In this document: positions 1 to 64,000 of the stretch, piece after piece
Position numbering within the stretch: the stretch's first letter is position 1
Layout: each line of letters starts with the position of its first letter
Source: Allofournierella sp.
Lineage (GTDB): Bacteria > Bacillota > Clostridia > Oscillospirales > Ruminococcaceae
Reading direction: 5' to 3'
Length of the DNA: 64,000 bases
Assembly: GCA_020025635.1 (NCBI GenBank)
Contig: JAHHRU010000003.1
Coordinates: forward strand, 33,218-97,217
Position numbers and translations under genes: made by a program
The notes under the pieces: generated by a model
Database searches by the model: none
What the model saw: only the letters and a program-made list of their open reading frames with translations
Told to the model about the DNA's origin: nothing

Positions 1-1
1 A

Positions 2-1930
2 TTACTCTTCGTCGCCTTCAGCGGTCTCATTCAGCAGAGCCTTCATGGACAGGCTGATGCGCTTCTTGTCGAAGTCTACATCCAGCAGCTTCACGTTGAC
101 TTCATCGCCAACCTTCAGCACATCGCTTACCTTCTCAACGCGCTCGTTGCTGATCTCACTGATGTGAACCAGGCCGTCAACGCCGGGCAGGATGCGAACA
201 AAAGCACCAAACTTGGTGATGCTGACTACGGGAGCGGTGAACACGCTGCCAGCGGGATACTCGTTGCGCAGCTTCTCCCAGGGATTGTCCTCAGCCTTCT
301 TGAAGCCCAGAGAAACCTTCTGGTTCTCGGGGTCCAGAGCCTTGACATAAACCTCGATGGTATCGCCAACGCTCACAACCTCGCTGGGGTGCTTGATGCG
401 GTTCCAGCTCAGCTCGCTGATGTGGCACAGGCCGTCAACGCCGCCCACGTCCACAAAAGCGCCATAAGAGGTCAGGCTCTTTACAACGCCGGTGTAGGTC
501 TTGCCCACTTCAACGTCAGACCAGAAAGCCTCACGCTTTGCAGCGTTTGCCTCAGCGGTGACCTTGTTGATGGAGCCGATGATCTTGCGGCCGGCGCACT
601 CGGTGATAACCAGCTTTACGTTCTGGCCAACCAGAGCATTGATGTCCTCATCGCGGCGCATGGTAGCCTGGCTGCGGGGAACAAAGACCTTAACGCCCTT
701 GACCTTGGCGATCACGCCGCCCTTGTTGGTCTCGGTGATGACACCTTCCATAACGGTGCCTTCTTCAGCGGCCTTGGCAACCTCTTCCATACCCTTGCGG
801 GCTTCGAGCTTCTTGCGAGACAGGTAGGCAACGCCTTCCTGATCGTTGACCTTCTCGACGACGAGGTCCAGCTTGTCGCCAACCTTTACCAGATCTGCCG
901 CGTTCACAGAAGAATCATCGGTCAGCTCGGACAGCTTTACAAAGCCGGTGTGCTTGGTTCCGATATCAACCTGAACCTCATTGGGCGTAATGCTGGTAAC
1001 AGTGCCCTCCACTACTTTGCCTGCAAATACAGGCTTAAGGTTTGCTTCGCTCTCAGCAAAAAGCTCAGCAAAGCTCTGCTCTTCACGGATTTCTTCGCTC
1101 ATACTGTTAAGTACCTCCTCAATTATAGACGATGGCGTGGAAGCCCCTGCTGTGACGCCTACCGTTTTCACTCCCCGGAACCATTCGGGTTGTAGCTCTG
1201 CAGCTGTTTCAACCGTAACTGCTCCGGTGTGTTTTTCGGCGACCCTGACCAGCTTCTGGGTATTGGAAGAATGATGACCACCGATTACGACCATAAGATC
1301 GCATCGCCGGCTGAGGTCTTCCGCCTCCTGTTGCCTCGCCCACGTCGCATTACATATTGTATCAAAAATCTGGGCGTTTGTATAGTCTTTTTTTATAAAG
1401 TCTGTGCATTCCAACCATTTTGTCACTTGAAATGTCGTTTGAGCCACCACATATATTTCATTTTGACCATTTTTAGGCCCATTCCACGCTTTTAATTCGT
1501 TTAAATCTCCAAAAATGAAGCATTCTCCTTCGGTGTGTCCGGCAATGCCTTTCACCTCGGGGTGGGTCCGGTCGCCGGCAATCAGCAAAACGGCCCCTGC
1601 ATCGCTTGCTTTCTTTGCGATCCGATGGATCTTGGCCACAAAGGGGCAGGTGGCGTCGTGATATACAAGGCCCCGCTTTTCCAGCTCCCTGTACACCGCA
1701 GCCGGCACTCCGTGGCTGCGGATCACCACCTCATAGCCTTCTGGCACCTGGTCCAGGTTTTCGGCTGTGATGACCCCTTTGGATTCAAGATCCGCCACGC
1801 ACTGGGGGTTGTGGATCAGCGGCCCCAGCGTGGCAACTTTGTGACCTTCTTTTACAAGATCGTAGGTCAGCTTCACTGCCCGGTCCACACCAAAGCAGAA
1901 GCCGGCTGTTTTGGCCTTGATGATCTCCAT
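2..1930 (-). CDS. ispH: 4-hydroxy-3-methylbut-2-enyl diphosphate reductase (IspH/LytB) fused to C-terminal ribosomal protein S1-like (S1/OB) repeats
   Basis: 642-aa ORF. N-terminus [19 protein letters not shown]...ATCPFV...HHSSNT is IspH-like. The C-terminal half has several S1-type repeats (GxVxxVxxxGAFVxxxGxxGLxHISE). Confidence 0.9.
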
Positions 1931-1942
1931 CCAAAAGCCTCC

Positions 1943-2554
1943 TTAAAATTTATTTTCCTCATACAGCTCTTCCCAGGCATCCAGCAGCATCTGCTTGCAT
2001 TCGCGCAGCTTTGCAGCCGAGCGGTTTTCGCCCAGATACAGCTTTTCGGCCGGGATGGGTTTGCCAAAGCAGACACGCACCCGGCTGAACAACCGCATGG
2101 TCTTGTGGCTGTAAATGATGCGGCAGGGGATCATATCCACCCCGGCGGCGCTGGCCGCAACAAAGGCGCCGCTTTTCAGCTTGCCCGGTTCCCCGGTTTT
2201 GGAGCGGGTCCCCTCGGGGAAGATCAGCATCCCACGGCCGCCGCGCACCTCATCGATGGCATTTTCCAGCACATCGGTCTGGCCTTTTCCGCGGGCGATG
2301 CTCACCACGCCCACCTTTTTGAAGAACCAGGTCAGCGGCGGGGCGATCTGCATCAGCTCCTCCTTTGCAAGCACCACCATTTTTCTGCCAAAGAAGCGGG
2401 CGGTGATCACAAATACCGGGTCCATGCCGGAAATGTGGTTTGAGGCCAGCACAAAGCCGCCCTCCCTGGGCAGGTTCTCTCTGCCGATGACCTTGATGCC
2501 GAACATCAAATGCCAGATCAGCCAGGCGCCCGCCACAACAAATGCGTAAAACAT
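1943..2554 (-). CDS. plsC: 1-acyl-sn-glycerol-3-phosphate acyltransferase (lysophospholipid acyltransferase family)
   Basis: 203 aa. Has the HX4D motif (NHISGMDP), FPEGTRS block and an N-terminal hydrophobic segment. Confidence 0.85.
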   Translation of the reverse strand: MFYAFVVAGAWLIWHLMFGIKVIGRENLPREGGFVLASNHISGMDPVFVITARFFGRKMVVLAKEELMQIAPPLTWFFKKVGVVSIARGKGQTDVLENAIDEVRGGRGMLIFPEGTRSKTGEPGKLKSGAFVAASAAGVDMIPCRIIYSHKTMRLFSRVRVCFGKPIPAEKLYLGENRSAAKLRECKQMLLDAWEELYEENKF

Positions 2555-2557
2555 GGC

Positions 2558-3229
2558 TTACGCCTCCTTCACCCGGTCCAGAATGACCTTTTTCAGAGCT
2601 TCGAAGCTCTCATCAAAGCTGAGCTCGCTGGTATCCACCAGCACTGCATCCTCTGCCTGCCGCAGGGGGGCGGTCTCCCGGTGCATATCCTGCCAGTCAC
2701 GCTGTTCGATGTCTGCCAGAACGGTGTCGAAATCCGCCTTCACACCCTTTTCCAGCAGTTCCTTCTGCCGGCGCTGGGCGCGGGACCTGCTGCTGGCGGT
2801 GAGATAGATCTTCACCGTTGCATCCGGCAGCACCACGGTGCCGATATCCCGGCCGTCCATCAGCACGTTCTGAGTTTTCGCCATATCCCGCTGGGTATCC
2901 AGCAGAAAAGAGCGGACCGCAGGATAAGCTGAAATACAGCTGGCGGCCATGCCCACCTCTTCGGCCCGGATGGCCTTGCTCACGTCTTTTTCTCCCAGCA
3001 GGATATGCTGGGTGCCGTTTTCGTAGCACAGCCGGATCTTTACGCCCGGCAGCATTGCGGATACCTGTGCTTCATTTTTCAGCTCGCCGCCGTTTTCCAT
3101 CACATACAGCCCAATGGAGCGGTACATCGCCCCGGTATCCACATACACATAGCCCAGCTCCCCGGCCAGCCGCCGGGCAAGGGTCGATTTTCCGGCCCCG
3201 GAAGGCCCGTCGATCGCAACAGAGATCAT
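2558..3229 (-). CDS. cmk: cytidylate kinase
   Basis: 223 aa. P-loop IAIDGPSGAGKST followed by DTGAMYR, typical of Cmk. Confidence 0.93.
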   Translation of the reverse strand: MISVAIDGPSGAGKSTLARRLAGELGYVYVDTGAMYRSIGLYVMENGGELKNEAQVSAMLPGVKIRLCYENGTQHILLGEKDVSKAIRAEEVGMAASCISAYPAVRSFLLDTQRDMAKTQNVLMDGRDIGTVVLPDATVKIYLTASSRSRAQRRQKELLEKGVKADFDTVLADIEQRDWQDMHRETAPLRQAEDAVLVDTSELSFDESFEALKKVILDRVKEA

Positions 3230-3231
3230 AG

Positions 3232-4452
3232 TTACTCCTCCTCAAAATGTGCTGCGGCCGCCTGAGCCGTGCTCCAGGCGATCTGCAGATTGTATCCGCC
3301 GGTGTAGGCATCCACATCCAGCACCTCTCCGGCAAAATAAAGGCCGGGGCAAAGCTTGGACTGCATGGTGCGCGGGTCCACCTCACGCACATTGACTCCG
3401 CCTGCGGTGATCACCGCATGTTCCAGGTCTCCCCGCTTGGAAATGGGCACCCTCCAGTGCTTGATGAACTCCACCAGGCGGCGCTTTTCCTCCCGGGTCA
3501 CCTGGTTTGCCCGGGTGGCCGGGTCAACGCCCCAGCGCTCCACCATCACCGGCTGCATGCTTGCAGGCAGCAGCTTTGCCAGCGCCCCCTGCACGCTTTT
3601 GCCGGAAAGCAGGGCAAAATCATTGGTGATGCGCTTATACAGCTTTTCTTCATCAAGAGCCGGCTTCAAATCGATCTCAGCCACCCACTCGTGCCCCTTC
3701 ATCTCTTTGATATAGCTGGAAGCCGAAAGGGTCAGCGGGCCGGAAATTCCGAAGTGGGTGAACAGCATCTCGCCCAGCTCGCTGTAAACGGCCTTTTTGT
3801 CCCGGTAAAGGGTCAATGTCACATTTTTGAGGGCAAGGCCCATCATTTTGCGGCAGTCCGCATCCGGGCTGCACAGGCTGCACAGGCTGGCCACCGGCTG
3901 CACGATGCTGTGGCCGGCCTGCTTTGCCAGCTTGTAGCCGTCACCGGTGGAGCCGGTGCCCGGATAGGACACACCGCCGGTGGTAATGAGCACCGCATCG
4001 GCCCGGAAGGTGCTGCCTTCCCGGGTCTTTACGCCCCGGCAGCAGCCGTCTTCCAAAATAAGCGAAGCGGCTTCTTCATAAATGATATCCGCATCTTTCG
4101 CATATCGTTCCAGCGCCCGGCGGATGTCCTCGGCCCGGTCGCTCTGGGGAAACACCCGGCGGCCCCGCTCGGTTTTCAGGGGCACCCCCAGCCGGATGAA
4201 CAGCTCCATGGCCTTTTGGGGCGGGAACGCATAAAGCGAAGAATACAGAAAGCGGGGATTTGTGCGCACGTTCTGCAAAAAGGTCTGCTCGTCGCACTCA
4301 TTGGTCACATTGCAGCGGCCCTTGCCGGTGACCAAAATCTTTTTGCCGGGCAGCTCGCTGTGTTCAAGCAGGGTCACACGGCAGCCGTTTTCCAGGGCGG
4401 CCCCCGCCGCCATCAGTCCGGCAGCGCCTGCGCCCACGATCAAAATATGCAT
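3232..4452 (-). CDS. NAD(P)/FAD-dependent flavoprotein, HI0933/BaiN-like family
   Basis: 406 aa. N-terminal dinucleotide fold ILIVGAGAAGLMAA, TGKGRCNVTN block, and C-terminal GLYFAGEVLDVDAYTGGYNLQ typical of the HI0933 family. Confidence 0.85.
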   Translation of the reverse strand: MHILIVGAGAAGLMAAGAALENGCRVTLLEHSELPGKKILVTGKGRCNVTNECDEQTFLQNVRTNPRFLYSSLYAFPPQKAMELFIRLGVPLKTERGRRVFPQSDRAEDIRRALERYAKDADIIYEEAASLILEDGCCRGVKTREGSTFRADAVLITTGGVSYPGTGSTGDGYKLAKQAGHSIVQPVASLCSLCSPDADCRKMMGLALKNVTLTLYRDKKAVYSELGEMLFTHFGISGPLTLSASSYIKEMKGHEWVAEIDLKPALDEEKLYKRITNDFALLSGKSVQGALAKLLPASMQPVMVERWGVDPATRANQVTREEKRRLVEFIKHWRVPISKRGDLEHAVITAGGVNVREVDPRTMQSKLCPGLYFAGEVLDVDAYTGGYNLQIAWSTAQAAAAHFEEE

Positions 4453-4456
4453 TCAT

Positions 4457-6202
4457 TTACTCCTTTGGATGCCGGGCAGTTTCCGGCAAAGTCAAAATTC
4501 CCACAGCCGAATAGAGCAGCAGCAGCGGGTGCACCGTGGCAAGGTACATGGTATAGGTGCCGATGTTGAAGCTGGCCACCTCCACAAAGGCCACCATGAA
4601 GCAGCGCAGCAGCGCCATGCCCAACAGGCCGGCGATCAGGGTCCACAGCAGGGCATCCCCGGGGCGGATGCCGCCCTCTCTGCGCTGTTTGAGCAGCGCA
4701 AGGCCCTGGCGGATCTGAAGCCATGCAGCCAGCAGGAACAATATCGGCAGACCGATCATATAAACGAACCGAACCGCCTGCAAAATGCCGAAGGCCAGCT
4801 TCTGCAGGGGGCTGTAATAGGGCAGCGCCGTGCCCGCCTGGGCGGCGCTGTTGGTGCGGCAGCCCAGATACTCCTCCCACACTGCCAGGTCTTCCGGCAG
4901 GCCGACGGACATGTTCTGCGCATCATAGGGGGCGCAGTCCAGAAACAGAAGGGTGTGCGCAAAGCTTTTCAGTCCCTCTGCCAGAACCGGGGCCACATAT
5001 TCTGCCCGAACCGGCGGGGTGGTGCCCACCCGGCGGGGGCCGGAAGAAGGCAGCCGGCCCTCATCGCATAGCCGGTTGATGGCCTCGCCCACCTCTTTCC
5101 AGTAGGCATCCGCACCGGGGGCGGTGTCATAAATGCCCTCATACCAGGCCGCCTTGCGGATCGCCCAGTAAAAGCTTCCCGCCTGATAGTCCCCAAGCTC
5201 CGGGTTCCGGTAGCTGTTTTGCAGGTCTTCGTCCTCTTCCAGCCACTTTTCCAGCGGGGCCAGCTCGGGGACCGCATCATACAGCATTTCCCGTGTCTTC
5301 TGCGGCACAGTAACAAGCCTTGTATATTCCCCCGGGTCCACCCGGTTCATGGCGCCCATGGCCTGGGCAAAGCCGCCGCCGGAAAAATCGCTCACGGCCG
5401 CAAGGCCATAATGGAGCTGGTTCATGGCGCAGAAAGCGCCGATGCCGCCGGCCAAAACCAAAAACGGCACAAGCAAAACCCCGCACCGGGCAATTTTTTG
5501 GCCCAGGGGCTGCCGCTCACGCAGTGCGGTGATGACAAGGATCACGCTGCCCGCCAGTGCAAACGGCAGCAGCCACATGCCGTCTTCCCGGGTGAGCCAG
5601 GCCGCGGCAAGCCCCAGGCCGGAAAGCAAAAGCCAGGGCAGCCCTTTTTTGAAGGGCCGGCGGCAGCGCAGTGCATAGCCGCAAAGGCCCGCAAAAAACA
5701 GCATGCACAGCGCCGGGAAGATATTGTCCCGGTAAAAGCGCAGAGTGAACTGGGCGCTCACCGCCGGGTTAAAGGCCAGCAGCAGAAACACCGCCAGCCG
5801 GCTTTTCCAGCGTTTCAATACCGGGGCAAAGGCAAACGCCGCACTGAGCGCCGCCCCCGAAGCCAGCAGCTGGCCCGCCGCAAGATACGGGATATGCAGC
5901 GCATGGCACAGGGCCGCCCACACAGGAAAGAACATATGCTTTGAAAGGGTGAGCCAGTCATACTCCCCCAGCCACCGGCCGGCAGTGATGCTTTGGGCCG
6001 CCCGGAACATCAGCTCGTCATCAATGGGCGCACCATCGATCCAGGTGTAGACCATCTGAAACCGGCTCAAAATCACCTTTGCCAGCACCGCCAGCACCAC
6101 CAGCAGCCAGAAGGTCCGTTTGCTGATGTCTTTCTGCCAGCTTTTTTTGAGTTTCTGCAAGGTTCCCAGGTCCTCCGTTTCGTTACTTCTGAATTTTTTC
6201 AA
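4457..6202 (-). CDS. polytopic membrane protein, putative GT-C-fold glycosyltransferase
   Basis: 581 aa. About 10 or more hydrophobic helices in the N-terminal half. Acidic DDE motif after TM1 (GAPIDDELMFRAAQ). Large soluble C-terminal half. Last gene of a glycosylation operon. Confidence 0.6.
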   Translation of the reverse strand: MKKFRSNETEDLGTLQKLKKSWQKDISKRTFWLLVVLAVLAKVILSRFQMVYTWIDGAPIDDELMFRAAQSITAGRWLGEYDWLTLSKHMFFPVWAALCHALHIPYLAAGQLLASGAALSAAFAFAPVLKRWKSRLAVFLLLAFNPAVSAQFTLRFYRDNIFPALCMLFFAGLCGYALRCRRPFKKGLPWLLLSGLGLAAAWLTREDGMWLLPFALAGSVILVITALRERQPLGQKIARCGVLLVPFLVLAGGIGAFCAMNQLHYGLAAVSDFSGGGFAQAMGAMNRVDPGEYTRLVTVPQKTREMLYDAVPELAPLEKWLEEDEDLQNSYRNPELGDYQAGSFYWAIRKAAWYEGIYDTAPGADAYWKEVGEAINRLCDEGRLPSSGPRRVGTTPPVRAEYVAPVLAEGLKSFAHTLLFLDCAPYDAQNMSVGLPEDLAVWEEYLGCRTNSAAQAGTALPYYSPLQKLAFGILQAVRFVYMIGLPILFLLAAWLQIRQGLALLKQRREGGIRPGDALLWTLIAGLLGMALLRCFMVAFVEVASFNIGTYTMYLATVHPLLLLYSAVGILTLPETARHPKE

Positions 6203-7100
6203 TGCTCTCGATCAGGTAGTTCTGCTTTTTGAACACCAGCCGGACCAGCAGGTTGAGATATTTCACCGCAACGGTCAAAATGAAGAACAGGCCCGACATT
6301 CCCGCCGAGAGCACCAGCATGGTGGTGGTCCAGCCCTGAATGGGGTCACCAGTGACCCAGATCACGATGGTGTACACCAGAGCCACCAGCGTGAGCGCCA
6401 GCATTGCGCAGCTCACAAACAGGCTCAGCTTATAGCCCGCATCGGTATAAAGGGCCAGGCTGTCCATGGCCTTGTCCAGTCGCGCCTCTTCTCCGGAAGG
6501 GGCCCTGCCCTCAAAGCGGATGGTGGCGCAGGCAAGGCCGCTTGCCGCATAGGCCGCCTTGCGGTAGGCCAGATCCTCGCTGATGGCGTGCACCCGGTTG
6601 ATGGCTCTGCGGCTCACCAGCCGGAACACATCGGTGGTGAGCGGATAGGCGCTGTTGCTGAACCGGTTGAAAAGCTGATAGAACATCCGGCTGGTCGTTC
6701 TTGCCTTGGAGGGGCACACCGTGACCACATCGAAACCGGTCAGAGCCTTCTGATAGGCCTGCCAGATAAGTTCCGGGGCATAGCCGCCCTCCATGCCGTC
6801 AAATTCATACACAAAATCGCCGATGGCCGCATCCAGGCCTGCGTTCATGGCGGGCTCCACCCCCTGCCGCAGGCTCATGTTCAGCACAGTGAGCGGCGCG
6901 TTCAGCTGGCTGGCGGCCCAGCTTTTCAGCCGATCCACCGTTTCATCGGTGCAGCCGTCGTTCACGGCGATCAGCTCATAATGTTCAAAATGTTCGGCCA
7001 GCTGCCGGTCCAGATCCTCAAAAAAGCCCTGGACACGCTCCTGCTGATTCTGCAGGTAGACCACAGCCGAAACAAAGTTTTTTTCTTTATTCTCTGCCAT
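6183..7100 (-). CDS. family 2 glycosyltransferase with C-terminal TM helices (GtrB/CsbB-like polyprenyl-phosphate glycosyltransferase)
   Basis: SAVVYLQN...IAVNDGCTDET is a GT2 signature. Two C-terminal hydrophobic helices. I prefer the ATG at 7100 (GAGGTG RBS 8 nt upstream) to the track start at 7124. Confidence 0.75.
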   Translation of the reverse strand: MAENKEKNFVSAVVYLQNQQERVQGFFEDLDRQLAEHFEHYELIAVNDGCTDETVDRLKSWAASQLNAPLTVLNMSLRQGVEPAMNAGLDAAIGDFVYEFDGMEGGYAPELIWQAYQKALTGFDVVTVCPSKARTTSRMFYQLFNRFSNSAYPLTTDVFRLVSRRAINRVHAISEDLAYRKAAYAASGLACATIRFEGRAPSGEEARLDKAMDSLALYTDAGYKLSLFVSCAMLALTLVALVYTIVIWVTGDPIQGWTTTMLVLSAGMSGLFFILTVAVKYLNLLVRLVFKKQNYLIESIEKIQK

Positions 7101-8214
7101 TGCGAAGCACCTCGTCCAAATCATAAACCGTGTTGATCTTACCGGAAAGCACGCTCACAAAGGCCGGGTCTGAGGCGTACTGCCGAATGACCGTGGGACG
7201 GGAATCATCGATCTCGCTGGCCTTTAAAATGGGTTTCATGCTGAACAGGCTTTCCTTGTACTCAAACCCGTATTCCGGCTTCAGATACTTGCGGGCCAGC
7301 TGGCTCATCATGGGCCAGGCGGATCGGGGTTTTGCCGGGCAGCTGTTGCAGTTGTACAGGTCCCCCGGCCGGCAAAGGCCCTGGCTGTGCTGCTGGCATT
7401 CAAAGGCGGGCAGCGGATCATAGCTGGTAACGTGCGGGGTAAAGGTCACGCTGGTCAGGCTGTGAAGGCCGGTGCGGCCGAAGGGCATGATGGAGAAGAA
7501 GGGCCCGTCCATCACCGTGATGCCGGTATCCTTCAGCTTTTCATCCACCGTGCACAGAATGATCTCGCACAGCTCATATTTGATTTTAAACGGCTCAAAG
7601 CCCATCATCTGGTGCAGCTCGTTCACCCCCGCATAGGTGGCGTTGAGCAGAAACGGCGCCTCGGCCGTTACATCGCCGGCCTTCACCCGCCATACGCTGC
7701 CGGCACGCTCGATGACCTGCGGCTTGTGGTTATAGCGGATCTCCACTGTGGGCAGGGCCGTAACCTCCCGCAGGAAGTGATCCTTCAAAATCTGCGCATC
7801 GTAGGTATACTCGGTGGTGAGGAACGCTCCGTCACACTGGCCGTCGTTGAAATATTTGCCCGGGGCCACATCGTCACAGCGGATATTTGCCGCTTTGCAG
7901 AACCGTCGGAATTCCTCGGCATTTGTCCAGGAAAAATGGGCGCTGGTGGCATAGACCTGATCGAACTCCTTCAAAAGGCAGAAGGAATAATCCTTGCAGA
8001 ACCGTTCAAAATAGCCTGCGCTTTTGATGGCAGTGGAATAGCTGCGGGGGTAATGGTAGCCCATGTGCACCCGTGCCTGATTGATGTAGGTGGCCCGCAT
8101 AAAGGGGCTGGGGTCCTTTTCCAGCACCAGCACCTTTTCGCCCCGTTTGCCGCACTGATGTGCGGAATACAGGCCGTAAAGCCCGGCACCGATGATGATC
8201 TTGTCATAGATCAT
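7087..8214 (-). CDS. FAD-dependent oxidoreductase (DAO/GR2-like)
   Basis: 375 aa. N-terminal KIIIGAGLYGLYSA...VLVLEK Rossmann dinucleotide motif. Confidence 0.7.
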   Translation of the reverse strand: MIYDKIIIGAGLYGLYSAHQCGKRGEKVLVLEKDPSPFMRATYINQARVHMGYHYPRSYSTAIKSAGYFERFCKDYSFCLLKEFDQVYATSAHFSWTNAEEFRRFCKAANIRCDDVAPGKYFNDGQCDGAFLTTEYTYDAQILKDHFLREVTALPTVEIRYNHKPQVIERAGSVWRVKAGDVTAEAPFLLNATYAGVNELHQMMGFEPFKIKYELCEIILCTVDEKLKDTGITVMDGPFFSIMPFGRTGLHSLTSVTFTPHVTSYDPLPAFECQQHSQGLCRPGDLYNCNSCPAKPRSAWPMMSQLARKYLKPEYGFEYKESLFSMKPILKASEIDDSRPTVIRQYASDPAFVSVLSGKINTVYDLDEVLRNGRE

Positions 8215-8240
8215 GGGGATTTTCCCCCTTTCCGTTGTGA

Positions 8241-9038
8241 TTAAGGGTTGTATTTGCCCGCAAGGGCCGCAAACAGGATCTTCAAAAGGTTGGAATTTCC
8301 CTGAAAGCCCTTGATCTTGGTGGGCGTGGGCTCCGATTTGGGGTAAGCCCGCTCCACAGGCACCTCACAGGCCCTGAGGCCCAGCTGGGTCGCCCGCACC
8401 GAAAGGTAGGCAAGCAGCTCATACCCGGTAAAGATATCCCGAAGCGGCTGCACCAGCGGGTGGGTCAGATAAGCCCGGCTGTAACCCCGGTAGGCGTTGG
8501 TGGTATCGGTAAACCACTGCCGCGCCCCCAGGCTGATGAGCGGGGCGTGAATGAACCGCACCGCCAGCCAGCGGGAAACCGGCGTGTTCACCGCTTTGCC
8601 GCCCCGGATGAACCGGCTGCCCTGGATGAAGTCATAGCCTTCCTCCAGCTTTTCTATGAAGAGTGGCACGCTCTCGATGGAGTCTTTGTTGTTGCCGTCA
8701 ATGGTGAGGATGTTGTCGTACCCCTTTGCCAGCGCATAATGGATGCCCATGCGCAGCTGTGCCCCCTGTTTGCCGGGCCCGGTTTTGGTGAGCAGGGTGT
8801 TCACCTTCCTCGCCCGCAGTCCGGCAAGCTCCATGCTGCCGTCGGTGCTGCCGCCGTCACACAGGATGATGTCCGCCTGCTCAGGGATATCTGCCTTCAC
8901 CGCCCGGTCCAGCTCGGCCAAGATCCGCTTGCCCTCGTTGATAATCGGGATCAGGATGCAGCTTTTGCCGGTCTTTTTGGCCAGGCGCTCAATGGTATAG
9001 GAGGGCACGCCCGCCATGCCTTCAAACACTTCGCTCAT
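8241..9038 (-). CDS. family 2 glycosyltransferase (soluble, Dpm1/Ppm1-like)
   Basis: 265 aa. ILIPIINEG...ILCDGGSTDGS...TIDGNNKD motifs. Start overlaps the upstream stop by 4 nt (ATGA). Confidence 0.72.
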   Translation of the reverse strand: MSEVFEGMAGVPSYTIERLAKKTGKSCILIPIINEGKRILAELDRAVKADIPEQADIILCDGGSTDGSMELAGLRARKVNTLLTKTGPGKQGAQLRMGIHYALAKGYDNILTIDGNNKDSIESVPLFIEKLEEGYDFIQGSRFIRGGKAVNTPVSRWLAVRFIHAPLISLGARQWFTDTTNAYRGYSRAYLTHPLVQPLRDIFTGYELLAYLSVRATQLGLRACEVPVERAYPKSEPTPTKIKGFQGNSNLLKILFAALAGKYNP

Positions 9039-9817
9039 CCAAATACCTCCGCCACATATTCCAGGCAGTTTTTCAATGTGTCCCTATCCGCAGCCTTCAT
9101 TTCCACCGAAACAAAGCCCTGATAGCCCACTGCATTCAGCAGCATGGCCAGCTCTTTGTGAAGCGGCCGCTTCTCAATGGGCGCAAGGCCCGGCTCGCTG
9201 ATGTGCACATGGCTCACATGCTGCAATTTTGCCGCAAAATCCCGGGGCTGCTCGCCGTTTGCGATCATGGTGCCCACATCCAAATTCACCGCAAGGCCCG
9301 GGCTTTTGAGCCGTTCCACCAGTGCGAACGCATCGGTGGTGGTGTTGAGAAAATTGGTGTTGTACATGGGCGGGTTCGCTTCCAGAGCGATCACCGCATC
9401 CCGGCGCTGGGCAAGGTAGCCGATCTCTTCAAAAAAGCCGTCTGCCTGGGCAGCCCAGCAGCCTTCCGGGATATTCCGGTTTCGGGGGCATCCGAAAACA
9501 AGGCTGGGGCAGTGGCAGGCGTAGGCAAACTCCAATGCCTCGCCGGTATATTCGGCAAGGGCCTTTGCGCCTTCCTCATCAAAAATATTTTCCGAGCGGC
9601 CGTACCAGATGCTCTGCATGCTGGGGATGGAAAGGCCGTATTTCTGGAACATCACCCCGGTGAACAGTGCCGCGCCGGGCAGATTGTCATAAGGGTATTC
9701 CGGGAACACCCGGGTGGGGGCGATTTCCAGGCCCTGATAGCCCAGATTTTTCAAAAGCTCCCATACGGCCGGATCCTCCTGCTGGGTCCAGCCGATGTTG
9801 GATGCAGACAGTTTCAT
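9035..9817 (-). CDS. sugar phosphate isomerase/epimerase (xylose-isomerase-like TIM barrel)
   Basis: MKLSASNIGW...GYQGLEIAP...HVHISE pattern. I prefer the ATG at 9817, which gives a 4-nt ATGA overlap with the upstream gene. The track start at 9880 adds an unlikely extension. Confidence 0.7.
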   Translation of the reverse strand: MKLSASNIGWTQQEDPAVWELLKNLGYQGLEIAPTRVFPEYPYDNLPGAALFTGVMFQKYGLSIPSMQSIWYGRSENIFDEEGAKALAEYTGEALEFAYACHCPSLVFGCPRNRNIPEGCWAAQADGFFEEIGYLAQRRDAVIALEANPPMYNTNFLNTTTDAFALVERLKSPGLAVNLDVGTMIANGEQPRDFAAKLQHVSHVHISEPGLAPIEKRPLHKELAMLLNAVGYQGFVSVEMKAADRDTLKNCLEYVAEVFG

Positions 9818-10743
9818 GCCTCTTCCTCCCATTTTTTCATAAACCGGCAGATGTCCGAAAGCTCCTCTTCCCGGCTGCACAGATAGCCGTCCGCACCGCC
9901 CAAAAGATGGGCATAACGGGTGCGCAGATCGTAATCAAAGGGGGTGCCCCCGGTTTCGTTCACAAAAGGCCGGCCGGTCACCGCCTTGTGCACCTGTGCC
10001 GCACTCACCGGCGGGGTGGCCAGGTTCAAAATGCGCAGATCGTTTTCAAGGGCTGTCCGGATATCCTGCCAGAGCCGGCCCAGATCATAAAACTGATACA
10101 CCGAGCGGCTGTCGGTAAAATTGAGGGCGTTCCAATCGTTTTGGGCAAACCACTGCCGCAGAAGAGCCGGGTCGGTTTTGCCGTTCAGCTTGTAAAAGCC
10201 GTTTCCCCCATCGGAATAGCTCTCCTTCACAAGGGGGCTTTTCCCGCACAGCTGCTCATATTTTTCGGTTTTCAGCATGGCAGGGGTGACGGTGTGCAGA
10301 TCAAACAGAAAGTTCTTTTTTAAGCCCGCACCGTAAAGGGCCGGCAGACGAACGATCAGCGCATCGGGAAAATCCTGCCGCACCCAGTGCTCCAGCAGCA
10401 GGCGGTTTGCGCCGTAGGGGGCAAGGCCCTCCTCATCCGGCTCGTCCGCTTCGCTTTTTCCCCGGCTGTCGGCATAAACCGCAATGGAGGAGATCAGCAC
10501 CAGCTTTTGGGGCTTCATCCTGCGCATATTCTCCTGGGCAGCCTCCATCACGGCAAGGTCTGCCTTCGGGTCCTGGTTCGCAAGGAACATGGCAGCCGGA
10601 ACGCCCGAATAGACCACCAGCCCGTTTTCTCTGGAAAAGGCCTTTTCGATGTTGGAAGAATGATACTGTGCATCAAAGCGGTGGCTTTTTTTCAGGTTCC
10701 CGCCCACAAAGCCGGTGGAGCCCACCAGAACCGTTCGATCCAT
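9814..10743 (-). CDS. NAD-dependent epimerase/dehydratase family (SDR) protein
   Basis: MDRTVLVGSTGFVGGNL Rossmann motif. I prefer the internal ATG at 10743. First gene of the 10.7->4.4 kb operon. Confidence 0.72.
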   Translation of the reverse strand: MDRTVLVGSTGFVGGNLKKSHRFDAQYHSSNIEKAFSRENGLVVYSGVPAAMFLANQDPKADLAVMEAAQENMRRMKPQKLVLISSIAVYADSRGKSEADEPDEEGLAPYGANRLLLEHWVRQDFPDALIVRLPALYGAGLKKNFLFDLHTVTPAMLKTEKYEQLCGKSPLVKESYSDGGNGFYKLNGKTDPALLRQWFAQNDWNALNFTDSRSVYQFYDLGRLWQDIRTALENDLRILNLATPPVSAAQVHKAVTGRPFVNETGGTPFDYDLRTRYAHLLGGADGYLCSREEELSDICRFMKKWEEEA

Positions 10744-10877
10744 GGATTTTCCCTCCTGTTTTCTGCAAAAAGTCATAACAATTCAATTTACATTATACAC
10801 AAATCCCGACCCACCCACAAGGAAAACCACAAAAAAAGCCGAAACACACGCGGGATGCGTGCCCTTCGGCTCAAAGT

Positions 10878-11591
10878 TTATTCGAAATAATGTTCCGGGT
10901 CTTTGGGTGCGCCGCCTTCCAGCACCTCCAGGTGCAGATGCGGGCCGTCGGCCACCTCGGCCATTGCCTCACCAAGCTTTGCAAGAGGGCTGCCGGCCTT
11001 TACTTCATCGCCCACCTTTACCGAAACAGAAGCTGGGTCAAGGCCGGCATACCGCCAAACCCGCTCGCCTGCTTCCACTTCCACCACCTGGCCCCACATG
11101 CCGTCCTCATAAAGGTTGCACACCTTGCCGGCTGCTGCGCTTCGCACGGTCTCTCCCGGTTTGGCGGCAAGGTCCACACCGTTGTGGGTCCGCCAGTCGC
11201 CCAGGGTCTTGTTATATACCAGGTCTTCTCCGCTGAAGCTGTTTGTGATCTCGCCTTCTACCGGCCGCACAAAGGAAGGCTCGGCCAAAGCGGCAGATTC
11301 TTGCGGCACGGTATCCGCCGGCTGCTGTTCGGATAATCCACCCTGCGAAGACGGCCGCTGTGAGGGCGCGGCCGAGGGCTTGGGCACGTCGTTCACTTTT
11401 TCTTCCACCTGCATATGCGGCATCTGCCATGGGGTACCTCCCTTTTGTTCAACGGACGGTTTTTCCGTCTCCTGCATACTGCTGATCACATTGTGCACCG
11501 CCCACACGCTGGACCCCACCGCCGCAAGCACACAGGCCGCAATGGCCAGGTAAAAGCCTTTGTCTTTAAAAAATGAAATCATCCTGTTCAT
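10878..11591 (-). CDS. membrane-anchored M23 (LytM) family metallopeptidase
   Basis: 237 aa. N-terminal TM, low-complexity linker, HNGVD (HxxxD) and HLHLEV (HxH) zinc-ligand motifs. Confidence 0.85.
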   Translation of the reverse strand: MNRMISFFKDKGFYLAIAACVLAAVGSSVWAVHNVISSMQETEKPSVEQKGGTPWQMPHMQVEEKVNDVPKPSAAPSQRPSSQGGLSEQQPADTVPQESAALAEPSFVRPVEGEITNSFSGEDLVYNKTLGDWRTHNGVDLAAKPGETVRSAAAGKVCNLYEDGMWGQVVEVEAGERVWRYAGLDPASVSVKVGDEVKAGSPLAKLGEAMAEVADGPHLHLEVLEGGAPKDPEHYFE

Positions 11592-11800
11592 GCTACCGCT
11601 CCTTTATCTTGGTTGCTGCCCGGCCGGGCCTTACAAACCAGCCCAATTCCCGAACGGCTTCTTTTGCCTTAGTTTGCCGTGTTTTGAGGCCGTTTATACA
11701 TCCAGCTTGTAATTGATCCAGAGCCATAGTAAAATAAAGAAAAGCAGCAGGGCCTTCATGGGCCCTCTTATTCATTTCAGAAATAAAAAGGAGCAGTACG

Positions 11801-12721
11801 ATGAATTTGCATCGCTATCTGGACATTGCCACCGAAGTGCGCTCTGCCGTTGAATCAGGCAAACCGGTGGTTGCTTTGGAAAGCACCATCCTTTCCCAGT
11901 GCATCCCATACCCGCAAAACCTGGCCTTTTCGGCCGAGGTGGAGCAGATCGTGCGTTCCATGGGCGCGGTGCCCGCCACCATTGCCATTATTGACGGCCG
12001 CATGAAGATCGGCCTTTCCGCCGGCGAGCGGGAGCTGATCTGCAAGGGCGGGAAGGTGCGTTCGGTGAGCCGGCGTGACCTGCCCATCATTTTGGCCGAG
12101 GGCGGCACCGGCTCCACCTCGGTGGCCTCCACCATGATTCTTGCAAGCCTTGCAGGCATCCGGGTCTTCTCTTCGGTCGGTCTTGGCGGCGTTCACCGGG
12201 GCGCTGACCGCACCCTGGATATCAGCGCCGACCTGCAGGAGCTGGCCCACACCCCGATGGTTGTTGTCTGTGCCGGTGCCCGGACCTTTTTGGACATCGG
12301 CGCAACGCTGGAATACCTGGAAACCATGGGGGTCCCGGTGCTGGGCTACAAAACCGAAAAATTTCCCGCATTTTACTGCCGCAACAGCGGCCGTGGTGTG
12401 GACCGCTGCGTGGAAAGCGCTGCCGAGGCCGCCCGCATTGCTCGCATCAAATGGGATCTTGGCCTTCAGGGCGGCGTTCTGATCGGCAACCCGGTCCCGG
12501 AGCAGTATGCCCTGGACCCGGAGGAAACCCAGAATGCGGTAGACACCGCGCTTGCCAATGCCAGCAAAAACGGCATTCACGGGGCAGACCTTACCCCCTA
12601 CCTTCTGGCGCAGCTGGACGAACTGACCGAGCACCGCAGCATGACTGCCAACATTCAGCTTGCTTACAACAATGCCCGGGTCGCATCGGCCCTGGCCATT
12701 GAACTGAGCCGGCGCGCATAA
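11801..12721 (+). CDS. psuG: pseudouridine-5'-phosphate glycosidase
   Basis: 306 aa. VVALESTILSQ..., GGTGSTSVASTM and GLGGVHRG blocks are characteristic of PsuG/IndA. Confidence 0.9.
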   Translation: MNLHRYLDIATEVRSAVESGKPVVALESTILSQCIPYPQNLAFSAEVEQIVRSMGAVPATIAIIDGRMKIGLSAGERELICKGGKVRSVSRRDLPIILAEGGTGSTSVASTMILASLAGIRVFSSVGLGGVHRGADRTLDISADLQELAHTPMVVVCAGARTFLDIGATLEYLETMGVPVLGYKTEKFPAFYCRNSGRGVDRCVESAAEAARIARIKWDLGLQGGVLIGNPVPEQYALDPEETQNAVDTALANASKNGIHGADLTPYLLAQLDELTEHRSMTANIQLAYNNARVASALAIELSRRA

Positions 12722-12732
12722 TTCTGTTAAAG

Positions 12733-12773
12733 AAAGGCCCTCCTGCACCAAACCGGTACCGGAGGACCTTTTT
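12733..12773 (+). terminator. hairpin plus T-run between convergent psuG and the exporter gene
   Basis: AAAGGCCCTCC-17 nt loop-GGAGGACCTTT (one mismatch) followed by TTTTT. Confidence 0.55.
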
Positions 12774-12779
12774 CAGCTT

Positions 12780-13256
12780 TTATCGGTCAGATTTTTTGGA
12801 AATATGGGCCGGCTTTTTCAGCGGGACCGACATAACCAGGGCAATGCCCATGGCCAGAGCCACCGCAATTTTCAGGGTCTCGGTTCCCTTGGTGGAAAAA
12901 CCCGCACTGTCGCCGGTGATGAAACTGTAAGCGGTATAATAGATGCCCGCACCGGGCACCAGGGGAAAGATGCCCGGAATCAGGAAAATCGTGACCGGAG
13001 CCTTTCGAATGACTGCGGCAATGCGGGTGACCAGCGCCAGCGGGATCACTGCCACAAGGCTTGCCACGACCGCACTGCTCTGATACTGCATCATGCCCCA
13101 GTACACCAGCCACCCCAGCATCCCGGTGACGCCGCAGCACCACAGATGCCTGCGCGGAACGTGAAAAAGCAAAGCAAAGCACACCGTACTCACAAAGCTT
13201 GCCGCCAGGTTCACAATCAGTTCTGTCACAGGGGCATCACCCCCGCCGAGATCCAT
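12780..13256 (-). CDS. threonine/serine exporter family protein, small subunit (ThrE_2/YjjB-like)
   Basis: Four to five hydrophobic helices. Pairs with the upstream ThrE-type gene. An alternative GTG at 13229 would give a GTGA overlap with the upstream stop. Confidence 0.75.
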   Translation of the reverse strand: MDLGGGDAPVTELIVNLAASFVSTVCFALLFHVPRRHLWCCGVTGMLGWLVYWGMMQYQSSAVVASLVAVIPLALVTRIAAVIRKAPVTIFLIPGIFPLVPGAGIYYTAYSFITGDSAGFSTKGTETLKIAVALAMGIALVMSVPLKKPAHISKKSDR

Positions 13257-14002
13257 GCAGCCAAAAGCAGCACAAGGCCCGCTCCGCAGGCAATACAGGC
13301 CGCCGTGAGCAAAGCATCCAGCATACGGATCACCCCGGAAAGGAAATCGCCGTCAATCAGGTCCCGGATGCCCAGTGTGAGCGCCATGCCCGGCACAAGC
13401 GGCATCAAAGCACCGATGATGGCTTTGTCTGTATTGATCCCCATGCCGGTTCGAAACAGAACAAGGGTCATGCCCACCACAAAAATGGCACCCCAGAACC
13501 GGGTCAGCAGCCGGGCAACGCCCCATTCGCTCATTTTCAAAAGCAGGATCTGCAAAAGAAAGCCCACAAACAGGGCGATCACGCCATCCTGCCAGACACC
13601 GCCGAAAAGGATGGAAAATGCAGCACTGCCCACACCGCAGCACAAGATCTGCTGAGAGGCCGGCACATACGGGATATTTTTGATTTTTTCCAGCTCCTGA
13701 AAGGCACTGTCCAGGTTCACGGCCCCGCCGGCAATGCGGCGGGAAAGATCGTTCACCGCCTCCACCCGGCCCAGATGAACGGTGCTTTGAGGAACGCTTC
13801 GGATCTGTGCAGGGCATTCCTCATCGCTCCCCACGCTGGTGAAAAGGCCGTTGGTGAGCACATAGCCGTGAAAGCCGTCCACCCCAAAGCTTTTGGCCAT
13901 GATCTCCATGGTCTGCTGGGTGCGGCTCACCTCGGCCCCGTTCTGCAGCATGGTTTCCCCCGCAGCTGTCACAAAATCCAGCACCTTTTTCCGGTCGTTC
14001 AT
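13226..14002 (-). CDS. threonine/serine exporter family protein (ThrE/YjjP-like)
   Basis: 258 aa. N-terminal soluble segment LQNGAEVSRTQQTMEI, followed by TM helices. Confidence 0.8.
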   Translation of the reverse strand: MNDRKKVLDFVTAAGETMLQNGAEVSRTQQTMEIMAKSFGVDGFHGYVLTNGLFTSVGSDEECPAQIRSVPQSTVHLGRVEAVNDLSRRIAGGAVNLDSAFQELEKIKNIPYVPASQQILCCGVGSAAFSILFGGVWQDGVIALFVGFLLQILLLKMSEWGVARLLTRFWGAIFVVGMTLVLFRTGMGINTDKAIIGALMPLVPGMALTLGIRDLIDGDFLSGVIRMLDALLTAACIACGAGLVLLLAAWISAGVMPL

Positions 14003-14018
14003 GGATCATTCTCCCCTT

Positions 14019-14825
14019 TTACTTCCGGATCGCATCCCGAACCTGTGCAAAGGCAGGGAGATTGGCGTAAAGGTGTGCACCGATCACTTCCATCAGCTTG
14101 AAATCCTCTTCACTGTCGATATCCAAAATGCCGGTATCCATCATCTGGCTCACATGGATCTTTGCATCCCAGATGATGCCGGTGGTGTTTTCCCGCAAAA
14201 AGTCCCGCTTGTAAACATAGATGCTGGCGTTCACATCGTAAAAAACAGGGGCCATCTGGCGGGCGGTGCACACTGCCTCGCCCTCCTTCTGCTCAATGCC
14301 CTTTTCGATGTGATCGCCGCAGTCACGCACCATGTTGAAATAGGGGTTGCGGCGGGATTCGGTCACACTGAACACCAGGTCCAGATCCTGGCGGGAGGCT
14401 TTCAGGTCATACGCATTGCGGATGTCCTGCGCGGTGCGCAGGGGGCTTGTGATATCCAGATCCATCACATAATCGTACTGCCCGCCCTTTTTTTCTTCCA
14501 TACGGCGCAGGCTGTCCTGGATGACCGCCATCTTGGGGGCACGGTCGCCGCTCAGCTCTTCATTGCGGGGCAGGAACACCACTTCCGGGTATTTTTCGGC
14601 CACCAGCTTTGCAAGATCCTGGCTGTCGGTGTTCAGGCAGATATCCATCTGCACATCCGGCTTTTCCTTCGCAAACAGCTCGGCCGCCGCCAGGCTGTAA
14701 TAGACCAGCGGCTTTTCGCAGAACACCTTCAGATTTTTGTTTTTAAAACCCTTGCTGCCTGCACGGCCGCAAATGGTAACCAGCAGTTTTTCCACAGTCA
14801 GACACTCCTCTTTTGCTTCAAACAC
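14019..14825 (-). CDS. neuA: acylneuraminate (nonulosonate) cytidylyltransferase, NeuA/LegF family
   Basis: 268 aa. CGRAGSKGFKNKNLKVFCEKPLVYYS resembles the RxGSKgxxxKN motif of CMP-NeuAc synthetases. Last gene of the NulO operon. Confidence 0.85.
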   Translation of the reverse strand: MFEAKEECLTVEKLLVTICGRAGSKGFKNKNLKVFCEKPLVYYSLAAAELFAKEKPDVQMDICLNTDSQDLAKLVAEKYPEVVFLPRNEELSGDRAPKMAVIQDSLRRMEEKKGGQYDYVMDLDITSPLRTAQDIRNAYDLKASRQDLDLVFSVTESRRNPYFNMVRDCGDHIEKGIEQKEGEAVCTARQMAPVFYDVNASIYVYKRDFLRENTTGIIWDAKIHVSQMMDTGILDIDSEEDFKLMEVIGAHLYANLPAFAQVRDAIRK

Positions 14826-14826
14826 A

Positions 14827-15753
14827 TTATTCGCCCAGGGTCAGGCGCAGAACGTCCAGCGCCATGGCCGGGCTGTTCACGCTCTCACCGGTGCCGCTTT
14901 GAACATAGTCCAGAAAATATTCCATCTCCCGGATGTACCGCTCATTCACCGGCTCTTCGTAATGCTCCACCGTTCCATCCTCCAGTGTCAGGGTGCCCGC
15001 ACCGAAATCGGCGGTCACTGTGCCGTTTTTGCAGAACAGCTCGATGCTGCGCCGGTACTGGCGGCCGAAATAGTCCAGGTGGATCTCAGCCAGCATGGAG
15101 GGATACCGGGCAATGTAAACCGAAAGGTCATCGGAATCGATTTCCAAATCGGAGTAAGTCCCCTTGAAGTTATAGCATTCCAGCGGGGTCCCGAACAGGT
15201 CCACCATGTAATCCCACTCGTGGATCAGGTCGATGGTAACGCCGCCACCCATTTCCTTGTGGGCAGAATACACCTTGCGGTAATCCACACCCGGCCGCCA
15301 TTCCGGCAGATAGGAAGAGCAGATGACCCTTGCCGAATAGGGTTTGAGCTTTGGCATTTTATCCTTCAGCGCAAGGAAGGTGCCGCACCAGCGCATGGGT
15401 GCTGCCACATAAGCCTTTTGATATTCCCCAAGGCCCAGGGCTTCCAGATCATATCCGGTCGCCTCAAAGATGGGCTTTTCGATAAAGAAACAGTCCACCC
15501 GCCCCGAAAGCTCTGCCATGGTATGTGCGTGCAGATGGGTGGGGTTTGTGATGAAGGCGGCATCATAATGGCCCAGCTGATCAAAGGTGGTATACTGATT
15601 TCGCAGAAGCCGGGCAGTCTCCTGCGGCAGAGGGCGCAGGCTGGAACGCAGCGCATCGGCATGCAGCTCCATGCCCCGCTTCTCTGCAATTTCATGCAGG
15701 TTTTTGAGGTGTCGTGTGCCAATGGATCCAATGCCGACAAACAATACTTCCAT
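14827..15753 (-). CDS. Gfo/Idh/MocA family oxidoreductase
   Basis: 308 aa. N-terminal VLFVGIGSIGTRH Rossmann motif. Paralogous to 16554..17531 (shared YLPEWRPG / YLPDWHPW block). Confidence 0.8.
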   Translation of the reverse strand: MEVLFVGIGSIGTRHLKNLHEIAEKRGMELHADALRSSLRPLPQETARLLRNQYTTFDQLGHYDAAFITNPTHLHAHTMAELSGRVDCFFIEKPIFEATGYDLEALGLGEYQKAYVAAPMRWCGTFLALKDKMPKLKPYSARVICSSYLPEWRPGVDYRKVYSAHKEMGGGVTIDLIHEWDYMVDLFGTPLECYNFKGTYSDLEIDSDDLSVYIARYPSMLAEIHLDYFGRQYRRSIELFCKNGTVTADFGAGTLTLEDGTVEHYEEPVNERYIREMEYFLDYVQSGTGESVNSPAMALDVLRLTLGE

Positions 15754-15759
15754 GGAAAC

Positions 15760-16548
15760 TCAATCCTCCTCTGGGCCGTACGCATACCGGCCCTCGTCTT
15801 CATCCTCTTCCGGGTCCTGGGGCGGCGCCACAGAAGGCCGGCCGGGGGTCACAATAAAGCCGGTGAAGTCCGGCAGCTCCCGCAGGTCCGCTTCCAGGCA
15901 GCCGGCGCCGCTGGCGAGCTTCTCCTGCATTTCGTCGGTATAAACCGGCACCACCACATACAAAAGCACCTTTTTGCTCACCTTGATGGGCACCGGGTGC
16001 ACGGTTTTGGGGCCGTTTTTTTCAGCGGGCAGATACAGCACCGCACCGCTGAATTCGGTGTTGGGGGCAAGCGGCCGGGCCGGGTCTCCGTTGGGGATGG
16101 AATGGCCGCTGCCCAGCCAGGTGTGCTGCTTTTGCGGCATGCAGGCAAGATGATACAGCATCCGCAGCGGCCAGCAGGTTTCCGGGTCCGGGTCCTGCTG
16201 AGCCGGTTTTGCCAAAAGGCCTGCCATGGGCCAGCTTGCGGGCAGATACATCATCAGTTCCGCCGTGCGCAGATAGGCATACTGCCGGTTGTGGGCCATG
16301 TTGTCCAGTTCCATCAGATTGGCGCTCATGCCCACCGTATAAGCCACATAGTAGGGCTCCTGCTCGGTGGGTGCCATCAGGCGGATGCGCATGCCGTCCT
16401 TATCCGTCCATTCAATGGTGGTCCGGCCGGGAAAATTCTCTTCAAAATGGGTGATGATATTTTCCGCATAAGGGGTGTTGTAAAGGGGGCCCTCATGGGC
16501 CGGTTCTTCCGGCTCAGGGCCGCCGAACAGTCTGCTCAGAAACGACAT
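15760..16548 (-). CDS. suppressor-of-fused (SUFU)-like domain protein with acidic C-terminal tail
   Basis: 262 aa, no TM or signal peptide. The pattern ...YYVAYTVGMS...AELMMYLPASWP...WPLRML...GHSIPNG matches my recollection of bacterial SUFU-domain (PF05076-like) proteins. The coding call is solid; the family call is from memory. Confidence 0.55.
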   Translation of the reverse strand: MSFLSRLFGGPEPEEPAHEGPLYNTPYAENIITHFEENFPGRTTIEWTDKDGMRIRLMAPTEQEPYYVAYTVGMSANLMELDNMAHNRQYAYLRTAELMMYLPASWPMAGLLAKPAQQDPDPETCWPLRMLYHLACMPQKQHTWLGSGHSIPNGDPARPLAPNTEFSGAVLYLPAEKNGPKTVHPVPIKVSKKVLLYVVVPVYTDEMQEKLASGAGCLEADLRELPDFTGFIVTPGRPSVAPPQDPEEDEDEGRYAYGPEED

Positions 16549-16553
16549 TTGGG

Positions 16554-17531
16554 TCAGGCCTCCTCGATGCGCTGGATCAGCGCGATGGTTTCCCGGTCCT
16601 TTTCAAAACTGTAACGGGCCTCTTCCTTTCCGGCCAGAACGCCGAAGAAGTTCTGCAGCTCGTCCACATAGGCATTCTCCACGATATTGTCCGAATACCG
16701 GGGATCATGCTCAAAGCTTGCATAGGTATTCACCGGCTGCTTTTCGCCGGTTTCATGATCAAATTTGTACAGTGCGCGGGGGTTGCCCTCCCAGAAAAGA
16801 TGCAGGCCCTCGCCGAAGCATTCAAAATTGCGCACGGCCTTGGGGCTCACCACGTCCACGGCCAGCAGGCCCTTGGTGCCGTTTTTGTGGCGCAGGGTCA
16901 CAAAATAGCTGTCCGGGTAGTCGATTTCCAGCTGGCTGATCTTATCCTTTTCCACATGGACCTTTTCCACCGGGCCGAAGGTGTCCAGCAGCCAGGGCAG
17001 ATCCACACCGAAAATTTCCCGCACGCCGCCGGTGCGCTTGTCCCCCACAAAGAAATTCTTATAGCTTTCCCAGGGGTGCCAGTCGGGCAGGTACTGGCCG
17101 ATGTGATAGATGTAGTTGACCGGTTTTGCAAAGGCATCCACCTGCCCCTTGATATACTGGGTCTCACCCCGGTACAGCATGGTGGAGGAAAGGAAGAGCA
17201 CAAGGCCCTTTTCCTTTGCCTTGCGGATGTTTTCGGTGTAGCCGTCATCCACCAGGTTGAGCTCAGTGAACACCGAAAGCCCTGCATCCAAAAGCTGTGA
17301 GATGATGCCGGAATGGGTGATGGGTGCCGTGCACACCAGTGCCCCGTCAAAGCTTTCGGCCTTTACAGCCTGTTCGATGCTTTCAAAGGCACGGATGCCC
17401 AGCTTTTCCACTTCCTGCCGGCGCTCGGCGCTGGTATCCACACCGCACACTACCGCTTCAGGGTCAATGCCCCGGATGAGCCGTGCCCGGCGCTTGCCCA
17501 TGCTTCCAAGACCCACGATCAACAGTTTCAT
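16554..17531 (-). CDS. Gfo/Idh/MocA family oxidoreductase
   Basis: True start is the ATG at 17531 (MKLLIVGLGSMGKRRA). The 465-aa track ORF extends upstream into neuC and that extension is Arg/Gly/Pro-rich junk. Confidence 0.8.
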   Translation of the reverse strand: MKLLIVGLGSMGKRRARLIRGIDPEAVVCGVDTSAERRQEVEKLGIRAFESIEQAVKAESFDGALVCTAPITHSGIISQLLDAGLSVFTELNLVDDGYTENIRKAKEKGLVLFLSSTMLYRGETQYIKGQVDAFAKPVNYIYHIGQYLPDWHPWESYKNFFVGDKRTGGVREIFGVDLPWLLDTFGPVEKVHVEKDKISQLEIDYPDSYFVTLRHKNGTKGLLAVDVVSPKAVRNFECFGEGLHLFWEGNPRALYKFDHETGEKQPVNTYASFEHDPRYSDNIVENAYVDELQNFFGVLAGKEEARYSFEKDRETIALIQRIEEA

Positions 17532-17560
17532 TTCAATACACCTCGTATTTTTCAAAAGCT

Positions 17561-18760
17561 TTATTCCCCGTCGTAAAACTCTTTTGGGCTTCCGAACCCG
17601 GTACAGAAAAGCTTTTCTTCCAAAATATCCACAATGCGGCGGCTGGTTTCCCCGCCGTTGTAAGGGCTCACCGTGCGGCGGGCCTGCAAAACAAACTCCG
17701 GCTCCAGCGCCTTTTCCAGCGCAGCCTGGATCTGTGCTTTGTCCGCCGGGCAGCCGATCACGTTCTGGCAGAGGATGCGCCCCTTCTGCCGGTCGCCGAT
17801 GTTCACGGTGGGAACGCCCATGGTCGGGGTTTCCACAACCCCGGAAGAGGAGTTGCCAGCCACCAAAGCCGCAAGGCTCATGGCCGAAAGATAGCGCACC
17901 ACACCAAGGCTGGTGTATGCTGCCGCCGTGTCCCGGTTTGCCCCGGCCCATTCGTCGATCATTCTGTTCAGATCCAGGCCGCCGGCATCCGCATTGGATT
18001 TGGTGATAAGCCAGCGAAGCCCCGTTTTTTCGGTCACAGCGCTCATGGCTTTCAGCAGTGCTTCCATCTGGGCTTTGGGGTCTTTCCCGCCGGCAGTTTC
18101 CGGGTGGAAGGTCACAAGGCCGAAGGGCCGGGTCAAATCAAAACCCAGGCTTTCGGAAAGCTCTTGGGCATTCATTTTGGGCATGGTGCGCAGGTTTTCG
18201 TCCCCAAGGCCGCCCACATTGAACACCGTCTTCGGCGCTTCGCCCATGCGGATGACCCGCCGGGCATATTCCTCACAGCTGGGGAAATGCAGATGGGCGA
18301 TTTTGGTGATGCAGTGGCGGTACCAATCGTCCGCGGCACCCAGTGTCACATCGCCGCCGCTGATGTGCACCACCGGCACCCCGGCATAGGCGGCCGCCTG
18401 CGCCGCGGCAAAAATTTCATAGCGGTCGCCCAAAACCAGGGCCGCATCCGGCTTTGCCTGCAAAAACCAGCGGGTGAATTCCCGGATGGTATAGGCTACC
18501 GTATCGGCGGTGGCTTCTCTGCCCTGGCCGAATTTCAGGATGGGGATGCGGGCCGCAATGGGCATGCCGTCCCTTTCGATCTCCGAAACGGTGTTTCCGT
18601 AGGCCTCTTCCAGATGGGCGCCGGTCACGATCAGTGCGGGGGTGATTTTTTCCGATCGCAGCAGCTTTTCAAGCACCGGGCGCAGCAGGCCGTATTCGGC
18701 CCGGGTGCCGGTGACAACTGCCAGTGTCTTTTTTTCCATAAAAGCTGCCCCGCTCATCAC
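17561..18760 (-). CDS. neuC: UDP/GDP-N-acetylglucosamine-type 2-epimerase (hydrolysing), NeuC/LegG family
   Basis: 399 aa. LAVVTGTRAEYGLLRPV..., GDRYE and HISGGDVT motifs. ATGA overlap with the upstream neuB. Confidence 0.9.
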   Translation of the reverse strand: MMSGAAFMEKKTLAVVTGTRAEYGLLRPVLEKLLRSEKITPALIVTGAHLEEAYGNTVSEIERDGMPIAARIPILKFGQGREATADTVAYTIREFTRWFLQAKPDAALVLGDRYEIFAAAQAAAYAGVPVVHISGGDVTLGAADDWYRHCITKIAHLHFPSCEEYARRVIRMGEAPKTVFNVGGLGDENLRTMPKMNAQELSESLGFDLTRPFGLVTFHPETAGGKDPKAQMEALLKAMSAVTEKTGLRWLITKSNADAGGLDLNRMIDEWAGANRDTAAAYTSLGVVRYLSAMSLAALVAGNSSSGVVETPTMGVPTVNIGDRQKGRILCQNVIGCPADKAQIQAALEKALEPEFVLQARRTVSPYNGGETSRRIVDILEEKLFCTGFGSPKEFYDGE

Positions 18761-19758
18761 TCCAGCAGAACGATGGGCTCGTCCTCGCTGAAGGCCTTGC
18801 AGGCGCGCTTGCCCAGCACATCATACCAGCGCATGGGGCTGATGCCGGTGCCGGGGCGCTTGGTGGTCAGGTTTTCCTCGGTGAACACCTCACCGATCTT
18901 GATATCCCGGGCCGCCACGATGCTTTTGCGGGCGATGGGCTTGTTTTTGGCCTCAGAGTCGGTCACAGCCTTGTGGCCGGTGCCCAGAGCCTTTTCCACA
19001 TTGCGCACAGCCTTTATCATTGCGGCCAGCTCCTGCGGTTCCAGGCTGGCCTTGTGGTCCGGGCCTTCCATATTTTTATCCAAAGTAAAGTGCTTTTCGA
19101 TCACCACCGCACCCAGGGCCGCTGCGGCCGCGTCGCACTCCCAGCCAGGGGTATGGTCCGACAGGCCCACCGGAACGCCGAACTGTTCCGACAGGTCCAG
19201 CATGGCCAGAAGGTTTGCATCCTCGTAAGGGGTGGGGTATTCGGTATTGCAGTGCAGCAGTGTCACATACGGGCAGCCGCCGTTTTCAAGAACGCTCAAA
19301 GCATCCTCGATCTCCGAAAGGGTGCTCATGCCAGTGGAAAGGATGACCGGCTTTTTTGCCGCCGCCACCGCTTCCAGATAGGGCAGATTGGTAATCTCGC
19401 CGCTGGGAACTTTGAAATAGGGCAGATCCAGGCCCGCCAAAAACTGAACGCTGGGCACATCGAAGGGAGCCGACAGATACTGGATGCCGATGTGATCGCA
19501 GTATTCCTTCAGCTGACGGTGGCCGTCAAAATCAAAATGCAGCCTGCGGATCATTTCCAGCTGGCTCTCACCGTCGCCGGTCTGCTTTTTCTGGTATTCA
19601 GCCTTTTCGGCAAATTTGCTCACCACCAGCTCGGGCACGGCGGTCTGGTATTTCACCACATCCGCTCCGGCTTCCTTGGCGGCAAGGGCCATCTTTTTGG
19701 CAAGCTCCAGGCTGCCGTTGTGGTTCACGCCGGCTTCTGCAATTATCAAAACGCTCAT
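18757..19758 (-). CDS. neuB: N-acetylneuraminate/legionaminate synthase, NeuB/LegI family
   Basis: 333 aa. IIAEAGVNHNGSLELAKKM...DVVKYQT, LSDHT, and a C-terminal SAF domain. Confidence 0.92.
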   Translation of the reverse strand: MSVLIIAEAGVNHNGSLELAKKMALAAKEAGADVVKYQTAVPELVVSKFAEKAEYQKKQTGDGESQLEMIRRLHFDFDGHRQLKEYCDHIGIQYLSAPFDVPSVQFLAGLDLPYFKVPSGEITNLPYLEAVAAAKKPVILSTGMSTLSEIEDALSVLENGGCPYVTLLHCNTEYPTPYEDANLLAMLDLSEQFGVPVGLSDHTPGWECDAAAAALGAVVIEKHFTLDKNMEGPDHKASLEPQELAAMIKAVRNVEKALGTGHKAVTDSEAKNKPIARKSIVAARDIKIGEVFTEENLTTKRPGTGISPMRWYDVLGKRACKAFSEDEPIVLLE

Positions 19759-20804
19759 TGGTTTTCCTCCAGTTTTCTGCGCATCTTGTCCAGTTCTTCC
19801 ATCTGGCCCATATCCATCCAGCTTTGTTCGCTTACCGGGTAGACCCCGACCTTTTCGCCCAGGGCCCGGTAATGTTCAATGATATCGGTGAAGCCCTGGC
19901 ACTTGCCGTCCTCCAGCTCTTCGATCACCCGGGGCTCCACCGCATAAATGCCGGTATTGGTCCAGAAGTTCATCTCCGGCTTTTCCTGCATGGACTGGAT
20001 CGCACCGTTTTCACCCAGCTGGATGACCCCATAAGGCACAGTGAAGTGCTTTGCGGCGCACACCATGGTGATCACGTTGCCCTGCTTTTTGTGATATTCG
20101 GCAAGGTCGGCAAAATCCGCATCCAGCAAAATGTCACAGTTGGAAAGGAAGAAGGTCTTTTGGATCTGGCCCTTCAAAAGGCACAGGCCGCCTCCGGTGC
20201 CCATGGGGATATCCTCATCCACATAGCTCACCTGATAGGGCGGGTCAAGATCGTTGAAATAGCTTTTGATCATGCCCTTTTTGTAGTTCACCACCAGCCG
20301 GAAATCGGTGCAGCCGAAATCCCGGAACTTGTCGATGATGTGCTCCAGAATGGGCTTTTCCCCCACCGGGATGAGGGGCTTTGGCAGGATCTTGGTATAA
20401 GGATACAGGCGGGTGCCAAGGCCCCCCGCCATGATGACCACCGGGATCTCGGCACAGCTGCGGTTGTTCACATCCACGCCGCTGGTGAAGATGATATCCA
20501 CGATACGCCCCTTTGCATCCAGCAAAGGCAGTGCATCAATGGAATGCTGTTCGATATAGCTGCGGGCCAGGCCGCGCTGCCCCACCGGCAGGCTGAACGG
20601 ATGCCGGTTTGCCGCATCGGCCGCAAGGCCCTCCAAAGAGCCGCCCCGCAGGATGTATTTCCGAATATCCCCGTCGGTCAAAGCGCCCTTCAAAACCCCG
20701 TCCGGGGCCAAAAACAGGATGCGCTCGCCGGTTTCATCCAGGCGCTGCATCGCGCCCAGCACAGTCATTTCTTCGTTTATCAGAAACTGTTCGATTTGGA
20801 GCAT
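19755..20804 (-). CDS. CBS-pair plus sugar-phosphate nucleotidyltransferase (PtmE-like)
   Basis: 349 aa. N-terminal CBS pair (GALTDGDIRKY), then VVIMAGGLGTRLYPYTKILPKPLIPV, the NTP-transferase signature. Confidence 0.8.
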   Translation of the reverse strand: MLQIEQFLINEEMTVLGAMQRLDETGERILFLAPDGVLKGALTDGDIRKYILRGGSLEGLAADAANRHPFSLPVGQRGLARSYIEQHSIDALPLLDAKGRIVDIIFTSGVDVNNRSCAEIPVVIMAGGLGTRLYPYTKILPKPLIPVGEKPILEHIIDKFRDFGCTDFRLVVNYKKGMIKSYFNDLDPPYQVSYVDEDIPMGTGGGLCLLKGQIQKTFFLSNCDILLDADFADLAEYHKKQGNVITMVCAAKHFTVPYGVIQLGENGAIQSMQEKPEMNFWTNTGIYAVEPRVIEELEDGKCQGFTDIIEHYRALGEKVGVYPVSEQSWMDMGQMEELDKMRRKLEENQ

Positions 20805-20841
20805 GGCTTTCGCCTCGCCTTCTTAAAAAATAGATTTTTTC

Positions 20842-21999
20842 TTACAGCGACAGCAGCGTATCGATCACCCGCTGGCAGTCCTGCTCGGTCAGATGGGTGG
20901 AGCAGGGAATGTTCAGGATGCGCCGGCGGTATTCCCGGGCTTTTTCCATGTGGTATGCCTCGTTGCGGGGATAATCGCACTGCTCGTTGATGAGCGCCCA
21001 CACCGGGCGGGTCTGGATCTTGTTTTCAGTCAGGGCATCGATCACCGCATCCCGGTCCAGCCGCTCCGGCAGCTCCAGGCAGTAGAACCAGTGGTTCGAG
21101 CGGGTGCCCTCCCGGAATGGCAGGATCTTAAAGCCGTTCACCCCGTCCAGCGCAGCTTTATACTGCTCATACCGCTCCATCTTGTGCTGGATGAAGCCTT
21201 CCAGAAGTTCCATCTGGGCAAGGCCCAAGCAGGCATCCAGGTTGGTCATGCGGTAGTTGTAGCCCGGCTCGTCGTGATAGAACTGCACCACATCGGTTTT
21301 GGCCTGGGTGGACAGGTGGCGTGCATGGTTTGCCCAGTCCTCATGGTTGGAAACCAGGATGCCGCCGGTGCCGGTGGTGATGATCTTATTGCCGTTGAAG
21401 CTGTAAACGCCCACATCGCCGATGGTGCCGGCAAATTTTCCGGCCAGAGGGCCCTCGGTGTAGAGGGTGCCCAGCGCCTCGGCCGCATCCTCAATGAGGA
21501 TGAGCTTATATTTCTCTGCAATTTCCAAAAAACGGGGCATGTCGGCCAGATTACCGAACACATGAACCACCACAATGGCGCTCACATGGGCGCCGGTGTT
21601 TTTGTTGTAAAGGCCGTCTTCCTTCAAAGTGCAGTGGTTTTGGCAGAAGTCCTCCACCGCATCCGGGTCCAGGCAGCAGCTCTCATCACAGCCGATGAAC
21701 ACCGGCTCCGCACCCACATAACGGGTGGTGGGGTTCACCGAAGCAATGAAGGTAAGCGCCGGAACGATCACCTCGTCGCCCCGCTGAATGCCGGACACCA
21801 GAGCAGCCAGATGCAGGCCGGAAGAGCCGGAAGAGCAGGCCACTGCCTGGGGCATGCCCACATAATCGGCAACCACCTTTTCAAACTCGCCCACCTTTGC
21901 GCCGCTGGTGGAAACCCAGGCGCCTTCCAGCGCCTCATCCACATATTTTTTCTCGTTTCCGCAAAAATTCGGTACCGACAGAGGAATAAAATCTGCCAT
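20842..21999 (-). CDS. DegT/DnrJ/EryC1/StrS family PLP aminotransferase (LegC/PseC-like)
   Basis: FIPLSVPNF.GNE..YV.EAL......G..V.EFE pattern, and SFNGNKIITTG containing the catalytic Lys. I prefer the ATG at 21999 (MADFIPL). Confidence 0.85.
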   Translation of the reverse strand: MADFIPLSVPNFCGNEKKYVDEALEGAWVSTSGAKVGEFEKVVADYVGMPQAVACSSGSSGLHLAALVSGIQRGDEVIVPALTFIASVNPTTRYVGAEPVFIGCDESCCLDPDAVEDFCQNHCTLKEDGLYNKNTGAHVSAIVVVHVFGNLADMPRFLEIAEKYKLILIEDAAEALGTLYTEGPLAGKFAGTIGDVGVYSFNGNKIITTGTGGILVSNHEDWANHARHLSTQAKTDVVQFYHDEPGYNYRMTNLDACLGLAQMELLEGFIQHKMERYEQYKAALDGVNGFKILPFREGTRSNHWFYCLELPERLDRDAVIDALTENKIQTRPVWALINEQCDYPRNEAYHMEKAREYRRRILNIPCSTHLTEQDCQRVIDTLLSL

Positions 22000-22070
22000 G
22001 ATAAAAACCTCTTTTCCCTTTTTCAAAACATGTATTTCAGAGCCTGCAGCCGCCTGAAGGGGCCCGGCCG

Positions 22071-22706
22071 TTATTTCTTCCTCTTAGATTTATACCACAC
22101 ATACGCCTCCTGAGCAAGTGACAGGGCCGCTGCCGCCAGCGCCGGATAGAGGAGCATCCGGAAAAAGCCGTACCAGCCGGGGGCAAAATACATCCAGAAG
22201 GCCACCGGCTCGTTCACCTTGAAATCGCCGAACCGCATTTCCACGGTTTTTTCTTCATCCGGGCTGCAGGGGTCCAGCCGAAGGGCAGCGATATTGCCTG
22301 CCGGCAGGGTGTAAAGATAGGTGCCGTCGTTTTTCTGCTGCGCAAACACCCGCTTGTTCACCCCAAAGGGCTCATCGGGTTTGTTTGTGTAGTAAAGGCA
22401 CATCTCCCGGGGGCTGTGTGAAAACTCGGCTTCCATGCGCAGAGTGCGCAGAGTGATGCCGTCGGTATTCTGCCAGATCATCTGGGGGTCGCTGTTCTCG
22501 TTCACATACGGCCCTTCCGGGGCTTTGTGCATATTCACAAGCTCAAAATCCTGCGCCTGCATGGAAAATTCATAAAGGCTGCCGGTGCTTTTGGTGATCA
22601 TATCCCGCCCAAAGGACCAGATGCCGCCAATAAGCCACACCAGCACACACACCGCATAGCACAAAGCCGGAATGGAGAGCTTTTCTTTCCATTTATTCTG
22701 TTTCAA
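22071..22706 (-). CDS. bitopic membrane protein (N- and C-terminal TM helices, ~140-aa extracytoplasmic domain), unknown function; paralog of 24768..25385
   Basis: 211 aa. TTG start with GGAGGTG RBS. TTGA overlap with the upstream stop. Shares DPQ...LR[LI]DP motifs and architecture with the 205-aa ORF. Confidence 0.6.
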   Translation of the reverse strand: MKQNKWKEKLSIPALCYAVCVLVWLIGGIWSFGRDMITKSTGSLYEFSMQAQDFELVNMHKAPEGPYVNENSDPQMIWQNTDGITLRTLRMEAEFSHSPREMCLYYTNKPDEPFGVNKRVFAQQKNDGTYLYTLPAGNIAALRLDPCSPDEEKTVEMRFGDFKVNEPVAFWMYFAPGWYGFFRMLLYPALAAAALSLAQEAYVWYKSKRKK

Positions 22707-24727
22707 TTGGGCACCTCCATGGCCACCGGGGCAAACAGGCCGTCCTCCACCTTATAAAGCAGGGTCTCATGGTTTTCAGCCGCCGAAAGGCCGTCTTCAA
22801 ACAAGGCTCCGTAGGCCGCCGCAAAGCCGGGGTCCAGCTTTTCCACAAACACATAGCGGCTGCCGCTTTCCCGGATGGCTTTTTCCAGCTCCTCTGGGGT
22901 GTAGGAGTGGTAATAGATGGCACCAGGCTGCTCGGGGTCGGGGGTATTTTCCGGCAGGCCGAAGGTCCCGCCGCCGGCACCCCAGCGGCCGGTTTCCTTA
23001 TCCTGCTCCCAGCCGCTGTAATCCAGCACATTGGGCTGCAGATAGCAGCCGTAGGTGAACCATTTCAGGCCGTTGTCGCCCTGGGTAACAAGGAACACCC
23101 GGCTGTCGTCCCCCATGGCGGTTTTCACCGCTTCGGCCTTCTGCTGCATCAGCTTCTGGTCGGCAAATTCCGCATCCGAAAAGCCCAGAACGCTGAACTG
23201 GGGCAGCACCAGCATATTCACCCGCAGCAGCATCAGCACGCTGAAGGCCAAAAGGCCGGTGTTCAAAAGCAGGCGGCATTTTCCGGTCTGGATCACCCAG
23301 GCCAGCACCGCCGCCGCCATCAAAAACCAGCCGATGTAATAGGTGGTCATATAGCGGTTGTAGTCTTCCAGGCGCTCTGCCTGGAACTCTTTAAAGATAA
23401 AGCCGTAGCACAGGGTGAGCACATAATTGTAGGCGGCAAAGCCCAAAGTGCTGCCCACCATCCACATGGCCGCCCGCAGCCGGTCCCGGGCATTTTTCGC
23501 AAACAGCACCGCCGCCAAAAAGATGCACAAAATCAGCACCGCGACCACCACCCCCTGGCCGACGGCCGAAAGGGCTTTGTCCGGGCTGTAAAATTCCGCT
23601 TTCATCCGGCGGGCAACGTCAAAGAACCGCTCTGCCCGCACCTGGTAATATTCCGGCACCGGCAGGCCCAGCAAAAGCCGGGTGCCGTTGATGGCAACGC
23701 TGATGGTGTCCTCGCTGGTGGCGCCCATGCCGCCGGCCTCGCTGTTTGCGATCACCAGCCGTGCAATGTAGGAGCCCCAGATCTTGTAAAGCACCAGCGG
23801 CGATGCCATGCACAGGGCCGAAAAGCCCAGCCGCTTTGCCCAGCCAGTGCGCCATTTTTCTTCATAGCCGAAAAGGAAATAGTCAGCTGCGATCAAGGCC
23901 GCCGTGATGAGCGCCAGCGGGAAGGTATTGTCCTTGATGTTGGCAAGGAACGCCAGCACCGGCAGGATGGTCCAGAGAGGGCCGCCTTTTTTGCGCAGGG
24001 CAAACCAAAGCGCCGCCGCACCGCCAATGAGCATGCCGGCGGGGATATCGCCGTAAGCGCTCATGTAGACCTTGCTCACAAAAATGGTGCGGTTGTAGGT
24101 GGTGAGGAACCAGGGGGTCAGCCAGCCGATCACCGCAAGCGGCACCGCCAGCTTATAGTTTTTCATTTCCACCACGCCCACCAGCGCCGCAATGCAGGCA
24201 AACAGCATCAGGTCATAACCCAGGTAGACCTTGAAATGGGCAAACCGGCCGAAGAACTGGGCGAAATAGCCCAGCATCACAAGGCCCGGGTTCTGGCTGG
24301 GCAGCCAGGGGGTGCCGTATTCCCCCACCGTGTACAGCCGGTCGGTGGTTTTGGTCATCTGGGCAGCGGTGCCCCAAAAGCTGAATTCATCGAATTCGCT
24401 GAACATGGGCTGGCGCACCGAAAAGTAAACCGCAAAAAACACGGCCAGCACCCAAAACACCATCGCACCGGGGCTTATCAGCTGTTTCCAGCGGGCTTTT
24501 TCTCTGCACCCCCAAAAGGCCCAGATGCCAAGCCCCAGGCACACAAGATACAGCACCCAGCCGGCGGGCTTCAAAAGGTCTGCCACACCGGCAACCGCAA
24601 ACCAGCTGGAAATGCAGCTGAGCGAAACCAGCGGAGCCAGCGCACTGTGCAGCCCTGCTTTGAGGGTGAAGAAAGCACAGAGCAGGAACAGGGCCCCAAG
24701 GCTCAATACCAAATCAAAATAAAGCAA
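22703..24727 (-). CDS. polytopic membrane protein, putative GT-C-fold (PMT/ArnT-like) glycosyltransferase; paralog of 25382..27394
   Basis: Many TM helices. Loop-1 motif PMFSEFDEFSFWG. Soluble C-terminal domain. I prefer the TTG at 24727 (GGAG 7 nt upstream), because the track start at 24820 adds a Lys/Arg-rich extension overlapping the upstream gene. Confidence 0.6.
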   Translation of the reverse strand: MLYFDLVLSLGALFLLCAFFTLKAGLHSALAPLVSLSCISSWFAVAGVADLLKPAGWVLYLVCLGLGIWAFWGCREKARWKQLISPGAMVFWVLAVFFAVYFSVRQPMFSEFDEFSFWGTAAQMTKTTDRLYTVGEYGTPWLPSQNPGLVMLGYFAQFFGRFAHFKVYLGYDLMLFACIAALVGVVEMKNYKLAVPLAVIGWLTPWFLTTYNRTIFVSKVYMSAYGDIPAGMLIGGAAALWFALRKKGGPLWTILPVLAFLANIKDNTFPLALITAALIAADYFLFGYEEKWRTGWAKRLGFSALCMASPLVLYKIWGSYIARLVIANSEAGGMGATSEDTISVAINGTRLLLGLPVPEYYQVRAERFFDVARRMKAEFYSPDKALSAVGQGVVVAVLILCIFLAAVLFAKNARDRLRAAMWMVGSTLGFAAYNYVLTLCYGFIFKEFQAERLEDYNRYMTTYYIGWFLMAAAVLAWVIQTGKCRLLLNTGLLAFSVLMLLRVNMLVLPQFSVLGFSDAEFADQKLMQQKAEAVKTAMGDDSRVFLVTQGDNGLKWFTYGCYLQPNVLDYSGWEQDKETGRWGAGGGTFGLPENTPDPEQPGAIYYHSYTPEELEKAIRESGSRYVFVEKLDPGFAAAYGALFEDGLSAAENHETLLYKVEDGLFAPVAMEVPN

Positions 24728-24767
24728 TTTCGTTCTCCTTTGTTTCTGCCTCTTTTTGAAAGGCAGA

Positions 24768-25385
24768 TCAGGCTTCTTTTTTGAACAGCGCTTTTGCTTC
24801 CAGCCAGAAGGCCGCGGCAAAAAGCGGCAGCACCAGCAGCATCAAAAGCTGCTTTGCCCCAAAGCGGAAGGCCGTTTTGAAGGGGCTTTCGGGGTTCAGG
24901 GCAAAGCCGTCCATGCGGGTGATCACGCCACCGGCGCTGTCCGGGTCGATGCGAAGCTCGCTGACACGTTTTCCGCCCAGATCGAACTCAAAGCAGCCGG
25001 GCTCGGTTTCCTTTCCATAAACCGACTGCGCCTGGGAAAAATCGGCCTGGCCGGGCTCTTTCCAGTAAAGCACCGCCGCAAAGCCCTCCTGCTTTTGAAA
25101 AAGCCGCAGCCGGGCGCTGTCCAGATACAGTTCTCTTTTCAGGTGAAGCTGCGGGTCCTCATCGGTGGAAACATACCATTCTCCCGGCTCATCGGTTTCC
25201 AGCGGCTTCACGCTGATGGTTTCAAAGCTTGCAAGGCCCAGGGTTTCCTCTGCCCGAAGCCCCTTGCTTTCATAATAAACACCCCGCCCCAGGCGAAGAA
25301 TGCCCGCAAACAGAAAAATCAAAGCTCCTGCAAGATAGGCCGCCGCCAAAAGGCGGGCAGTGGGACGCATTTTTCCGTTTTTCAT
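24768..25385 (-). CDS. bitopic membrane protein, unknown function; paralog of 22071..22706
   Basis: 205 aa. N- and C-terminal TM helices. ATGA overlap with the upstream stop. Confidence 0.6.
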   Translation of the reverse strand: MKNGKMRPTARLLAAAYLAGALIFLFAGILRLGRGVYYESKGLRAEETLGLASFETISVKPLETDEPGEWYVSTDEDPQLHLKRELYLDSARLRLFQKQEGFAAVLYWKEPGQADFSQAQSVYGKETEPGCFEFDLGGKRVSELRIDPDSAGGVITRMDGFALNPESPFKTAFRFGAKQLLMLLVLPLFAAAFWLEAKALFKKEA

Positions 25386-27394
25386 CTTCCGTCCCCTCCG
25401 TTCACAAGGCTCCAGCCCACGGAATCGCCGGTGTACTCGATCTTCACCAGATAATCCCGGTCGGTCCGCTCCAAAGGCAGGCCCTCAAGCCCAAAGGCCG
25501 GCGCAAGCTCCTTTGAAAAATATTCATCCGGCGTATCCACCAGCAGGTAGTCATAGCGCTTGTCCAACAAAAAGAGCTTCAGATCCTCCACATCGCACAC
25601 CGTCTGGTAGGGGTACACCTCGGGGACATCCTCCCCTGCCGCATCCGGGCTCACGATGTTCATGTGGGTGGTGGGCCAGGTGTAATCGTCCGGGTGGCCG
25701 TAGCCAAAGCCGCCAAAGCCCCCCGAAAGGGTAGCATTCAGGGCATAGCCGTAATAGTTCCAGCCGGTGCCCCGCTCCCCCTGCTTGATGAGCAGCACCT
25801 TATCTCCCCAGGAAAGCTCCGGATTCACCTGCTGTGCTCGCCGGTCGATCTCTTCCCGCTCGGAGTAAAGGCTTCTGGGATAATCCAGAAAACCTGCCGC
25901 CGGGGTCCCTCTCAGGGCGATCAGCGCCCCAAAGGCAAGGGGCAGGCCCAGCAGCACAAGACGGCTGAGCCGGGGCAGATTTCCTTCTTCCCGGCTTTTT
26001 GAAAGAAAGCCCAGTGCCAACAGGAAAAAGCCCAGATAATAAGGCCCGATGTATCGGCTGTAATCTTTGAGCACCAGCGCCTCCTGCTCTGCAAACATGA
26101 AGGCATAAAGGAAAAAGTGGAAAACAAGAAAAGCCAAAAGCCCCAGTGTGAGCACGGCCGCCATCAGGATGGGCTGGTGCTTTTCTCCCTTGGGCAGGCA
26201 GAGGGCCGAAACGCCCATCACCGCAAAGATCAGCGCCAGGGCCAGCACACCGGCGCCCAAAAGGCAGACCGGGATATTGAAGGGCGAAGCCAGCATCCGG
26301 TCCCGCACTGCGGCCACCCGCTCGGTGGGCTCTTCCAGCCCCAGCAGCTGCCGGGTTCCGGTTACGACCATATCCACCGGGCTCAGCTGCTTTTCCCAGT
26401 TGCCCAAAGTGCCCTTGTCCAGCCCGGAAACCGAAGCCACATAGCGGCTCCACAAAAGATACACCACCGGCACCGGCACCGCCAGCCCAAGGCCGGCAGC
26501 CACGGTTTTTCCAAAGCGGCGCAGGGTGGGCTTTCCTGCCGCAAACAGATGATCCAGGCAGATGGTGCCCGCCGCGATCAGCGCATAGGCAAGGCCCATA
26601 TCTTTGATAAGGGTCAAAAAGCACAGCGAAACGCCGGTGAGCACAAAACCCGGGGTTTTGCCCCCGGAGTGCAGGTAGATGCACAGGCTGGCACCGAACA
26701 CACTGCCCAAAAACAAATCGCCCATTGCGGTGACATACACATTGGAAACGCCGCCCAGAGCCGGCTGCGCAAAAAAGAACGGAACCAAAAGCCCGGTGCA
26801 CAAAAGCAGCACCGAGGCCGGCCAGTTCTTTTTGCCAAGTGCAGCCGCCACAGCAGCCAAAGCCGCCGCAAACAGGCTGTCCAGCGCAAAATAAACGCTC
26901 CACTCAGAAAACCCGGAGCCGAAAAACTGGAAGAAATACGCAAGCACCGGCAGACCCGGGTTGTATCCCCTTGCCAGCAGCATCCCCTCGGCCGCAGGGT
27001 GCAGCACGTTCTGAAGCTTTGTCAGCCGGCAGGCCGTGCCCCAGAAGGTGAATTCATCCCAGCTGATGAACATGGGCTTTGTGATGCAAAACAGCCCAAG
27101 AAAAAAAAGCGACGTGCCGGCAAAGAACAAAACGCCGGGCACCAGCAGCTTTTTGGCCGCTTCTGCCAGTTCCTTTTTGTAAATGAGCCAGCCCAGCGAA
27201 AGCGCCGCCAGCGCCCAAACCAGAGCGCCGCCCAGCCAAAGAAAGCCGAAAATGCCCCAAAGCCAGATCCACAGGGCAATGCCCCCCATGACCGGCAGCA
27301 CCAGCAGTGCCGCATCCAGATCGAACCTTCGGGCCAAAAAGCCGCAGAAAACAAGTATCGCGGCAAGTGCCAGCAGCCCGTTCAAAACAGCCAT
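25382..27394 (-). CDS. polytopic membrane protein, putative GT-C-fold (PMT/ArnT-like) glycosyltransferase; paralog of 22703..24727
   Basis: ATG at 27394 preceded by AAAGGAGGTG. Loop-1 motif PMFISWDEFTFWG. The track start at 27574 overlaps the upstream gene and is rejected. Confidence 0.62.
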   Translation of the reverse strand: MAVLNGLLALAAILVFCGFLARRFDLDAALLVLPVMGGIALWIWLWGIFGFLWLGGALVWALAALSLGWLIYKKELAEAAKKLLVPGVLFFAGTSLFFLGLFCITKPMFISWDEFTFWGTACRLTKLQNVLHPAAEGMLLARGYNPGLPVLAYFFQFFGSGFSEWSVYFALDSLFAAALAAVAAALGKKNWPASVLLLCTGLLVPFFFAQPALGGVSNVYVTAMGDLFLGSVFGASLCIYLHSGGKTPGFVLTGVSLCFLTLIKDMGLAYALIAAGTICLDHLFAAGKPTLRRFGKTVAAGLGLAVPVPVVYLLWSRYVASVSGLDKGTLGNWEKQLSPVDMVVTGTRQLLGLEEPTERVAAVRDRMLASPFNIPVCLLGAGVLALALIFAVMGVSALCLPKGEKHQPILMAAVLTLGLLAFLVFHFFLYAFMFAEQEALVLKDYSRYIGPYYLGFFLLALGFLSKSREEGNLPRLSRLVLLGLPLAFGALIALRGTPAAGFLDYPRSLYSEREEIDRRAQQVNPELSWGDKVLLIKQGERGTGWNYYGYALNATLSGGFGGFGYGHPDDYTWPTTHMNIVSPDAAGEDVPEVYPYQTVCDVEDLKLFLLDKRYDYLLVDTPDEYFSKELAPAFGLEGLPLERTDRDYLVKIEYTGDSVGWSLVNGGDGR

Positions 27395-27434
27395 CTGCTG
27401 CACCTCCTTTGCAATCGGATTTGAAAGGGCCCCG

Positions 27435-29099
27435 TCACCGGATGGTGAACACCGGGCCGATGAAATAATGCTGGAACAAGAGCACGGCACCCACCGCGCC
27501 AAAGGCCGCCGAGGTGCCCAGGGCCAGCGTGTGGGCTTTTTTCTGCCCCTGCTCCAGGCGGGGCTCCAGCACATGGCTCAAAAGCGCCGCCAGCAAAACA
27601 AACAGCATGAGGAAGGCCGGCAGGAAATACCGGGCCTGCAGCCCGATGATGCGGATCATGCCCACCGGGGTGCTGGTGATATACATGGCCGTGGCCGCAC
27701 CCGCAATGTAAACAATGCTCAGCGCTCCAAGCCCCAGGGCAGGCCGCAGCCGCAGGCTGCTTTTTTCGTGCACCGAAAGGGCCGCCGCAAACAGCAGCAC
27801 CAGCGGGCTCATCCAGCTGATGAACCCCACTTCCAGATCCAGCGCGCCGAACAGCCCCAGCTGCCCGATGAAGAAATCGTTTTCATAAAAGCTGCCCAGC
27901 AGCACCGAAACGTAACGGAAGGGGTTCTGCAAAATGCCCAAAAGCTGAGGCACCTCGGCCGCACCGGCGATCTGCCGGCCCACATAGGGGTAGTTGTAGC
28001 GGAACACCGTTCCGTACCAGTCAAAAAACTTGCCCAGGGCAAACCCGCCCACAAGGCACACCGCTGCCAGCTGCCACTTTTTCCACCGGGTCTTCCAGGC
28101 GGTTTTGGGCAGCACCAGCGGCAGAGCGATCCACAACAGGTTGATATAGGGTTTTGCCAGGTTCATCATCACAAAGGCAAAAATGAACCAGCCGATGTCG
28201 CTGTCGGTGATCTCATCCTTGCAGTAGAAGCTGGCCACCAGGTAGTAAAAGCCCAGAAGGGTGGCATCATAGCTCACCGATGCCGCCATGTAAAGGCTCA
28301 GGGGCAGCAGCATGAATGCAAGGAACACCGGCTTATACCGCCGGCAGTTTTTAAGGGCCAGCCAGCAAAGCGCCGTGTATGCGGCAAGGTTTGCCAGCCT
28401 TGCGGCATACATGCAGCCAAGGGCGCCAAAGCCCAGCAGCCGGGCCGCCAGAATACCCAAAGCTTGGGGCAGCATGGAAACGGTCATAAAGAAATAGGGC
28501 TCGCCCAGCTGTTTTTCAGCGGGCACTCCGTTTCGGTAAGCGGAAAATCCATCCAAAATGCCTTCCACCCGGCCGTTTTCGCCCCGCTGTTTCAGGGCAT
28601 AGCCTGCCGTGGTGTAGCTTTTGGGGTTGCCGTCCCCATCCATGCCCATGCCCTGACTGGTGTGGGAGGCCACATACGCCCCGGGGAAGCTTTCCACCAG
28701 CTTTGCCACATCCTGCGGATAAATGCGCTGGGCATCAAAATCGAAATGCCCGCAGCTCAAGGACCAGCTGCGCAGAAAATGGTTGGTTTCATCCGGGGTC
28801 TGCAGCGGCGGGTTTGCAAAGCAGAACAAGGCGCCGCACAAAAAAATGGCCGCGGCGGCTTTGGCGTCCAACGTGGGGATAAAGCGGTGGCACAGGTACA
28901 CCGCCAATACACAAAGCAAAGCGAGGCCTGCCGCCGCCCCATACAAAGGCAGCGGGGCCACGCCCCGGGCATCCAGATAATAAAATACCCGCCAGTAATA
29001 AACCAGGGCCGCTGCCCCGGCCGCGGCGGCCAAGGCCCCCAGCAGCCAGCCCGCTGCCGGCAGGAAGCGCCCCGCCTTTTTGTTTTTCAGAGCTTTCAT
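27435..29099 (-). CDS. polytopic membrane protein, DUF2142-like (putative GT-C-type transferase)
   Basis: 554 aa. TM1, then NPPLQTPDETNHFLRSW (the PDE..H motif I associate with DUF2142), then about 10 or more further TM helices. Confidence 0.55.
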   Translation of the reverse strand: MKALKNKKAGRFLPAAGWLLGALAAAAGAAALVYYWRVFYYLDARGVAPLPLYGAAAGLALLCVLAVYLCHRFIPTLDAKAAAAIFLCGALFCFANPPLQTPDETNHFLRSWSLSCGHFDFDAQRIYPQDVAKLVESFPGAYVASHTSQGMGMDGDGNPKSYTTAGYALKQRGENGRVEGILDGFSAYRNGVPAEKQLGEPYFFMTVSMLPQALGILAARLLGFGALGCMYAARLANLAAYTALCWLALKNCRRYKPVFLAFMLLPLSLYMAASVSYDATLLGFYYLVASFYCKDEITDSDIGWFIFAFVMMNLAKPYINLLWIALPLVLPKTAWKTRWKKWQLAAVCLVGGFALGKFFDWYGTVFRYNYPYVGRQIAGAAEVPQLLGILQNPFRYVSVLLGSFYENDFFIGQLGLFGALDLEVGFISWMSPLVLLFAAALSVHEKSSLRLRPALGLGALSIVYIAGAATAMYITSTPVGMIRIIGLQARYFLPAFLMLFVLLAALLSHVLEPRLEQGQKKAHTLALGTSAAFGAVGAVLLFQHYFIGPVFTIR

Positions 29100-29225
29100 A
29101 GATCCTCTCGATCACAATCTTTTTACAGGCAGGAACCCGCCCCAAAATGCCGCAAAACCGGGCCGGCTTTAAAAAAAGTCAGCCCGGCTGTTTTGCTGGC
29201 AGGGCCCTGCGCTTTTTCGCAGAGC

Positions 29226-30209
29226 TTACAGGTTGTACACTTCCGGCTTGTACTGATCCAGATTTGCACGCAGGAATTTGATGGTTTCGGCAAGACCCTC
29301 CTCAAAGGTATAGGCCGGCTTCCAGTCGGTGAGCGACCGGATCTTGTCGGCGCAGCCCAAAAGGCGGTTTACTTCGCTCTTTTCCGGGCGCAGGCGCTGT
29401 TCATCACAGATGATGCGTGCTTCGGGGTTGATCTGGCGGATCAGCTCGTTTGCCAGATCTCCGATGGAGTGCTCAACGCCGGTGGCAATGTTCACTTCCT
29501 GGCCGATGGCCTTCTCGCAGCCGGCAAGGGCCATGAAGCCCGCAGCGGTGTCCTTCACATAGTTGAAGTCACGGGTGGGCGTCAGGCTGCCGAGCTTGAT
29601 CTCGGTCTGGCCGCTGAGCAGCTGGGTGATGATGGTGGGAATGACCGCACGGGCACTCTGACGGGGGCCATAGGTGTTGAAGGGCCGCACGATGGTGACC
29701 GGCAGATCGAAGCTGCGGTAAAAGCTTTCAGCCAGGCGGTCGGCACCGATCTTGGTTGCCGAATAGGGGCTCTGGCCCTGGTAGGGGTGCTTTTCATCAA
29801 TGGGAACATACTGGGCGGTGCCGTAAACCTCGCTGGTGGAGGTCACCAGCAGGCGCTTGGTGCCCACCTGGCGGGCAGCATTCAGCACATTGAGGGTGCC
29901 CTTGATGTTGGTGTCCACATAGCTGTCCGGGCTGTGATAGCTGAACGGGATTGCAATGAGGGCAGCCAGATGATACACGATGTCCTGCCCTTCCATGGCA
30001 TGGCGCACACCGTTGGGGTCACGGATATCGCCCATAAACACTTCGATCTCGTTTTTGATCTCAGAAGGCAGAGAATCCAGCCAGCCCCAGCTGCCAAAGG
30101 AATTGTAATAGCAAAAAGCCTTGACCTTCTCGCCCTTGCGTACCAGTTCTTCTGTCAGGTGGCTGCCGATAAAGCCGTCAGCACCGGTTACCATTACCGT
30201 ATTTGCCAT
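29226..30209 (-). CDS. NAD-dependent sugar-nucleotide 4,6-dehydratase, LegB-like
   Basis: 327 aa. VTGADGFIGSHL, YNSFGSWGWL, STSEVYG, YSATK and RPFNTYGPRQSARAVIPTIITQ resemble the Campylobacter LegB-type GDP-GlcNAc dehydratase subgroup. First gene of the minus-strand operon. Confidence 0.82.
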   Translation of the reverse strand: MANTVMVTGADGFIGSHLTEELVRKGEKVKAFCYYNSFGSWGWLDSLPSEIKNEIEVFMGDIRDPNGVRHAMEGQDIVYHLAALIAIPFSYHSPDSYVDTNIKGTLNVLNAARQVGTKRLLVTSTSEVYGTAQYVPIDEKHPYQGQSPYSATKIGADRLAESFYRSFDLPVTIVRPFNTYGPRQSARAVIPTIITQLLSGQTEIKLGSLTPTRDFNYVKDTAAGFMALAGCEKAIGQEVNIATGVEHSIGDLANELIRQINPEARIICDEQRLRPEKSEVNRLLGCADKIRSLTDWKPAYTFEEGLAETIKFLRANLDQYKPEVYNL

Positions 30210-30265
30210 AATGATATCTCCTTCACCCAGTGAATCGGGTTGTTGTTTTGTTATTAGCAGCTTTA

Positions 30266-30294
30266 AGTATAATATAAATCCCCCCCGATTTCAA
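30266..30294 (-). promoter_or_regulatory. sigma-A type promoter for the legB-led operon
   Basis: On the minus strand: TTGAAA-N17-TATACT, about 55 nt upstream of the legB-like ATG. Confidence 0.6.
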
Positions 30295-30308
30295 GAAAAA
30301 CACACCTC

Positions 30309-30337
30309 TTTACAGTAAAGCGGCCAGCCTGTATAAT
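30309..30337 (+). promoter_or_regulatory. sigma-A type promoter for the MBOAT-led operon
   Basis: TTTACA-N17-TATAAT, about 45 nt upstream of the TTG start at 30381. Divergent from the legB promoter. Confidence 0.65.
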
Positions 30338-30380
30338 AAATGGTTGAGAACTTATTCAATAAGAAAGGAGCTCCCGGCCC

Positions 30381-31946
30381 TTGAGTTTTCAGAGTCTTTC
30401 CTATTTTGCCTTTCTGCCGCTGGCAGCCTTCGTTTATCTGAAGCTTTCCCCAAAAGGCTGGCAGAACGGTGTTCTGCTGGCTGCAAGCCTTTTGTTTTAC
30501 TGGTGGAACCGGCCTTCTGGAAGTGCATTTTCCGGCATTTGGCCGTTTGTACCGGCGGCTTTGCTTATTTTGTGCAGTCTTTTCATCTGGAGGCTGGCGC
30601 TTTCCATCGAAAAGGCCCCGGCAAACCGCCGCAGGCGTTTGATCGGCCTTGGCATTGCCGTTCTGCTGGCGGTTCTGGCCCTTTTCAAATATTACAACCT
30701 GGTTTTGCCGATGCTGCCCATTGCGCCGGGTATGCTTCACCGGCTGCCCTTTCCCTTAGGCATCAGCTTTTACAGCTTTGCCGCCATCAGCTATCTGGTG
30801 GACGTGAGCCGAAAGGATATGCCCGCCCAGCGGGATTTTGTTTCCCTTGCTGCCTTCCTGTGCTTTTTCGGCTGCATCACCGCCGGTCCCATCTGCCGGG
30901 CCCGCCTGGTGCTGCCCCAGCTTGAGCAGGAGCACCGCTTCGATGCACAGCGCACCGTTCGGGCCATGCGGCTGTTTGGGCTGGGCCTGTTTAAAAAGGT
31001 AGCGGTTGCGGATGTGCTGATGGTTTATGTTTCCCAGGTTTTCGGGGATATTCCCGGCCACGGGGGGCCTGCCCTTCTGCTTGCCACTGTTTTTTACACC
31101 CTTTACCTTTATTTTGACTTTCTGGGCTATTCCGAAATGGCTCGTGCCAGCGCCCTTCTGCTGGGCCTTGAAATTCCGGAAAACTTCAAAACGCCCTTTT
31201 TTGCCACCAACTTCTCCGGCTTTTGGAGCCGCTGGCACATCAGCCTTTCCGGCTGGCTTCAGGATTATCTGTTCACCCCCCTTGTTTGGGCCGATGTTTC
31301 CAAGGTCCCGCTTTTGGGCCGCAGGGTGAGCCGCTTTTCGCCGGTGTTCTGCGTATTCACCGTGTTTTTTGTTTCCGGCTTTTGGCATGGCAGCACCCTG
31401 CCTTTTGTTGTGTGGGGCCTTTTGCAGGGCCTTTACCGGGCCGGTGAAGAGATCGCCCACCAAAAGCTGGGCAAGCCCCGGCGCAAGACTCCCGGCCGGG
31501 TGCTGTGGGCAAAGCGGGCCGGGGTGTTCTGCCTGTGGAGCTTTGGCATGGTGTTTTTTGCCATGGGCTCAAACGTGGGCGCAGCCGCAGGCGAAAGCCG
31601 GGGCATCCGGGATGCCTTTGCCATTCTGGCCGGCTGGTTCAAAGGCTGGTCTTTTCCCCGCTTTGTTTCGGAGAGCCGGCAGGCCGTTCTGGACGGTTTC
31701 TATGCCCAGCCCCTGATGGCCGCCGCCTTTGTGCTGTTCCTGGCGGTTTCGCTCATCCTTGCCGTTTGGCTGGATGTAAAACGGAATTTCAGCTTTAAAA
31801 ACAAGGATGAAGAGCAGGTGCTGGCTGCACAGAAGCCGGTTCTGCGCTGGGTGCTTTACTATGCACTGGTGCTTCTTTCCTTTGCCGGTCTGGTGATGCA
31901 GAACGGCGGTTTTGCCGGGGGCAGCTTTGCCTACGGCGGTTTCTAA
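30381..31946 (+). CDS. MBOAT family O-acyltransferase (AlgI/DltB-like)
   Basis: 521 aa, TTG start after AAAGGAG. Multi-TM, with WRRWHISLSxWLxDYLF-like block (FWSRWHISLSGWLQDYLF) and conserved His. Confidence 0.88.
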   Translation: MSFQSLSYFAFLPLAAFVYLKLSPKGWQNGVLLAASLLFYWWNRPSGSAFSGIWPFVPAALLILCSLFIWRLALSIEKAPANRRRRLIGLGIAVLLAVLALFKYYNLVLPMLPIAPGMLHRLPFPLGISFYSFAAISYLVDVSRKDMPAQRDFVSLAAFLCFFGCITAGPICRARLVLPQLEQEHRFDAQRTVRAMRLFGLGLFKKVAVADVLMVYVSQVFGDIPGHGGPALLLATVFYTLYLYFDFLGYSEMARASALLLGLEIPENFKTPFFATNFSGFWSRWHISLSGWLQDYLFTPLVWADVSKVPLLGRRVSRFSPVFCVFTVFFVSGFWHGSTLPFVVWGLLQGLYRAGEEIAHQKLGKPRRKTPGRVLWAKRAGVFCLWSFGMVFFAMGSNVGAAAGESRGIRDAFAILAGWFKGWSFPRFVSESRQAVLDGFYAQPLMAAAFVLFLAVSLILAVWLDVKRNFSFKNKDEEQVLAAQKPVLRWVLYYALVLLSFAGLVMQNGGFAGGSFAYGGF

Positions 31947-31976
31947 ACGACAAACAAACGGAAAGGAGTGCTCTGC

Positions 31977-32966
31977 ATGGGCCGCATCCTGAAAAAAACC
32001 GCGCTGCTTTTGCTGCCGGTGGCACTTTACTTCTGCCTTTTTGCAGCCTTTGAGCCCAACAATTATTTCGGGCTGCGCTCTGCCGGCGGCGGCGAGGCCC
32101 CCATTGCCCGGCTGAAAAGCTTTGAACAGCAGCCGGGCAGCCGCATCATCATCGGCGATTCCCGCCTTGCCCATTTCGATATGCAGCAGGTGGAAGCGGT
32201 AAGCGGCCGCCCCTGGCAGAACCTGGCGTTCGGCGGGGCTTCTCTGCGGGAAGGGGTGGACGTGCTGAACTGGGCCTTAGACCACAACCCGGAGCTTTCG
32301 GAAGTGGTGTTCGGGCTTTCGTTCTACACCCTCACCACCACCTATGATGCCGACCGGATGACCAGCCTGCAGAAAACGCTGGACAACCCCTTCGCTTACT
32401 TTTTCAACCTGGAATACAACGTGAATATGCTCACCCGGCTTTCCTCCTGGGTGCAGTGGATGATTTCCACCTCCGGCGGCAAAACCGGCCTCAGCTGGGC
32501 CCAGGCTCAAATGGAAAACGAAACCGGCGACTGGGTATCGCCAAAGGATTACACCGGCCCGGACGGCACGGTGTACCCGCTGCACACAAAGCTTGCCCTT
32601 TACCCCGGCGCACTGAAAGCCCGCTGCGAGGGCTGGACCCTCAACCGCCAGCAGCTGGACCGCTTTTACGCCGCCGCCCGCCGCTGTCAGGAGCAGGGCG
32701 TCCGGCTCACGGTGGTGCTGCCGCCCATGGCGGATATCGTGCTGACCGAAAGCTGCACCCCTTACGGCATCGACCTGGCCATGGAAAACGAGGTGCTGCC
32801 GGAGCTTCGGGCAAAAGCCGATGAGCTGGGCTTTTCGGTGCTGGACTATGAATGGCACAACCGCCCAAAATACGATGATGACCGCCAGTTCTTTGACGGT
32901 TTCCACCTGGATATGAAATACGGCCTGCCGGACTGGACAGCCCAGCTGTTCACCGATCTGGGCTGA
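31977..32966 (+). CDS. DltD/AlgJ-like SGNH-type partner of the MBOAT (putative glycan O-acyltransferase accessory protein)
   Basis: N-terminal TM anchor, IIIGDSRLAHF (GDS block). Sits immediately downstream of the MBOAT. ATG at 31977 with GAAAGGAG RBS. Confidence 0.6.
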   Translation: MGRILKKTALLLLPVALYFCLFAAFEPNNYFGLRSAGGGEAPIARLKSFEQQPGSRIIIGDSRLAHFDMQQVEAVSGRPWQNLAFGGASLREGVDVLNWALDHNPELSEVVFGLSFYTLTTTYDADRMTSLQKTLDNPFAYFFNLEYNVNMLTRLSSWVQWMISTSGGKTGLSWAQAQMENETGDWVSPKDYTGPDGTVYPLHTKLALYPGALKARCEGWTLNRQQLDRFYAAARRCQEQGVRLTVVLPPMADIVLTESCTPYGIDLAMENEVLPELRAKADELGFSVLDYEWHNRPKYDDDRQFFDGFHLDMKYGLPDWTAQLFTDLG

Positions 32967-32982
32967 GGGAGGCATTTTCACT

Positions 32983-34296
32983 GTGGGTCTTGATTTTCTG
33001 ATTTTATACGAACACACCGTTCGGGAATACGAAAGCGATCTGCTTTTAAAGCTGGAGCTGGAGCGCCGGGGCTACACCGCCGAGATCCGCCAGCTGCTGG
33101 ACCGCAAAAAGCTGAAATACTTCACCTGGAAAAAGCCCCGGGTGCTGGTTTCCAGCTGCATGTATGACAACGAAGCCATCAACAGCCATGTTTACAACAA
33201 CGTGGGAAGGCTTGACAAGATCGTGAACCTCCACTGGGAGCAGATGCTTTCGGACGATCAGGAGGAAGGCGACTGGTTCAACATGAGCGGCAACGCCAAA
33301 AAATGCGTGCAGACCTGCTGGGGCAGCCGCACCGCCGACCGCCTGGTGAGCCACGGCATGGAGCGTAAAAACTGCCCGGTGACCGGTGCGGTGATGATGG
33401 ATTTTCTGCGGCCGGAATTCAAGGGCTATTATGCAGACAAACAGCAGCTCTGCCAGGAATTCGGCCTTGACCCCAAAAAGGAGCTGCACCTTTACATTTC
33501 CAGCTTCGGCTATGCCAGCATGACCGAGCAGGAGGTAAAGGAGCTGAGCGAAATGGCCGGCACCGATTTCACCGGCTTTGCCGCCACCAACCGCATCAGC
33601 ATGAAAGAAACGCTGGACTGGTTCGACCGGTATCTGGAAAGCCACCCGGAGGTGGAGCTTGTCTACCGGCGCCACCCCAGCGAGTGGAACAGCCCCGCTC
33701 TTTCCCAGCTGAGCAAAAAACGGCCCAACTTCCATGTGATCTTTGAGCGCAGTGTGAAAGACTGGATCGTTGCGGCAGACTCCATCTCCATCTGGATGAG
33801 CACCGCCATTGCCGAGGTTTACATGGCCGGCAAAAGCTGCCACATCCTGCGCCCGGTGCCCATTGAGCACGAATATGACCCGGTCATTTACAAAGATGCC
33901 CGCTATATCACCAGCTACGAAGAATTCGCTTGTGCCATGGCCGAAAAGGACCCGCCCTTCCCCATCGCAAAGGATGTGATCGAGGGCTATTTTGACCCAA
34001 GCGATGCGCCCGCCTACAAGCGCATGGCCGATCTTTTGGAAGAGGTGCTCAAAAATCCCCCCCGGGCAAAGCCCATGGGTGAGGGCTTCACCCCTCATTT
34101 CAACTGGCTCAAGTTCTTTGCGCTCTGGGGCGTTCACATCCTGTTTTTCTTCCATCTCAAGCCCCAAAAGGTGTTTTTCTTCCACAAGGGCCTTGCCGAT
34201 TTTGCACAGCGCATCTACGGCTATGTGGAAAAAGCCTGGGTGCCCGGGGATAAGGCCAAAGCCATGGAAGACCGCATCCGTCCCTATGTAAAATAA
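32983..34296 (+). CDS. putative GT-B-like surface-carbohydrate biosynthesis protein (candidate CMP-nonulosonate transferase)
   Basis: 437 aa, soluble. The C-terminal half has a Rossmann-like pattern (LVYRRHPSE...VIFERSVKDWIVAADSISIWMSTAIAEVYMAGK) reminiscent of capsule/surface polysaccharide GT-B proteins. The family assignment is tentative. Confidence 0.45.
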   Translation: MGLDFLILYEHTVREYESDLLLKLELERRGYTAEIRQLLDRKKLKYFTWKKPRVLVSSCMYDNEAINSHVYNNVGRLDKIVNLHWEQMLSDDQEEGDWFNMSGNAKKCVQTCWGSRTADRLVSHGMERKNCPVTGAVMMDFLRPEFKGYYADKQQLCQEFGLDPKKELHLYISSFGYASMTEQEVKELSEMAGTDFTGFAATNRISMKETLDWFDRYLESHPEVELVYRRHPSEWNSPALSQLSKKRPNFHVIFERSVKDWIVAADSISIWMSTAIAEVYMAGKSCHILRPVPIEHEYDPVIYKDARYITSYEEFACAMAEKDPPFPIAKDVIEGYFDPSDAPAYKRMADLLEEVLKNPPRAKPMGEGFTPHFNWLKFFALWGVHILFFFHLKPQKVFFFHKGLADFAQRIYGYVEKAWVPGDKAKAMEDRIRPYVK

Positions 34297-34305
34297 GGAG
34301 GCTTC

Positions 34306-35535
34306 ATGGAAAAACAGCTTCGGAAGAATTTGCTCTTCAACACCGCCGGCAGCCTGCTGTTCTATGTGTGCCAGGCCTCCATGAACCTGCTGGTCACCGC
34401 CTTTGCGGGCATTGCCGCAAACGGGATGCTGGCCACCGCAATGACCATTGCCAATGTTTGTTTGAGCGTTGCCGCGTTTGGCATGCGCACCTTTCAGGTT
34501 TCGGATCTTGACGCAAAATACACCGACCGCACCTACCTTTTGAGCCGCTATGCCACCCTTGCCCTGGCCTTTGCCGGGTGCATGGGCTTTGCCTTTATCA
34601 ATGCCTATTCTGCCCGGCAGCGGTGGGTGATCCTGCTGTACACCGGCTACCGGCTGGTGGAAAGCTGGAGCGATGTGTGGCACGGCTATTTGCAAAGGGC
34701 CGAGCGGATGGACATTGTGGGCATCAGCTTTGGGGTGCGCGGCCTTGTGACCGCCGTCACCGTGACCCTGGGCCTTGTGTTCACCAAAGATCTGGTCCTC
34801 ACACTGGGCGCTTTGTTTGTACTCAACGCGGTCTATGTGCTTTTTGCGGACATCCCCCTTGCAAAAAAGCAGGCCGATTTTTCCCAAAAAGGCGGTCCCG
34901 GTGTGGGTGCCCTTTTGCTGGAATGCGCACCGCTTGCGGTTTACGCCAGCCTCAACACCTCCATTCCATCGGTCCCCCGCTATTTCTGTGAGCGGATCGC
35001 CGGTGAGGTGCAGCTGAGCTATTTTGCCAACGTGTTCCTACCGGTTATGATTTTGCAGGTGGCGGTCATCTACCTGTTCGTTCCCTTCATCACCACCTTT
35101 GCCCGCCTGTGGAACGGGCGTGACCGAACCGGTTACTACAAGGGCCTTGCCCTGCTGGGCGGTGCGCTGCTGGTCATCTGGGCAGCCGGTGCCGCCGGCT
35201 GTGCGCTGCTGGGCCGCTGGGGGCTTTCCATCCTGTACCCCACCACCCCGGAGATCCTGGACTATGCGGGCCTCCTGCAGCCGCTGGTTGCGGCCACCGT
35301 GCTTACCATTGCCGCCACCGTGCTGTGCAACCTGCTCACCATCGCCCGGGCCATGACAGGCCTGATCGTGAGCTGCCTTGCGGGCCTTCTGGCCGCGCTT
35401 GCGGCCAGCCCCCTTTTCATCCGGGCCGGCGGCGTTTGGGGCACAGCCTTTGCCACCATCGCGGGCATCGGCACCCAAAGCCTGTTCTTACTTGTTTTTC
35501 TGCTGGTGCGCTGCAAAAAGCAGTTTGCCGAATAA
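34306..35535 (+). CDS. oligosaccharide flippase, MOP/Wzx-like
   Basis: 409 aa, about 12 TM helices. N-terminus KNLLFNTAGSLLFYVCQ is typical of polysaccharide-transport (Wzx) proteins. Confidence 0.72.
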   Translation: MEKQLRKNLLFNTAGSLLFYVCQASMNLLVTAFAGIAANGMLATAMTIANVCLSVAAFGMRTFQVSDLDAKYTDRTYLLSRYATLALAFAGCMGFAFINAYSARQRWVILLYTGYRLVESWSDVWHGYLQRAERMDIVGISFGVRGLVTAVTVTLGLVFTKDLVLTLGALFVLNAVYVLFADIPLAKKQADFSQKGGPGVGALLLECAPLAVYASLNTSIPSVPRYFCERIAGEVQLSYFANVFLPVMILQVAVIYLFVPFITTFARLWNGRDRTGYYKGLALLGGALLVIWAAGAAGCALLGRWGLSILYPTTPEILDYAGLLQPLVAATVLTIAATVLCNLLTIARAMTGLIVSCLAGLLAALAASPLFIRAGGVWGTAFATIAGIGTQSLFLLVFLLVRCKKQFAE

Positions 35536-35544
35536 TCAAAAGCA

Positions 35545-35600
35545 GCCGATCCCCTTTTGACCTTTTTTCGCAAAAAGGCTGGTATGGGGGTCGGCTTTTG
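35545..35600 (+). terminator. compound hairpin plus T-run after the Wzx-like gene
   Basis: GCCGATCCCC...(inner hairpin CCTTTTTTCGCAAAAAGG)...GGGGGTCGGC, followed by TTTTG. Confidence 0.5.
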
Positions 35601-35683
35601 TGTTATACTGAATACATCAGCGGGCATATCGCCCGCGTTTTCTCTTGAAAAACAGATTTTCAATGAAGAAAGGAATCTGCGTT

Positions 35684-36805
35684 ATGAAATACTGCAAGAA
35701 ATGCACCATGCCGGACACCCGTCCCGGAATCACCTTTGACGAAGAGGGCGTTTGCAGCGCCTGCCGCCATTATGAGCACCGCAAAGAAGTGGACTGGGCC
35801 GCCCGCTGGAAGGAATTCGAAGCCCTTTGTGACAAATACCGCGGCTGCAACGGCCCCGGCGGCTATGACTGTGCCGTGGCTGCAAGCGGCGGCAAGGACA
35901 GCCACTTCCAGGTCTACATCCTGAAGGAAGTCATGCACATGAACCCCATCCTGTTCTGTGCCGAGGACAACTTCCCCATGACCGAAGCCGGCAAGCACAA
36001 CCTGAAAAACATCTCGGAGGCCTTCGGCTGCCCCATCATCAGCTGCAAGCCCAACATCAAGGCCCAGAAGATCCTGATGCGTGCCTTCTTTGAAAAGTAC
36101 GGCAAGCCCACCTGGTATATCGACCGTCTGATCTACACCTTTCCTTTGCACATGGCCCTCAAGTTCAACACCCCGCTTCTGTGCTACGGCGAGAACGTGA
36201 GCTTTGAATACGGCGGAAACGCAGACGAAGAGACTTACAGCGCCCGGGGCCAGATCGAAAACGGCGTGGCCGTCGGCTTCCCGGATGATGAGCTGGTCAG
36301 CTACGGCGTTTCGCTCAACGACCTTGCCCTGACCAAGGCCCCCACCCCAGAAGAGCTGCAGCGGCTGGACCCCTTCTACATGAGCTACTTTTTGCCCTGG
36401 AACAGCTACAAGAACTATATGATTGCCAAGGAGCACGGCTTCCACGATCTGACCCACGAGTGGGACCGCACCCATCACGCCGAAAACTTCGACCAGATCG
36501 ACAGCCCGGCTTATCTGGTGCACTCCTGGCTCAAGTACCCCAAATTCGGCCATGCTGCCGCCACCGATTACACCGCCCGCTACATCCGCTACGGCATGAT
36601 GACCCGGGAAGAAGCCATTCCCATCATCAAAGAGCGGGACGGCAGCCTGGACCCCCGCTGTGTGCGTGAGTTCTGCGAGTTCTGCGGCTACACCGAGAAG
36701 GAATTCTGGGCCATCATTGACAAATTCTACAACCGCGACCTCTTCTACAAAGATGAATTCGGCCGCTGGATGCTGAAAGAACCCATCTGGAACGAAAACA
36801 AGTGA
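35684..36805 (+). CDS. N-acetyl sugar amidotransferase (PP-loop ATPase; PseA/WbuX/WbpG family)
   Basis: MKYCKKCTMPDTRPGITFDEEGVCSAC zinc-ribbon N-terminus, then the AASGGKDS PP-loop. I prefer the ATG at 35684. Confidence 0.85.
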   Translation: MKYCKKCTMPDTRPGITFDEEGVCSACRHYEHRKEVDWAARWKEFEALCDKYRGCNGPGGYDCAVAASGGKDSHFQVYILKEVMHMNPILFCAEDNFPMTEAGKHNLKNISEAFGCPIISCKPNIKAQKILMRAFFEKYGKPTWYIDRLIYTFPLHMALKFNTPLLCYGENVSFEYGGNADEETYSARGQIENGVAVGFPDDELVSYGVSLNDLALTKAPTPEELQRLDPFYMSYFLPWNSYKNYMIAKEHGFHDLTHEWDRTHHAENFDQIDSPAYLVHSWLKYPKFGHAAATDYTARYIRYGMMTREEAIPIIKERDGSLDPRCVREFCEFCGYTEKEFWAIIDKFYNRDLFYKDEFGRWMLKEPIWNENK

Positions 36806-36813
36806 TTTGAAAG

Positions 36814-36852
36814 AAAACCTGCTTTCCCTTCAAACGGGAGGCAGGTTTTTTT
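36814..36852 (+). terminator. rho-independent terminator after the amidotransferase
   Basis: AAAACCTGCTTTCCC-loop-GGGAGGCAGGTTTTTTT. Confidence 0.7.
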
Positions 36853-37008
36853 ATCCGGCTTTGCGGCTTTCAGAAGAATTTGTCTTTTTGTGCGGATATT
36901 CGTCCAAATCTGCCGGTTTTATACATCCGCATAAAATTGACTCTGTTTTTTTTGCGGGGTTTCTTTTATAATAACTGTAACATCACAAAACACGGAAAGG
37001 AGCGCACC

Positions 37009-38136
37009 ATGAACATTCTGATCATGTCCTGCAATACCGGCGGAGGCCACAACGCAGCAGCCCAGGCGGTTGCTCAGGCCCTGCGCCGCCGCGGCCACAC
37101 CTGCAAGGTGGTGGACTTTCTGGCCCTTGCCAGCGACTTTGTTTCCAAAGAAGTCTGCGGGGCTTATGTTGCGGTGGTGAACCGGGCTCCCAAAATGTTC
37201 AACCTGCTTTATAAGGCAGGTGCGGCAGTGTCCACCCCCCATCACAAATCCCCCATCTACTATATCAACAAATGCTTTGTCCGCCGTCTGCGGCAGGAAT
37301 TTGCCGCAAACCACTATGATGCGGTTGTTGTGAGCCATATTTTTGCGGCACAGGCGCTCACTGCCCTGCGCAAAAAGGGCGAGCTGGACATTCCCTTTAT
37401 TTCCATCACCACCGACTACACCTGCAGCCCCTTCTGGGAGGAAGTCCTCTGCGACTGCATGACCATTCCCCACCCGGATCTGATCGAAGAATTCGTTCAG
37501 CACGGGGTAGACCCCAGCCTGCTGCTGCCCTGCGGCATTCCGGTGAGCGAGGAGTGCTCACAGGAGCTGACCCAGCAGCAGGCCCGGGAGATGCTGGACC
37601 TGCCGCAGGAGCGCCCGGTGGTGCTGCTTGCCGGCGGCAGCATGGGCCACGGCAACCAGAAGGACCTGATCGACGCCTTGCTTTCCCGCCAGCGCTTTGA
37701 GCCGTACATTGTTGTGGTCTGCGGCTCCAACAAAGCCGAAAAGGAGTCTTTGGAAAAGCGCTATGCAAAACGGGACGATGTCCAGATCCGTGGCTATGAG
37801 CGCCGCCTGCCTTTGCTCATGCGGGCAGCGGATGTGACCTTCACCAAGCCCGGCGGCCTTTCCAGCACCGAGGCAGCTGTGGTGGGCACCCCGCTGATTT
37901 TCCGAAATGCCATTCCCGGGTGTGAAACCTACAATCAAAACTTTTTTGTGAGCCGCGGCATGGCCTATGCGCCCGACAGCGCCCGCACCCAAAGCAAGGC
38001 TGCCCGCCTTCTCTGCACCGGCCCCGAGCACCGGGATGCCATGCTCACCGCCCAAAAGGGCATTCCAAACCGGGCGGCAGACGCCGTGTGCGACAAGCTG
38101 GAACAGCTTTGGGCCGAAAGGGGGAACCAGCCGTGA
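37009..38136 (+). CDS. MGDG-synthase family glycosyltransferase (GT28; diacylglycerol glycosyltransferase-like)
   Basis: MNILIMSCNTGGGHNAAAQA N-terminus, typical of UgtP/MGDG-synthase-like enzymes. ATG at 37009 after GGAAAGGAG. The track start at 36880 is rejected. Confidence 0.78.
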   Translation: MNILIMSCNTGGGHNAAAQAVAQALRRRGHTCKVVDFLALASDFVSKEVCGAYVAVVNRAPKMFNLLYKAGAAVSTPHHKSPIYYINKCFVRRLRQEFAANHYDAVVVSHIFAAQALTALRKKGELDIPFISITTDYTCSPFWEEVLCDCMTIPHPDLIEEFVQHGVDPSLLLPCGIPVSEECSQELTQQQAREMLDLPQERPVVLLAGGSMGHGNQKDLIDALLSRQRFEPYIVVVCGSNKAEKESLEKRYAKRDDVQIRGYERRLPLLMRAADVTFTKPGGLSSTEAAVVGTPLIFRNAIPGCETYNQNFFVSRGMAYAPDSARTQSKAARLLCTGPEHRDAMLTAQKGIPNRAADAVCDKLEQLWAERGNQP

Positions 38137-38759
38137 TCGTTCTGTTTGCGGTCCTTGGTTTTTTAAGCGGCAGCATTTTGTACAGTGCCTTTCTGCCCCT
38201 TGTGCTGAAAGGGGTGGATGTGCGCACCGAGGCTGCGGATCACAACCCCGGTGCAGCCAACGCCTTCAAATACGGCGGCAGGGCCGTGGGCATCCTGTCG
38301 CTTTTCTGCGATCTCGCCAAAGGGTATCTGCCGGTCTGGCTTGCGCTGAATTATGTAACAGCGGACACTCCCGGCTTTTCGCTGGTGATCGCCGCGCCGG
38401 TTCTGGGCCACGCTTTTTCGCCCTTTGCGCATTTCAAGGGCGGCAAGGCCATTGCCGCTTCGTTTGGCGCTTTGCTGGCTCTTCTGCCGCAGGATGCGGT
38501 GGTGCTGCATCTGGCATTCTGGTATATTTTCTTTTCTGTGCTGGTCGTGGTGCGCCCGCACGCCGTGCGCACCATCCTCGCCTTCGCTCTCACGGCTTTG
38601 TGGGCTCTCAAGGCTTCGGTGGCGCCCATTGCGTTCGGCGTGTTCCTTGTCTTTTGCACCACCGGCTGGCGGCATCTTCCGTCTGTGCACCAAGCTCCAT
38701 TCAGCATCCGGCTGATCGGGTTCAAAAGCCTGCCCCGGTTCAGTGCCGGTTCCCAATGA
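38133..38759 (+). CDS. plsY: glycerol-3-phosphate acyltransferase PlsY
   Basis: GSGNxGATN-like HNPGAANAFK, DxxKG (CDLAKGYLPV), FKGGKA. GTG start overlaps the upstream stop (GTGA). Confidence 0.88.
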   Translation: MIVLFAVLGFLSGSILYSAFLPLVLKGVDVRTEAADHNPGAANAFKYGGRAVGILSLFCDLAKGYLPVWLALNYVTADTPGFSLVIAAPVLGHAFSPFAHFKGGKAIAASFGALLALLPQDAVVLHLAFWYIFFSVLVVVRPHAVRTILAFALTALWALKASVAPIAFGVFLVFCTTGWRHLPSVHQAPFSIRLIGFKSLPRFSAGSQ

Positions 38760-38878
38760 GCCCTTCCCGGAAAGGAGCGCTTTGCGTGCCCTTTTTCGGG
38801 ATTTTTGTTTTTCACCCACAAAACTCTTTCCCTCTGTGTTACAATAGAACTATCCTGATCATAAGCGAGGTGCTTTTT

Positions 38879-39427
38879 ATGAACAATGAACTCCTGACCG
38901 AAACCGCCGCACAGGCGGCCCGGGAACTTTTGGAGGCCGCCCGGCTGAAAGCCGGTGACATCCTGGTGGTGGGCTGCTCTTCCAGTGAGATCGTCGGCGA
39001 GCAGATCGGCCACGGCTCCAGCATGGAGGCCGCCCAGGCCGTTTTCAACGGCATCTATCCGGTTTTGAAGCAGGCGGGGGTGTATCTTGCCGCCCAGTGC
39101 TGTGAGCACCTGAACCGGGCCATCATTCTGGAAGAAAAGGCCCTTCCCTATGGGGTCCGGCCGGTCAATGTGGTGCCTCAGCCCAAGGCAGGCGGCAGCT
39201 TTGCCACCACCTGCTGGCAGAATTTTGAAAACCCGGTGGCCCTGGAAGCCATTCAGGCGGATGCCGGCATGGATATCGGCGACACCCTCATCGGTATGCA
39301 CCTGAAGCCGGTGGCGGTGCCGGTCCGGCTTTCCATGCGCAAACTGGGCCAGGCAAATCTGGTATGCGCCCGCACCCGGCTCAAATTTATCGGCGGCAGC
39401 CGGGCAGCTTACCAGCCGGAGGTGTAA
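38879..39427 (+). CDS. TIGR01440/UPF0340 family protein
   Basis: 182 aa from the ATG at 38879. GDILVVGCSSSEIVGEQIG...AAQCCEHLNRA pattern. The upstream 300 aa of the track ORF overlap plsY and the intergenic region and are rejected. Confidence 0.8.
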   Translation: MNNELLTETAAQAARELLEAARLKAGDILVVGCSSSEIVGEQIGHGSSMEAAQAVFNGIYPVLKQAGVYLAAQCCEHLNRAIILEEKALPYGVRPVNVVPQPKAGGSFATTCWQNFENPVALEAIQADAGMDIGDTLIGMHLKPVAVPVRLSMRKLGQANLVCARTRLKFIGGSRAAYQPEV

Positions 39428-39431
39428 CACC

Positions 39432-40145
39432 ATGACGGAACTGGAACAGCTGCAAACCCGGGTGGAAAAAGTCCGCCGGCGGATGAACGCAGCCTGTGCC
39501 CGGGCCGGCCGGGACCCTTCCTCGGTTTTATTGTGCGCCGCCAGCAAGACCCAGACCCCTGCCACGGTGGCGCTGGCCGCCGGCCTTCCCATCGATCTTT
39601 TCGGCGAAAACCGGGTGCAGGAGCTGGTGGAAAAAAGCAGTGCCGGCGCCTACGGCAGCACTCCTTTGCATTTCATCGGCCACCTGCAAACCAACAAGGT
39701 GCGCCAGGTGGTGGGCACCGCAAGCCTTCTGCACTCCATCGACTCGGAAAAGCTTCTGCGGGCCGTGGAAAAAGAGGCCGCCCGAAAGGGCATCGTGCAG
39801 GATGTTCTTTTGGAAGTGAACCTTGCCGGCGAAGAAAGCAAAAGCGGCGTTCTGCCAAAGGATCTTCCCGCACTTGCCGCTTTGAGCGAAGATTTTCTGC
39901 ATCTGCGGGTGCTGGGGCTCATGTGTGTGCCGCCCCGCACCTGTGATGTATCCGCCCAGCACAGAGCCTTTGAAACCATGCGCCGACTTTCGGCCCAGAT
40001 TTCCGGGCTGGGGCTTTCCAGGGCTCGGATGCAGCATCTCAGCATGGGCATGAGCGGCGATTTTGAAGCCGCCATCGAAGAGGGGGCCACCATCATCCGG
40101 GTGGGCACCTCGATTTTCGGCCCGCGCAGTTACCCCACCGTTTGA
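39432..40145 (+). CDS. yggS: YggS family pyridoxal-phosphate homeostasis protein
   Basis: 237 aa. ASKTQ (PLP Lys), FGENRVQE, HFIGHLQTNKV, and MGMSGDFE...GATIIRVGTSIFG. Confidence 0.9.
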   Translation: MTELEQLQTRVEKVRRRMNAACARAGRDPSSVLLCAASKTQTPATVALAAGLPIDLFGENRVQELVEKSSAGAYGSTPLHFIGHLQTNKVRQVVGTASLLHSIDSEKLLRAVEKEAARKGIVQDVLLEVNLAGEESKSGVLPKDLPALAALSEDFLHLRVLGLMCVPPRTCDVSAQHRAFETMRRLSAQISGLGLSRARMQHLSMGMSGDFEAAIEEGATIIRVGTSIFGPRSYPTV

Positions 40146-40392
40146 GTTTTCACCAATTTTCCAAAGATGGCGGGAATTTTGGCCGTGCATTGTGCCAAAC
40201 CTTCGTTTCCCCCTTGAAAAGCGGTTGGCGGTATGTGTATTATTATAGAAATAAGGTTTACCGTTTGACGATCTCAAACTGTATGCACCCACCAATTCCT
40301 TTGAGATTTTGTCCGCAACAGCGGCAGGCCCCTGCGCCTGCCGCTGTTGCCTGTATTACCGCCCGCTTTACCAGACCAAATCGAGGTACATC

Positions 40393-41259
40393 ATGAAGCA
40401 CAGTACATTTTCTCACCAACTGAAAAACCTGCTGCTGGTCCTTTCCGGCAATGCTCTGTATGCGCTGGCTGTGAGCATGTTCATCCTTCCAGCCGGGCTC
40501 ATCACCGGCGGCACCACCGGCCTTGCCCTGCTGGCGCAGTATTATCTGCATATCCCGGTGCCTGTTTTTGTCATGTTCTCCAATGTGATCATGTTCCTGC
40601 TGGGCGCTTTGGTCATGGGCCGGTGGTTTGCCTTCAACACCGCCATTTCCACCTTCTGCTATCCGCTTCTGCTGGAGCTGTTCTGCTCGATCCCCGGCAT
40701 CGATCAAGTAACCGATGACCGGCTGCTTGCCACCATCTTCGGCGGTCTGATGGTGGGTGTGGCCATCGGCATGGTGATCGGTGCGGGCGCTTCCAGCGGC
40801 GGCATGGACATCCCTCCCATCATCCTGAACAAATTCTTCGGCATCCCCATTTCGGCCTCCATGTACACCATAGACTTTCTCATCCTGCTGGGCCAGATGT
40901 TCTTTGCCGATAAGGACCAGATCCTTTACGGCGTTCTGCTGGTGCTGCTGTACACCCTGGTTCTGGAAAAAGTGGTGCTGATGGGCCACTCCAAAATTCA
41001 GGTGAAGATCCTCAGCGATAAAAGCGAGGATATCCGCAAGCTGGTGCTCACCGTTCTGGACCGGGGCTGCACCCTGCTTCATGCCAAAACCGGCTTTGCC
41101 CAGGAAGAGCGGGACATGCTGCTCACCGTTGTGACCAACCGGGAGCTGGCAAAGCTCAACCATCTGGTCCTTGAGATCGACCCGCAGGCCTTTATCATCA
41201 CCAGCTCCGTGAACGAGGTGCACGGCCGGGGCTTTACCATGTGCAAAATTTACAAGTAA
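40393..41259 (+). CDS. YitT family membrane protein (with DUF2179 C-terminal domain)
   Basis: MKHSTF...LSGNALYALAVSMFILPAGLITGGTTGLAL, and C-terminal TVVTNRELAKLNHLVLEIDPQAFI. ATG at 40393. Confidence 0.82.
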   Translation: MKHSTFSHQLKNLLLVLSGNALYALAVSMFILPAGLITGGTTGLALLAQYYLHIPVPVFVMFSNVIMFLLGALVMGRWFAFNTAISTFCYPLLLELFCSIPGIDQVTDDRLLATIFGGLMVGVAIGMVIGAGASSGGMDIPPIILNKFFGIPISASMYTIDFLILLGQMFFADKDQILYGVLLVLLYTLVLEKVVLMGHSKIQVKILSDKSEDIRKLVLTVLDRGCTLLHAKTGFAQEERDMLLTVVTNRELAKLNHLVLEIDPQAFIITSSVNEVHGRGFTMCKIYK

Positions 41260-41272
41260 CCGAGGCTTTTTT

Positions 41273-42637
41273 ATGAAAATGGAAAACGATCTGGGCCGTG
41301 ACCCCATTCCCCGTCTGGTTTTGCGTGTGGCACTGCCCAGTATGCTGGCGCAATTCGTAAGCGTTCTTTACAGCATTGTGGACCGTATGTACATCGGCAA
41401 CATCCCCCAGGTCGGCAAGCTGGCCCTGGCCGGTGCCGGTGTGTGCGGCCCCATTGTGACCATGGTCGGCGCTTTTGCCTTTCTGGTGGGCATCGGCGGC
41501 TCGCCTATGATGAGCATCCGCATGGGCAGCGGCGACAATGAAGGTGCCAGGCGCATCCTTTCCAACTGCTTTCTGCTTTTGTGCGGCCTTTCGGTGGTGC
41601 TCATGGGCGGCGCTTACCTTACCCGCAAGCCGGTCCTGATGATGTTCGGTGCCAGCGAGGCCACCCTGCCGTTTGCTTTGCGGTACTACACGGTTTATCT
41701 CAGCGGCACCCTGTTTGCCCTGCTGGCAACAGGCCTCAACCAGTTCATCATCTGCCAGGGCTACTCCCAGAAGGGCATGAAATCGGTGCTGCTGGGCGCT
41801 GTTCTGAACATTGTTCTGGACCCCCTCTTTATTTTTGTTTTTAAAATGGGTGTTTCCGGTGCGGCTGTGGCAACGGTGCTCAGCCAACTGGCCAGCTGCA
41901 TCTATGTGCTGCACTTTCTGTTCGGCCCCACCCCGCCGGTGCGCATCACCTTCGGCGGCTATGATATCCGGCTGATGGGCCGGGTGATTGCACTGGGCTT
42001 TACCCCCTTTGCCATTGTGGTAATGGACAACCTGATGTTCATCGGCCTCAACACCCTTTTGCAGAAATACGGCGGCCCGGCCGAGGGGGACCTGCTCATT
42101 GCGGCCGCCACCGTTGCCCAAAGCTTCATGCTGGTGGTGAACATGCCCATGTCCGGCATCACCGGCGGCACCGGCTCCATTTTGGGCTATAACTACGGTG
42201 CCGGCAACCCGCAGCGCATCCTGCAGGCGCAGAAATGGATCCTGGGCCTGTGCCTGATCTACACCAGCCTTTTGACCCTTGCCGGGCAGCTGATTCCCGG
42301 GCCGTTCGTTTCCATCTTTACCAGCGACCCCGCGGTGGCCCAGCGGGCGGTGTCTGCCATCCGCATCTGCGCCTTGGGGCTCATCCCCCTTTCCATTCAG
42401 TTCACCGTTGTGGACGGCTTTACCGGCATGGGCATGATGCGCTATGCGCTGCCCCTTTCGCTGTGCCGCAAGCTCATCTATTTCGTTCCGCTTTTCATTC
42501 TCCCCGCTCATTTCGGGGCCATGTCCATCTTCTATGCAGAGCCTATTTCGGATTTTCTCGCCCCTATGATCGGCCTTGCCGTTTATCTGTGGCGCATCCG
42601 CTATGTGATCGGCATGAAGCCCAAGGATCCCGACTGA
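41273..42637 (+). CDS. MATE family efflux transporter
   Basis: 454 aa. LALPSMLAQFVSVLYSIVDRMYIG N-terminal signature, 12 TM helices. Confidence 0.88.
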   Translation: MKMENDLGRDPIPRLVLRVALPSMLAQFVSVLYSIVDRMYIGNIPQVGKLALAGAGVCGPIVTMVGAFAFLVGIGGSPMMSIRMGSGDNEGARRILSNCFLLLCGLSVVLMGGAYLTRKPVLMMFGASEATLPFALRYYTVYLSGTLFALLATGLNQFIICQGYSQKGMKSVLLGAVLNIVLDPLFIFVFKMGVSGAAVATVLSQLASCIYVLHFLFGPTPPVRITFGGYDIRLMGRVIALGFTPFAIVVMDNLMFIGLNTLLQKYGGPAEGDLLIAAATVAQSFMLVVNMPMSGITGGTGSILGYNYGAGNPQRILQAQKWILGLCLIYTSLLTLAGQLIPGPFVSIFTSDPAVAQRAVSAIRICALGLIPLSIQFTVVDGFTGMGMMRYALPLSLCRKLIYFVPLFILPAHFGAMSIFYAEPISDFLAPMIGLAVYLWRIRYVIGMKPKDPD

Positions 42638-42640
42638 ACC

Positions 42641-42682
42641 AAAAAACACCCTCTGGAACAGATCGCTCCAGAGGGTGTTTTT
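42641..42682. terminator. bidirectional rho-independent terminator between convergent MATE and BlaR1-like genes
   Basis: AAAAAACACCCTCTGG-loop-CCAGAGGGTGTTTTT (A-run and T-run flank a 10-bp stem). Confidence 0.8.
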
Positions 42683-42687
42683 CCTGT

Positions 42688-44385
42688 TCAGCTGTTCTCT
42701 GCCGGGGTCTCTGTCCGGGCTGGCTGCCCATGGAGTTCCCCGCCGGTAAAAACAAATTTTTCCTTTACTTCCTTTGGCAGCACATCGCTTGCCGCTGCGG
42801 CGGCCTGCAGATAACCGGCCGGCTGCAAAAGACTCCCGTCCTTCAGCACCTCCAGGTGCAGGTGGCTGCCGGTGCTATTGCCGGTATGCCCCACCGTGGC
42901 GATCACATCTCCCGCTTTCACGGCATCGCCCTCCTTCACCTTCAGCTCTTTGCAGTGGGCGTACAGGGTGGAAAAGCCATCCGCACCTTCCAGCTCCACC
43001 CGGTTGCCATAGCTGTAATGGAAGCCGGCCGTTTTCACCGTTCCGTCCTGCATTGCCCGGATGGCCGTTTCCTCCGGGGCTTTGATATCGATTCCTTTGT
43101 GGTAGTTTTCCATCTTCCGGGATACTTCGCAGTCGCTCTCCGTTTCATCCAGCGGCCACACAAAGGCGGTTTCCGGCTGGGGCAGCTCTGCGTTCCCGGC
43201 CGGCAGTTCCAAAACTTCCGGCTGGGCTTTGCCTGCATCTTCTTTGCCTTCCGCCGGCTCTTCGGGCTGGTTTTCCGGTTCTTTTTGCGGTCTGCTTTCC
43301 GCTTCGCTTTCGGCATCCTTGGAGGTGCTCTCCACAAAAGCAGGCACAGCGGAAGATGTTTCAGCAAAAGTTTCCGGTTTGGGCGCACCGCAGCTTACCA
43401 GGATGCTGCCGGCGGCCACCAGAGCGGCCAAAGCGGCCAGCAGTGGGAGTCCCTTGCTCTTTTTGTTCAGTTCAAACATTTCCTGAAACCTCCTTTTCAG
43501 GTCTTTCCCAGCAGAAAATCCGGTGGAAAGGGTCAGCGCCCGCTCACGGCGCACCGTTTTAAGGCCGGCAAGCACCGCACTGCCATAGGCCTGCCTATAC
43601 GAAAGATCCCGCCCGGCCAGCACCGCTTCGTCGCAGCTCCGCTCCATATCCTGCCGGGCGGCCCGGGCCATCCAGTGCACCATCGGATCAAACCAGTGCA
43701 CCGCCTGGGCGGTCATCATCAAAAACTGGGCCGGAACATCCAGCCGCCGGGCATGGCAGGCCTCATGGGCCAGCACATAGGGCAGGTTTTCAGCACGCAC
43801 ACCCCCTTCGGGCAGGTACACCGCCGGGCGGCCCAGCCCCACCAGCATGGGGCTTTGGATGCCGCTTACCCGGTACACCCGCACCGGCCAGCCGAACTGC
43901 TGCTCTGCGGCCGCCTGCGTCTGCCTGTCTGCCAGCCGCCGCTTTTTCGCAAGGCGGATGCAGAACGCCCCATAGGCTGCAAGCCGCAGGCTCAAAAAAC
44001 CGGCAGCACCGGCCAGCCACAAAACAGGCAGCCAGTTCCGGTGTACCTCTGCCGGGGCAGGCATGGTGGCCGGCACGGGCCGCGGCTGTTCCTCTGCCTG
44101 CGGCAGCTTTTGTTCCAGCCGCATTTCGGGCATCGCCGGCGGGGCCTTTTCCAGCTCCTGCTGCACCAGCGTGGGCATGGGTGCCTTTACCGGCGCCTTG
44201 GGAAGGCTGAAATCAAAGGGCAGCGCCAGCCGCAGGGCCATCAGCAAAAATGCCAGCTGAAAAAAGCGGGGCGAAAGCCGTTTCCTGCCCGCCCTGCGCA
44301 GCCACAGAAGCGCCCCGATGAGCACCACTGCCCAGGGGGTGACTGCCAGCACCGCCGCAAACATCCCATTTAAGATGTGTTCCAT
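42688..44385 (-). CDS. BlaR1/MecR1-type M56 signal-transducing metalloprotease fused to a C-terminal M23 (LytM) peptidase domain
   Basis: ATG at 44385 (MEHILNG). Four TM helices with VLAHEACHARRLD (HEXXH). A TM plus Pro/Glu-rich linker. C-terminus has KGIDI...YAHC...GHTGNSTGSHLHLEV (M23 ligands). Confidence 0.82.
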   Translation of the reverse strand: MEHILNGMFAAVLAVTPWAVVLIGALLWLRRAGRKRLSPRFFQLAFLLMALRLALPFDFSLPKAPVKAPMPTLVQQELEKAPPAMPEMRLEQKLPQAEEQPRPVPATMPAPAEVHRNWLPVLWLAGAAGFLSLRLAAYGAFCIRLAKKRRLADRQTQAAAEQQFGWPVRVYRVSGIQSPMLVGLGRPAVYLPEGGVRAENLPYVLAHEACHARRLDVPAQFLMMTAQAVHWFDPMVHWMARAARQDMERSCDEAVLAGRDLSYRQAYGSAVLAGLKTVRRERALTLSTGFSAGKDLKRRFQEMFELNKKSKGLPLLAALAALVAAGSILVSCGAPKPETFAETSSAVPAFVESTSKDAESEAESRPQKEPENQPEEPAEGKEDAGKAQPEVLELPAGNAELPQPETAFVWPLDETESDCEVSRKMENYHKGIDIKAPEETAIRAMQDGTVKTAGFHYSYGNRVELEGADGFSTLYAHCKELKVKEGDAVKAGDVIATVGHTGNSTGSHLHLEVLKDGSLLQPAGYLQAAAAASDVLPKEVKEKFVFTGGELHGQPARTETPAENS

Positions 44386-44386
44386 T

Positions 44387-44767
44387 TTACTTCCTCCCGG
44401 CGTTTCGAATGATCTCCTCCAGCTCGGCCAGGTCGGCACCGGTGAGGTTTTCCTCGTTCACCAGCGCCGCCACCATGCTTTTCACGGAGTTTTTGTAATA
44501 CCGGCGCAGCAGGCCTTTGGTTTCGGTGCGCCGGTATTCCTCTTCGCTCACCAGCGCTTTGTAAAGGGTGAAGCGCCCCTTGCGGCTCACCTCTGCAAAC
44601 CCTTTTTCGGCAAGGCGTGTGAGCAGCGCCTTCACGGTGGAAAGGGTCCACTCCCGGTCGATTTCGGCCAGCACCTGTGCGGTGCGAATGGGCTCTTTGT
44701 GCTGCCACAGAACCAGCATCACCTCAAGCTCTGAATCCGGCAGCTTTGTTTTGGAAAGATCGTTCAT
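44387..44767 (-). CDS. BlaI/MecI/CopY family transcriptional repressor
   Basis: 126 aa. SELEVMLVLWQ...TVKALLTRLAEKG winged-helix pattern. Lies directly upstream of the M56 gene. Confidence 0.9.
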   Translation of the reverse strand: MNDLSKTKLPDSELEVMLVLWQHKEPIRTAQVLAEIDREWTLSTVKALLTRLAEKGFAEVSRKGRFTLYKALVSEEEYRRTETKGLLRRYYKNSVKSMVAALVNEENLTGADLAELEEIIRNAGRK

Positions 44768-44786
44768 GATATCAGCTCGCTTTCAT

Positions 44787-44798
44787 TGACATTTGTCA
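44787..44798. promoter_or_regulatory. candidate BlaI-family operator dyad 1
   Basis: Perfect palindrome TGACA-TT-TGTCA, 20 nt upstream of the blaI-like ATG. Confidence 0.5.
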
Positions 44799-44829
44799 TT
44801 GTAATCAGGATACCAATTTCATTTATATT

Positions 44830-44841
44830 TGTCAATGAACA
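44830..44841. promoter_or_regulatory. candidate BlaI-family operator dyad 2, overlapping a minus-strand -35 TTGACA
   Basis: TGTCA-AT-GAACA (4/5 symmetric). On the minus strand TTGACA-N17-TATCCT. The flanking decamers TTCATTGACA (44782..44791) and TGTCAATGAA (44830..44839) are exact inverted repeats. Confidence 0.45.
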
Positions 44842-44901
44842 TTCTGTGAAACTTCTCGTTTGCGTTCGTTTGCCGCAAAAGCCTTTTCGGTGTCCGCTGT
44901 C

Positions 44902-44930
44902 TTTACAACTTCCCGCTTTCTCCTTATAAT
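44902..44930 (+). promoter_or_regulatory. sigma-A type promoter for the M3 peptidase gene
   Basis: TTTACA-N17-TATAAT, about 38 nt upstream of the ATG at 44968. Confidence 0.65.
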
Positions 44931-44967
44931 AAGAATGATCTGTCTTTACGAAAGGAGAATTTGACCG

Positions 44968-46671
44968 ATGAAATTTTCTGAGATGAAATATGTCCGCCCG
45001 GACACCGACGCCCTGATCCAGAGCTACGGGCGCCTGACCGAGGCTGCCCAAAAGGCCGAAAACGGCCAGACCCTGCTGGATCTGTTTGCCGAGCACCGCA
45101 CCTTGAATGACGACTACGAGTGCAACTCCTGCCTTGCCAACATCCGCCACACCCTGGACACCCGTGACGAGTTCTATGACACCGAGAACAACTTCTTCGA
45201 CCGTGTGGGCCCCAGCGTTGGAAACGCCCAGCTGAATTTCTACCGTGCCCTGCTGGCCAGCCCCCACAAGGAGGCCCTTGCCCAGAAGTACGGCCAGATC
45301 CTGCTGGACAAGATGCAGATTTCCGTGAGCTCCGCCAGCGAGGAAGTTCTGGAGCTGATGCAGGAAGAAAACGAGCTGGTAAGCCGTTATCAGAAGCTGT
45401 ACGCCACCTGCACCGTGGAATTTGACGGCAAGACCCTGGCCATTCCCGAAATGGGCCCCTATAAGGAAAGCCTGGACCGCAATGTGCGCAAGGCTGCTTT
45501 TGAGGCCGAGGGCAAAGCTTTCGACAGCATCCGCAATGAGCTGGACGAGATCTACACCCGCATGATCGAAAACCGCAACGAGCAGGCCCGCCGCCTGGGC
45601 TTTGAAAACTATGTTCCCCTTTCCTACCTGCGCATGGGCCGCCTGGGCTATGATGCCAAGGACGTGAAGAGCTTCCGCGATCAGGTTGCCCGGGACGTTA
45701 CCCCTCTTGCCAACAAGGCCATGCAGGCCCAGTTCAAGCGTGTGGGCCTTTCCGATGCCAAGTTCTATGACTGCACCGTTGGCTTTGCCGATGGCAACGC
45801 CGCCCCGGTGGGCACTGCCGAAGAGCTGCTTGCCTTTGCAAAGCAGATGTACACCGAGCTTTCTCCCGAAACCGCTGAGTTCATCCAGATGATGACCGAG
45901 TCGGATCTGTTCGATTTGAAGAGCCGCACCGGCAAGGCCCCCGGCGGCTACGAGTGTCCCATCCCGGTATTCAATGTGCCGTTCATCTTCTCCAACTTCA
46001 ACGGCACCTCCGGCGATGTGGACGTTCTCACCCATGAGGCCGGCCACGCCTTCCAGGCCTGGGTCGCTTTTGGCCAGGATCTGTGCCAGGAGCTGGCAAG
46101 CCCCGGTCTTGAAAGCTGTGAGATCCACTCCATGAGCATGGAGTTCCTCACCGAGCCCTGGCACCACCTGTTCTTCGGCAATGATGCCCGCAAAACCGCC
46201 AAGTACGCCCTGGCCCACGCTCAGGAGGCCCTGACCTTCCTGCCCTACGGCTGCATGGTGGATGAATTCCAGCACATCGTATACGCAAAGCCGGAGCTTA
46301 CCCCCGATGAGCGCAATGCGGTATGGATGGAGCTTGAGCACAAGTACCGCCCCTGGAACGATTTCGAGGATCTGCCCTTCTACGGCCGCGGCGCCGGCTG
46401 GCAGCGTCAGCTGCACGTTTACCAGCACCCCTTCTATTACATTGATTACTGCCTGGCCCAGATGGTAGCCCTGCAGTTCTTTGCTGCCGAGCTCAAGGAC
46501 CCCAAGGACGCCTGGCAGCGCTACATGACCCTGGTAAAGCTGGGCGGCACCGAGACCTATGCAGGTCTTGTCCGTTCTGCCGGCTTTGCGGTGCCCTTCG
46601 AGCCGGGCGCCATCCAGCCGGTGGTGGAGCAGGTCGCCCAGTGGGTGGAAAGCAAAAATCAGCAGCTGTGA
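44968..46671 (+). CDS. pepF: M3 family oligoendopeptidase (PepF-type)
   Basis: 567 aa. HEAGHAF zinc motif plus a downstream E ligand (EIHSMSME). Confidence 0.88.
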   Translation: MKFSEMKYVRPDTDALIQSYGRLTEAAQKAENGQTLLDLFAEHRTLNDDYECNSCLANIRHTLDTRDEFYDTENNFFDRVGPSVGNAQLNFYRALLASPHKEALAQKYGQILLDKMQISVSSASEEVLELMQEENELVSRYQKLYATCTVEFDGKTLAIPEMGPYKESLDRNVRKAAFEAEGKAFDSIRNELDEIYTRMIENRNEQARRLGFENYVPLSYLRMGRLGYDAKDVKSFRDQVARDVTPLANKAMQAQFKRVGLSDAKFYDCTVGFADGNAAPVGTAEELLAFAKQMYTELSPETAEFIQMMTESDLFDLKSRTGKAPGGYECPIPVFNVPFIFSNFNGTSGDVDVLTHEAGHAFQAWVAFGQDLCQELASPGLESCEIHSMSMEFLTEPWHHLFFGNDARKTAKYALAHAQEALTFLPYGCMVDEFQHIVYAKPELTPDERNAVWMELEHKYRPWNDFEDLPFYGRGAGWQRQLHVYQHPFYYIDYCLAQMVALQFFAAELKDPKDAWQRYMTLVKLGGTETYAGLVRSAGFAVPFEPGAIQPVVEQVAQWVESKNQQL

Positions 46672-46741
46672 TCGTTTATCTTTTCACAGAATGCGCAAAC
46701 TCTGTATCCCACACACGCACAAAATGACATTCTCATACGGA

Positions 46742-46780
46742 AAGGCATCCGCTTTCAAAGCGGGTGCCTTTTCTGCTTTT
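46742..46780 (+). terminator. rho-independent terminator after pepF
   Basis: AAGGCATCCGC-TTTCAAA-GCGGGTGCCTT, followed by TTCTGCTTTTT. Confidence 0.7.
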
Positions 46781-46895
46781 TCCCGGTTTAAGGGGGCTGT
46801 GCGCCTTTTCTGCGTTCTTTTTGGGCTTTTTCGCCCCCTTCGGCCGGGCCGGAAAAAATTTCCCACAGAAATTTCAAAGAAAATTTTGTATTTCC

Positions 46896-46924
46896 TTGAC
46901 AAACCATTTCACCGCCCTTATAAT
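46896..46924 (+). promoter_or_regulatory. consensus sigma-A promoter for the Opp-like ABC operon
   Basis: Perfect TTGACA-N17-TATAAT. Leaves a ~100-nt leader with two predicted stems before the AAAGGAGG RBS. Confidence 0.75.
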
Positions 46925-47027
46925 ACTTTAGTATAGTAAGGTGTTATGTAGCTCGTGCACCTTGCTGAGGGGAAAACGGTCATTGTTTCTGGGCCGTTTC
47001 CGTCAAGTATAAAGGAGGAAAGTACAC

Positions 47028-49349
47028 ATGAAACAGTTTCTTGCACTGCTGCTGGCGTTCACCATGGGCCTGTCCCTGGTTGCATGCGGCGGCGAAAAGG
47101 CTCCCGAGCAGGCTTCCAGCCAGTCCGGCGCTGCAACTTCCGAAGTTGTTCTGGAAGAAGATGAGCAGCCCGGTGCGGATGCTCCCATCGCAGAGCTGAA
47201 GACCCTGAACGGCAAGGTATACGGCGAAGATTACACCGCCCTGTACCAGCAGTTCGGTAAGGACGTCACCATTGCTGACGTTATCGAGGATGAAGAGACC
47301 GGCACCGCTTACATCGTTCGCGACGGCAAGCGCCACACCCTGGGCCTGGACTTCCTGTCCCGCGCTATGGTTTACAACACCACTGTTCCCGAGGGCGGCG
47401 AGTGGGCCGACGAGAACGACGTCTACGCCGACTGGTGGAGACTGTACATCACCCGCTGGAACCAGATGCTGCCCGAAATCCCCCTGTACACCAACGAGTA
47501 CTATGATCTGTACAACGCACAGATCAAGGGCGTTACCGAGTTCCCCACCAACCCCTACTGGACTCCCGCTCAGGCCCTGATCGACTGGACCAGCGAGAAG
47601 AAGGAAAAGAACATCATCCTGGGTGCCTCCACCGAGCTGTCCGGCAAGTTCCGCTTTGCTGCTTTCGGTGCTACCAGCCCCGGAAGCTCTGACCACGATG
47701 TTCAGAAGCTGATCACCGGCCTTGGCACCATTGCACAGACCGTTGACGGCAACTACGTTTGGAACGACACCGTTGTTGCTGAGCACAAGGAAGTCACCAA
47801 CGAAGACGGCAGCCTGACCTATACCATCAAGCTGCACGATGACCTGAAGTTCTCCGATGGTTCCCCCATCACCGCCAAGAACTACCTGGCCGAGACCCTG
47901 GTCTTCTCCACTCCTGTTGGCGCTCAGGCCGCTTCCAAGGATCACATGGCCGGCATGAAGTATGTTGGCTTTGAGGAGTTCAACGTTTACACCGGCGCCG
48001 GCAGCCCCGCTGAGATGCCCCTGAAGGATGCTGACGGCAACGAAGTGAAGGATGCCGACGGCAACGTCAAGACCATTAAGACCAGCAAGGTCTTCTCCGG
48101 CCTGCGTCTGCTCGATGATCTGACCTTCTCCGCCACCATCGATGCTGAATATCTGCCCTACTTCTATGCTCTCACCTATGCCGACTTCCAGCCCCAGCCC
48201 CTGGGCCTGTACCTGGACAAGGCTGACATCAAGGATGACGGCGAAGGCGTTTACCTCACCGATGACTTCTATGCTATGAACGGCGATAAGTACGCTCTGG
48301 CAAGCCATATCTTTGACGGCGCCTGGAACACCAACAACGACTATCCCTACTCCGGCATGTACACCGTTGAGAGATGGAACAACAGCGACAAGTCTGTTGT
48401 TCTGGCTCTGAACCCCGAGTTCAAGGGCGACTACCGCGGCCACAAGCCCACCATCGAGAAGGTCGTTTACAAGCGCACCGTTCTGCAGACCCAGCTGGAG
48501 GACTTCAAGTCCGGCGGCATTGACGTTCTGATGGGCGTTACCGGCGGCGATTCCACCAACGAGGCGATCGCTCTGGCTGACAGCGCTCCCGACAAGTACG
48601 TTTACACCAGCTACTCCCGCGCAGGCTACGGCAAGCTCGCTTTCCGTGCCGACTTCGGCCCTGTTCAGTTCCCCGAAGTCCGTCAGGCCATTGCCTACTG
48701 CATGGACCGTGCAAAGTTCGCTAAGGACTTCACCGGCGGCTACGGCGGCGTTGTGGACGGCCCCTACTACTCCGGTTCCTGGATGTACAAGGAAGCTGTG
48801 AAGGACGGCATGATGCTGAACGCTTATGCTACTTCTGCTGACACTGCCATCAAGGTTCTGGAAGAAGGCGGCTGGGTCTACAACGAGAAGGGCGAAGCTT
48901 ACACCAGCGGCATCCGCTACAAGAAGATCCCTGCTGCCGAGATGGACGAGCGTGATATCACCTTCCAGTCCAAGGACGGCTCTTACAAGACCACCAAGGT
49001 CGGCGATGACTACTACATGCCTCTGTGCCTGAACTGGTACGGCACCCAGGACAACGACTTCTCTGACCTGCTGATGACCGGCTTCCTGAAGAACGACAAC
49101 CTGTCTACCGCAGGCTTCAACGTTCAGTACACTCTGGGCGACTTCAACCCGATGATTGATGAGCTGTCTCAGGCTGCTATCTACGGTTTCTATCAGGGCA
49201 CTCCTCTGTACACCTGCTTCAACCTGGCAACCGGCTACAACAGCGCAGTTTATGACTACTCCTACAATCTGACCATTGATCCGGATGAGTTCGACAACTA
49301 CAGCCTGTTCTACATCAAGGATGAGGCCGACGCTTACTGGTTCGAGTAA
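47028..49349 (+). CDS. ABC transporter substrate-binding lipoprotein, family 5 (peptide/nickel/oligosaccharide type), oversized
   Basis: 773 aa. Lipobox LSLVAC|G. Core block YTIKLHDDLKFSDGSPITAKNY is typical of SBP_bac_5. About 190 aa of extra N-terminal sequence. Confidence 0.85.
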   Translation: MKQFLALLLAFTMGLSLVACGGEKAPEQASSQSGAATSEVVLEEDEQPGADAPIAELKTLNGKVYGEDYTALYQQFGKDVTIADVIEDEETGTAYIVRDGKRHTLGLDFLSRAMVYNTTVPEGGEWADENDVYADWWRLYITRWNQMLPEIPLYTNEYYDLYNAQIKGVTEFPTNPYWTPAQALIDWTSEKKEKNIILGASTELSGKFRFAAFGATSPGSSDHDVQKLITGLGTIAQTVDGNYVWNDTVVAEHKEVTNEDGSLTYTIKLHDDLKFSDGSPITAKNYLAETLVFSTPVGAQAASKDHMAGMKYVGFEEFNVYTGAGSPAEMPLKDADGNEVKDADGNVKTIKTSKVFSGLRLLDDLTFSATIDAEYLPYFYALTYADFQPQPLGLYLDKADIKDDGEGVYLTDDFYAMNGDKYALASHIFDGAWNTNNDYPYSGMYTVERWNNSDKSVVLALNPEFKGDYRGHKPTIEKVVYKRTVLQTQLEDFKSGGIDVLMGVTGGDSTNEAIALADSAPDKYVYTSYSRAGYGKLAFRADFGPVQFPEVRQAIAYCMDRAKFAKDFTGGYGGVVDGPYYSGSWMYKEAVKDGMMLNAYATSADTAIKVLEEGGWVYNEKGEAYTSGIRYKKIPAAEMDERDITFQSKDGSYKTTKVGDDYYMPLCLNWYGTQDNDFSDLLMTGFLKNDNLSTAGFNVQYTLGDFNPMIDELSQAAIYGFYQGTPLYTCFNLATGYNSAVYDYSYNLTIDPDEFDNYSLFYIKDEADAYWFE

Positions 49350-49667
49350 GATTTCTGCAACATTTCGTTCAGAATACGCTTTTTCTGATGGCCCGGGGCT
49401 CTTGCTCCGGGCCATCAAAATATTAAGTCTTGAGTGCACGCGCGATTTATGGTAAAATAAGTCTTGCGTGTATGAAGTTTGCAATATCATCGTGCTTCAC
49501 AGGCGCCTTTCCAGGAGGCGTCTTCTTCCTGTATATCGTTGGAAACCTGTTTTATCGTTCCAAACGGTGTTCTTTGCGGAACGGGTTCCCAATGATATAC
49601 AGGATGTCGCGCAGCGCCGCTGGTCGGGAAAGCGGCGGCGAACCACCCATCCTGCAAGAAACGAGGA

Positions 49668-50717
49668 ATGAAAATGACAAAATACACCTTAAAGCGAATC
49701 GGGTATATGATGATCGTTCTGGTGATCCTTTCCTTCATCATGTTCATGATCTACAGCCTTGTACCCGCCAACCGGGCTTACACCGACGCCAAAGCTGAGG
49801 TGCAGGCCATGAAAAACACCATTCCCAAGGGTCAGATGAATCAATACTTTGATGATCTTTACCTGAAATATCAGCGTATGTACGGCACCGATACCGAAAA
49901 CAAGGTGGTGCGCTATCTGCGCTGGGTAGGCCTTGCCCCTCTTTACGACGGCAGCTACAACGGCCTGCTTCAGGGCAACCTTGGCTGGTCTTATGAAAAG
50001 AAGCTCCCGGTTCTGGACGTGATCAAGGCGCCCATGCTCAACACTATCAAGATCAATATCATCGCCACGATCCTTGCGCTTGGCATCACCCTGCCTTTGG
50101 GCATTCATTGTGCCGTTAAACGCGGTTCCAAAAGCGACCAGATCGTTCAGGTCTTTACCATTGTTGGTTACAGCCTGCCAAACTTCCTGATCGCGATCCT
50201 GTTTATCTGGATCTTCTGCTCCAAGCTGGGCTGGTTCCCCCCCAGCGGCATGCAGACCCCCGGTTCCCACTATGTGGGCATGCGCAAGTTCCTGGATGAG
50301 CTTTATTATCTTGCGCTGCCCCTGATCACCATGACCTTCTGCTCCTTGGGCGGCATGACCCGTTATGTGCGTGCCTCCATGATCGAAGCGCTGAGCATGG
50401 ACTGCATCAAAACTGCCCGTGCAAAAGGTCTGCGTGAGCGCGCCGTTATCTATTCTCATGCCTGGCGCAACGCTCTGATTCCCATTGTCACCCTGGTTGT
50501 GGGCTGGTTCCTGGGCATTTTTGCCGGCTCTCTTGTGATTGAGGAAATGTTCGCTCTGAACGGCATGGGCCGTTTGATGATCTCTTCTCTGCGCGCTGCT
50601 GACTATGACGTTGTGCTTTTGATGCAGATGTTCTATGTGTTCATGTCTCTGGTCGGCACCCTGGTCATTGACATCATCTACGGTCTGGTTGACCCCCGTG
50701 TTCGTGTTAACAAGTAA
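49668..50717 (+). CDS. ABC transporter permease, OppB/DppB-like
   Basis: 349 aa. YTLKRIGYMMIVLVILSFIMF N-terminus, EAA-type loop (YVRASMIEALSMDCIKTARAKGL). Confidence 0.88.
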   Translation: MKMTKYTLKRIGYMMIVLVILSFIMFMIYSLVPANRAYTDAKAEVQAMKNTIPKGQMNQYFDDLYLKYQRMYGTDTENKVVRYLRWVGLAPLYDGSYNGLLQGNLGWSYEKKLPVLDVIKAPMLNTIKINIIATILALGITLPLGIHCAVKRGSKSDQIVQVFTIVGYSLPNFLIAILFIWIFCSKLGWFPPSGMQTPGSHYVGMRKFLDELYYLALPLITMTFCSLGGMTRYVRASMIEALSMDCIKTARAKGLRERAVIYSHAWRNALIPIVTLVVGWFLGIFAGSLVIEEMFALNGMGRLMISSLRAADYDVVLLMQMFYVFMSLVGTLVIDIIYGLVDPRVRVNK

Positions 50718-50737
50718 TATAAGAGGAGGAACCCTTT

Positions 50738-52729
50738 GTGAGCAAAAAGAATAACAGCAAGACCTCCTCCAACAAGGGAGTCTTTGTCACCCTCGGCGGC
50801 TGGCTGCGCCGCCTGTGGCGCGGTGGCTCGAACGATCTTGCCATGCAGATGGAAGGCCGCACTGCAGCGGCTGCTGCCGATGTGGAAGAGATCGTAAGCC
50901 CCGGCCGGCAGATCCTGAACAATTTCATGGAGCGCAAACTGGCTGTCGGCGCTCTCATCACCCTGATCCTCATGTTCGTCGTCATGTTCGTGGGCCCCTT
51001 GATGATGCCCAAGTACTATGATGCCTATACCGAAGTTACCCAGAAGAGCATCCCTCCCACGATGTCCATGCTGAGCGTTCCCAGCCAGCTGAAAAAGGAA
51101 GGCATCAAGGAGATCGACGGCTTTGGCTCCTTCACGGTCGGCCTTTCCAATGAGGGCAACGTGTTTGTTTGGGGCTCCACCAAGATCGGCACCACCGGTA
51201 TCGATGTGGGTGATATCCCCGAAGAAGTGAAAAACAGCAAGATCGAAATGGTTGCGGCCGGCATCGACCACATTGTTGCCATCACCGAAGAAGGCAAGGT
51301 CATCTGCTGGGGCAACAACAAGCTGGGCCAGTACGGCACCGAGACCGAAGCCCGCGAGCGCGGCGAGGACCCCAACCCCAACATTGCTTACGAGCCTGAG
51401 ATCCTGGTAACCGGCATCGATGTTACCCGTGTCAAAAAGCTCACCGCCGGCTATCAGTGCAGCGCCATCATCCTGGATGACGGCACCCTGTACCTGTGGG
51501 GCAACAAAAACGCCTACGCCAACATGGATCTGTTCCTTTCTCTGGGCAACATCTATGACATGGACTTTACCCTGAACTACATTGTTGGTGTCAACGGCAA
51601 GCGCAACACCATTTACACCGGTTCCCGCGGCCTGTATGATGTGGTCCGCCCGAATGTGGACGGTGAAGCCTACCCCGCCAAGAAATACATCGGCAAGCGT
51701 AAGGTGGAAGAGATCGTTGCCACCTCCACCAGCATGGCCCTTCTGCTGAATGACGGTTCTGTCTGCTTTGCAGGTGACTTCCCTGCCGGTATGCAGCCTG
51801 CCCCGAATCTTCCCGAAGGCGAAAAATTCGTGGATATCGTGGGCGGTTCCTACCATTACAGCGGCCTGACCGATCAGGGCAATGTTTATTCCTGGGGCAG
51901 CAATCAGCTGAACCAGACCGCTGTTCCCAAGAAGCTTTCCAATGTGAGCGAGATTTACAGCGGTTCCTTCCAGACCTATGCGGTCGATGAAGAAGGCGGC
52001 CTGCTGGGCAAATGGGGCCTCAAGGGCTACCTCTTCGGCACCGATACCCATGGCGCTGACATCTTCCAGCGCATCATCAACGGCGGCCGTATGACCATGA
52101 CCATCGGTGCTGTTGCCGTTATCATCTCCTCTCTCATCGGTATCGTGATCGGCTGCCTGTCCGGCTACTTCGGCGGCAAGCTGGATATCTTCCTCATGCG
52201 TGTGGCCGAGATCTTCTCCGCCATCCCCTTCCTGCCTTTTGCCATGATCCTTTCTGCTGTTATGGGCCGTTCGACCCTCACAGAAACCATGCGCATCTTC
52301 ATCATCATGTGCATCCTGGGCGTTCTGACCTGGCCCGGCCTTGCCCGCCTTGTCCGCGGTCAGGTGCTGGTTGCCCGTGAAAGCGAGTACGTCACCGCCG
52401 CAAAGGCCATGGGCGTTAAGGAAAGCTCCATCGCCTTCAAGCACATCCTTCCCAACGTAATGTCTGTCATTCTGGTTACCCTGATGCTGGACTTCGGCAC
52501 CTGCATGCTCACCGAGTCTTCTCTGAGCTACCTGGGCTTCGGCGTGGCTTATCCCCGTCCCACCTGGGGCAATATGCTGAACGGCGCCAACAACGCCACC
52601 ATCATCAACACCTACTGGTGGCAGTGGCTGTTCACTGCGATCTTCCTGGCCGTTACCACGATCTGCATCAACATCGTCGGCGACGCCCTGCGTGACGTGA
52701 TGGACCCCAAGTCCAGTGTTGAAAAGTAA
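50738..52729 (+). CDS. ABC transporter permease, OppC/DppC-like, with a ~325-aa RCC1-repeat (beta-propeller-like) insertion in the first extracytoplasmic loop
   Basis: 663 aa, GTG start after GAGGAGG. TM1 at about aa 68-90. RCC1-type repeats (GNVFVWGST, GKVICWGNNKLGQYG, GTLYLWGNKN, GNVYSWGSNQLNQ) at about aa 105-430. Then the canonical OppC core: LFGTDTHGADIFQRII..., EAA loop EYVTAAKAMGV. Confidence 0.85.
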   Translation: MSKKNNSKTSSNKGVFVTLGGWLRRLWRGGSNDLAMQMEGRTAAAAADVEEIVSPGRQILNNFMERKLAVGALITLILMFVVMFVGPLMMPKYYDAYTEVTQKSIPPTMSMLSVPSQLKKEGIKEIDGFGSFTVGLSNEGNVFVWGSTKIGTTGIDVGDIPEEVKNSKIEMVAAGIDHIVAITEEGKVICWGNNKLGQYGTETEARERGEDPNPNIAYEPEILVTGIDVTRVKKLTAGYQCSAIILDDGTLYLWGNKNAYANMDLFLSLGNIYDMDFTLNYIVGVNGKRNTIYTGSRGLYDVVRPNVDGEAYPAKKYIGKRKVEEIVATSTSMALLLNDGSVCFAGDFPAGMQPAPNLPEGEKFVDIVGGSYHYSGLTDQGNVYSWGSNQLNQTAVPKKLSNVSEIYSGSFQTYAVDEEGGLLGKWGLKGYLFGTDTHGADIFQRIINGGRMTMTIGAVAVIISSLIGIVIGCLSGYFGGKLDIFLMRVAEIFSAIPFLPFAMILSAVMGRSTLTETMRIFIIMCILGVLTWPGLARLVRGQVLVARESEYVTAAKAMGVKESSIAFKHILPNVMSVILVTLMLDFGTCMLTESSLSYLGFGVAYPRPTWGNMLNGANNATIINTYWWQWLFTAIFLAVTTICINIVGDALRDVMDPKSSVEK

Positions 52730-52741
52730 GGAGGGTACGAC

Positions 52742-53755
52742 ATGCCATTACTGGAAATCAAAAACCTGCGCACATTCTTCAAAACCAAAAAGGGCATCGT
52801 CAAGGCCGTCAACGACGTGTCTTATTCCCTGGAGCCCGGCAAGACCATCGGCATCGTCGGTGAGTCCGGTTCCGGCAAGTCCGTTTCTGCAATGAGCATC
52901 CTGCGTCTTCTGGACGATAACGGATACATTGACTCGGGCGAGATCTATTTCGAGGGCCGTGAGCTGACAAAGCTTCCCATGGATGAGCTTTATTCCATCC
53001 GCGGCAACGCCATCTCTGTTATCTTCCAGGAGCCCATGACCAGCCTGAACCCGGTGTTCAGCATCGAGCGCCAGCTGTGCGAGCCTTTCATCATTCATCA
53101 GCACATGAAGAAGAAGGAAGCCCGCGAACAGGCCCTCAAGATGCTTTATGACGTGCAGATCCCCAACCCGGAAGCCGTTATGAAGCAGTATCCCCACCAG
53201 CTTTCCGGCGGTATGCGCCAGCGTGTCATGATCGCCATGGCCCTGGCCTGCCGGCCCAAGATCCTGATTGCTGACGAGCCCACCACCGCTCTGGACGTTA
53301 CCATCCAGGCCCAGATCCTGCGCCTGATGAACGACCTGCAGAAGGAAAAGGGCACCTCCATCATCTTCATCACCCATGACCTGGGCGTTATCAACGAGAT
53401 GGCGGACGATGTGGCCGTTATGTACTGCGGCCAGGTGGTGGAAAAGGCTTCTGCCCGCACCATCTTCAGCAACTGCACCATGAGCCACCCCTATACCGAA
53501 GGCCTCATGTACTCCATTCCCCGCATTGAAAACGTGGGCGCAAAGATCGAGCCCATCCCCGGCGTGGTGCCGCACCCCCTGGCTCTGCCCAAGGGCTGCA
53601 AGTTCGCCCCCCGCTGCAAATACTGCACCAAGAAATGCTTGGAAGAAGAGCCCACTCTTACCGATGTGGGCAATGGCCAGCAGATCCGGTGTTTCTATCC
53701 TGAAAAGGAGGTAAGACAGAGTGAAGAGCACAAAAAAATTACTGTCAATCACTAA
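52742..53755 (+). CDS. ABC transporter ATP-binding protein, OppD/DppD-like
   Basis: 337 aa. Walker A GESGSGKS, LSGGMRQR, Walker B ILIADEPTTALD, and a C-terminal oligopeptide-type extension with Cys cluster. Confidence 0.92.
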   Translation: MPLLEIKNLRTFFKTKKGIVKAVNDVSYSLEPGKTIGIVGESGSGKSVSAMSILRLLDDNGYIDSGEIYFEGRELTKLPMDELYSIRGNAISVIFQEPMTSLNPVFSIERQLCEPFIIHQHMKKKEAREQALKMLYDVQIPNPEAVMKQYPHQLSGGMRQRVMIAMALACRPKILIADEPTTALDVTIQAQILRLMNDLQKEKGTSIIFITHDLGVINEMADDVAVMYCGQVVEKASARTIFSNCTMSHPYTEGLMYSIPRIENVGAKIEPIPGVVPHPLALPKGCKFAPRCKYCTKKCLEEEPTLTDVGNGQQIRCFYPEKEVRQSEEHKKITVNH

Positions 53756-55328
53756 TTTAAAGAAATATTTCCCTGTCGCCAAATCCTCCATGTTCCAGAA
53801 AGAGCAGCTGTATGTCCGTGCCAACGAGGATATCTCTCTGGATATCTACGAAGGCGAGACCCTGGGCATCGTAGGTGAGTCCGGCTGCGGCAAATCCACT
53901 CTGGGACGTGTGCTGCTTCAGCTCTATCCCCAGACTGCCGGTACCACCATGTATTACGGTGTCACCCTGGAGGACATGCCCCCGAAGTATGTTCCCAAGA
54001 CCCTGAAAAACCTGGACAAATACAAGGCAGAACTGAAAAAGGCCCACGATAAGGCCGAAGAGCTGGCCAAAAAGGTCGAAGCAGCCGGCGGCGAAGATGC
54101 AGCAGACTTCTATCTGCTGCAGGAAGCAAACATTGCCCGCTGTGAAGAGCAGACCCAGCTGAGCCACCTGGCAAAGCTTTTGGGCGGTTTCTTTGCCGTG
54201 GATGAAGGCGGCAAGGGCTGCGGCCTTCTGCTGGAGCTGTATGAGCAGAACTGCAAGCGTGCTGCTGCCCGCAAAAAGCTCACTGCGGCCCAGACCGAGC
54301 GGAACCATCTGGCTCAGATTTCCGATGAAAAGAAGGCTGCCAAGAATGCCGAGAAGCTGGCCAAGCTGGATGCCGAGATCAAGAGCCTGAACGAAGAAGT
54401 ATCGGCCGAGACCAAGGCTTCCGCTGACCTGAACGCCCGTTTGGACGAGCTGCGCAGCCAGTATAAGGACAACGCAGAGTTCCAGAAATACGAGGCAATG
54501 CGGGATGACGGCATCGACCTTTCCCGTTTGGATTACGATGAAATGCGCCTGCTGCGTCAGGATCTGCAGATCATCTTCCAGGATCCTTACTCCTCTTTGA
54601 ACCCCCGGTTCACCATCGGCCAGATCATTGAGGAAGGTGTTGCTACCCACGGCCTGTACAAGCCTGGTTCTCCCGCTATGCGCCAGCATATCGTGGACAC
54701 TATGGTCAAGTGCGGCCTGCAGGAATACATGCTGCACCGCTATCCCCACCAGTTCTCCGGCGGCCAGCGTCAGCGTGTGGCCATTGCCCGTGCACTGGCT
54801 GTTGGCCCCAAGTTCATTGTGTGTGACGAATGCGTTTCCGCTCTGGACGTTTCCATCCAGTCTCAGATCATCAACCTGCTGCAGGAGCTGAAGGAAAAAG
54901 AGAACCTGACCTACATGTTCATTTCTCATGACCTGTCGGTCGTCCGCTACATTTCCGACCGCATCTGCGTGATGTATCTGGGCAACGTGGTGGAGCTGGC
55001 CGATGCCGCAACCATCTTTGATGATCCCCGCCACCCCTACACCGTGGCCCTGCTCTCTTCCATCCCCACCACCAATGTGGATGTGGCAAAGAAAGAGCGC
55101 ATCATTCTGGAGGGCAACATTCCCAGCCCCATCAAGCCGCCGGCAGGATGCAAATTCCACACCCGCTGCTACATGGCCTGCGAGAAATGTGCCCGCGTGA
55201 CCCCCGAACTGCGTGAGATCGAGCCCGGCCACTTCCTGGCCTGCCACTTCCCTGAGCGCAAGATCGATGCTGACGGCAAATACCTCTTCGAGCTTCCCAA
55301 GATGGCCCCCTCTGCAAAGGACAACTGA
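53721..55328 (+). CDS. ABC transporter ATP-binding protein, OppF/DppF-like, with a ~180-aa charged coiled-coil-like insertion
   Basis: 535 aa. Walker A GESGCGKST (about aa 52-60). The Q-loop IIFQDPYSSLNP appears only at about aa 284. LSGGQRQR, FIVCDECVSALD. The intervening segment is rich in K/E/A/L heptad-like sequence. Confidence 0.85.
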   Translation: MKSTKKLLSITNLKKYFPVAKSSMFQKEQLYVRANEDISLDIYEGETLGIVGESGCGKSTLGRVLLQLYPQTAGTTMYYGVTLEDMPPKYVPKTLKNLDKYKAELKKAHDKAEELAKKVEAAGGEDAADFYLLQEANIARCEEQTQLSHLAKLLGGFFAVDEGGKGCGLLLELYEQNCKRAAARKKLTAAQTERNHLAQISDEKKAAKNAEKLAKLDAEIKSLNEEVSAETKASADLNARLDELRSQYKDNAEFQKYEAMRDDGIDLSRLDYDEMRLLRQDLQIIFQDPYSSLNPRFTIGQIIEEGVATHGLYKPGSPAMRQHIVDTMVKCGLQEYMLHRYPHQFSGGQRQRVAIARALAVGPKFIVCDECVSALDVSIQSQIINLLQELKEKENLTYMFISHDLSVVRYISDRICVMYLGNVVELADAATIFDDPRHPYTVALLSSIPTTNVDVAKKERIILEGNIPSPIKPPAGCKFHTRCYMACEKCARVTPELREIEPGHFLACHFPERKIDADGKYLFELPKMAPSAKDN

Positions 55329-55342
55329 TCCGGGTGGCTTAA

Positions 55343-55549
55343 ATGAAGTTCTGGAATTCTGACCGGATGCCCGATCTGCCCACAGCAGAAGAAACCAAAA
55401 AGCGTGAGGAAGAACTTTCCAAGATAAAAATCAGTCTGTCGGACCGTTTTGTGATGGTGGGCACTGCATTTGTCTGCCTGTTTCTCCCCGCTGTTCTGAT
55501 CCTGCTTGGGATCGTTTTCGTGGTAATGCTTGTCTTTGGTCTGTTTTGA
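55343..55549 (+). CDS. small membrane protein (68 aa), hypothetical
   Basis: Charged N-terminus followed by one or two hydrophobic helices. Sits between the last ABC gene and a strong terminator. Weak RBS. Confidence 0.35.
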   Translation: MKFWNSDRMPDLPTAEETKKREEELSKIKISLSDRFVMVGTAFVCLFLPAVLILLGIVFVVMLVFGLF

Positions 55550-55567
55550 CCCGCAAACAGCATTTCA

Positions 55568-55610
55568 GCCGCCTTACTGCCCCGTGTGCAGTAAGGCGGC
55601 TTTTGATTTT
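55568..55610 (+). terminator. rho-independent terminator ending the Opp-like operon
   Basis: GCCGCCTTACTGC-7 nt-GCAGTAAGGCGGC, followed by TTTTGATTTT. Confidence 0.85.
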
Positions 55611-55616
55611 CATCCA

Positions 55617-55660
55617 TAAAAAAGTGCGCTGGAAGACTAGCATCTTCCAGCGCACTTTTA
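55617..55660 (-). terminator. rho-independent terminator for the minus-strand SIS gene
   Basis: AGTGCGCTGGAAGA-loop-TCTTCCAGCGCACT. On the minus strand it is followed by a T-run (AAAAAA on the plus strand at 55618..55623). Confidence 0.8.
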
Positions 55661-55705
55661 CTTTTTGAGTTTGTCGGAATCTTGGGTCAATTCGAAATCA
55701 GCCGT

Positions 55706-56449
55706 TTAATTCAGGTAGTGAATCTGATCCTTATATTTCTCCATAAGCTCTGCGTTGTAAGCGTTGGCACCATCAACGTTGCCGCTCTTGAAGATGGGCG
55801 GCTGCACACCGGCAGCCAGCATCTTCTCGGCTACCTTGATGACCAGAGAGTTCACCACATAGGCACCGCCAACCGTCGAAGTGGGAGCAGCCTTATAGCC
55901 CAGGCCTTCAATGGGAACACAGGCATCCCCCAGCTCTGCACAGTCATCGATCACGATTTCGCAGTGCTCCATCATCATAGTGCCCGACGGATCCAAAGAG
56001 GTTACCTTGCTGGCAAAGTCCTTGCTCACAATGCCGATCACATGGATGCCCTTCTCCTTTGCCTTCATGGCCATCTCGATCACGATGGGAATTCGTGCAG
56101 AAACCGAGTGGATGATCAGGCAGTCGCCGGGTTTAATGCCGGAACGCTCCAGGGTGATGGTTGCCAGACCGGGCAGACGTTCGATCTGGGTGGTCATTGC
56201 GTACGGGCGCACATTGGGCATCAGGTTCGGAACATGAATCGGGCTGATCAGGGCCAGTCCGCCTCCGCGGTAAACCATCTCCTCAACCATCATGCCTGCA
56301 TGAGAGGGGCCAAAAGCATAAATGCTCTTGCCAGCCATTGCAGTGTCAGCCATCAGCTGAGCTGCCTTGTCGATCTCTTCTTCCTGAGTCTCATAAATCT
56401 CATTCAGGATGCTGATCAGCTTGTCTTTGTACCATTCGATGTAGTTCAT
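55706..56449 (-). CDS. SIS (sugar isomerase) domain protein, UPF0309-like
   Basis: ATG at 56449 (MNYIEWYKDK...). SIYAFGPSHAGMM and GDCLIIHSVSARIPI blocks are typical of SIS domains. Confidence 0.7.
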   Translation of the reverse strand: MNYIEWYKDKLISILNEIYETQEEEIDKAAQLMADTAMAGKSIYAFGPSHAGMMVEEMVYRGGGLALISPIHVPNLMPNVRPYAMTTQIERLPGLATITLERSGIKPGDCLIIHSVSARIPIVIEMAMKAKEKGIHVIGIVSKDFASKVTSLDPSGTMMMEHCEIVIDDCAELGDACVPIEGLGYKAAPTSTVGGAYVVNSLVIKVAEKMLAAGVQPPIFKSGNVDGANAYNAELMEKYKDQIHYLN

Positions 56450-56593
56450 AATAAACGATCCTTTCTTTTCATTTTCCTGCAAATGGCAGGAAGTTTTTTT
56501 ATTTTGATTTTAAAATGCCAAAACAAGATATCTTTGTTGTTTTGGCTGCCATTCAATTTCCGAAACACGCTCAAACTCTGTCACTTCGACGCT

Positions 56594-56622
56594 AGTATAA
56601 CACGGTCGATATTTTATTTCAA
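56594..56622 (-). promoter_or_regulatory. candidate promoter for the SIS gene (extended -10)
   Basis: On the minus strand: TTGAAA-N17 (ending TGT)-TATACT. The -35 lies inside the palindrome ATTTCA-ATA-TGAAAT. Confidence 0.5.
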
Positions 56623-56654
56623 TATGAAATTAATAAATAATTTCAGTTTGGAAT
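56616..56654. promoter_or_regulatory. pair of 15-bp dyads ATTTCA-N3-TGRAAT (candidate ROK-regulator operators)
   Basis: 56616..56630 is ATTTCAATATGAAAT (perfect 6-3-6 palindrome). 56640..56654 is ATTTCAGTTTGGAAT (one mismatch). Centres are 24 bp apart. Confidence 0.4.
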
Positions 56655-56758
56655 TAAATCAGCGTTCCTGACAAAAAAAGTATTTCTTTTTGTCGTTTTT
56701 GCCATTATAATCTGTGATTTTTTACAACTTCTATTCATTTTTGTCAGCATTTTCACGA

Positions 56759-56787
56759 TTGACAGTGCAAATCATTCCTGATATATT
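56759..56787 (+). promoter_or_regulatory. sigma-A type promoter for the NitT/TauT-type binding-protein gene
   Basis: TTGACA-N17-TATATT. Leaves a ~150-nt leader before the AGGAGG RBS and the ATG at 56941. Confidence 0.6.
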
Positions 56788-56940
56788 TGTAATCAGAAAC
56801 AAACTTGTCACTTTACACCCAATGCACTTTTTTAAACGCACTCAGGTCTGCACGATTCGTATACAACACATATCTAGAGCCCTTTTCCCTCTCAGAAAGA
56901 TCGATTTTTGGCTCTCAAATTCAGGAGGTTTAAAATCATT

Positions 56941-58104
56941 ATGAAAAAAAGAACATTCTTAAAGAAAGCGGCTGCCGGCGTTGCTCTGTTGTCTTTGATG
57001 CTGAACTTGGCAGCTTGCGGCTCTGGCGAACCGGTGGCCAACGATCCCGCACAGCAGCCGGAAAAGGTCGAAATGCCCTGGCCCGATGTAAAACCGCTGG
57101 AAACGCCGGTCACTCTGAATGTTGCGCTGCTTGCCAACACCACACCTCACCTTCCCACTTACATTGCACAGCAGAAGGGTTGGCTGTCCGCAGTGGGCAT
57201 TGAGGTAAATCCCGTTGTGTTCAAGAACGGTCCCTCCATGACCGAGGCCATGGGCTCCGGCGCCTGGGATTGCGGTTCCACCGGCATCGGCGGTGTCATC
57301 ACCGGCGTTCTCAATCAGGATATGAAGGTCCTGGCTGTTGCCGCCCGCGACGAAGGCGGTTTCCAGGCTTTCTTTGCACGTCCTGATAACCCGATCGTAA
57401 AGGCCGGCAAGGGCAACGGAAAAGTTCCCGAACTGTATGGCACTGCCGACACCTGGCGCGGCCAGGAAATTCTTTGCGCTGTGGGCACCACAAACCAGTT
57501 CCTGCTTTATAAAACTTTGGACAATTTCGGTTTGACCTTGGATGATGTCAACGTGGTCAATATGGACTCTTCTGCCGCAAACACCGCATTCCTCTCCGGC
57601 CAGGGTGATGTGGGCGGCGTTTCCGGCCCCATCGTATTTTCCGATGACAAGAAAGATTTTGTGATGGTTTCTTCGGATGCATGGGCAAAAACCGGCATCG
57701 TTACCAGCTTTGTTGCTTCTCCGAAATCCTGGAGCGAAAAGCAGGAAGCGATCACCAAGTGGCTGGAAGTGATCGTTATGACCAATGAATGGATCGAACA
57801 GAACCGTGAAGAAGCCGCAAAGTATCTCACCAAGATGTATGAAGAAGACGGTTATCCTTCTACCGATGAGGCCAATCTGGATCTGATCACCAACAACCCC
57901 TTCAGCGGGCTGGATTATCAGAAAGACATCATCAGCAGCAACGAAGAAGGCACCATGAAGATGAAGCAGCAGACTTTGGATGCACTTAAGGGCTATGTGG
58001 CCATGGGCAACTACACCCAGGAGCAGTACGACTCGGTTGCCGCATCCACCTCCAACTTCCTGCCGGATGCAATTGAGCAGATCGCTGCAAACCACAGCAA
58101 ATAA
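56941..58104 (+). CDS. ABC transporter substrate-binding lipoprotein, NitT/TauT (NMT1/SsuA-like) family
   Basis: MKKRTFLKKAAAGVALLSLMLNLAAC|G lipobox. 387 aa from the ATG at 56941. Confidence 0.8.
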   Translation: MKKRTFLKKAAAGVALLSLMLNLAACGSGEPVANDPAQQPEKVEMPWPDVKPLETPVTLNVALLANTTPHLPTYIAQQKGWLSAVGIEVNPVVFKNGPSMTEAMGSGAWDCGSTGIGGVITGVLNQDMKVLAVAARDEGGFQAFFARPDNPIVKAGKGNGKVPELYGTADTWRGQEILCAVGTTNQFLLYKTLDNFGLTLDDVNVVNMDSSAANTAFLSGQGDVGGVSGPIVFSDDKKDFVMVSSDAWAKTGIVTSFVASPKSWSEKQEAITKWLEVIVMTNEWIEQNREEAAKYLTKMYEEDGYPSTDEANLDLITNNPFSGLDYQKDIISSNEEGTMKMKQQTLDALKGYVAMGNYTQEQYDSVAASTSNFLPDAIEQIAANHSK

Positions 58105-58112
58105 ACGATCCG

Positions 58113-58170
58113 GATTTCCGGCCAAGACTGCCGCTAAAACCGCCTGCTTGGCCGGAAATCTCGATGTTTT
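58113..58170 (+). terminator. long hairpin after the binding-protein gene (possible terminator or mRNA stabiliser)
   Basis: GATTTCCGGCCAAG-20 nt-CTTGGCCGGAAATC (14-bp perfect stem). The T-run is weak and offset (TCGATGTTTT). Confidence 0.45.
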
Positions 58171-58263
58171 ACTTGTTTAAGCACTGTATCCGTAATATTA
58201 TATAATTGTATTCAACTTATGTAGGCATTATGGATATAAAGACTTGAAAGGCGGTCATTCCTG

Positions 58264-59448
58264 ATGGAAGTAAACACCCCCGAAATCAAAACAGCTTCTC
58301 TGAGAGAAAACAACGTTAAAACTGTCATGCGCTGCCTGCGGAAATGCGGTCCGCTCTCCAGAAGTGAGATTTGCGACAAAACGCAGATTTCAAAGCCGAC
58401 CGCTACGCGGGTGATCAATGCGCTGATTTCCGATGGATGGCTGGAAGAGCTCAACAGCATCAAAACCGCCAGAGGACGTCACCCCATTGAACTGGACATC
58501 CGCCCTGATGCCGCATACAGCTTCGGCGTTAATATTTCCAAAACACACCTGAGCATCGCACTTGTGGATCTGAAGCTGAACATTGTAGATACCTTCAAGG
58601 CTTCCATCCGGAACCTGGAACATGTGGACCAGTTTTTGAAACTGATCGCAGATACGATTTTGGATATGCAGCAGCGCAATCATATCCCGAATGAAAAAAT
58701 TCTCGGAATCGGAGTCGGAGCTCCCGGCCTGATCGACACGCAGAATGGGGTCATGAAGGATTTTGCCCTTTGGGGCAAACTGCGCAACATTCCAATTTCC
58801 AGCTTTCTCAGTGAACACACCGCCTTTAAAACCAAGGTGGACAACAACTGCAATACCTGGCTTGCCGGTGAAATGTGGAACGGATATGCACAAGGCTGCA
58901 GCAATGCTTTGTTTATTTTAAACAGCGAAGGTATTGGCTGCGGCATTGCTGTGGACAATCTCATCCATAACATTTCGGGCGGTCTTGGCCATCTTTCGGT
59001 CAATTTTCGCGGCGACCTGTGTTACTGCGGCAGCCGCGGCTGCATCGAGACCTATTGCTCCACTGACAACATTGAACGCAAAGCAGAAGAAAAAATCAAC
59101 GCTCTGTGCCGTACCGGAGGTTCCTGCCTCTATTCACTTCCCATTGATTTTAAAACGGTATGCCAGAGCATCGATAACGGCGATATGCTTTTTGCCAATA
59201 TCCTGCTGGAAGCAGCTTCTGCCCTTGCCTGCGGAATCGTCAGTCTGATCAAAATATTCCATCCGCAGATCATCATTCTTTCCGGCGCACTTTTTGAGGC
59301 AAGCGATTTTTATTACAACAATGTTGTGATGGAAATTCAAAGCCAGCTTTCCTTTAATGTCAGTTCTCCGCAAATCGTGCGGCGCAATGTAAGTGATGCT
59401 CTTTTTGAAATCGGTGCAGCAACTTTGATCCTGAAGGAACTTTTTTAA
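58264..59448 (+). CDS. ROK family transcriptional regulator (NagC/XylR-like)
   Basis: 394 aa. N-terminal wHTH (NNVKTVMRCLRKCGPLSRSEICDKTQISKPTATRVINAL). ROK zinc motif GHLSV...CYCGSRGCIETY. Confidence 0.88.
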   Translation: MEVNTPEIKTASLRENNVKTVMRCLRKCGPLSRSEICDKTQISKPTATRVINALISDGWLEELNSIKTARGRHPIELDIRPDAAYSFGVNISKTHLSIALVDLKLNIVDTFKASIRNLEHVDQFLKLIADTILDMQQRNHIPNEKILGIGVGAPGLIDTQNGVMKDFALWGKLRNIPISSFLSEHTAFKTKVDNNCNTWLAGEMWNGYAQGCSNALFILNSEGIGCGIAVDNLIHNISGGLGHLSVNFRGDLCYCGSRGCIETYCSTDNIERKAEEKINALCRTGGSCLYSLPIDFKTVCQSIDNGDMLFANILLEAASALACGIVSLIKIFHPQIIILSGALFEASDFYYNNVVMEIQSQLSFNVSSPQIVRRNVSDALFEIGAATLILKELF

Positions 59449-59479
59449 AACATTCTCTCTTACAAAACGGAGTTGCACA

Positions 59480-60271
59480 ATGAAAAAAGAAAATGCTTTG
59501 TATAAATACCGTTTTCTGATCGCGTCCGTATTAACCGTTCTTCTTTTCATTGCATTATGGGCGTTTGTCGTAGAATCCGGTCTTGTATCAACGAAATATC
59601 TTCCTGCCCCCCGGCAGATCCTGAGCACGTTTGTCCAAAAGCTCACGGACCCAAAGCCTGAAGGCTCGACCCTGATCACCAACATCCTTTCCAGCATCAA
59701 AGTGGCAACGGTAGGCTTTCTGATCGCCGTTGTGCTGGGAATCACACTCGGCCTGTTTATGGGCTGGTACACTCCTGTTGAAAAATTTGTAAAACCTGTT
59801 TTCGAGATCATCCGCCCCATTCCGCCGGTAGCCTGGATCCCGATCACGATCATGCTGTTCGGCATCGGCTTCAAAGCCAAGGCCTTTATCATTTTCTTCG
59901 GCGGATTCATTCCGTGCGTCATCAACGCATACACCGGCATTCAGCTCACGAACCGCACCCTGATCAACGTTGCAAAAACATATGGTGCCAGCAGCTGGAA
60001 AATTTTCTGGTCTGTGGGCCTTCCTTCTTCTGTGCAGATGATTTTTGCCGGTATCCGGATCGCGCTGGGTGTTTCCTGGATGACACTGGTTGCAGCAGAA
60101 ATGCTGGCAGCTGATTCGGGCCTGGGGTACATGATTTTGATGGGCAGACAGTTCGCTCGCCCGGATGTTATTGTTCTGGGCATGCTGATCATTGGCGGCA
60201 TCGGAGCACTTCTCTCGTTTATCCTGACCCGCCTGGAGCACAAATTTGAACACTGGAGGGAGAAAAGATGA
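59480..60271 (+). CDS. ABC transporter permease, NitT/TauT family
   Basis: 263 aa, six TM helices. IRPIPPVAWIPI block and an EAA-like loop. Confidence 0.85.
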   Translation: MKKENALYKYRFLIASVLTVLLFIALWAFVVESGLVSTKYLPAPRQILSTFVQKLTDPKPEGSTLITNILSSIKVATVGFLIAVVLGITLGLFMGWYTPVEKFVKPVFEIIRPIPPVAWIPITIMLFGIGFKAKAFIIFFGGFIPCVINAYTGIQLTNRTLINVAKTYGASSWKIFWSVGLPSSVQMIFAGIRIALGVSWMTLVAAEMLAADSGLGYMILMGRQFARPDVIVLGMLIIGGIGALLSFILTRLEHKFEHWREKR

Positions 60272-61065
60272 CTGAAAATATCGAAAAAAGAACTCCCGCA
60301 AAGAAAGCATTCTATTTTCTTCTTTCCGTTCTTTCAATCGTACTTCTCATTGCCGGCTGGGCGCTGCTTGCCAAGGCAAAGCCCTATCTTTTCCCCAGCC
60401 CGGCGCGTGTATGGGACCGCTTTATCCTGATTCTTGAAAAGCCCACCGGACGATATCCCCTGTATATCCATATTCTGGACAGCCTTAAGCGTGTTGGCAT
60501 TGCCGTTGGCCTTGCCAGTGTTTTGGGCATCATGCTGGGTGTGCTTCTCGGCTGGAGCAAATGGTTCTCTGCAACGATCGGTGTTATTTTTGAGATTCTG
60601 CGCCCCATCCCCCCGCTTGCCTGGATCCCTCTGATCACGATCTGGTTCGGCATCGGTGAATTCCCGAAAATCCTGATCGTGTTTATCGGCACCTTCTTCA
60701 ACGTCGTTGTGAACACTTCCACCGGCGTTAAAATGGTGGATAAGCTTCAGCTCGATGTGGGACGCATTTTCCAGGCCAACCAGTTTCAGCTTTTGAAGGA
60801 GATCGTTCTGCCCGCTTCGCTGCCTGCCATCTTTGCAGGCATCCGCGTTGCGCTTGGCGCCGGCTGGGCGGTCGTTCTTGCCGCTGAAATGCTTGGCTCT
60901 CAAACCGGTGTCGGTTATTTGATCACCCTCGGCAACGATATTGGTGATACTGCGCTGATTTTCGTCAGCATGATTATTATCGGCGTGATCGGAGCTCTGC
61001 TCTCTTCTCTTGCCACTTTTATTGAAAGGAGGCTTTGCCCATGGATGGCCGGACAGCAAAGCTGA
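60268..61065 (+). CDS. ABC transporter permease, NitT/TauT family (second, paralogous)
   Basis: 265 aa. LRPIPPLAWIPL block. ATGA overlap with the preceding permease. Confidence 0.85.
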   Translation: MTENIEKRTPAKKAFYFLLSVLSIVLLIAGWALLAKAKPYLFPSPARVWDRFILILEKPTGRYPLYIHILDSLKRVGIAVGLASVLGIMLGVLLGWSKWFSATIGVIFEILRPIPPLAWIPLITIWFGIGEFPKILIVFIGTFFNVVVNTSTGVKMVDKLQLDVGRIFQANQFQLLKEIVLPASLPAIFAGIRVALGAGWAVVLAAEMLGSQTGVGYLITLGNDIGDTALIFVSMIIIGVIGALLSSLATFIERRLCPWMAGQQS

Positions 61066-61802
61066 CACTGAAACACATTTCCAAAACCTTTTATGATCAC
61101 AAAAAAGCTCTTCCCACCATTTCCGATGTGAGCTTTGAAGTATACAACAATGAGTTTCTTGTAATTCTCGGCCCTGGCCTTTGCGGCAAAACAGTCCTTC
61201 TGAACACCGTTTCCGGTCTTGAAGAACCGACTTCCGGCCAGATTTTCCTTGACGGGCGGGAAATTCACGGTACAGATCCCAGCATTGGCATGGTATTTCA
61301 GAAAAAAGCGATCCTGCCTTGGAAAACCGTTATGCAGAATGTTGAATTCGGCCCTAAAATGCGCGGTGTTCCCAAAGCCGAGCGTCGGGCCGCTGCTCAG
61401 AAATTCATCGACCTGGTCGGCCTTCAGGGCTTCGAAAATTCCTTTCCGCATGAACTTTCCGGCGGCATGAAGCAGCGTGTGGGCATTGCGCGTGCCTACG
61501 CCAACGACCCGGAAATCCTTATTCTGGATGAGCCCTTCGGCGCTTTGGATGCGCAGACCCGCTATTCCATGCAGGACGAGATCATCCGCGTTTGGAAAAG
61601 CGAAAAGAAAACCATTATTTTCGTCACCAATAACATCGAAGAGGCTCTCTATTTGGGCGATCGCATTGTCCTGCTTTCCAAGCAGCCTGCGACAGTCAAG
61701 GAAATTTACAACATTGATCTTCCTCGCCCCCGAGATATGTTGTCCCATGAATTCCTGGAACTTCGTGAGAAGATTTCCTCAAACATGGATATCACCGTGT
61801 AA
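61041..61802 (+). CDS. ABC transporter ATP-binding protein, NitT/TauT family
   Basis: ATG at 61041 after AAAGGAGG. Walker A GPGLCGKT, canonical LSGGMKQR, Walker B ILILDEPFGALD. Confidence 0.88.
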   Translation: MDGRTAKLTLKHISKTFYDHKKALPTISDVSFEVYNNEFLVILGPGLCGKTVLLNTVSGLEEPTSGQIFLDGREIHGTDPSIGMVFQKKAILPWKTVMQNVEFGPKMRGVPKAERRAAAQKFIDLVGLQGFENSFPHELSGGMKQRVGIARAYANDPEILILDEPFGALDAQTRYSMQDEIIRVWKSEKKTIIFVTNNIEEALYLGDRIVLLSKQPATVKEIYNIDLPRPRDMLSHEFLELREKISSNMDITV

Positions 61803-61816
61803 TGGAGGTGTGAACT

Positions 61817-62560
61817 GTGGAAGAAAATGTTAAAATCAAGGTTGAAAATCTCACCAAAAAATACGGAGATCTTTTGGTTCTGGACGACCTTTCCTTCAAT
61901 ATCAAAAAAGGTGAGTTTGTCTGCGTTGTGGGCCCGACCGGCTGTGGCAAAACCACCTTTCTGAACCTGCTTTCCTGCCTGATCGAACCCACTCAGGGCC
62001 AGATCCTGATCGACGGGGTCCCTGCAGATCCCAAAAAGCATGATATTGCATTCGTTTTTCAGGAGCCGTCTTCGTTCCCCTGGCTCAATGTGAAAGACAA
62101 CATTGAGTTCGGCATGAAAATGAAAGAATGGCCCAAAGAGAAGCGGGAGAAGCGCGCAGATGAGATCCTGAAGCTGATGGGCCTTGAGGATTTTGCCAAC
62201 GCCTATCCCAGCCAGCTGTCTGTCAGCACAGAGCAGCGCATGGTCATCGGCCGTGCCTTTGCAATGAATCCGGATTTGCTGCTTATGGATGAGCCCTACG
62301 GCCAGATGGACATTAAGATGCGTTTTTATCTTGAGGACGAAGTCATCCGTCTCTGGAAGGAAACCGGCACCACTGTTATCTTCATCACCCACAACATCGA
62401 GGAAGCCGTTTATCTGGCACAGAAGATTTTGATCCTCACCAACAAACCCGCTAAGATCAAAGAAGAACTGCCGATCGATCTGCCGCATCCGCGCAATGTC
62501 AGCGATGATGAATTCATCCGGCTGCGCAAGTATGTAACCGACCAGATCAAGTGGTGGTAA
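61817..62560 (+). CDS. ABC transporter ATP-binding protein, NitT/TauT family, with degenerate signature motif
   Basis: GTG start. Walker A GPTGCGKTT, Walker B LLLMDEPYGQMD. The signature position reads LSVSTEQR instead of LSGGxxQR. Confidence 0.85.
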   Translation: MEENVKIKVENLTKKYGDLLVLDDLSFNIKKGEFVCVVGPTGCGKTTFLNLLSCLIEPTQGQILIDGVPADPKKHDIAFVFQEPSSFPWLNVKDNIEFGMKMKEWPKEKREKRADEILKLMGLEDFANAYPSQLSVSTEQRMVIGRAFAMNPDLLLMDEPYGQMDIKMRFYLEDEVIRLWKETGTTVIFITHNIEEAVYLAQKILILTNKPAKIKEELPIDLPHPRNVSDDEFIRLRKYVTDQIKWW

Positions 62561-62670
62561 CCCTTGCGGCGCTGTCAGGCAGAGATTTTTTCTCTGCACT
62601 TGCGCCTTTCAGAAGATTTCTTCGCATTTTCTTATTTGAATTCTGATCGTATAAAGGAGGCTCATCTCTC

Positions 62671-64000
62671 GTGAACAAGCAATTCATCCTCATCATGGCA
62701 GATACCGTCCGCACCGATATGCTGGGCTGCTATGGCAACAAGGCCATGAAGACCCCCAACATCGACAAGCTCTGTGAGGAAGGCATCCGCTATGACACCG
62801 CATACAGCTGCCAGCCGGTGTGCGGCCCTGCCCGCAGCGCCATCTTCACCGGTGTATTCCCCCACTCCAACGGCATGGTGGCGAATTCTCTGCCGCTGGG
62901 TGACAACGTGAAGACCATCGGCCAGCGGCTCACCGATAACGGCATCCACTGCGGTTATGTGGGCAAATGGCATCTGGACGGCGGCGACTACTTTGGAAAC
63001 GGCCGCTGCCCGGAAGGCTTTGACGAAAAATACTGGTACGATATGCGCTGCTATCTGGAGGAGCTTTCTGAGGAAGACCGGCTGCGCAGCCGCCAGAGCA
63101 AGACCGCTTTTGACGAAGACTGGACCGAGGACATGACCTATGCCCACCGCTGCAGCGACCGCGCCCTGCAGTTTTTGGCCGACAATAAAGACACCGACTT
63201 CTTCCTCACCGTCTCTTACGATGAGCCTCACGGCCCCTGCCTGTGCCCCGCGCCCTTCAACACCATGTACGACGGCGTGACGATGCCGGACAGCAAAAAC
63301 TATGCCGATGATCTGAGCCAGAAGCCCTTCATGCAGACCCTTTGGGCCGGCAGGGATGCTTCCGCCGATCCGGATGACCTGCACATTGCCAGCACCGGCC
63401 TGAGCCTGTTCCTGGGCTGCAACAGCTTCATGGACTATGAAATGGGCCGTGTGATGGAGGTGATCAACCGGGATTTCCCCGATGCCATCGTGGTGTTCAC
63501 CTCTGACCACGGCGATATGCTGGGCAACCACCGGGTGCAGATGAAGAACTCCTCCATGTACAAGGAGATCGCCAACATCCCCATGATCATCCGCGGCGGT
63601 GCAAAGGGCAAGGTGGTCACCGCCCCCGCTTCTCACATCGACCTGGTGCCCACCATCATGGATTACATGGGCCTGCCCATTCCCCGCATCCTGGAAGGCA
63701 AAAGCATGCTTCGGCAGATCTATGACCCGGAAGTTCGTGTGAACGATTATGTTCATACCGAGTTCACCCGCTATGAGGTGGACCATGACGGCTTCGGCGG
63801 CCTGCAAATGATGCGCGGCGTCACCGACGGCCGCTACAAGCTGGTGATCCACCTGTGCGACACCGACGAGTTCTACGATCTGGAAAAGGACCCTGATGAG
63901 GTGGAAAACCAGATCGACAGCGAAGCGTATGCCGCCGAGCGCAACCGCCTGCATGAGGCCCTTTTGGATCACATGAACGCCACCCGGGATGTATACCGGG
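62671..64000 (+). CDS. Cys-type sulfatase (arylsulfatase/formylglycine family), no signal peptide, 3'-truncated by the window end
   Basis: My own translation from the GTG at 62671 (AAAGGAGG 9 nt upstream) is open to position 64000. VNKQFILIMADTVRTDMLGCYGN...PVCGPARSAIFTG contains the C-x-P-x-R motif. Later blocks are GKWHLDG and FTSDHGDMLGNH. This ORF is not in the supplied track. Confidence 0.85.
   Translation, partial: MNKQFILIMADTVRTDMLGCYGNKAMKTPNIDKLCEEGIRYDTAYSCQPVCGPARSAIFTGVFPHSNGMVANSLPLGDNVKTIGQRLTDNGIHCGYVGKWHLDGGDYFGNGRCPEGFDEKYWYDMRCYLEELSEEDRLRSRQSKTAFDEDWTEDMTYAHRCSDRALQFLADNKDTDFFLTVSYDEPHGPCLCPAPFNTMYDGVTMPDSKNYADDLSQKPFMQTLWAGRDASADPDDLHIASTGLSLFLGCNSFMDYEMGRVMEVINRDFPDAIVVFTSDHGDMLGNHRVQMKNSSMYKEIANIPMIIRGGAKGKVVTAPASHIDLVPTIMDYMGLPIPRILEGKSMLRQIYDPEVRVNDYVHTEFTRYEVDHDGFGGLQMMRGVTDGRYKLVIHLCDTDEFYDLEKDPDEVENQIDSEAYAAERNRLHEALLDHMNATRDVYR

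Follow-up and report, generated by a model that had tools for sequence, protein, structure and literature searches.

What kind of surface glycan does a ~23-kb biosynthetic locus specify in a high-G+C member of the Clostridia, and which of its proteins would carry that glycan to the cell envelope? The locus (14019-36805; Table 1) lies in a 64,000-nucleotide stretch of DNA, here called the window, from a 55–60% G+C member of the Oscillospiraceae near Allofournierella, in agreement with the high-G+C Clostridia-like host suggested in a preliminary description of this DNA. A minus-strand unit extends from the LegB start at 30209 to the cytidylyltransferase stop at 14019, and a plus-strand unit from the MBOAT start at 30381 to the WbuX stop at 36805. 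Both limits of the locus coincide with true ORF boundaries, and the divergent layout and strands described previously are correct. Family assignments were made from Pfam and NCBIfam profile matches judged by curated cut-offs, and refined starts replace over-extended ORFs for Gfo2 (17531), LegC (21999), big1 (24727), and big2 (27394). We favor, as reasonably probable, a reading in which a cytoplasmic CMP-legionaminic-acid-type pathway is joined to an extracytoplasmic envelope-glycan assembly machine. The pathway itself is known; an extracytoplasmic assembly module coupled to it is undescribed.

Table 1. Features of the locus, with positions in the window and the principal match or attribute of each.
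Feature	Position	Strand	Evidence
Acylneuraminate-type cytidylyltransferase (LegF/NeuA role), 268 aa	14019..14825	-	PF02348 CTP_transf_3, 8e-9
Gfo/Idh/MocA-like oxidoreductase 1 (Gfo1), 308 aa	14827..15753	-	PF01408, 6e-4 (weak, under cut-off)
SUFU-domain protein, 262 aa	15760..16548	-	PF05076, 1e-24; between Gfo1 and Gfo2
Gfo/Idh/MocA oxidoreductase 2 (Gfo2), 325 aa, PtmF-sized	16554..17531	-	PF01408, 3e-11
NeuC/LegG hydrolysing NDP-sugar 2-epimerase	17561..18760	-	TIGR03568 (NeuC_NnaA; Leg or Neu), 408 bits, cut-off 236
NeuB/LegI nonulosonic acid synthase	18757..19758	-	TIGR03569 (NeuB_NnaB; Leg or Neu), 472 bits, cut-off 400
PtmE-like CBS-pair and sugar-1-phosphate nucleotidyltransferase	19755..20804	-	NTP_transferase, 1.6e-30, residues 123-347
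LegC aminotransferase	20842..21999	-	TIGR04181, 449.4 bits, cut-off 420
sm1, bitopic membrane protein, big1 partner	22071..22706	-	External CBM-like β-sandwich in AF2 model
big1, polytopic membrane protein, 674 aa	22703..24727	-	Sequence-orphan family; predicted GT-C fold
sm2, sm1 paralogue, big2 partner	24768..25385	-	24% identity to sm1, E 3e-10
big2, big1 paralogue, 670 aa	25382..27394	-	29% identity to big1 over 591 residues, E 3e-46
DUF2142 polytopic membrane protein	27435..29099	-	PF09913, 1.7e-37
Structured spacer between legB and membrane genes	29100..29225	-	Hairpin and U-run
LegB NAD-dependent 4,6-dehydratase	29226..30209	-	TIGR04180, 510.7 bits, cut-off 475
Back-to-back sigma-70-like promoters	30266..30337	both	Within 171-bp divergent spacer
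MBOAT membrane O-acyltransferase, DltB-like	30381..31946	+	PF03062, 5.5e-18
SGNH-motif protein, N-terminally anchored, MBOAT partner	31968..32966	+	Motifs alone
TIGR04396/BFO_1060-type GT-B-like protein, candidate CMP-nonulosonate transferase	32983..34296	+	TIGR04396, 261 bits, cut-off 125
Wzx/MOP-flippase-like polytopic membrane protein	34306..35535	+	Homologue annotations
Terminator-like hairpin between flippase-like gene and WbuX	35620..35636	+	Six G-C pairs, then GTTTTCTCTT
WbuX/PseA-type N-acetyl-sugar amidotransferase	35645..36805	+	TIGR03573, 338 bits, cut-off 203

That the locus would specify a legionaminic-acid-type nonulosonic-acid surface glycan via the GDP-GlcNAc route, the N-acetyltransferase step excepted, is well supported by its gene content. 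LegB and LegC both exceed their equivalog cut-offs, bearing out the legionaminic type proposed earlier. The CBS-nucleotidyltransferase likewise proved to have PtmE architecture, with CBS at residues 9-52 of its N-terminus (GutQ-type CBS region 10-105), and among solved proteins the closest to it are GDP-forming mannose-1-phosphate guanylyltransferases. Biochemical work in Tannerella has established this pathway logic and shown that homologues are specific for GDP (PMC5378307). The NeuB, NeuC, and NeuA assignments also held in profile searches, and the cytidylyltransferase shares 54–77% identity with its counterparts in relatives’ loci. A LegH/NeuD-type N-acetyltransferase was found neither in the window nor in those loci.

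Both oxidoreductases named previously match the Gfo/Idh/MocA family, Gfo1 weakly. Gfo1 adjoins Gfo2 in 30 loci, and its equivalent in a distant locus (L088) bears GFO_IDH_MocA. The refined start of Gfo2 is an ATG preceded by a GAGGTG site; an oxidoreductase of similar size, the 326-aa PtmF, belongs to the Leg cluster of Plesiomonas (PMC4481668). The SUFU gene, which we regard as a lineage-specific operon insertion, carries a GAGGAGG ribosome-binding site of its own, lies 5-6 nt from each neighbor, and among 79 loci is confined to the window and one other (L044).

The genes listed for the minus-strand unit in the preliminary description are real, but the list left out the SUFU gene and five membrane-protein genes. 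One third of the unit, its least ordinary part, was skipped. The five membrane genes occupy 7 kb (22071-29099) between legB and legC and consist of a DUF2142 gene and a tandemly duplicated module, each copy encoding a ~670-aa polytopic protein (big) and a ~205-aa two-helix protein (sm). These genes are unannotated, and their products probably act outside the membrane to link the glycan that bears the sugar to the envelope. In the DUF2142 family, P-D-E at 102-104 is invariant. Profile searches gave no Pfam or NCBIfam match for big1, but its AF2 model (pLDDT 83.5, pTM 0.87) has ArnT and ALG12 as top PDB matches, with probability 0.99-1.0 although remote (E 4e-3 to 2e-2, TM 0.28-0.45). Thus, big1 is predicted to be a GT-C-fold glycosyltransferase. 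Its D113 and E114 are invariant and follow a K/R-rich loop, and the positive-inside loops, read from sequence and model helices, put the C-terminal α/β domain, like the DE loop, outside. The similarity of big2 to big1 takes in this FDEF/WDEF motif; profile comparison detected no resemblance of the big family to DUF2142. Profile searches with sm1 also gave no Pfam or NCBIfam match. Its AF2 model (pLDDT 88.9) comprises two transmembrane helices (12-41 and 178-210) on either side of a β-sandwich (47-164), for which Foldseek returned CBM86, CBM6, and CBM32 at E 1e-6. DPQ and LR(L/I)DP motifs are common to sm1 and sm2, and the CBM-like appearance of the modeled partners suggests a glycan acceptor.

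On the plus strand, the MBOAT, GT-B-like, and PseA/WbuX-type assignments were all upheld. DltB proper was rejected as an identity for the MBOAT protein (TIGR04091 154.9 bits, below the cut-off of 375). The DltD/SGNH-like label given to its neighbor agrees with conserved SGNH-type motifs, the family invariants being GDSR 63-66, G90, N147/N151, and DGFH 310-313, but the protein has no direct match in the Pfam/NCBIfam libraries and no PDB sequence match. Its gene adjoins MBOAT in 19 loci. In a distant locus (L084), a 329-aa gene of unchecked homology adjoins MBOAT. The candidate CMP-nonulosonate transferase belongs to a family named for the locus tag of a Tannerella Pse/Leg transferase, BFO_1060, and scores 83.9 bits, under the cut-off, with NF046086. 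Its HP pair at 231-232 is invariant, and it contains QEEGDW; HP and EEG motifs have been described for the Tannerella enzymes (PMC5420450). The Wzx-like call agrees with homologues named ‘polysaccharide/lipopolysaccharide biosynthesis protein’, a few of which bear PF01943, but the protein itself lacks a direct Pfam or NCBIfam match.

The near-consensus promoter pair noted before was recovered at the top of an 18.5-kb scan (13500-32000). The plus promoter (30309-30337, TTTACA-17-TATAAT) matches at 11/12 positions; the minus promoter (30294-30266, TTGAAA-17-TATACT) matches at 10/12 and ties with two other sites. Four 4-nt overlaps are also real. Those of big2/sm2 (ATGA 25382-85), big1/sm1 (TTGA 22703-06), and PtmE/NeuB (ATGA 19755-58) are preceded by GGAGG-type ribosome-binding sites, and that of NeuB/NeuC (GTGA 18757-60) lacks one. 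The spacer following legB, a possible attenuator or terminator, folds at -57.8 kcal/mol (z = -3.5; none of 200 shuffles folds as well). Since this terminator-like spacer follows legB and a hairpin precedes WbuX, single-operon status is unproven for these units. No terminator was found ahead of the downstream ThrE genes.

By curated homology, the PtmE-type enzyme would form a GDP-hexosamine, which LegB would dehydrate and LegC aminate at C4. The NeuC-type enzyme would release and 2-epimerize the sugar, the NeuB-type synthase would condense it with PEP, and the cytidylyltransferase would yield the CMP-sugar. The role predicted for the WbuX/PseA-type enzyme is to turn an N-acetyl group into an acetamidino group. 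LegH N-acetylation, not encoded in the locus, would come from elsewhere or be replaced. At the inner face, we infer that the membrane-associated GT-B protein transfers the nonulosonate from CMP to a lipid-linked acceptor, and the Wzx-like protein may flip the resulting intermediate. No initiating phosphoglycosyl or polyprenyl-phosphate transferase occurs inside 14019-36805. Outside the membrane, the DUF2142 protein and the two big enzymes, as GT-C-type transferases, could polymerize the intermediate, attach it to a wall polymer, or do both, each big enzyme translationally coupled to a membrane-anchored CBM-like sm protein that may hold or measure the glycan acceptor. The MBOAT and SGNH-motif pair would O-acylate the exported glycan last.

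Do the GT-C and CBM-like genes belong with this pathway at all? They might instead serve another wall polymer with ordinary polyprenyl-phosphate sugars, their adjacency to the Leg genes reflecting the clustering of envelope-glycan genes, which we consider unlikely. The neighboring cluster (4457-10776) contains polyprenyl-phosphate-sugar-synthase-like GT2 genes (6183-7124 and 8241-9038, weakly resembling PpgS, AglJ, ArnC, and PgfS) that could supply GT-C enzymes with ordinary hexoses, and reviewed GT-C enzymes use lipid-linked donors, mostly polyprenyl-phosphate monosaccharides (PMC9574508). The core legB-DUF2142-big2-sm2-big1-sm1 is kept in 63 of 76 Oscillospiraceae species loci and is contiguous with Leg genes in 30 of those 63. 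Among loci whose downstream sequence extends 9 kb or more, 36 have legB as the sole Leg gene near the GT-C core, and the six-gene core of Gemmiger formicilis ATCC 27749 is flanked on both sides by unrelated genes. Against separate polymers, hardly any locus parts legB from the core; in the related loci that carry it, legB always adjoins DUF2142 and is 79–93% identical except in L047 (25%). In Faecalibacterium, big paralogues are interspersed between legC, ptmE, and neuB, and distant big-family members lie beside LegC-PtmE-NeuB-NeuC (L088) or a CTP_transf_3 cytidylyltransferase (L082, L085). A further distant member (L084) lies beside DUF2142 and MBOAT.

A function in general protein O-glycosylation is quite doubtful. 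In that case, GT-C oligosaccharyltransferases would move a Leg-capped oligosaccharide to an S-layer or other surface protein, as in Tannerella forsythia. GT-C enzymes do include protein glycosyltransferases (PglB, PMTs), the family of the candidate transferase takes its name from the Pse/Leg transferase of the Tannerella O-glycan, and a Wzx-like protein is present. However, S-layer, flagellin, pilin, and Maf genes were not found among the scanned window genes, the CBM-like partners point to a glycan acceptor, and the top fold matches of big1, ArnT and ALG12, include no oligosaccharyltransferase. That the product is N-acetylneuraminic or pseudaminic acid is highly improbable. The Neu5Ac pathway shares the NeuB, NeuC, and NeuA-type families, Leg and Neu are not told apart by TIGR03569 or TIGR03568, and NeuB is about equidistant from solved PseI and NmNeuB. 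The Neu5Ac route, however, requires neither the dehydratase, the aminotransferase, nor PtmE. PseB, PseC, PseI, and PseF fall far under their cut-offs (PseI model, 316 bits for NeuB versus 472 with TIGR03569; PseF model TIGR03584, 79.9 bits for the cytidylyltransferase), and PseG and PseH are absent. The Pse route is excluded by the NeuC-type hydrolysing 2-epimerase, which has no role in it by the logic applied to Tannerella (PMC5378307).

The legionaminic pathway coupled to GT-C assembly thus remains our preferred reading, and it has a lactococcal precedent comprising a Wzx flippase, GT-C enzymes as polymerase and as transferase, and a two-TM co-polymerase (PMC9574508, PMC12599335). The DUF2142 domain is carried by lactococcal WpsI, from which WpsJ was inferred, and the roles proposed for these DUF2142 proteins in lactococci are those of GT-C polymerase and GT-C transferase (PMC12599335, PMC9574508). 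The assembly proposed here from GT-C and sm proteins would parallel the lactococcal WpsG/WpsI/WpsH/WpsJ system.

ORF listing and Pfam and NCBIfam profile searches bore out the gene frame of the preliminary description, which had read the locus as two divergent operons of legionaminic type. Its back-to-back promoters are also present: within the 171-bp spacer, sigma-70-like matches occur on the plus strand at 30309-30337 (11/12) and on the minus strand at 30294-30266 (10/12), and these are the two top-listed matches in an 18.5-kb scan. The 4-nt gene overlaps that had been reported occur at four junctions (ATGA, TTGA or GTGA), three of them preceded by GGAGG-type sites; the NeuB/NeuC junction is without one. 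Both oxidoreductases named earlier were recovered, but they are not adjacent, with a gene for a SUFU-domain protein between them. What that account omitted is the 7 kb between legB and legC. This region encodes a DUF2142 membrane protein and two ~670-aa orphan membrane proteins (big1 and big2), each with a ~205-aa partner (sm1 and sm2); we refer to legB-DUF2142-big2-sm2-big1-sm1 as the core. The longest-ORF starts are over-extended in several genes, and ribosome-binding sites favour starts at 24727, 27394, 17531 and 21999.

Genes of the surface-glycan locus (window positions), with the matches that identify them
Gene or product	Position	Strand	Match or basis
LegB	29226-30209	-	TIGR04180 510.7 bits, cut-off 475
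DUF2142 membrane protein	27435-29099	-	PF09913 1.7e-37
big2	25382-27394	-	no Pfam or NCBIfam match
sm2	24768-25385	-	no Pfam or NCBIfam match
big1	22703-24727	-	no Pfam or NCBIfam match
sm1	22071-22706	-	no Pfam or NCBIfam match
LegC	20842-21999	-	TIGR04181 449.4 bits, cut-off 420
CBS-pair + NTP_transferase protein (PtmE-like)	19755-20804	-	domain architecture
NeuB	18757-19758	-	TIGR03569 472 bits vs 316 for PseI
NeuC	17561-18760	-	TIGR03568 408 bits
Gfo2, Gfo/Idh/MocA protein	16554-17531	-	
SUFU-domain protein	15760-16548	-	PF05076 1e-24
Gfo1, weaker Gfo/Idh/MocA match	14827-15753	-	
CTP_transf_3 cytidylyltransferase	14019-14825	-	Pfam
MBOAT	30381-31946	+	
332-aa SGNH-motif protein	31968-32966	+	no library match
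TIGR04396 'surface carbohydrate biosynthesis' protein	32983-34296	+	261 bits, cut-off 125
409-aa polytopic protein (Wzx-like)	34306-35535	+	no library match
WbuX-type amidotransferase	35645-36805	+	338 bits, cut-off 203

An arrangement in two operons is plausible, though not proven. Between legB and the DUF2142 gene, the 126-nt spacer (29100-29225, minus strand) folds into hairpins, including a long one followed by UUUUG, at -57.8 kcal/mol (z = -3.5 relative to shuffles), and may attenuate transcription into the membrane genes. A described riboswitch was ruled out for this spacer, given that an Rfam search of the whole window returned no known RNA. In the plus-strand set, a G+C-rich hairpin and T-run (35620-35636) separate the Wzx-like gene from the WbuX-type gene. 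Two ThrE-family exporter genes (12780-14002, minus strand), with a ribosome-binding site, begin 16 nt past the cytidylyltransferase gene, and no terminator was found in between; thus, the minus-strand transcript may run past the limit proposed in the preliminary description. Recent transfer of the locus was rejected, as its G+C content (0.55-0.59) is uniform with the flanks.

LegB and LegC pass their curated equivalog cut-offs, whereas the PseB, PseC, PseI and PseF models all fall far below theirs, which argues against a pseudaminic pathway. For example, LegB scored only 69.7 bits with the PseB model and LegC 218 bits with PseC (cut-off 423). The PseG model matches weakly, in an unrelated glycosyltransferase. 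The NeuC_NnaA and NeuB_NnaB models are also passed, and neither separates Leg from Neu5Ac enzymes; NeuB is about equally distant from PseI and the Neu5Ac synthases, the sole such synthases in the PDB. The PtmE-like protein has the CBS and NTP-transferase architecture and the size of PtmE (352 aa in Plesiomonas; PMC4481668), and among solved structures it is closest to GDP-forming mannose-1-phosphate guanylyltransferases. Gfo2 has the size of PtmF, the oxidoreductase of the Plesiomonas cluster, and the cytidylyltransferase scores above the Pfam cut-off for CTP_transf_3, with the PseF and KdsB models far below theirs. In Tannerella forsythia, a matching gene set was shown biochemically to start from GDP-GlcNAc, and the combination of a NeuC-type 2-epimerase with PtmE was taken as diagnostic of Leg, not Pse (PMC5378307). 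The LegB and LegC scores, the PtmE architecture and this precedent together lead us to accept that the locus is predicted to make a legionaminic-type nonulosonate by the GDP route, a reading in which the NeuB and NeuC models are blind to the Leg/Neu5Ac distinction. The Leg pathway itself is already known.

Pfam and NCBIfam scans of window ORFs found no LegH/NeuD/PglD-type N-acetyltransferase in the locus or the window, and when every ORF was scanned for period-6 hydrophobicity, no hexapeptide-repeat protein appeared in a coding frame, only antisense artefacts. The N-acetyltransferase may be encoded elsewhere in the genome. Its absence from the locus suggests either that the C4 amine is acetylated by an unlinked enzyme or that the sugar made is chemically different and not Leg5,7Ac2. 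The WbuX/PseA-type enzyme predicts an acetamidino group, a function that we take from the NCBIfam family name and the known role of PseA.

The SUFU gene has its own ribosome-binding site and is spaced by 5-6 nt gaps from the oxidoreductase genes on either side. Among 79 related loci it was found only in the window and in one other (L044, 56% identity). As many SUFU-like proteins of bacteria act as immunity proteins, it is odd to find such a gene within a sugar operon. In Gemmiger sp. An87 (locus L003), the sole relative whose gap was inspected, an extra gene (17207-18382) lies between NeuC and the first oxidoreductase, Gfo2. We rejected it as an acetyltransferase because of metallophosphatase-like motifs recognised by eye; the insertion points to the 3' part of the Leg operon as a recurrent insertion site.

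The two big proteins are paralogues (29% identity, E 3e-46), as are the two sm proteins (24% identity, E 3e-10), and the region is thus a tandemly duplicated two-gene module, with the members of each pair joined through a 4-nt overlap. An AlphaFold2 model of big1 built on 24 homologues (pLDDT 83.5, pTM 0.87) matched ArnT and ALG12 in the PDB with probability 0.99-1.0 and EmbC more weakly; these GT-C enzymes were its sole high-probability matches and its sole glycosyltransferase-type ones, and they resemble the model only distantly (E 4e-3 to 2e-2, TM 0.28-0.45). Across the family, D113-E114 is invariant within 'FDEFSFWGT'. Because K/R-rich loops (74-86, 248-250, 287-298, 410-418 and 482-484) alternate with the model helices, the loop carrying the DE pair and the C-terminal α/β domain would lie outside the membrane. 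The model of big1 therefore combines a polytopic fold with an acidic motif in the predicted first external loop, as in GT-C enzymes to which its matches are remote, and big1 is a putative user of lipid-linked sugar donors outside the membrane, with the topology predicted from positive-inside loops. The sm1 model (pLDDT 88.9) has TM helices at its ends and a β-sandwich for which CBM86, CBM6 and CBM32 modules were the matches (E 1e-6). The DUF2142 family has its own invariant P-D-E, and a common origin with the big family was rejected after profile-profile comparison found no relationship between them (probability 0.3). Neither this GT-C-like family nor its CBM-like partner is covered by a model in Pfam or NCBIfam, and the repeated association of the two with nonulosonate genes appears not to have been described.

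Homologues were found only in gut bacteria of the Oscillospiraceae type. When one genome per species was scanned, 77 loci were recovered, spread over Gemmiger, Subdoligranulum, Allofournierella, Faecalibacterium, Anaerofilum and Pygmaiobacter, plus a few MAGs labelled otherwise. The best relative, an Allofournierella MAG, reaches no more than 68% identity, so the species of the window is absent from the representatives scanned. By tblastn of all window proteins against the related loci, 63 of 76 carry the complete core. Conservation is by far highest for LegB, at 79-93% in every locus but one. In 30 loci the Leg genes form a contiguous set, and in 19 the MBOAT, SGNH and TIGR04396 genes lie divergently. 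Within the locus neighbourhood, 36 loci have the core accompanied by legB alone; in Gemmiger formicilis ATCC 27749 the six core genes stand by themselves, and in Faecalibacterium extra big paralogues are interleaved among legC, ptmE and neuB.

A profile search of 1.84 billion representatives assigned 2,403 members to the big family at E <= 1e-3, of which 258 pass E <= 1e-30. In all sampled distant members on adequate contigs except locus L084, a ~200-aa gene directly follows the big gene; the order in L084 is DUF2142-big-329 aa-MBOAT. In locus L088, the duplicated pair precedes the Leg genes (big-sm-big-sm-LegC-PtmE-NeuB-NeuC-Gfo-Gfo). In loci L082 and L085 the order is big-sm-big-sm-CTP_transf_3-CBM9_2, and no other nonulosonate genes were found near the cassette. 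The cytidylyltransferase and ~205-aa CBM9_2 protein that follow the duplicated cassette there are encoded at 5758-7365 (L082) and 8849-10268 (L085).

Two gene fusions occur elsewhere in the window. At 2-1930 (minus strand), an IspH (LytB) domain is fused to four S1 RNA-binding domains; this fusion occurs in Clostridia and fits the taxonomic placement. At 50738-52729 (plus strand), an oligopeptide-type ABC permease (OppC_N and BPD_transp_1) carries RCC1 repeats at residues ~116-258, between the N-terminal helix and the permease domain, which is an unusual fusion.

The TIGR04396 protein is a candidate transferase. Its score passes the family cut-off, and in a 14-sequence alignment, unusually conserved at 82% mean column identity, HP 231-232 is invariant and the QEEGDW motif is present, consistent with family membership. 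The C-terminus is a hydrophobic helix, and a search of PDB sequences gave nothing meaningful. The same family includes the Tannerella Pse/Leg transferases, which are genetically validated, are GT-B/TagB-like and have HP and D/E-D/E-G motifs (PMC5420450). With the model for one of these, BFO_1060 (NF046086), the window protein reached 83.9 bits, under the cut-off of 200, which suggests that it belongs to the superfamily only. The 409-aa polytopic protein had no Pfam match even at E 0.1; the names given to its homologues refer to polysaccharide or lipopolysaccharide biosynthesis, and PF01943 is present in a few that are 65% identical, so that 'Wzx-like' is acceptable at the family level. In the 332-aa protein, GDSR, G, N and DGFH are invariant among 17 homologues and are candidate SGNH blocks I, II, III and V. 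A 17-sequence profile found no match in the PDB and 'DltD-like' was not upgraded; at the level of motifs, the protein is a candidate SGNH-like partner of the MBOAT. The MBOAT itself scored 154.9 bits with TIGR04091, against a cut-off of 375, and neither DltA nor DltC was found in the window, nor a DltD match to the MBOAT partner.

Among systems that have been worked out, pellicle assembly in lactococci comes closest to the membrane half of the locus. There, the Wzx-type WpsG flips a lipid-linked unit assembled intracellularly, the GT-C/DUF2142 protein WpsI polymerises it together with WpsH, a co-polymerase that has two TM segments and a large external loop, and the GT-C protein WpsJ grafts the product onto rhamnan (PMC9574508, PMC12599335). 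The DUF2142 protein and the Wzx-like gene at the locus are likened to this WpsI/WpsJ-type system by its description in PMC12599335. As the window has the same parts list, we propose the following scheme. The TIGR04396 enzyme would transfer a CMP-Leg-type sugar to a lipid-linked acceptor, and the Wzx-like protein would flip the lipid-linked product. Outside the membrane, the three GT-C enzymes would polymerise or transfer it, the CBM-like partners would bind the acceptor glycan, and the MBOAT/SGNH pair would O-acylate the resulting glycan. Curated homology underlies the cytoplasmic pathway alone; the membrane steps are suggested by fold, topology and gene linkage. Three points weaken the scheme: no initiating transferase was found in the locus, GT2 proteins of a neighbouring cluster could feed ordinary sugars to the GT-C enzymes, and many genomes keep the core with legB alone.

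A more radical version would have the orphan GT-C proteins and their CBM-like partners, together with the TagB-like GT-B and the Wzx-like protein, form an extracytoplasmic nonulosonate glycosylation machine with a lipid-linked donor. The GT-B enzyme would load Leg, either by itself or on a minimal primer, onto a carrier of polyprenyl phosphate; flipping of the polyprenyl-phosphate-linked Leg would fall to the Wzx-like protein, and the three GT-C enzymes would legionaminylate wall polymers, or polymerise on them, outside the cell. To our knowledge, all known nonulosonate transferases use CMP-sugars in the cytoplasm, and legionaminylation from a lipid donor would thus be a new route. We regard it as improbable.

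Further glycan genes flank the locus. A second cluster at 4457-10776 (minus strand), 3 kb away, encodes two GT2s weakly similar to the polyprenyl-phosphate sugar synthases PpgS, AglJ, ArnC and PgfS, together with an FAD oxidoreductase, a xylose-isomerase-like TIM barrel, an epimerase-like protein and a polytopic membrane protein of 581 aa without a family match; the GT2s could supply ordinary lipid-linked sugars to GT-C enzymes. On the plus strand, a GT28 gene similar to MGDG synthase and diglucosyl-diacylglycerol synthase (36880-38136, where the weak PseG match falls) follows the WbuX-type gene and a weak terminator-like hairpin, and could provide a glycolipid anchor for the same envelope polymer.

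Nonulosonic acids on the bacterial surface influence how cells are recognised by host lectins, by antibodies and by phages, and have been studied almost only in pathogens. Here, the legionaminic-type locus or the legB/GT-C core is kept in dozens of species belonging to Allofournierella, Gemmiger, Subdoligranulum, Faecalibacterium and Anaerofilum. These are dominant commensals of the gut, and their surface glycans have hardly been characterised. In the literature searched, eleven papers name both Leg and Faecalibacterium; one of them lists Leg for Enterococcus only and gives the capsule composition of Faecalibacterium as unknown. If the extracytoplasmic route were true, many abundant human gut Oscillospiraceae (Faecalibacterium, Gemmiger, Subdoligranulum) would display a sialic-acid-like sugar. 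About 2,400 cluster representatives of an unannotated membrane family, with their small partner, gain a testable role as a putative nonulosonate-linked GT-C enzyme and carbohydrate-binding partner.

Compared with the Leg pathways of C. jejuni (PtmE/LegB/LegC/LegH/LegG/LegI/LegF) and T. forsythia (BFO_1063-1074), the locus shares contiguous LegB, LegC, NeuC- and NeuB-type enzymes, the cytidylyltransferase, the CBS and nucleotidyltransferase protein and a PtmF-sized Gfo/Idh/MocA oxidoreductase. Unlike them, the locus and window have neither an N-acetyltransferase of the LegH/NeuD/PglD type nor a PtmA-type SDR, and the locus adds a second Gfo/Idh/MocA gene and the SUFU insertion. Its host is a Gram-positive gut commensal, whereas the reference hosts are flagellated or LPS-bearing pathogens. 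The candidate transferase has in common with Tanf_01245, TFUB4_00887 and BFO_1060 of Tannerella the HP and D/E-D/E-G-type motifs and a place in a nonulosonate locus; it differs in its sub-cut-off match to the BFO_1060 model and in its C-terminal hydrophobic helix. As in DltB/DltD, PatA/PatB and AlgI/AlgJ/AlgX, the MBOAT gene is followed directly by one whose product is anchored at its N-terminus and carries conserved candidate GDS, G, N and DxxH blocks. Unlike in the DltB/DltD system, the MBOAT is far below the DltB cut-off and the window is without DltA and DltC; set against DltD/PatB/AlgJ/AlgX-type partners, the MBOAT partner has no detectable sequence similarity to any solved structure.

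Of the structural matches to big1, ArnT ranks first, and both would place an acidic pair in the first large external loop and have an external C-terminal domain. At 11-13% identity and TM 0.28-0.42, big1 differs from ArnT in three extra N-terminal helices, and the locus differs from ArnT and from three-component GT-A/flippase/GT-C systems in having no ArnC-like gene. With L. lactis PSP assembly the window shares a Wzx-like protein, a polytopic DUF2142 protein and further proteins of GT-C fold; the locus differs in having no WpsA/B-type initiator. Like WpsH, to which they are likened by description, the sm proteins have two TM helices flanking a large domain predicted to be external and are encoded beside a putative polymerase, but this domain is a CBM-like β-sandwich and not a described Wzz-like fold. 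The two large window proteins are unlike WpsI and WpsJ in having no profile similarity to DUF2142, and the big/sm pair, unlike its lactococcal counterparts, is tandemly duplicated. Finally, the cargo in the window is associated with a nonulosonate pathway, whereas the lactococcal machinery belongs to a rhamnan/PSP system.

Follow-up and report, generated by a model that had tools for sequence, protein, structure and literature searches.

A putative GT-C glycosyltransferase family with a separate carbohydrate-binding-like subunit in a legionaminic acid operon of Allofournierella sp.

Two consecutive gene pairs of Allofournierella sp., each encoding a large polytopic protein (L1, L2) and a small bitopic protein (S1, S2), probably take part in the extracellular assembly of a surface glycan of sialic-acid-like type. 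On balance, the evidence leans towards a new family of GT-C glycosyltransferases with a separate carbohydrate-binding-like subunit, acting with a DUF2142 protein on a lipid-linked legionaminic acid (Leg) glycan; cooperation of the L–S pairs with the adjacent DUF2142 GT-C on such a legionaminic-acid-containing glycan is probable. The pairs lie within the window analysed here, the whole stretch of 64,000 nucleotides from contig JAHHRU010000003.1, as follows.

25382..27394, minus strand: L1, 670 aa, predicted membrane glycosyltransferase of GT-C fold with ~14 TM helices, unnamed family
24768..25385, minus strand: S1, 205 aa, bitopic partner of L1, 4-nt ATGA overlap with L1
22703..24727, minus strand: L2, 674 aa, TTG start, L1 paralogue of the same architecture
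22071..22706, minus strand: S2, 211 aa, TTG start, partner of L2, 4-nt TTGA overlap with L2

The sequence-only reading of this DNA had described two pairs of the same architecture, and all four genes are found on the minus strand within these limits, each start being preceded by an AAGGAG/GGAGG-like ribosome-binding site. The exact 4-nt overlaps that it gave for each small gene and its large partner are likewise present, the L1/S1 junction reading AGATGAAA (ATGA) and the L2/S2 junction AATTGAAA (TTGA). Paralogy of both kinds of protein, also proposed there, is confirmed by pairwise comparison: identity is 28% between L1 and L2 over their full length (E 9e-51) and 24% between S1 and S2 (E 5e-13).

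The pairing is conserved well beyond the window. The motif DE[FY][TS][FL]WG[TS]A served as the seed of a genome survey, which is therefore biased towards close relatives. Across 70 Oscillospiraceae loci, S lies directly downstream of L in 128 of 137 cases, and in metagenome loci found from S instead, L is upstream of 129 of the 130 S genes; the small proteins are thus kept beside the large ones, as the sequence-only reading required. The 4-nt overlap recurs at 68 of the 128 L/S junctions and an overlap of any length at 87. The distance matrices of L and S are correlated (r = 0.91), with clades that map nearly 1:1. Among 50 multi-pair loci, window L1 is closest to the first-position L in 42 and window L2 to the second-position L, also in 42. 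By sequence comparison, L2 is thus orthologous to the L that other genera carry in second position. Orthology tracks gene position, and the duplication is ancient and predates the genera. The earlier description of a tandemly duplicated module holds for the presence of two paralogous pairs, with the correction that the duplication is not recent.

A profile search for L retrieves 1,072 clusters (50% identity) when the threshold is E <= 1e-30, and relaxing it to E <= 1e-3 gives 4,565. The contigs come mostly from gut metagenomes and gut-associated Oscillospiraceae, with hosts including Gemmiger, Allofournierella, Anaerofilum, Ruthenibacterium and Faecalibacterium-labelled genomes. A distant relative that lacks S (P0205) lies between dehydratase/epimerase/DegT genes and a GT2–GtrA fusion, in an ArnT-like amino-sugar cluster. 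That a family with so many clusters at the stricter threshold is missing from Pfam and NCBIfam is an annotation gap.

L1, L2, S1 and S2 have no sequence match in Pfam, NCBIfam or the PDB. For L1, L2 and 10 distant relatives, Pfam gives no match at E <= 1, and PDB sequences are not matched even with the family profile. Assignment of L to PMT/GT39 (PF02366, PF16192) or PMT_2/ArnT-like proteins (PF13231) was thus rejected, no Pfam match at E <= 1 and no PDB-sequence match being found. DUF2142 (PF09913) was rejected on the lack of a Pfam match and on an hhalign probability of 6% against a 57-sequence DUF2142 profile. YfhO (PF09586) gives no match, while a genuine YfhO beside an L–S pair (locus L065) scores 481 bits. 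The STT3/PglB/AglB oligosaccharyltransferases were rejected because no STT3 Pfam match and no WWDxG motif occur in the translations, in which the conserved C-terminal motif of L, from the family alignment, is SQGD...RWNYYGYELN.

The AlphaFold (AF2) model of L1 (pLDDT 88.1, pTM 0.89) contains ~14 TM helices, and its top 12 Foldseek matches in the PDB are all GT-C enzymes, including ArnT (5ezm), Pmt4, AglB, AftA, STT3 and DPY19. These matches have probabilities of 0.96-1.00, with E 1.7e-4 for ArnT and modest TM-scores of 0.31-0.46. On the model, L thus belongs to the GT-C superfamily at the fold level, with polytopic superposition and conserved acidic residues in a first long loop predicted to be extracytoplasmic. 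The transferase fold suggested by the sequence-only reading is therefore recovered. The loop-1 motif that had been likened to F-D-E-x-x-F-G is present: Asp113, Glu114, Trp118 and Gly119 are invariant in an alignment of 30 L sequences, as are Asp226, Lys264, Arg447 and Tyr448, and these eight residues are candidates for the active site by their conservation. Positive-inside analysis of Lys and Arg in 128 family members predicts an outside location for the D-E loop, for Asp226, Lys264 and Arg447/Tyr448, and for the acidic C-terminal domain, in agreement with the extracytoplasmic loop on which the proposal depended. The soluble C-terminal domain noted earlier corresponds in L1 to an acidic α/β domain of 175 aa, predicted to be extracytoplasmic.

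The S1 model (pLDDT 88.1) has a TM–β-sandwich–TM layout, with an N-terminal TM helix (residues 8-40), an extracytoplasmic jelly-roll of ~120 aa (47-163) and a C-terminal TM helix (177-204), in agreement with the topology first proposed for the small proteins. The top Foldseek matches are CBM86, CBM6, CBM29 and CBM32 (best E 6e-6, probability 1.0); for CBM86 6sgf and CBM6 1o8s, 1uy1 and 1gmm, E ranges from 6e-6 to 1.5e-5 and the TM-score (target) from 0.55 to 0.59, at 8-9% identity. The S ectodomain is thus, as modelled, a jelly-roll β-sandwich of CBM6/CBM86/CBM32 type at the fold level; Pfam, NCBIfam and PDB sequence searches place S in no CBM family. The DPQ and LR[LI]DP motifs reported for the small proteins are real, and Asp77, Arg145 and Asp147 are invariant among 28 very diverse S sequences. 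Wzz/polysaccharide co-polymerase (PCP) proteins have an elongated helical domain; identification of S as one of them was rejected, the two-TM topology being common to both, but S having no Pfam match and an all-β ectodomain of ~120 aa. Given its CBM-like β-sandwich, S would therefore more readily be a subunit for specificity or acceptor binding than a Wzz-like length regulator, so that one half of the earlier suggestion, a specificity or length-determining subunit, is favoured over the other.

The L–S genes are embedded among the following genes.

29226..30209, minus strand: LegB, NAD-dependent 4,6-dehydratase, encoded at the head of the operon (TIGR04180, 510.7 bits; cutoff 475)
27435..29099, minus strand: DUF2142 (PF09913) polytopic membrane protein (Pfam 1.7e-37), P-D-E motif in the first loop
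20842..22026, minus strand: LegC-family aminotransferase (TIGR04181, 449 bits; cutoff 420; Pfam DegT)
19755..20804, minus strand: CBS and sugar-1-phosphate nucleotidyltransferase (Pfam NTP_transferase, CBS), presumably PtmE-like as in the C. jejuni pathway
18757..19758, minus strand: NeuB-family nonulosonate synthase, LegI-like (Pfam NeuB 3e-97, and SAF)
17561..18760, minus strand: NeuC/LegG-like hydrolysing 2-epimerase (Pfam Epimerase_2 2.7e-75)
16554-17531, minus strand: GFO/IDH/MocA oxidoreductase, distal end of the operon
15760-16548, minus strand: SUFU-domain protein, distal end
14827-15753, minus strand: second GFO-like protein, distal end
14019-14825, minus strand: cytidylyltransferase, LegF-like, distal end (Pfam CTP_transf_3)

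The genes from LegB to the cytidylyltransferase form one operon, with gaps of <=126 nt (<=29 nt at the distal end, 14019..17531) and divergent promoter-like sites, one of which was placed ahead of LegB (30294-30266) by a promoter scan. By gene content, this block is a legionaminic acid biosynthesis operon, since LegB, LegC, NeuB-type, NeuC-type and cytidylyltransferase genes are all present. An N-acetyltransferase (LegH) was not found within the window operon, and Gemmiger has a GNAT protein there; a priming transferase or recognisable flippase is likewise absent from the window operon. The pairs had been described as inserted in a nonulosonate operon; LegB and LegC do flank them, but the inserted block also holds a third polytopic protein, DUF2142, encoded directly upstream of the first L gene.

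This arrangement recurs in the order LegB, DUF2142, one to three L–S pairs, LegC, NTP, NeuB, NeuC, GFO, GFO and CMP. The proposed link with nonulosonates holds across the survey, Leg-pathway genes being found in the flanks of 55 of the 70 loci. DUF2142 is present in 53 of the 70, and in Leg-linked loci it sits between LegB and the first L. In some Gemmiger loci, Leg-free L–S pairs lie next to YfhO. Because of these YfhO-adjacent pairs and the position of P0205 in an amino-sugar cluster, the L–S family is not intrinsically Leg-specific.

A companion operon (30381..36805, plus strand) diverges from LegB and contains the following genes.

30381-31946, plus strand: MBOAT/DltB-like acyltransferase
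31968-32966, plus strand: 332-aa N-anchored protein with a GDS motif
32983-34296, plus strand: TIGR04396 surface-carbohydrate protein, related to Tannerella Pse/Leg transferases
34306-35535, plus strand: 409-aa polytopic protein, possibly a flippase
35645-36805, plus strand: WbuX amidotransferase

The promoter scan places a promoter-like site for this operon at 30309-30337. The operon is kept upstream of LegB in about 28-30 loci, and is missing from the examined flanks in Gemmiger and locus L075. The 409-aa protein has no Pfam or PDB match, and flippase is a guess for its role.

These observations can be combined in a model, in which we infer the donor, the acceptor, physical contact between L and S and the order of steps. 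To our knowledge, every characterised GT-C enzyme uses a polyprenyl-phosphate-linked sugar or glycan donor. L1 and L2 would be catalytic subunits with the active site facing the outside of the membrane. S, anchored at the outer face of the membrane through its two terminal TM helices, would bind the acceptor (or donor) glycan and confer specificity. It would thus be a detached counterpart of the PMT MIR domain, or of the CBM domains that are fused to EmbA/B/C and AftD. The flanking genes would first produce CMP-legionaminic acid, probably as a 5-acetamidino derivative, and the TIGR04396 transferase would place Leg onto a lipid-linked oligosaccharide in the cytoplasm. After the glycan is flipped across the membrane, DUF2142, L1–S1 and L2–S2 would each form one specific linkage outside, possibly by joining or polymerising units and by their attachment to a cell-wall acceptor, and the product would be acylated by the MBOAT pair. 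The extracytoplasmic glycan transferase originally suggested is thus supported by the GT-C fold, the outward loop, the conservation of S and the Leg linkage.

The alternative that survives best, although doubtful, is decoration of the ArnT or Gtr type, in which undecaprenyl-phosphate-monosaccharide would be the donor and each L–S pair would add one sugar to a wall polymer already in place, such as a teichoic acid or wall polysaccharide. A pathway intermediate is a candidate for this sugar, for instance the 4-amino-4,6-dideoxy-GlcNAc made by LegB and LegC, between whose genes the L genes lie; the Leg linkage would then reflect shared precursors or co-regulation, with Leg outside the substrate. 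ArnT and Pmt4, the best structural matches, use lipid-P-monosaccharide donors, YfhO, which the Leg-free pairs adjoin, is a family known for such decoration, and the genes beside P0205 have the classic three-component layout. However, no GtrB-like GT2 or GtrA is present in or beside the Leg operons examined. The window has a single GtrB-like GT2 (6183-7124), which lies at a distance of 15 kb and already has its own polytopic neighbour. With three or four different GT-C enzymes, an operon also has more of them than a single decoration would call for.

It is unlikely that DUF2142 and the L–S pairs handle Leg itself outside the cell, polymerising or transferring glycans with Leg as the reactive sugar at the reducing end, perhaps from a polyprenyl-phosphate-linked nonulosonate donor. 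This reading is considered because the Leg operons of Gemmiger formicilis and L075, which carry GT-C and S genes, have no nucleotide-sugar glycosyltransferase within 10 kb; if true, nonulosonate transfer by a GT-C-type system that depends on a lipid donor would be seen here for the first time. A strict analogue of WpsI/WpsH, with L polymerising lipid-linked repeat units and S setting chain length like Wzz, is quite improbable. S topology fits the description of WpsH, with two TMs around an extracellular domain beside a GT-C polymerase (PMC9574508, PMC12599335), and the adjacent DUF2142 protein shares a Pfam family with WpsI and WpsJ, but the 120-aa β-sandwich contrasts with helical Wzz/PCP domains, no Wzz Pfam match is found, and one polymerase per polymer does not suit loci with two or three non-redundant pairs whose orthology follows position.

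Protein glycosylation is very unlikely: L would be an oligosaccharyl- or monosaccharyl-transferase (PglB/AglB- or PMT-like) moving a Leg-containing glycan onto proteins of the surface, and S would present its substrate, whether protein or glycan. The best fold matches include AglB, STT3 and Pmt4, the D-E loop-1 motif is as in PMTs, the soluble C-terminal domain is as in PglB/AglB, and archaea are known to have Leg-bearing N-glycans (PMC6137143). However, L has no STT3/PMT Pfam match or WWDxG-type motif, the conserved locus has no obvious target protein gene, and S resembles carbohydrate-binding modules rather than a peptide-binding module. Least probable of all is a non-enzymatic L (a transporter, flippase or scaffold with a GT-C-like helical bundle, S being a structural anchor), which would suit the lack of sequence match to any characterised enzyme and the modest TM-scores to GT-C structures (0.35-0.46), but Foldseek matches to transporters reach probabilities of <=0.2 and TM-scores of <=0.15, against 0.96-1.0 in probability for GT-C structures, and the invariant residues are of GT-C type (an acidic pair in outside loop 1, with Lys/Arg/Tyr likewise at the outer face).

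Major polymers of the cell surface, among them arabinogalactan, modified lipid A, teichoic acids and N- and O-glycans, owe their synthesis or decoration to GT-C enzymes. Under the favoured reading of L–S as a GT-C enzyme with a genetically separate, co-evolving CBM-like subunit, acceptor recognition by GT-C enzymes can be asked about directly, and the pairs are candidates for the poorly known steps of nonulosonate incorporation in Gram-positive-type bacteria. The tie to the Leg operon suggests that abundant gut commensals carry a so far uncharacterised surface glycan of sialic-acid-like type, with possible consequences for immune recognition, phage adsorption and colonisation.

Among known systems, the Tannerella forsythia transferases of Pse/Leg derivatives, Tanf_01245, TFUB4_00887 and BFO_1060 (for BFO_1060, PMC5420450), correspond to the TIGR04396 gene, the only nonulosonate transferase-like family found at the window locus. 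They are soluble cytoplasmic GT-B-type users of CMP-sugars, unrelated to L and S, and such a transferase is a probable upstream step rather than an L/S analogue. The Gtr/YfhO three-component systems (GT2 synthase, GtrA flippase and GT-C) decorate wall polymers outside the membrane through sequence-diverse GT-C proteins. Some L–S pairs adjoin YfhO, and P0205 a GT2–GtrA fusion, but Leg-linked operons lack a GT2 synthase or GtrA, and the Gtr/YfhO systems lack a CBM-like bitopic subunit.

ArnT (GT83) and PMT (GT39) are the best structural matches of L. From the model, L appears to resemble them in having its active site outside the cytoplasm, a soluble domain on the outer side and acidic residues in extracytoplasmic loop 1, where its D-E motif is like that of PMTs. 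It differs from them in the lack of shared sequence or Pfam membership, in having a separate two-TM CBM-like subunit and in the roughly three additional N-terminal TM helices that precede its D-E loop, and it lacks the MIR domain of PMT. In the mycobacterial arabinosyltransferases EmbA/B/C and AftD, a GT-C membrane catalytic domain is joined to jelly-roll CBMs that hold the polysaccharide acceptor, and a polymer is worked on by several paralogues in succession. The fold matches of L1 include AftA; no sequence relationship between L/S and EmbA/B/C or AftD was detected, and whereas their CBMs are fused, S is a separate gene product with two membrane anchors of its own.

The closest precedent is the proposed Lactococcus system, in which WpsI (GT-C, DUF2142) is the proposed polymerase, WpsH its two-TM partner and WpsJ (GT-C) the proposed ligase to rhamnan (PMC9574508, PMC12599335), assignments that rest on bioinformatics and gene inactivation. 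There is thus an earlier proposal of GT-C enzymes that draw on C55-P-oligosaccharide donors and act with a two-TM partner (PMC9574508, PMC10821137). The sequence-only reading knew of no GT-C system with a bitopic partner linked to nonulosonic acids; the pair scheme had already been proposed for WpsI/WpsH (PMC9574508), but the Wps locus concerns rhamnan/PSP and not legionaminic acid. Both loci contain several GT-C-fold proteins with proposed use of C55-P-oligosaccharides outside the membrane, one GT-C having a small partner with TM helices around an extracellular domain, and DUF2142 is also found in the window. L differs in not being a DUF2142 protein (no Pfam match; hhalign 6%), and S, set against the described topology of WpsH, which is likened to Wzz, differs in its CBM-like β-sandwich. 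In place of the rhamnan/PSP locus of Wps, the L–S genes occupy a legionaminic-acid operon with one to three co-evolving pairs.

Two consecutive gene pairs of the window, L1–S1 and L2–S2, each encoding a large polytopic protein (L) followed by a small partner (S), belong to an operon of 14 minus-strand genes that runs from 30209 to 14019 with intergenic gaps of −4 to 126 nt, and this operon encodes a pathway of the legionaminic acid (Leg) type. In a promoter scan, the best promoter-like sites were located at 30266–30337, in the divergent region upstream, and the hits of a terminator scan all fell inside annotated genes and mark no gene ends.

Genes of the Leg operon, in order of transcription
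Gene 1, minus strand: LegB (TIGR04180 above cutoff)
Gene 2, minus strand: DUF2142 membrane protein
Gene 3, 25382–27394, minus strand: L1 (670 aa)
Gene 4, 24768–25385, minus strand: S1 (205 aa)
Gene 5, 22703–24727, minus strand: L2 (674 aa)
Gene 6, 22071–22706, minus strand: S2 (211 aa)
Gene 7, minus strand: LegC (TIGR04181 above cutoff)
Gene 8, minus strand: CBS-nucleotidyltransferase
Gene 9, minus strand: NeuB
Gene 10, minus strand: NeuC-type epimerase
Gene 11, minus strand: GFO/IDH/MocA (GFO) oxidoreductase
Gene 12, 15760–16548, minus strand: SUFU-domain protein (PF05076, 1e-24)
Gene 13, minus strand: second GFO-like protein
Gene 14, minus strand: cytidylyltransferase

Translation of the minus-strand genes bears out the four-gene, two-pair architecture proposed in the sequence-only reading, as well as the overlap of each small gene with its large partner (ATGA for S1/L1, TTGA for S2/L2), and an AAGGAG/GGAGG-type ribosome-binding site precedes each of the four start codons. 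The proposed paralogy also holds, with end-to-end alignment of L1 and L2 at 28% identity (E 9e-51) and 24% identity between S1 and S2 (E 5e-13). The SUFU-domain gene between the two GFO-like genes, unexpected among genes for a sugar pathway, was seen only in the window and in one related locus (L006).

L and S have diverged together and are linked in operons to Leg biosynthesis and DUF2142. A scan seeded with a motif and covering one genome for each species yielded 73 loci, nearly all labelled Oscillospiraceae (Allofournierella, Gemmiger, Subdoligranulum, Anaerofilum, Ruthenibacterium, Faecalibacterium-labelled MAGs and unnamed genera); ORFs called in these loci were searched with the L and S profiles. 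The conservation of the small genes beside the large ones, as required by the two-component idea, was found from both sides: S lies directly downstream of L in 128 of 137 full-length L genes, and in an independent metagenome scan that used the closer S alignment as query (a redundant sample, mostly human gut) 129 of the 130 S genes whose upstream region was long enough to judge come after L. Of the nine exceptions, seven belong to one S-less subclade with NeuB right after L. L and S are translationally coupled, with overlaps at 87 of 128 junctions (4 nt at 68, 1 nt at 11) and a distance within 30 nt at another 23, as counted from heuristically assigned start sites. No L–S fusion was present among 150 family representatives. 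The pairwise distance matrices of L and S are correlated (r = 0.91), L clades correspond almost one-to-one to S clades, and paralogue assignments between loci made by L and by S agree in 76% of cases (about 45% expected by chance).

Within the 50 multi-pair loci, window L1 is closest to the first-position L in 42 and window L2 to the second-position L in 42; S1 is closest to the first-position S in 44, and S2 to the second-position S in 30 and to the third-position S in 11. The duplication is therefore older than the genera, each pair type having been retained; the tandem two-pair module described in the sequence-only reading goes back to an ancient duplication, not a recent one.

Two variant arrangements were also seen. 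The S-less subclade (loci L046, L054, L058, L062, L063, L064 and L067) has a shorter L of about 637 aa and the order LegB, DUF2142, L, NeuB. Locus L050 (7735–15169) has the unusual order DUF2142, S, L, L, S, S, with as many S genes as GT-C genes, three of each; the S directly after DUF2142 hints that DUF2142 might also have an S-type partner. Separately, the 90%-identity cluster of P0077, a Gemmiger L protein, includes a 49-aa fragment labelled 'arginyltransferase, partial [Vibrio parahaemolyticus]', probably through contamination or a clustering artefact.

The recurrent gene order is LegB, DUF2142, one to three L–S pairs, LegC, nucleotidyltransferase, NeuB, NeuC, GFO, GFO and cytidylyltransferase, and some loci are interleaved (L–S, LegC, L–S, nucleotidyltransferase, L–S). 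The expected linkage to nonulosonate genes is present in most loci, as Leg-pathway genes flank 55 of the 70 loci with a full L (LegB in 51, DUF2142 in 53, NeuB in 38). Of the 45 loci that span 20 kb or more, LegB and DUF2142 occur together in 37 and Leg genes are absent from 7. The linkage is thus not absolute, and the L–S module also occurs outside nonulosonate loci, beside YfhO in Gemmiger formicilis An812 and related loci; P0205, a distant relative of L, likewise has another context.

L is a sizeable family without a name. Neither L1 nor L2 matches Pfam or NCBIfam, and searches of PDB sequences gave chance matches only, with single sequences and with the family profile. A word-indexed search found only 45 relatives, the named ones annotated 'hypothetical protein'. 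When 1.84 billion cluster representatives were searched exhaustively with an HMM, 4,565 matched at E <= 1e-3, 1,072 of them at E <= 1e-30; ten sampled distant members had no significant Pfam match. In an alignment of 30 sequences, Asp113, Glu114, Trp118, Gly119, Asp226, Lys264, Arg447 and Tyr448 are invariant and an SQGD...W motif is conserved at the C-terminus.

The structural models show a GT-C fold with invariant acidic and basic residues predicted to face outward, and a CBM-like partner with two predicted membrane anchors. In a Foldseek search of the PDB with the AlphaFold2 model of L1 (pLDDT 88.1, pTM 0.89), the 12 best matches were all GT-C glycosyltransferases, including ArnT (5ezm, E 1.7e-4), Pmt4, AglB, AftA, human and yeast STT3, and DPY19; ALG3 ranked 14th and transporters scored far lower. 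The transferase fold supposed for the large proteins is thereby supported at the level of structure prediction, and no profile match places L in the PMT, ArnT-like, DUF2142, YfhO or STT3 families. About three extra TM helices precede the canonical GT-C unit (TM, D/E, two short helices, TM). A reading of L as a divergent DUF2142 was rejected (hhalign probability 6%). When Lys and Arg were counted per loop across 128 members, with helices taken from the model, short Lys/Arg-rich loops alternated with Lys/Arg-poor ones; on this basis the D-E loop (106–163), which carries the acidic motif and had been assumed to face outward, is predicted outside, as are Asp226, Lys264, the 324–381 loop, Arg447/Tyr448 and the acidic 175-aa C-terminal domain.

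S1 and S2 likewise match nothing in Pfam, NCBIfam or PDB sequences, the last also searched with the S profile. The S model (pLDDT 88.1) comprises an N-terminal TM helix (8–40), a beta-sandwich (47–163) and a C-terminal TM helix (177–204), and basic residues at both termini suggest that the sandwich is extracytoplasmic, in agreement with the topology first put forward. In Foldseek, the sandwich matched carbohydrate-binding modules of the jelly-roll type, namely CBM86, CBM6, CBM29 and CBM32 (best E 6e-6, probability 1.0, target TM 0.55–0.59, identity 8–9%); by sequence, S falls into neither a CBM nor a Wzz family. In a set of 28 highly diverse S sequences, the start Met aside, only Asp77 (in DPQ) and Arg145 and Asp147 (in LRIDP) are invariant and Asn164 is nearly so, which suggests a conserved binding site.

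A divergent companion operon of five plus-strand genes occupies 30381–36805.

Genes of the companion operon
Gene 1, plus strand: MBOAT/DltB-like acyltransferase
Gene 2, plus strand: 332-aa N-anchored protein with a GDS motif
Gene 3, plus strand: TIGR04396 'surface carbohydrate biosynthesis protein'
Gene 4, plus strand: 409-aa polytopic protein of no family
Gene 5, plus strand: WbuX N-acetyl-sugar amidotransferase

Through its relationship to the BFO_1060 family, the TIGR04396 protein is also related to Tannerella transferases for Pse/Leg derivatives (PMC5420450). The 332-aa and 409-aa proteins have no match in Pfam, NCBIfam or PDB, even at E 10; their possible roles, an extracytoplasmic acyltransferase partner for the first and a flippase for the second, are guesses. 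About 28–30 related loci have the MBOAT/TIGR04396 operon upstream of LegB; in the Gemmiger loci and in locus L075 the flanks showed no copy of it, and unrelated genes border the operons there. Minus-strand ORFs of 149–613 aa upstream of the Leg operon, including 30291–34887, were rejected as genes: they have no Pfam matches and an odd composition, and in this genome of 57% G+C long shadow ORFs oppose real genes there and elsewhere. They match in related loci only because the true opposite-strand genes are conserved.

Elsewhere, 4457–9038 (minus strand) may hold a second glycosylation module, and a peptidase gene was recorded.

Other genes of the window
4457–6202, minus strand: 581-aa polytopic protein with a large loop, no Pfam match, possibly an unannotated GT-C
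6183–7124, minus strand: 313-aa GtrB-like GT2 with two C-terminal TM helices, overlapping the 581-aa polytopic gene
7087–8214, minus strand: FAD oxidoreductase
8241–9038, minus strand: second GT2
42688–44439, minus strand: 583-aa protein with a BlaR1-type M56 peptidase/sensor and a C-terminal M23 peptidase domain

L is very probably a GT-C enzyme with a dedicated CBM-like subunit, S; the fuller statement, in which the substrate is a Leg glycan, is somewhat favoured. The original reading of a GT-C-type transferase with a small partner is supported by the models, and we infer its donor, acceptor and L–S contact by analogy. To our knowledge, all characterised GT-C enzymes use a polyprenyl-phosphate-linked donor outside the membrane (cf. 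PMC9574508). L would take such a donor on the outer side, and S would dock onto L and bind the glycan acceptor or donor. Fused CBMs in Emb/AftD and MIR in PMTs would be its counterparts in this role. In the cytoplasm, the TIGR04396 protein would attach Leg, probably an acetamidino derivative because WbuX is present; on the flipped, lipid-linked Leg-bearing glycan, DUF2142, L1–S1 and L2–S2 would each form one distinct linkage. Joining, polymerisation or wall attachment of the glycan would follow, with acylation by the MBOAT pair. Successive linkage-specific steps, for which the ALG and Aft/Emb enzymes are precedents, are suggested because each locus has several GT-C enzymes that are non-redundant and orthologous by position.

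An ArnT- or Gtr-type decoration with a single sugar, possibly an amino-sugar intermediate of the pathway, is unlikely, even though ArnT and Pmt4 are among the fold matches. It is favoured by P0205, a distant S-less relative of L encoded between dehydratase, epimerase and DegT genes with a GT2-GtrA fusion and a Wzy_C protein close by, in what appears from gene content to be an ArnT-like three-component context. YfhO beside Leg-less pairs points the same way: Gemmiger formicilis An812 (locus L065, 7208–17748) has two L–S pairs, no Leg genes within 10 kb, and a YfhO-family GT-C (12514–14985, 481 bits) and a 902-aa protein without Pfam match after the pairs, and Leg-less pairs with YfhO recur in L053, L060, L061, L066, L068 and L069. 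The Leg operons, however, have no GT2 synthase or GtrA. A strict polymerase with a Wzz-like regulator, in the style of Lactococcus WpsI/WpsH, is improbable given the beta-sandwich fold of S, and a single polymerase with a length regulator fits poorly with several positionally orthologous pairs per locus. Protein glycosylation by L is more doubtful still, and a non-enzymatic L is very improbable.

Full-text searches turned up no GT-C enzyme acting on nonulosonates, legionaminic and pseudaminic acid included, and the papers listed for Leg in these Oscillospiraceae genera had nothing of relevance; 'WpsH/WpsI' proteins of Actinoplanes are unrelated namesakes. Of the systems described so far, the PSP machinery of Lactococcus comes closest; in it, WpsI (GT-C, DUF2142) is the proposed polymerase, WpsH (two TM helices and an extracellular loop) the proposed co-polymerase and WpsJ (GT-C) the proposed ligase, roles put forward from bioinformatics and gene inactivation (PMC9574508, PMC10821137, PMC12599335). 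The window shares with it a DUF2142 component and the logic of a GT-C plus a small two-TM partner, but differs in its GT-C family (L), in the CBM-like fold predicted for S, in having one to three co-evolving pairs per locus and in its nonulosonate context. The module is best classed as a GT-C family that lacks annotation and whose carbohydrate-binding-like subunit is a separate, co-evolving protein; in gut Oscillospiraceae it shares legionaminic-acid operons with a DUF2142 GT-C.

Follow-up and report, generated by a model that had tools for sequence, protein, structure and literature searches.

A predicted RCC1-like beta-propeller in the first extracytoplasmic loop of an OppC-type ABC permease from gut and rumen Clostridia

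In type I ABC importers the permease subunits lie almost entirely within the membrane. The P2 loop of the maltose transporter, a folded periplasmic domain of the permease MalF that projects ~3 nm beyond the membrane and stays bound to the binding protein over the whole cycle, has been treated as the unique exception (PMC6906923). In solved Dpp/Opp complexes the binding protein sits atop the pore and the TM1–TM2 (P1) loop is peripheral (PMC12136057, PMC10954201). In DppABCDF and M. tuberculosis DppABCD, DppB touches the binding protein through its P1 loop, which inserts a scoop and seals the outward-facing cavity, while the P1 loop of DppC is short and has little contact with the binding protein (PMC12136057, PMC10954201). 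Folded extracytoplasmic domains covalently joined to a permease also occur in OpuA, GlnPQ and the Bdellovibrio MalE-MalF fusion, where the fused domain is the binding protein itself (PMC6906923).

We analyzed a 64,000-nt stretch of DNA, hereafter the window, from Allofournierella sp. (GCA_020025635.1, contig JAHHRU010000003.1, positions 33,218 to 97,217), in which an OppC-type permease carries a large insert of the RCC1 type and the binding protein, unlike in these fusions, is separately encoded. The initial annotation had suggested that no characterised importer has a membrane subunit with a propeller, and our literature search likewise found no publication describing an RCC1 propeller-OppC fusion.

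The OppC permease and the position of its insert

The product of 50738..52729, whose 663-aa reading frame was confirmed in the ORF list, is the OppC subunit, one of the two permeases of an Opp/Dpp-type ABC importer with five components. It has BPD_transp_1 with an EAA loop, an OppC_N domain and six TM segments, and it is encoded in a matching operon. Pfam placed PF12911 OppC_N at aa 54-107 (30 bits vs a cut-off of 23.9) and PF00528 BPD_transp_1 at aa 468-658 (E=9e-32, 110.7 bits vs 26.4). A PDB sequence search aligned residues 80-301 of E. coli OppC to aa 429-659 (2.5e-49). The permease shares its OppC_N TM1, six-TM core, EAA loop and pre-TM2 G-T-D with E. coli OppC (8z21_B), E. coli DppC (8z1v_B) and M. 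tuberculosis OppC (8j5q_C). The core motif YLFGTDTHGADIFQRII lies at aa 431-447 and the EAA-type motif reads EYVTAAKAMG...ILPN. The closest NCBIfam equivalogs are Opp4C for OppC and Opp4B for OppB, but none of those scored for the permease (Opp4C, Opp3C, OppC, DppC, NikC and others) passes its cut-off, the best being Opp4C with 283.1 bits vs 350, so that OppC membership and substrate assignment stand at the family level, with no named orthologue.

The P1 loop sets this permease apart from its solved homologues. In E. coli OppC it spans about 9 residues, between 71 and 80, whereas here it has roughly 340 residues including the propeller. The insert itself comprises ~320 residues (aa 116-430) between TM1 and the core, a placement made in the initial annotation and on which Pfam, the PDB alignment and hydropathy agree; the coordinates 51050..52027 correspond to aa 105-430. 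Hydropathy gives one hydrophobic segment N-terminal to the insert and five C-terminal to it, that is six TM segments with both termini cytoplasmic, and the permease aligns to solved E. coli OppC across TM1 and TM2-TM6. The 66 N-terminal residues hold 10 K/R and a signal peptide is absent. Given this basic tail, the one-plus-five arrangement of segments, and an EAA loop between the fourth and fifth segments that must be cytoplasmic, the propeller must lie on the extracytoplasmic side. Both of its ends connect to the membrane, to TM1 through a 24-residue linker, of which Y93, D95, Y97, T101, Q102, P107 and P115 are invariant in the close family, and to TM2 through a last strand that runs into W-G-L-K-G-Y-L-F-G-T-D. 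The features of the locus are collected in Table 1.

Table 1. Features of the propeller-OppC locus, with coordinates in the window (aa numbers refer to the product of the gene concerned)
Feature	Coordinates	Strand	Remarks
M3-family oligoendopeptidase (PepF-like)	44968..46671	+	Own promoter-like site and terminator 46739-46773; Peptidase_M3 in homologous locus L001
Sigma-70-type promoter-like site	46896..46924	+	TTGACA-17-TATAAT, 12/12; upstream of binding-protein gene; consensus match only
Family-5 substrate-binding lipoprotein, 773 aa	47028..49349	+	Lipobox LVAC, Cys20; Pfam SBP_bac_5 aa 256-624; PDB OppA 9p48 3.7e-24
Binding-protein N-terminal extension, aa ~56-190	47193..47597	+	Outside Pfam and PDB matches
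OppB-type permease, 349 aa	49668..50717	+	Pfam BPD_transp_1; NCBIfam Opp4B 1.6e-67; in 81/81 loci
OppC-type ABC permease with inserted RCC1-like propeller	50738..52729	+	663 aa, GTG start; Pfam OppC_N, RCC1/RCC1_2/RLD and BPD_transp_1
Cytoplasmic N-terminal tail, aa 1-67	50738..50938	+	Basic, poorly conserved: entropy 1.52 (family alignment), pLDDT <50
TM1, aa 68-90, within OppC_N	50939..51007	+	Hydropathy peak 2.76; modelled helix 67-89
Conserved extracytoplasmic linker, aa 92-115, KYYDAYTEVTQKSIPPTMSMLSVP	51011..51082	+	Entropy 0.69; low-confidence model
Predicted blade 1, aa 116-161	51083..51220	+	Strands 123-129, 132-137, 142-146; entropy 0.58, most conserved blade; GNVFVWG at aa 140
Predicted blade 2, aa 162-224	51221..51409	+	Strands 169-174, 178-183, 188-192; long acidic loop past W-G motif
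Predicted blade 3, aa 225-268	51410..51541	+	Strands 232-237, 241-246, 250-256; entropy 0.73
Predicted blade 4, aa 269-316	51542..51685	+	Strands 274-277, 282-285, 302-304; degenerate, without W-G motif
Predicted blade 5, aa 317-357	51686..51808	+	Strands 323-328, 332-337, 342-346; GSVCFAG at aa 340
Predicted blade 6, aa 358-398	51809..51931	+	Strands 364-369, 373-378, 383-387; GNVYSWG at aa 381; in BLIP-II match
Predicted blade 7, aa 399-430, directly joined to OppC core	51932..52027	+	Strands 405-408, 412-416, 422-427
OppC core, aa 431-663: pre-TM2 GTD motif and TM2-TM6	52028..52726	+	BPD_transp_1; five hydrophobic segments; entropy 0.30
EAA coupling loop, aa 550-573, EYVTAAKAMGVKESSIAFKHILPN	52385..52456	+	Between hydrophobic segments 517-540 and 573-593; fixes topology
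OppD-type ATPase, 337 aa	52742..53755	+	Pfam ABC_tran and oligo_HPY; in 81/81 loci
OppF-type ATPase, 535 aa, unusually long	53721..55328	+	ABC_tran in two stretches and oligo_HPY; E. coli OppF 2.5e-87
OppF insertion, ~185 aa, aa 78-262	53952..54506	+	Between Walker A region and Q-loop; E. coli residue 87 aligns to 266
Two terminator-like hairpins past OppF	55567..55659	+	Consensus scan

Fold and conservation of the insert

The insert is predicted to be a closed seven-bladed RCC1-like beta-propeller. Pfam matched PF13540 RCC1_2 (E=2e-24, 85.1 bits vs a cut-off of 22) and PF00415 RCC1 (E=1.2e-11, 45.4 bits vs 21.7), with the strongest stretches around blade 2, at aa 171-198 and 185-245. The PF25390 RCC1-like domain model reached E=1.2e-34, but its 120.7 bits fall short of the curated cut-off of 150; the insert has shorter blades, the fourth of which is degenerate. 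PDB sequence matches inside the insert were to UVR8 (1.5e-18) and BLIP-II (1.4e-15, aa 334-427). AlphaFold2 modelled aa 110-430 at pLDDT 85-95 and placed 21 strands in it, three in each of seven blades. Foldseek searches with this model gave BLIP-II (TM-score to target 0.72-0.76), UVR8 and RCC1-like domains as the best matches, at E of about 1e-12, and a probability of 1.00 to BLIP-II, UVR8, RPGR, HERC2 and RCC1. The RCC1-type identity given in the initial annotation was thus borne out by profile, PDB and model searches, and every motif quoted there was found in the protein: GNVFVWGSTKIG at aa 140, GKVICWGNNKLGQYG at 186, GTLYLWGNKNAY at 249, GSVCFAGDF at 340, GNVYSWGSNQLNQ at 381 and GGLLGKWG at 420, along with IVAITEEG at 179, SAIILDDG at 242 and SGLTDQG at 375. 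Its estimate of about six repeats has to be raised to seven blades according to the model, since blade 4 had been overlooked owing to the loss of its W-G signature.

BLIP-II of Streptomyces exfoliatus (3qhy, 3qi0, 1jtd) is the nearest counterpart in structure, being likewise a compact bacterial extracytoplasmic seven-bladed RCC1-like propeller with ~40-residue blades; the sequence match covers blades 5-7 at an identity of about 19-21%. It is a free secreted inhibitor of class A beta-lactamases, whereas the propeller here forms a loop within a membrane protein. We rejected a BLIP-II-type inhibitor identity for this reason; nothing points to beta-lactamase binding, and the neighbouring BlaI/BlaR1-like genes (the BlaR1-like one, of M56+M23 type, lies upstream) are common to the closest relative only, in 1/81 loci. 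Eukaryotic RCC1, UVR8, HERC2 and RPGR have the same repeat family and seven-bladed fold, but their RCC1-like domains are found in the cytoplasm or nucleus, where they serve as GTPase exchange factors, photoreceptors or adaptors, in contrast to a transporter loop insert without the canonical partners. Exchange activity and GTPase binding are not defining features of the RCC1-like fold family. Guanine-nucleotide exchange or Ran/GTPase binding is not expected of the propeller, as it is an extracytoplasmic bacterial domain with no partner GTPase present. The most similar propellers outside permeases occur in giant surface proteins with Ig-like domains.

An alignment of 107 superfamily members showed that the invariant residues are scaffold residues only; surface residues conserved at the family level hold only inside sub-clades. 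Blade 4 is the least conserved blade superfamily-wide, and the junction of blade 7 with the core, W426-G427-x-x-G430, is kept superfamily-wide. The B-C loop positions F132, D177/H178, Y239/Q240, H373/Y374 and Q412/Y414 are invariant in the close family. This pattern of scaffold-only invariance with surface conservation confined to sub-clades is more readily reconciled with a protein partner diverging together with the propeller than with a fixed site for a small ligand.

Operon, distribution and origin

The operon has the five genes of Opp/Dpp importers, including two oligo_HPY ATPases and a family-5 binding protein, and the order SBP-OppB-OppC-OppD-OppF was conserved in 81/81 loci where the contig allows, with the binding-protein gene upstream in 76/81; it is also kept in 21 divergent loci (32-43% identical). 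The N-terminal extension of the binding protein gave no family match in Pfam and PDB searches; it is present in 69/81 close loci and missing from many divergent RCC1-OppC loci, and so it is not a universal partner of the propeller. OppF differs from that of other Opp/Dpp importers by the extra ~185-aa insertion, which is rich in A/E/K/L and described as helical. A long OppF was found in most close RCC1-OppC operons and, among 19 assessable divergent ones, as 16 intact genes and one split gene, compared with 0/6 ordinary Opp operons. The PepF-like gene adjoins the operon in 25/81 loci and also in L104, L107, L110 and L112, a loose linkage. Judging from Opp-family membership and this frequent neighbour, the cargo is likely to be oligopeptides. 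The loci compared showed no conserved regulator gene adjoining the operon and no conserved gene for a secreted protease or hydrolase near it.

The search for long OppC homologues proposed in the initial annotation was productive: the 120 best homologues all share the architecture, are 69-86% identical and have 624-668 aa in one continuous ORF. Among Oscillospiraceae and Lachnospiraceae of the gut and rumen, at least 113 species-level genomes carry this architecture; 80 of these were examined at the locus level, isolates included, and each had a single continuous ORF. Cultured carriers include Acetatifactor muris DSM 23669, Butyrivibrio proteoclasticus P18 and Faecousia intestinalis. The close homologues are annotated merely as 'ABC transporter permease subunit', and the family is large rather than rare. 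In a neighbour-joining tree built from the core only, 40/40 RCC1-type representatives were monophyletic (93/100 bootstraps), indicating a single ancient insertion. The propeller was inserted once, early in a gut/rumen Clostridia clade, and retained under purifying selection. We also noted a second family of inserts, unrelated to the propeller, in the P1 loop of OppC, which may therefore accept accessory domains more generally.

A fusion created by sequencing or assembly, or an insert that is in fact cytoplasmic, has a negligible probability. The protein set of the family does contain chimeric gene calls (P0168, P0172, P0180), but the continuity of the ORF in all 120 best homologues and 80 independent genomes excludes the frameshift raised in the initial annotation, the propeller is internal to OppC, between OppC_N and the core, rather than terminal, and the insert has to be outside, given where the EAA loop lies. 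We therefore rejected the assembly artefact on the homologue, genome-locus and core-tree evidence.

Possible roles of the propeller

The initial annotation had put the propeller outside the membrane and atop the translocation pore. The topology upholds the former; the latter is doubtful, as the binding protein occupies that place in the solved Dpp/Opp complexes. By comparison with those complexes, the propeller more likely lies lateral to the pore, beside the docked binding protein. We tentatively propose that it may provide a platform on which the lipoprotein binding protein docks or is retained. The propeller would stand beside the docking site as the pseudo-symmetric counterpart of the P1 'scoop' of OppB/DppB, which has the same TM1-TM2 position in the partner subunit but is a helical hairpin of 30-56 residues instead of a large propeller, and it would hold or orient the membrane-tethered binding protein on the OppC side through the transport cycle. 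The Ig-like P2 domain of MalF, which binds MalE at 7-22 uM, could serve as the model for such an action. P2 of E. coli MalFGK2 is likewise a folded extracytoplasmic domain in a type I importer permease and offers the best functional analogy; it is Ig-like, about 185 aa long and placed between TM3 and TM4 in another permease family, in contrast to a 320-aa propeller between TM1 and TM2, and the modelled fold makes the propeller an analogue, not a homologue, of P2. OppC and OppF form a pair in solved homologues; the propeller on the outer face and the helical insertion of OppF in the cytoplasm would thus belong to the same half of the transporter, and the two may form one functional unit. The membrane core was modelled at low confidence (pLDDT 50-60), so that the model gives no firm orientation of the propeller relative to the pore, which counts against the docking role.

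We looked for co-variation by mirror-tree analysis of 69 operons, using partial r controlling for the ATPases. Divergence of the propeller gave a partial r of 0.60 with the N-terminal extension of the binding protein, 0.55 with OppB and 0.52 with its own membrane core, a weak discrimination that is at most suggestive of docking, compared with 0.82 for the OppB-OppC contact as the positive control. Blade 3 had the highest residual co-variation with the binding protein among the blades. The co-variation of propeller and binding protein could stem from a shared rate shift of exposed parts.

Other roles for the propeller have to be weighed against docking. It is a fairly unlikely candidate for a second receptor, one face of which captures peptides, polypeptides or glycans and concentrates them or hands them over to the binding protein. 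Ligand binding on one face is common among propellers, BLIP-II, the propeller most similar in structure, comes from a bacterium, is secreted and binds another protein tightly, and the B-C loop positions do not vary in the close family; however, no non-scaffold residue is conserved over the 107 members, making a clade-wide fixed site unlikely, and each such operon already has a dedicated binding protein. The prospect of an envelope anchor or spacer, which would bind peptidoglycan or a wall polymer or keep the wall of these monoderms off the docking site, is slim. An extracytoplasmic domain in Gram-positive-type Clostridia is consistent with it, as are the nearest non-permease propellers in giant surface proteins, but Pfam recognised no wall-binding module (SLH, LysM, CWB), and since only a few residues separate either end of the propeller from the membrane, it could extend only a limited way into the wall.

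Slimmer still is the chance of a sensor in which an extracellular cue modulates the ATPase cycle from OppC to OppF, with the helical insertion as the cytoplasmic output. It would account for the near-constant company of a long OppF and agrees with the physical pairing of OppC/DppC with OppF/DppF in solved complexes (PMC12136057), and MalF P2 reportedly signals substrate availability to the MalK dimer (PMC6906923). Yet two divergent operons (L083 and L094) keep the propeller with an OppF of normal length, the insertion in OppF is very fast-evolving (mean distance 1.52) and shows no co-variation with the propeller (partial r -0.31), and a conserved regulator gene beside the operon is lacking. 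Recruitment of an extracellular protease or cell-wall hydrolase, coupling substrate release to uptake, is very unlikely even though propellers of the BLIP-II type bind enzymes from the class that recognises penicillin and AmpG1 is reported to join a permease and a lytic enzyme domain in one protein (PMC13507758): no secreted protease or hydrolase gene is conserved nearby, the BlaR1-like gene is shared with only one of the 81 loci, and PepF is cytoplasmic. A docking or retention platform remains our tentative preference.

What is new is that an entire clade of Opp importers, from Clostridia that abound in gut and rumen, has a 320-residue propeller on the outside of OppC, and the systems that bear it usually also have a large helical insertion in the matching ATPase. 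We consider it unlikely, if less so than an anchor, that the propeller and the OppF insertion make the Opp system more than a nutrient pump, either because the propeller acts as a receptor, recognising polypeptides, surface molecules of host or microbes, or a secreted enzyme, and so gates or triggers transport, or as a transporter-receptor signalling across the membrane. If true, such a receptor or signalling reading would add a previously unrecognised accessory layer to type I ABC importers, widespread in gut Clostridia. Peptide uptake feeds both nutrition and peptide signalling in Firmicutes. The cultured carriers make the question of the propeller experimentally accessible; its function would show how monoderm bacteria manage tethered binding proteins, and could reveal a new mechanism of substrate capture or signalling in peptide uptake.

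An RCC1-type domain within the OppC permease

The 663-aa OppC-type ABC permease of the operon (OppC-propeller) is a member of the OppC permease family, as judged at the family level by its domains, topology and operon; no specific NCBIfam equivalog cut-off was reached by it or by the Opp-family matches of the operon. The motifs quoted in the initial annotation were all found at the expected positions of the open reading frame, the insert that it placed at 51050..52027 corresponds to aa 105-430, and the core motif YLFGTDTHGADIFQRII lies at aa 431-447. In a PDB sequence search, E. coli OppC residues 80-301 matched aa 429-659 of OppC-propeller at 2.5e-49 and residues 30-71 aligned with its TM1, so about nine loop residues of the E. 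coli protein have been swapped for about 340. The proposal that the insert is of the RCC1 type was borne out far beyond chance by the RCC1_2 and RCC1 Pfam models, both above their cut-offs, and by PDB sequence matches to UVR8 (1.5e-18), BLIP-II (1.4e-15) and yeast RCC1. On the basis of the repeat models and the predicted fold, we assign the insert to the RCC1-repeat propeller family, the cut-off of the whole-domain Pfam model having been missed. No internal repeats were returned when the insert was compared with itself by BLASTP; the blades are too diverged for pairwise BLAST, and we therefore used profile and structure evidence for the repeats.

AlphaFold2, run on a shallow alignment of the window protein and 77 homologues (at least 69% identity), modelled aa ~110-430 at a pLDDT of 85-95, with strands in seven sets (123-146, 169-192, 232-256, 274-304, 323-346, 364-387 and 405-427). 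The top Foldseek match of this model in the PDB was BLIP-II (TM-score normalised to target 0.72-0.76, probability 1.00), followed by UVR8, RPGR, HERC2, RCC1 and the CRINKLY4 receptor-kinase ectodomain, each with a probability of 1.00. The insert is thus predicted to be a seven-bladed RCC1-like propeller. RCC1 repeats are present as first annotated, but the count of about six gives way to seven blades in the model; blade 4 (aa 269-316) was overlooked because it lacks the W-G signature. The membrane core was modelled at a pLDDT of only 50-60 because of the shallow alignment, and the model consequently does not fix how the propeller is oriented towards the pore.

The topology was derived from hydropathy and homology. 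The N-terminal 66 residues carry 10 K/R and no signal peptide. A single hydrophobic segment (aa 68-90) lies ahead of the insert and five lie behind it; the insert itself is net acidic (30 K/R vs 42 D/E). Contact with the ATPase requires the EAA coupling loop (aa 550-573), which separates the fourth segment from the fifth, to be cytoplasmic; this places the segment before TM2, and hence the insert, outside the cell. The extracytoplasmic location originally suggested for the insert is therefore upheld by the segment count and the position of the EAA loop. The last propeller strand continues directly into the conserved W-G-L-K-G-Y-L-F-G-T-D junction, and TM1 is joined to the propeller by a conserved 24-residue linker, KYYDAYTEVTQKSIPPTMSMLSVP, which is better conserved than the propeller (entropy 0.69 vs 0.95) though of low confidence in the model. 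Together, these features suggest that the propeller is pinned to the membrane surface at both ends, and the linker may mediate an interaction, with OppB or the binding protein among the conceivable partners.

Operon context and unusual partner subunits

Features of the propeller-bearing Opp operon and its surroundings
Feature	Window coordinates	Strand	Protein length or residues	Remarks
BlaI-like repressor (Penicillinase_R) and BlaR1-like sensor	42688..44767	-		upstream of the peptidase gene
PepF-like M3 oligoendopeptidase	44968..46671	+		own promoter-like site 44902-44930; terminator 46739-46773
Sigma-70 consensus match	46896-46924			12/12, consensus scan
Family-5 lipoprotein binding protein	47028..49349		773 aa	
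Binding-protein N-terminal extension	47193..47597		aa ~56-190	~140 residues
OppB	49668..50717		349 aa	
OppC-propeller	50738..52729	+	663 aa	GTG start
OppC_N (Pfam)			aa 54-107	E 4.7e-7; 30 bits, cut-off 23.9
TM1-to-propeller linker	51011..51082		aa 92-115	
RCC1_2 (Pfam)			insert	E 2e-24; 85.1 bits, cut-off 22
RCC1 (Pfam)			insert	E 1.2e-11; 45.4 bits, cut-off 21.7
RCC1-like domain PF25390 (Pfam)			insert	E 1.2e-34; 120.7 bits, below cut-off of 150
BPD_transp_1 (Pfam)			aa 468-658	E 9e-32; 110.7 bits, cut-off 26.4
OppD	52742..53755		337 aa	
OppF	53721..55328		535 aa	
OppF insertion	53952..54506		aa 78-262	~185 residues
Terminator-like hairpins	55567-55659			consensus scan

The gene order of the operon was kept in 81/81 related loci (the close loci) where the contig allows, and in 21 metagenomic loci with just 32-43% identity in OppC. 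An Rfam search of 44000-56500 gave no regulatory RNA match. The PepF-like peptidase gene adjoins the operon in 25 of the 81 related loci and in four divergent loci; this neighbour and the Opp-family matches point to oligopeptides as the putative cargo. In the BlaR1-like sensor, a Peptidase_M56 domain is accompanied by a Peptidase_M23 domain at the C-terminus. We considered a link between the BlaI/BlaR1-like pair and the propeller, which resembles BLIP-II in fold only, and rejected it since the pair is common to just the closest relative, L001, among the 81 loci; the two are probably unrelated. Just downstream of the operon, window 56001..62000 has a G+C content of 0.48-0.50 vs 0.54-0.62 elsewhere in the window, and could be a compositionally distinct segment.

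Two other subunits of the transporter are unusual. OppF carries an A/E/K/L-rich insertion between the Walker A region and the Q-loop that is probably helical or coiled-coil and evolves very fast (mean distance 1.52). Most close loci pair the propeller with a long OppF, which in 19 assessable divergent loci was seen as 16 intact genes and one split gene; in ordinary Opp operons from the same scan OppF measures 318-371 aa, with the insertion in 0/6. The solved Dpp complexes show the F ATPase paired with the C permease (PMC12136057), suggesting that the propeller and the OppF insertion belong to the same half of the transporter. Both ATPases have a cysteine cluster in the oligo_HPY region (C286, C292, C295, C299 and C317 in OppD; C477, C483, C487, C490 and C508 in OppF), reminiscent of the domains of DppD and DppF that are reported to bind [4Fe-4S] (PMC12136057). 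Neither Pfam nor the PDB sequences matched the N-terminal extension of the binding protein. Of the close loci, 69/81 have the extension, but many divergent operons with a propeller lack it, and we therefore rejected an obligatory coupling of the extension with the propeller.

Distribution and origin of propeller-bearing OppC

The best 120 matches examined from a collection of 5.8 billion proteins were all 624-668 aa long and 69-86% identical to the window protein. Each had the identical five-family Pfam set except P0098, which lacks only PF00415 and retains RCC1_2 and the RCC1-like domain; the only name given among these homologues was 'ABC transporter permease subunit'. A scan of species-representative genomes yielded 113 matching genomes, of which 80 were kept. 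Among these, the carriers include Oscillospiraceae (Faecousia, Ruthenibacterium, Limivicinus, Acutalibacter and others) and Lachnospiraceae (Acetatifactor, Eisenbergiella and Butyrivibrio), with human, rodent, rabbit, chicken and ruminant guts as sources. Isolates are represented by Acetatifactor muris DSM 23669, Butyrivibrio proteoclasticus P18, several other Butyrivibrio strains and Faecousia intestinalis CLA-AA-H192. The conservation of the architecture in the best 120 homologues and across species-representative genomes, including isolates, agrees with the initial view that the gene is no assembly fusion, and an artefact is exceedingly improbable.

In a 50%-identity library, 40 of the 68 permease-like representatives combined RCC1 repeats with the permease domain. 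All 40 formed one clade, with no intruders and in 93/100 bootstraps, on a distance-based (neighbor-joining) tree of the membrane core only, assessed by an unrooted bipartition test on representatives picked by similarity to the query. The single clade indicates one ancient insertion of the propeller. Short relatives with high core identity were considered as propeller-loss variants and rejected, as P0168, P0172, P0180 and P0162 are chimeric or truncated gene calls; several cluster representatives have an unrelated N-terminus (e.g. transketolase-like or S-component-like) joined to the OppC core.

Some RCC1-type representatives have inserts of 450-850 residues with RCC1 stretches at both ends. 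These large-insert proteins, P0133 (1142 aa), P0141 (1072 aa), P0149, P0148 and P0146, may contain two propellers or a propeller plus another domain. A second, unrelated OppC family (21 representatives at 50% identity, P0214-P0270, alignment A2) likewise carries an insert of 290-490 aa in the TM1-TM2 loop, with a repeated F-x-x-x-G-x-x-Y module and without a Pfam or PDB sequence match, and four further singleton OppC proteins carry other inserts. From these sequences, the TM1-TM2 (P1) loop of OppC looks like a recurrent insertion site.

Possible role of the propeller

The binding protein caps the permease pair in both E. coli DppABCDF and M. tuberculosis DppABCD. There, the B subunit contributes its P1 loop as a 'scoop' that touches the binding protein and seals the cavity, and the C subunit has a short P1 loop with few contacts (PMC12136057; PMC10954201). 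With this layout, a domain of 320 residues in place of the short C-subunit loop should stand beside the docked binding protein. The placement of the propeller atop the translocation pore, as first envisaged, is thus not sustained; a lateral position is expected. MalF has an Ig-like P2 loop that stays bound to MalE during the whole cycle and is described as a feature of this transporter alone (PMC6906923). Among type I importer permeases, this loop is the sole well-studied earlier case of a folded extracytoplasmic domain, and it is not homologous to the propeller. By analogy with MalF P2, we tentatively propose that the propeller would serve as a platform on which the tethered binding protein is docked or retained, a reading that we favor at somewhat less than even confidence.

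We analyzed co-variation in 69 complete operons, using the ATPases to remove the shared phylogenetic signal. The best co-varying partner of the propeller was the N-terminal extension of the binding protein (partial r 0.60), followed by OppB (0.55), its own membrane core (0.52) and the binding-protein core (0.47), the pairs being non-independent; OppB with the OppC core, a known contact and our positive control, gave 0.82. Mantel p was <=0.0005 in all five permuted propeller comparisons, the control not being among the permuted pairs. Only a narrow margin separates the partners, and the signal may stem from exposed parts that evolve in concert, so that the fit with the docking proposal is suggestive. 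Across 107 superfamily members only the scaffold is invariant (G-x-V-x-x-W-G, A-G-x-x-H, inter-blade prolines and the junction), and within the close family many surface residues of the propeller are invariant as well. This pattern, a weak fit with the docking proposal, would be easier to reconcile with a protein partner that diverges alongside the propeller than with a fixed site for a small ligand or for catalysis.

An independent ligand-capture site, which the conservation pattern suits less well, appears unlikely but is the role we would consider after docking. The attachment of the propeller at both ends speaks against a wall anchor or spacer, which we regard as quite unlikely, and its probable location on the same transporter half as the OppF insertion speaks for a sensor coupled to that insertion, which we find slightly less credible still. 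Recruitment of an enzyme to the propeller seems the most doubtful of these roles. Giant multi-RCC1 proteins of 900-7000 aa were rejected as a guide to function, as their high scores come from many repeats and they contain only Ig-like domains in addition.

The full-text literature, in a corpus without most subscription-journal papers, yielded no account of an ABC importer permease with a propeller or RCC1 domain; one apparent match, in which 'RCC1' occurred 21 times, came from the name of a strain. The propeller-OppC sequences are already in public databases; what our analysis shows is their anatomy, and the mechanism is a proposal. A propeller-bearing OppC would be unexpected to a transporter specialist, and it is widespread in important gut taxa and testable in cultured strains.
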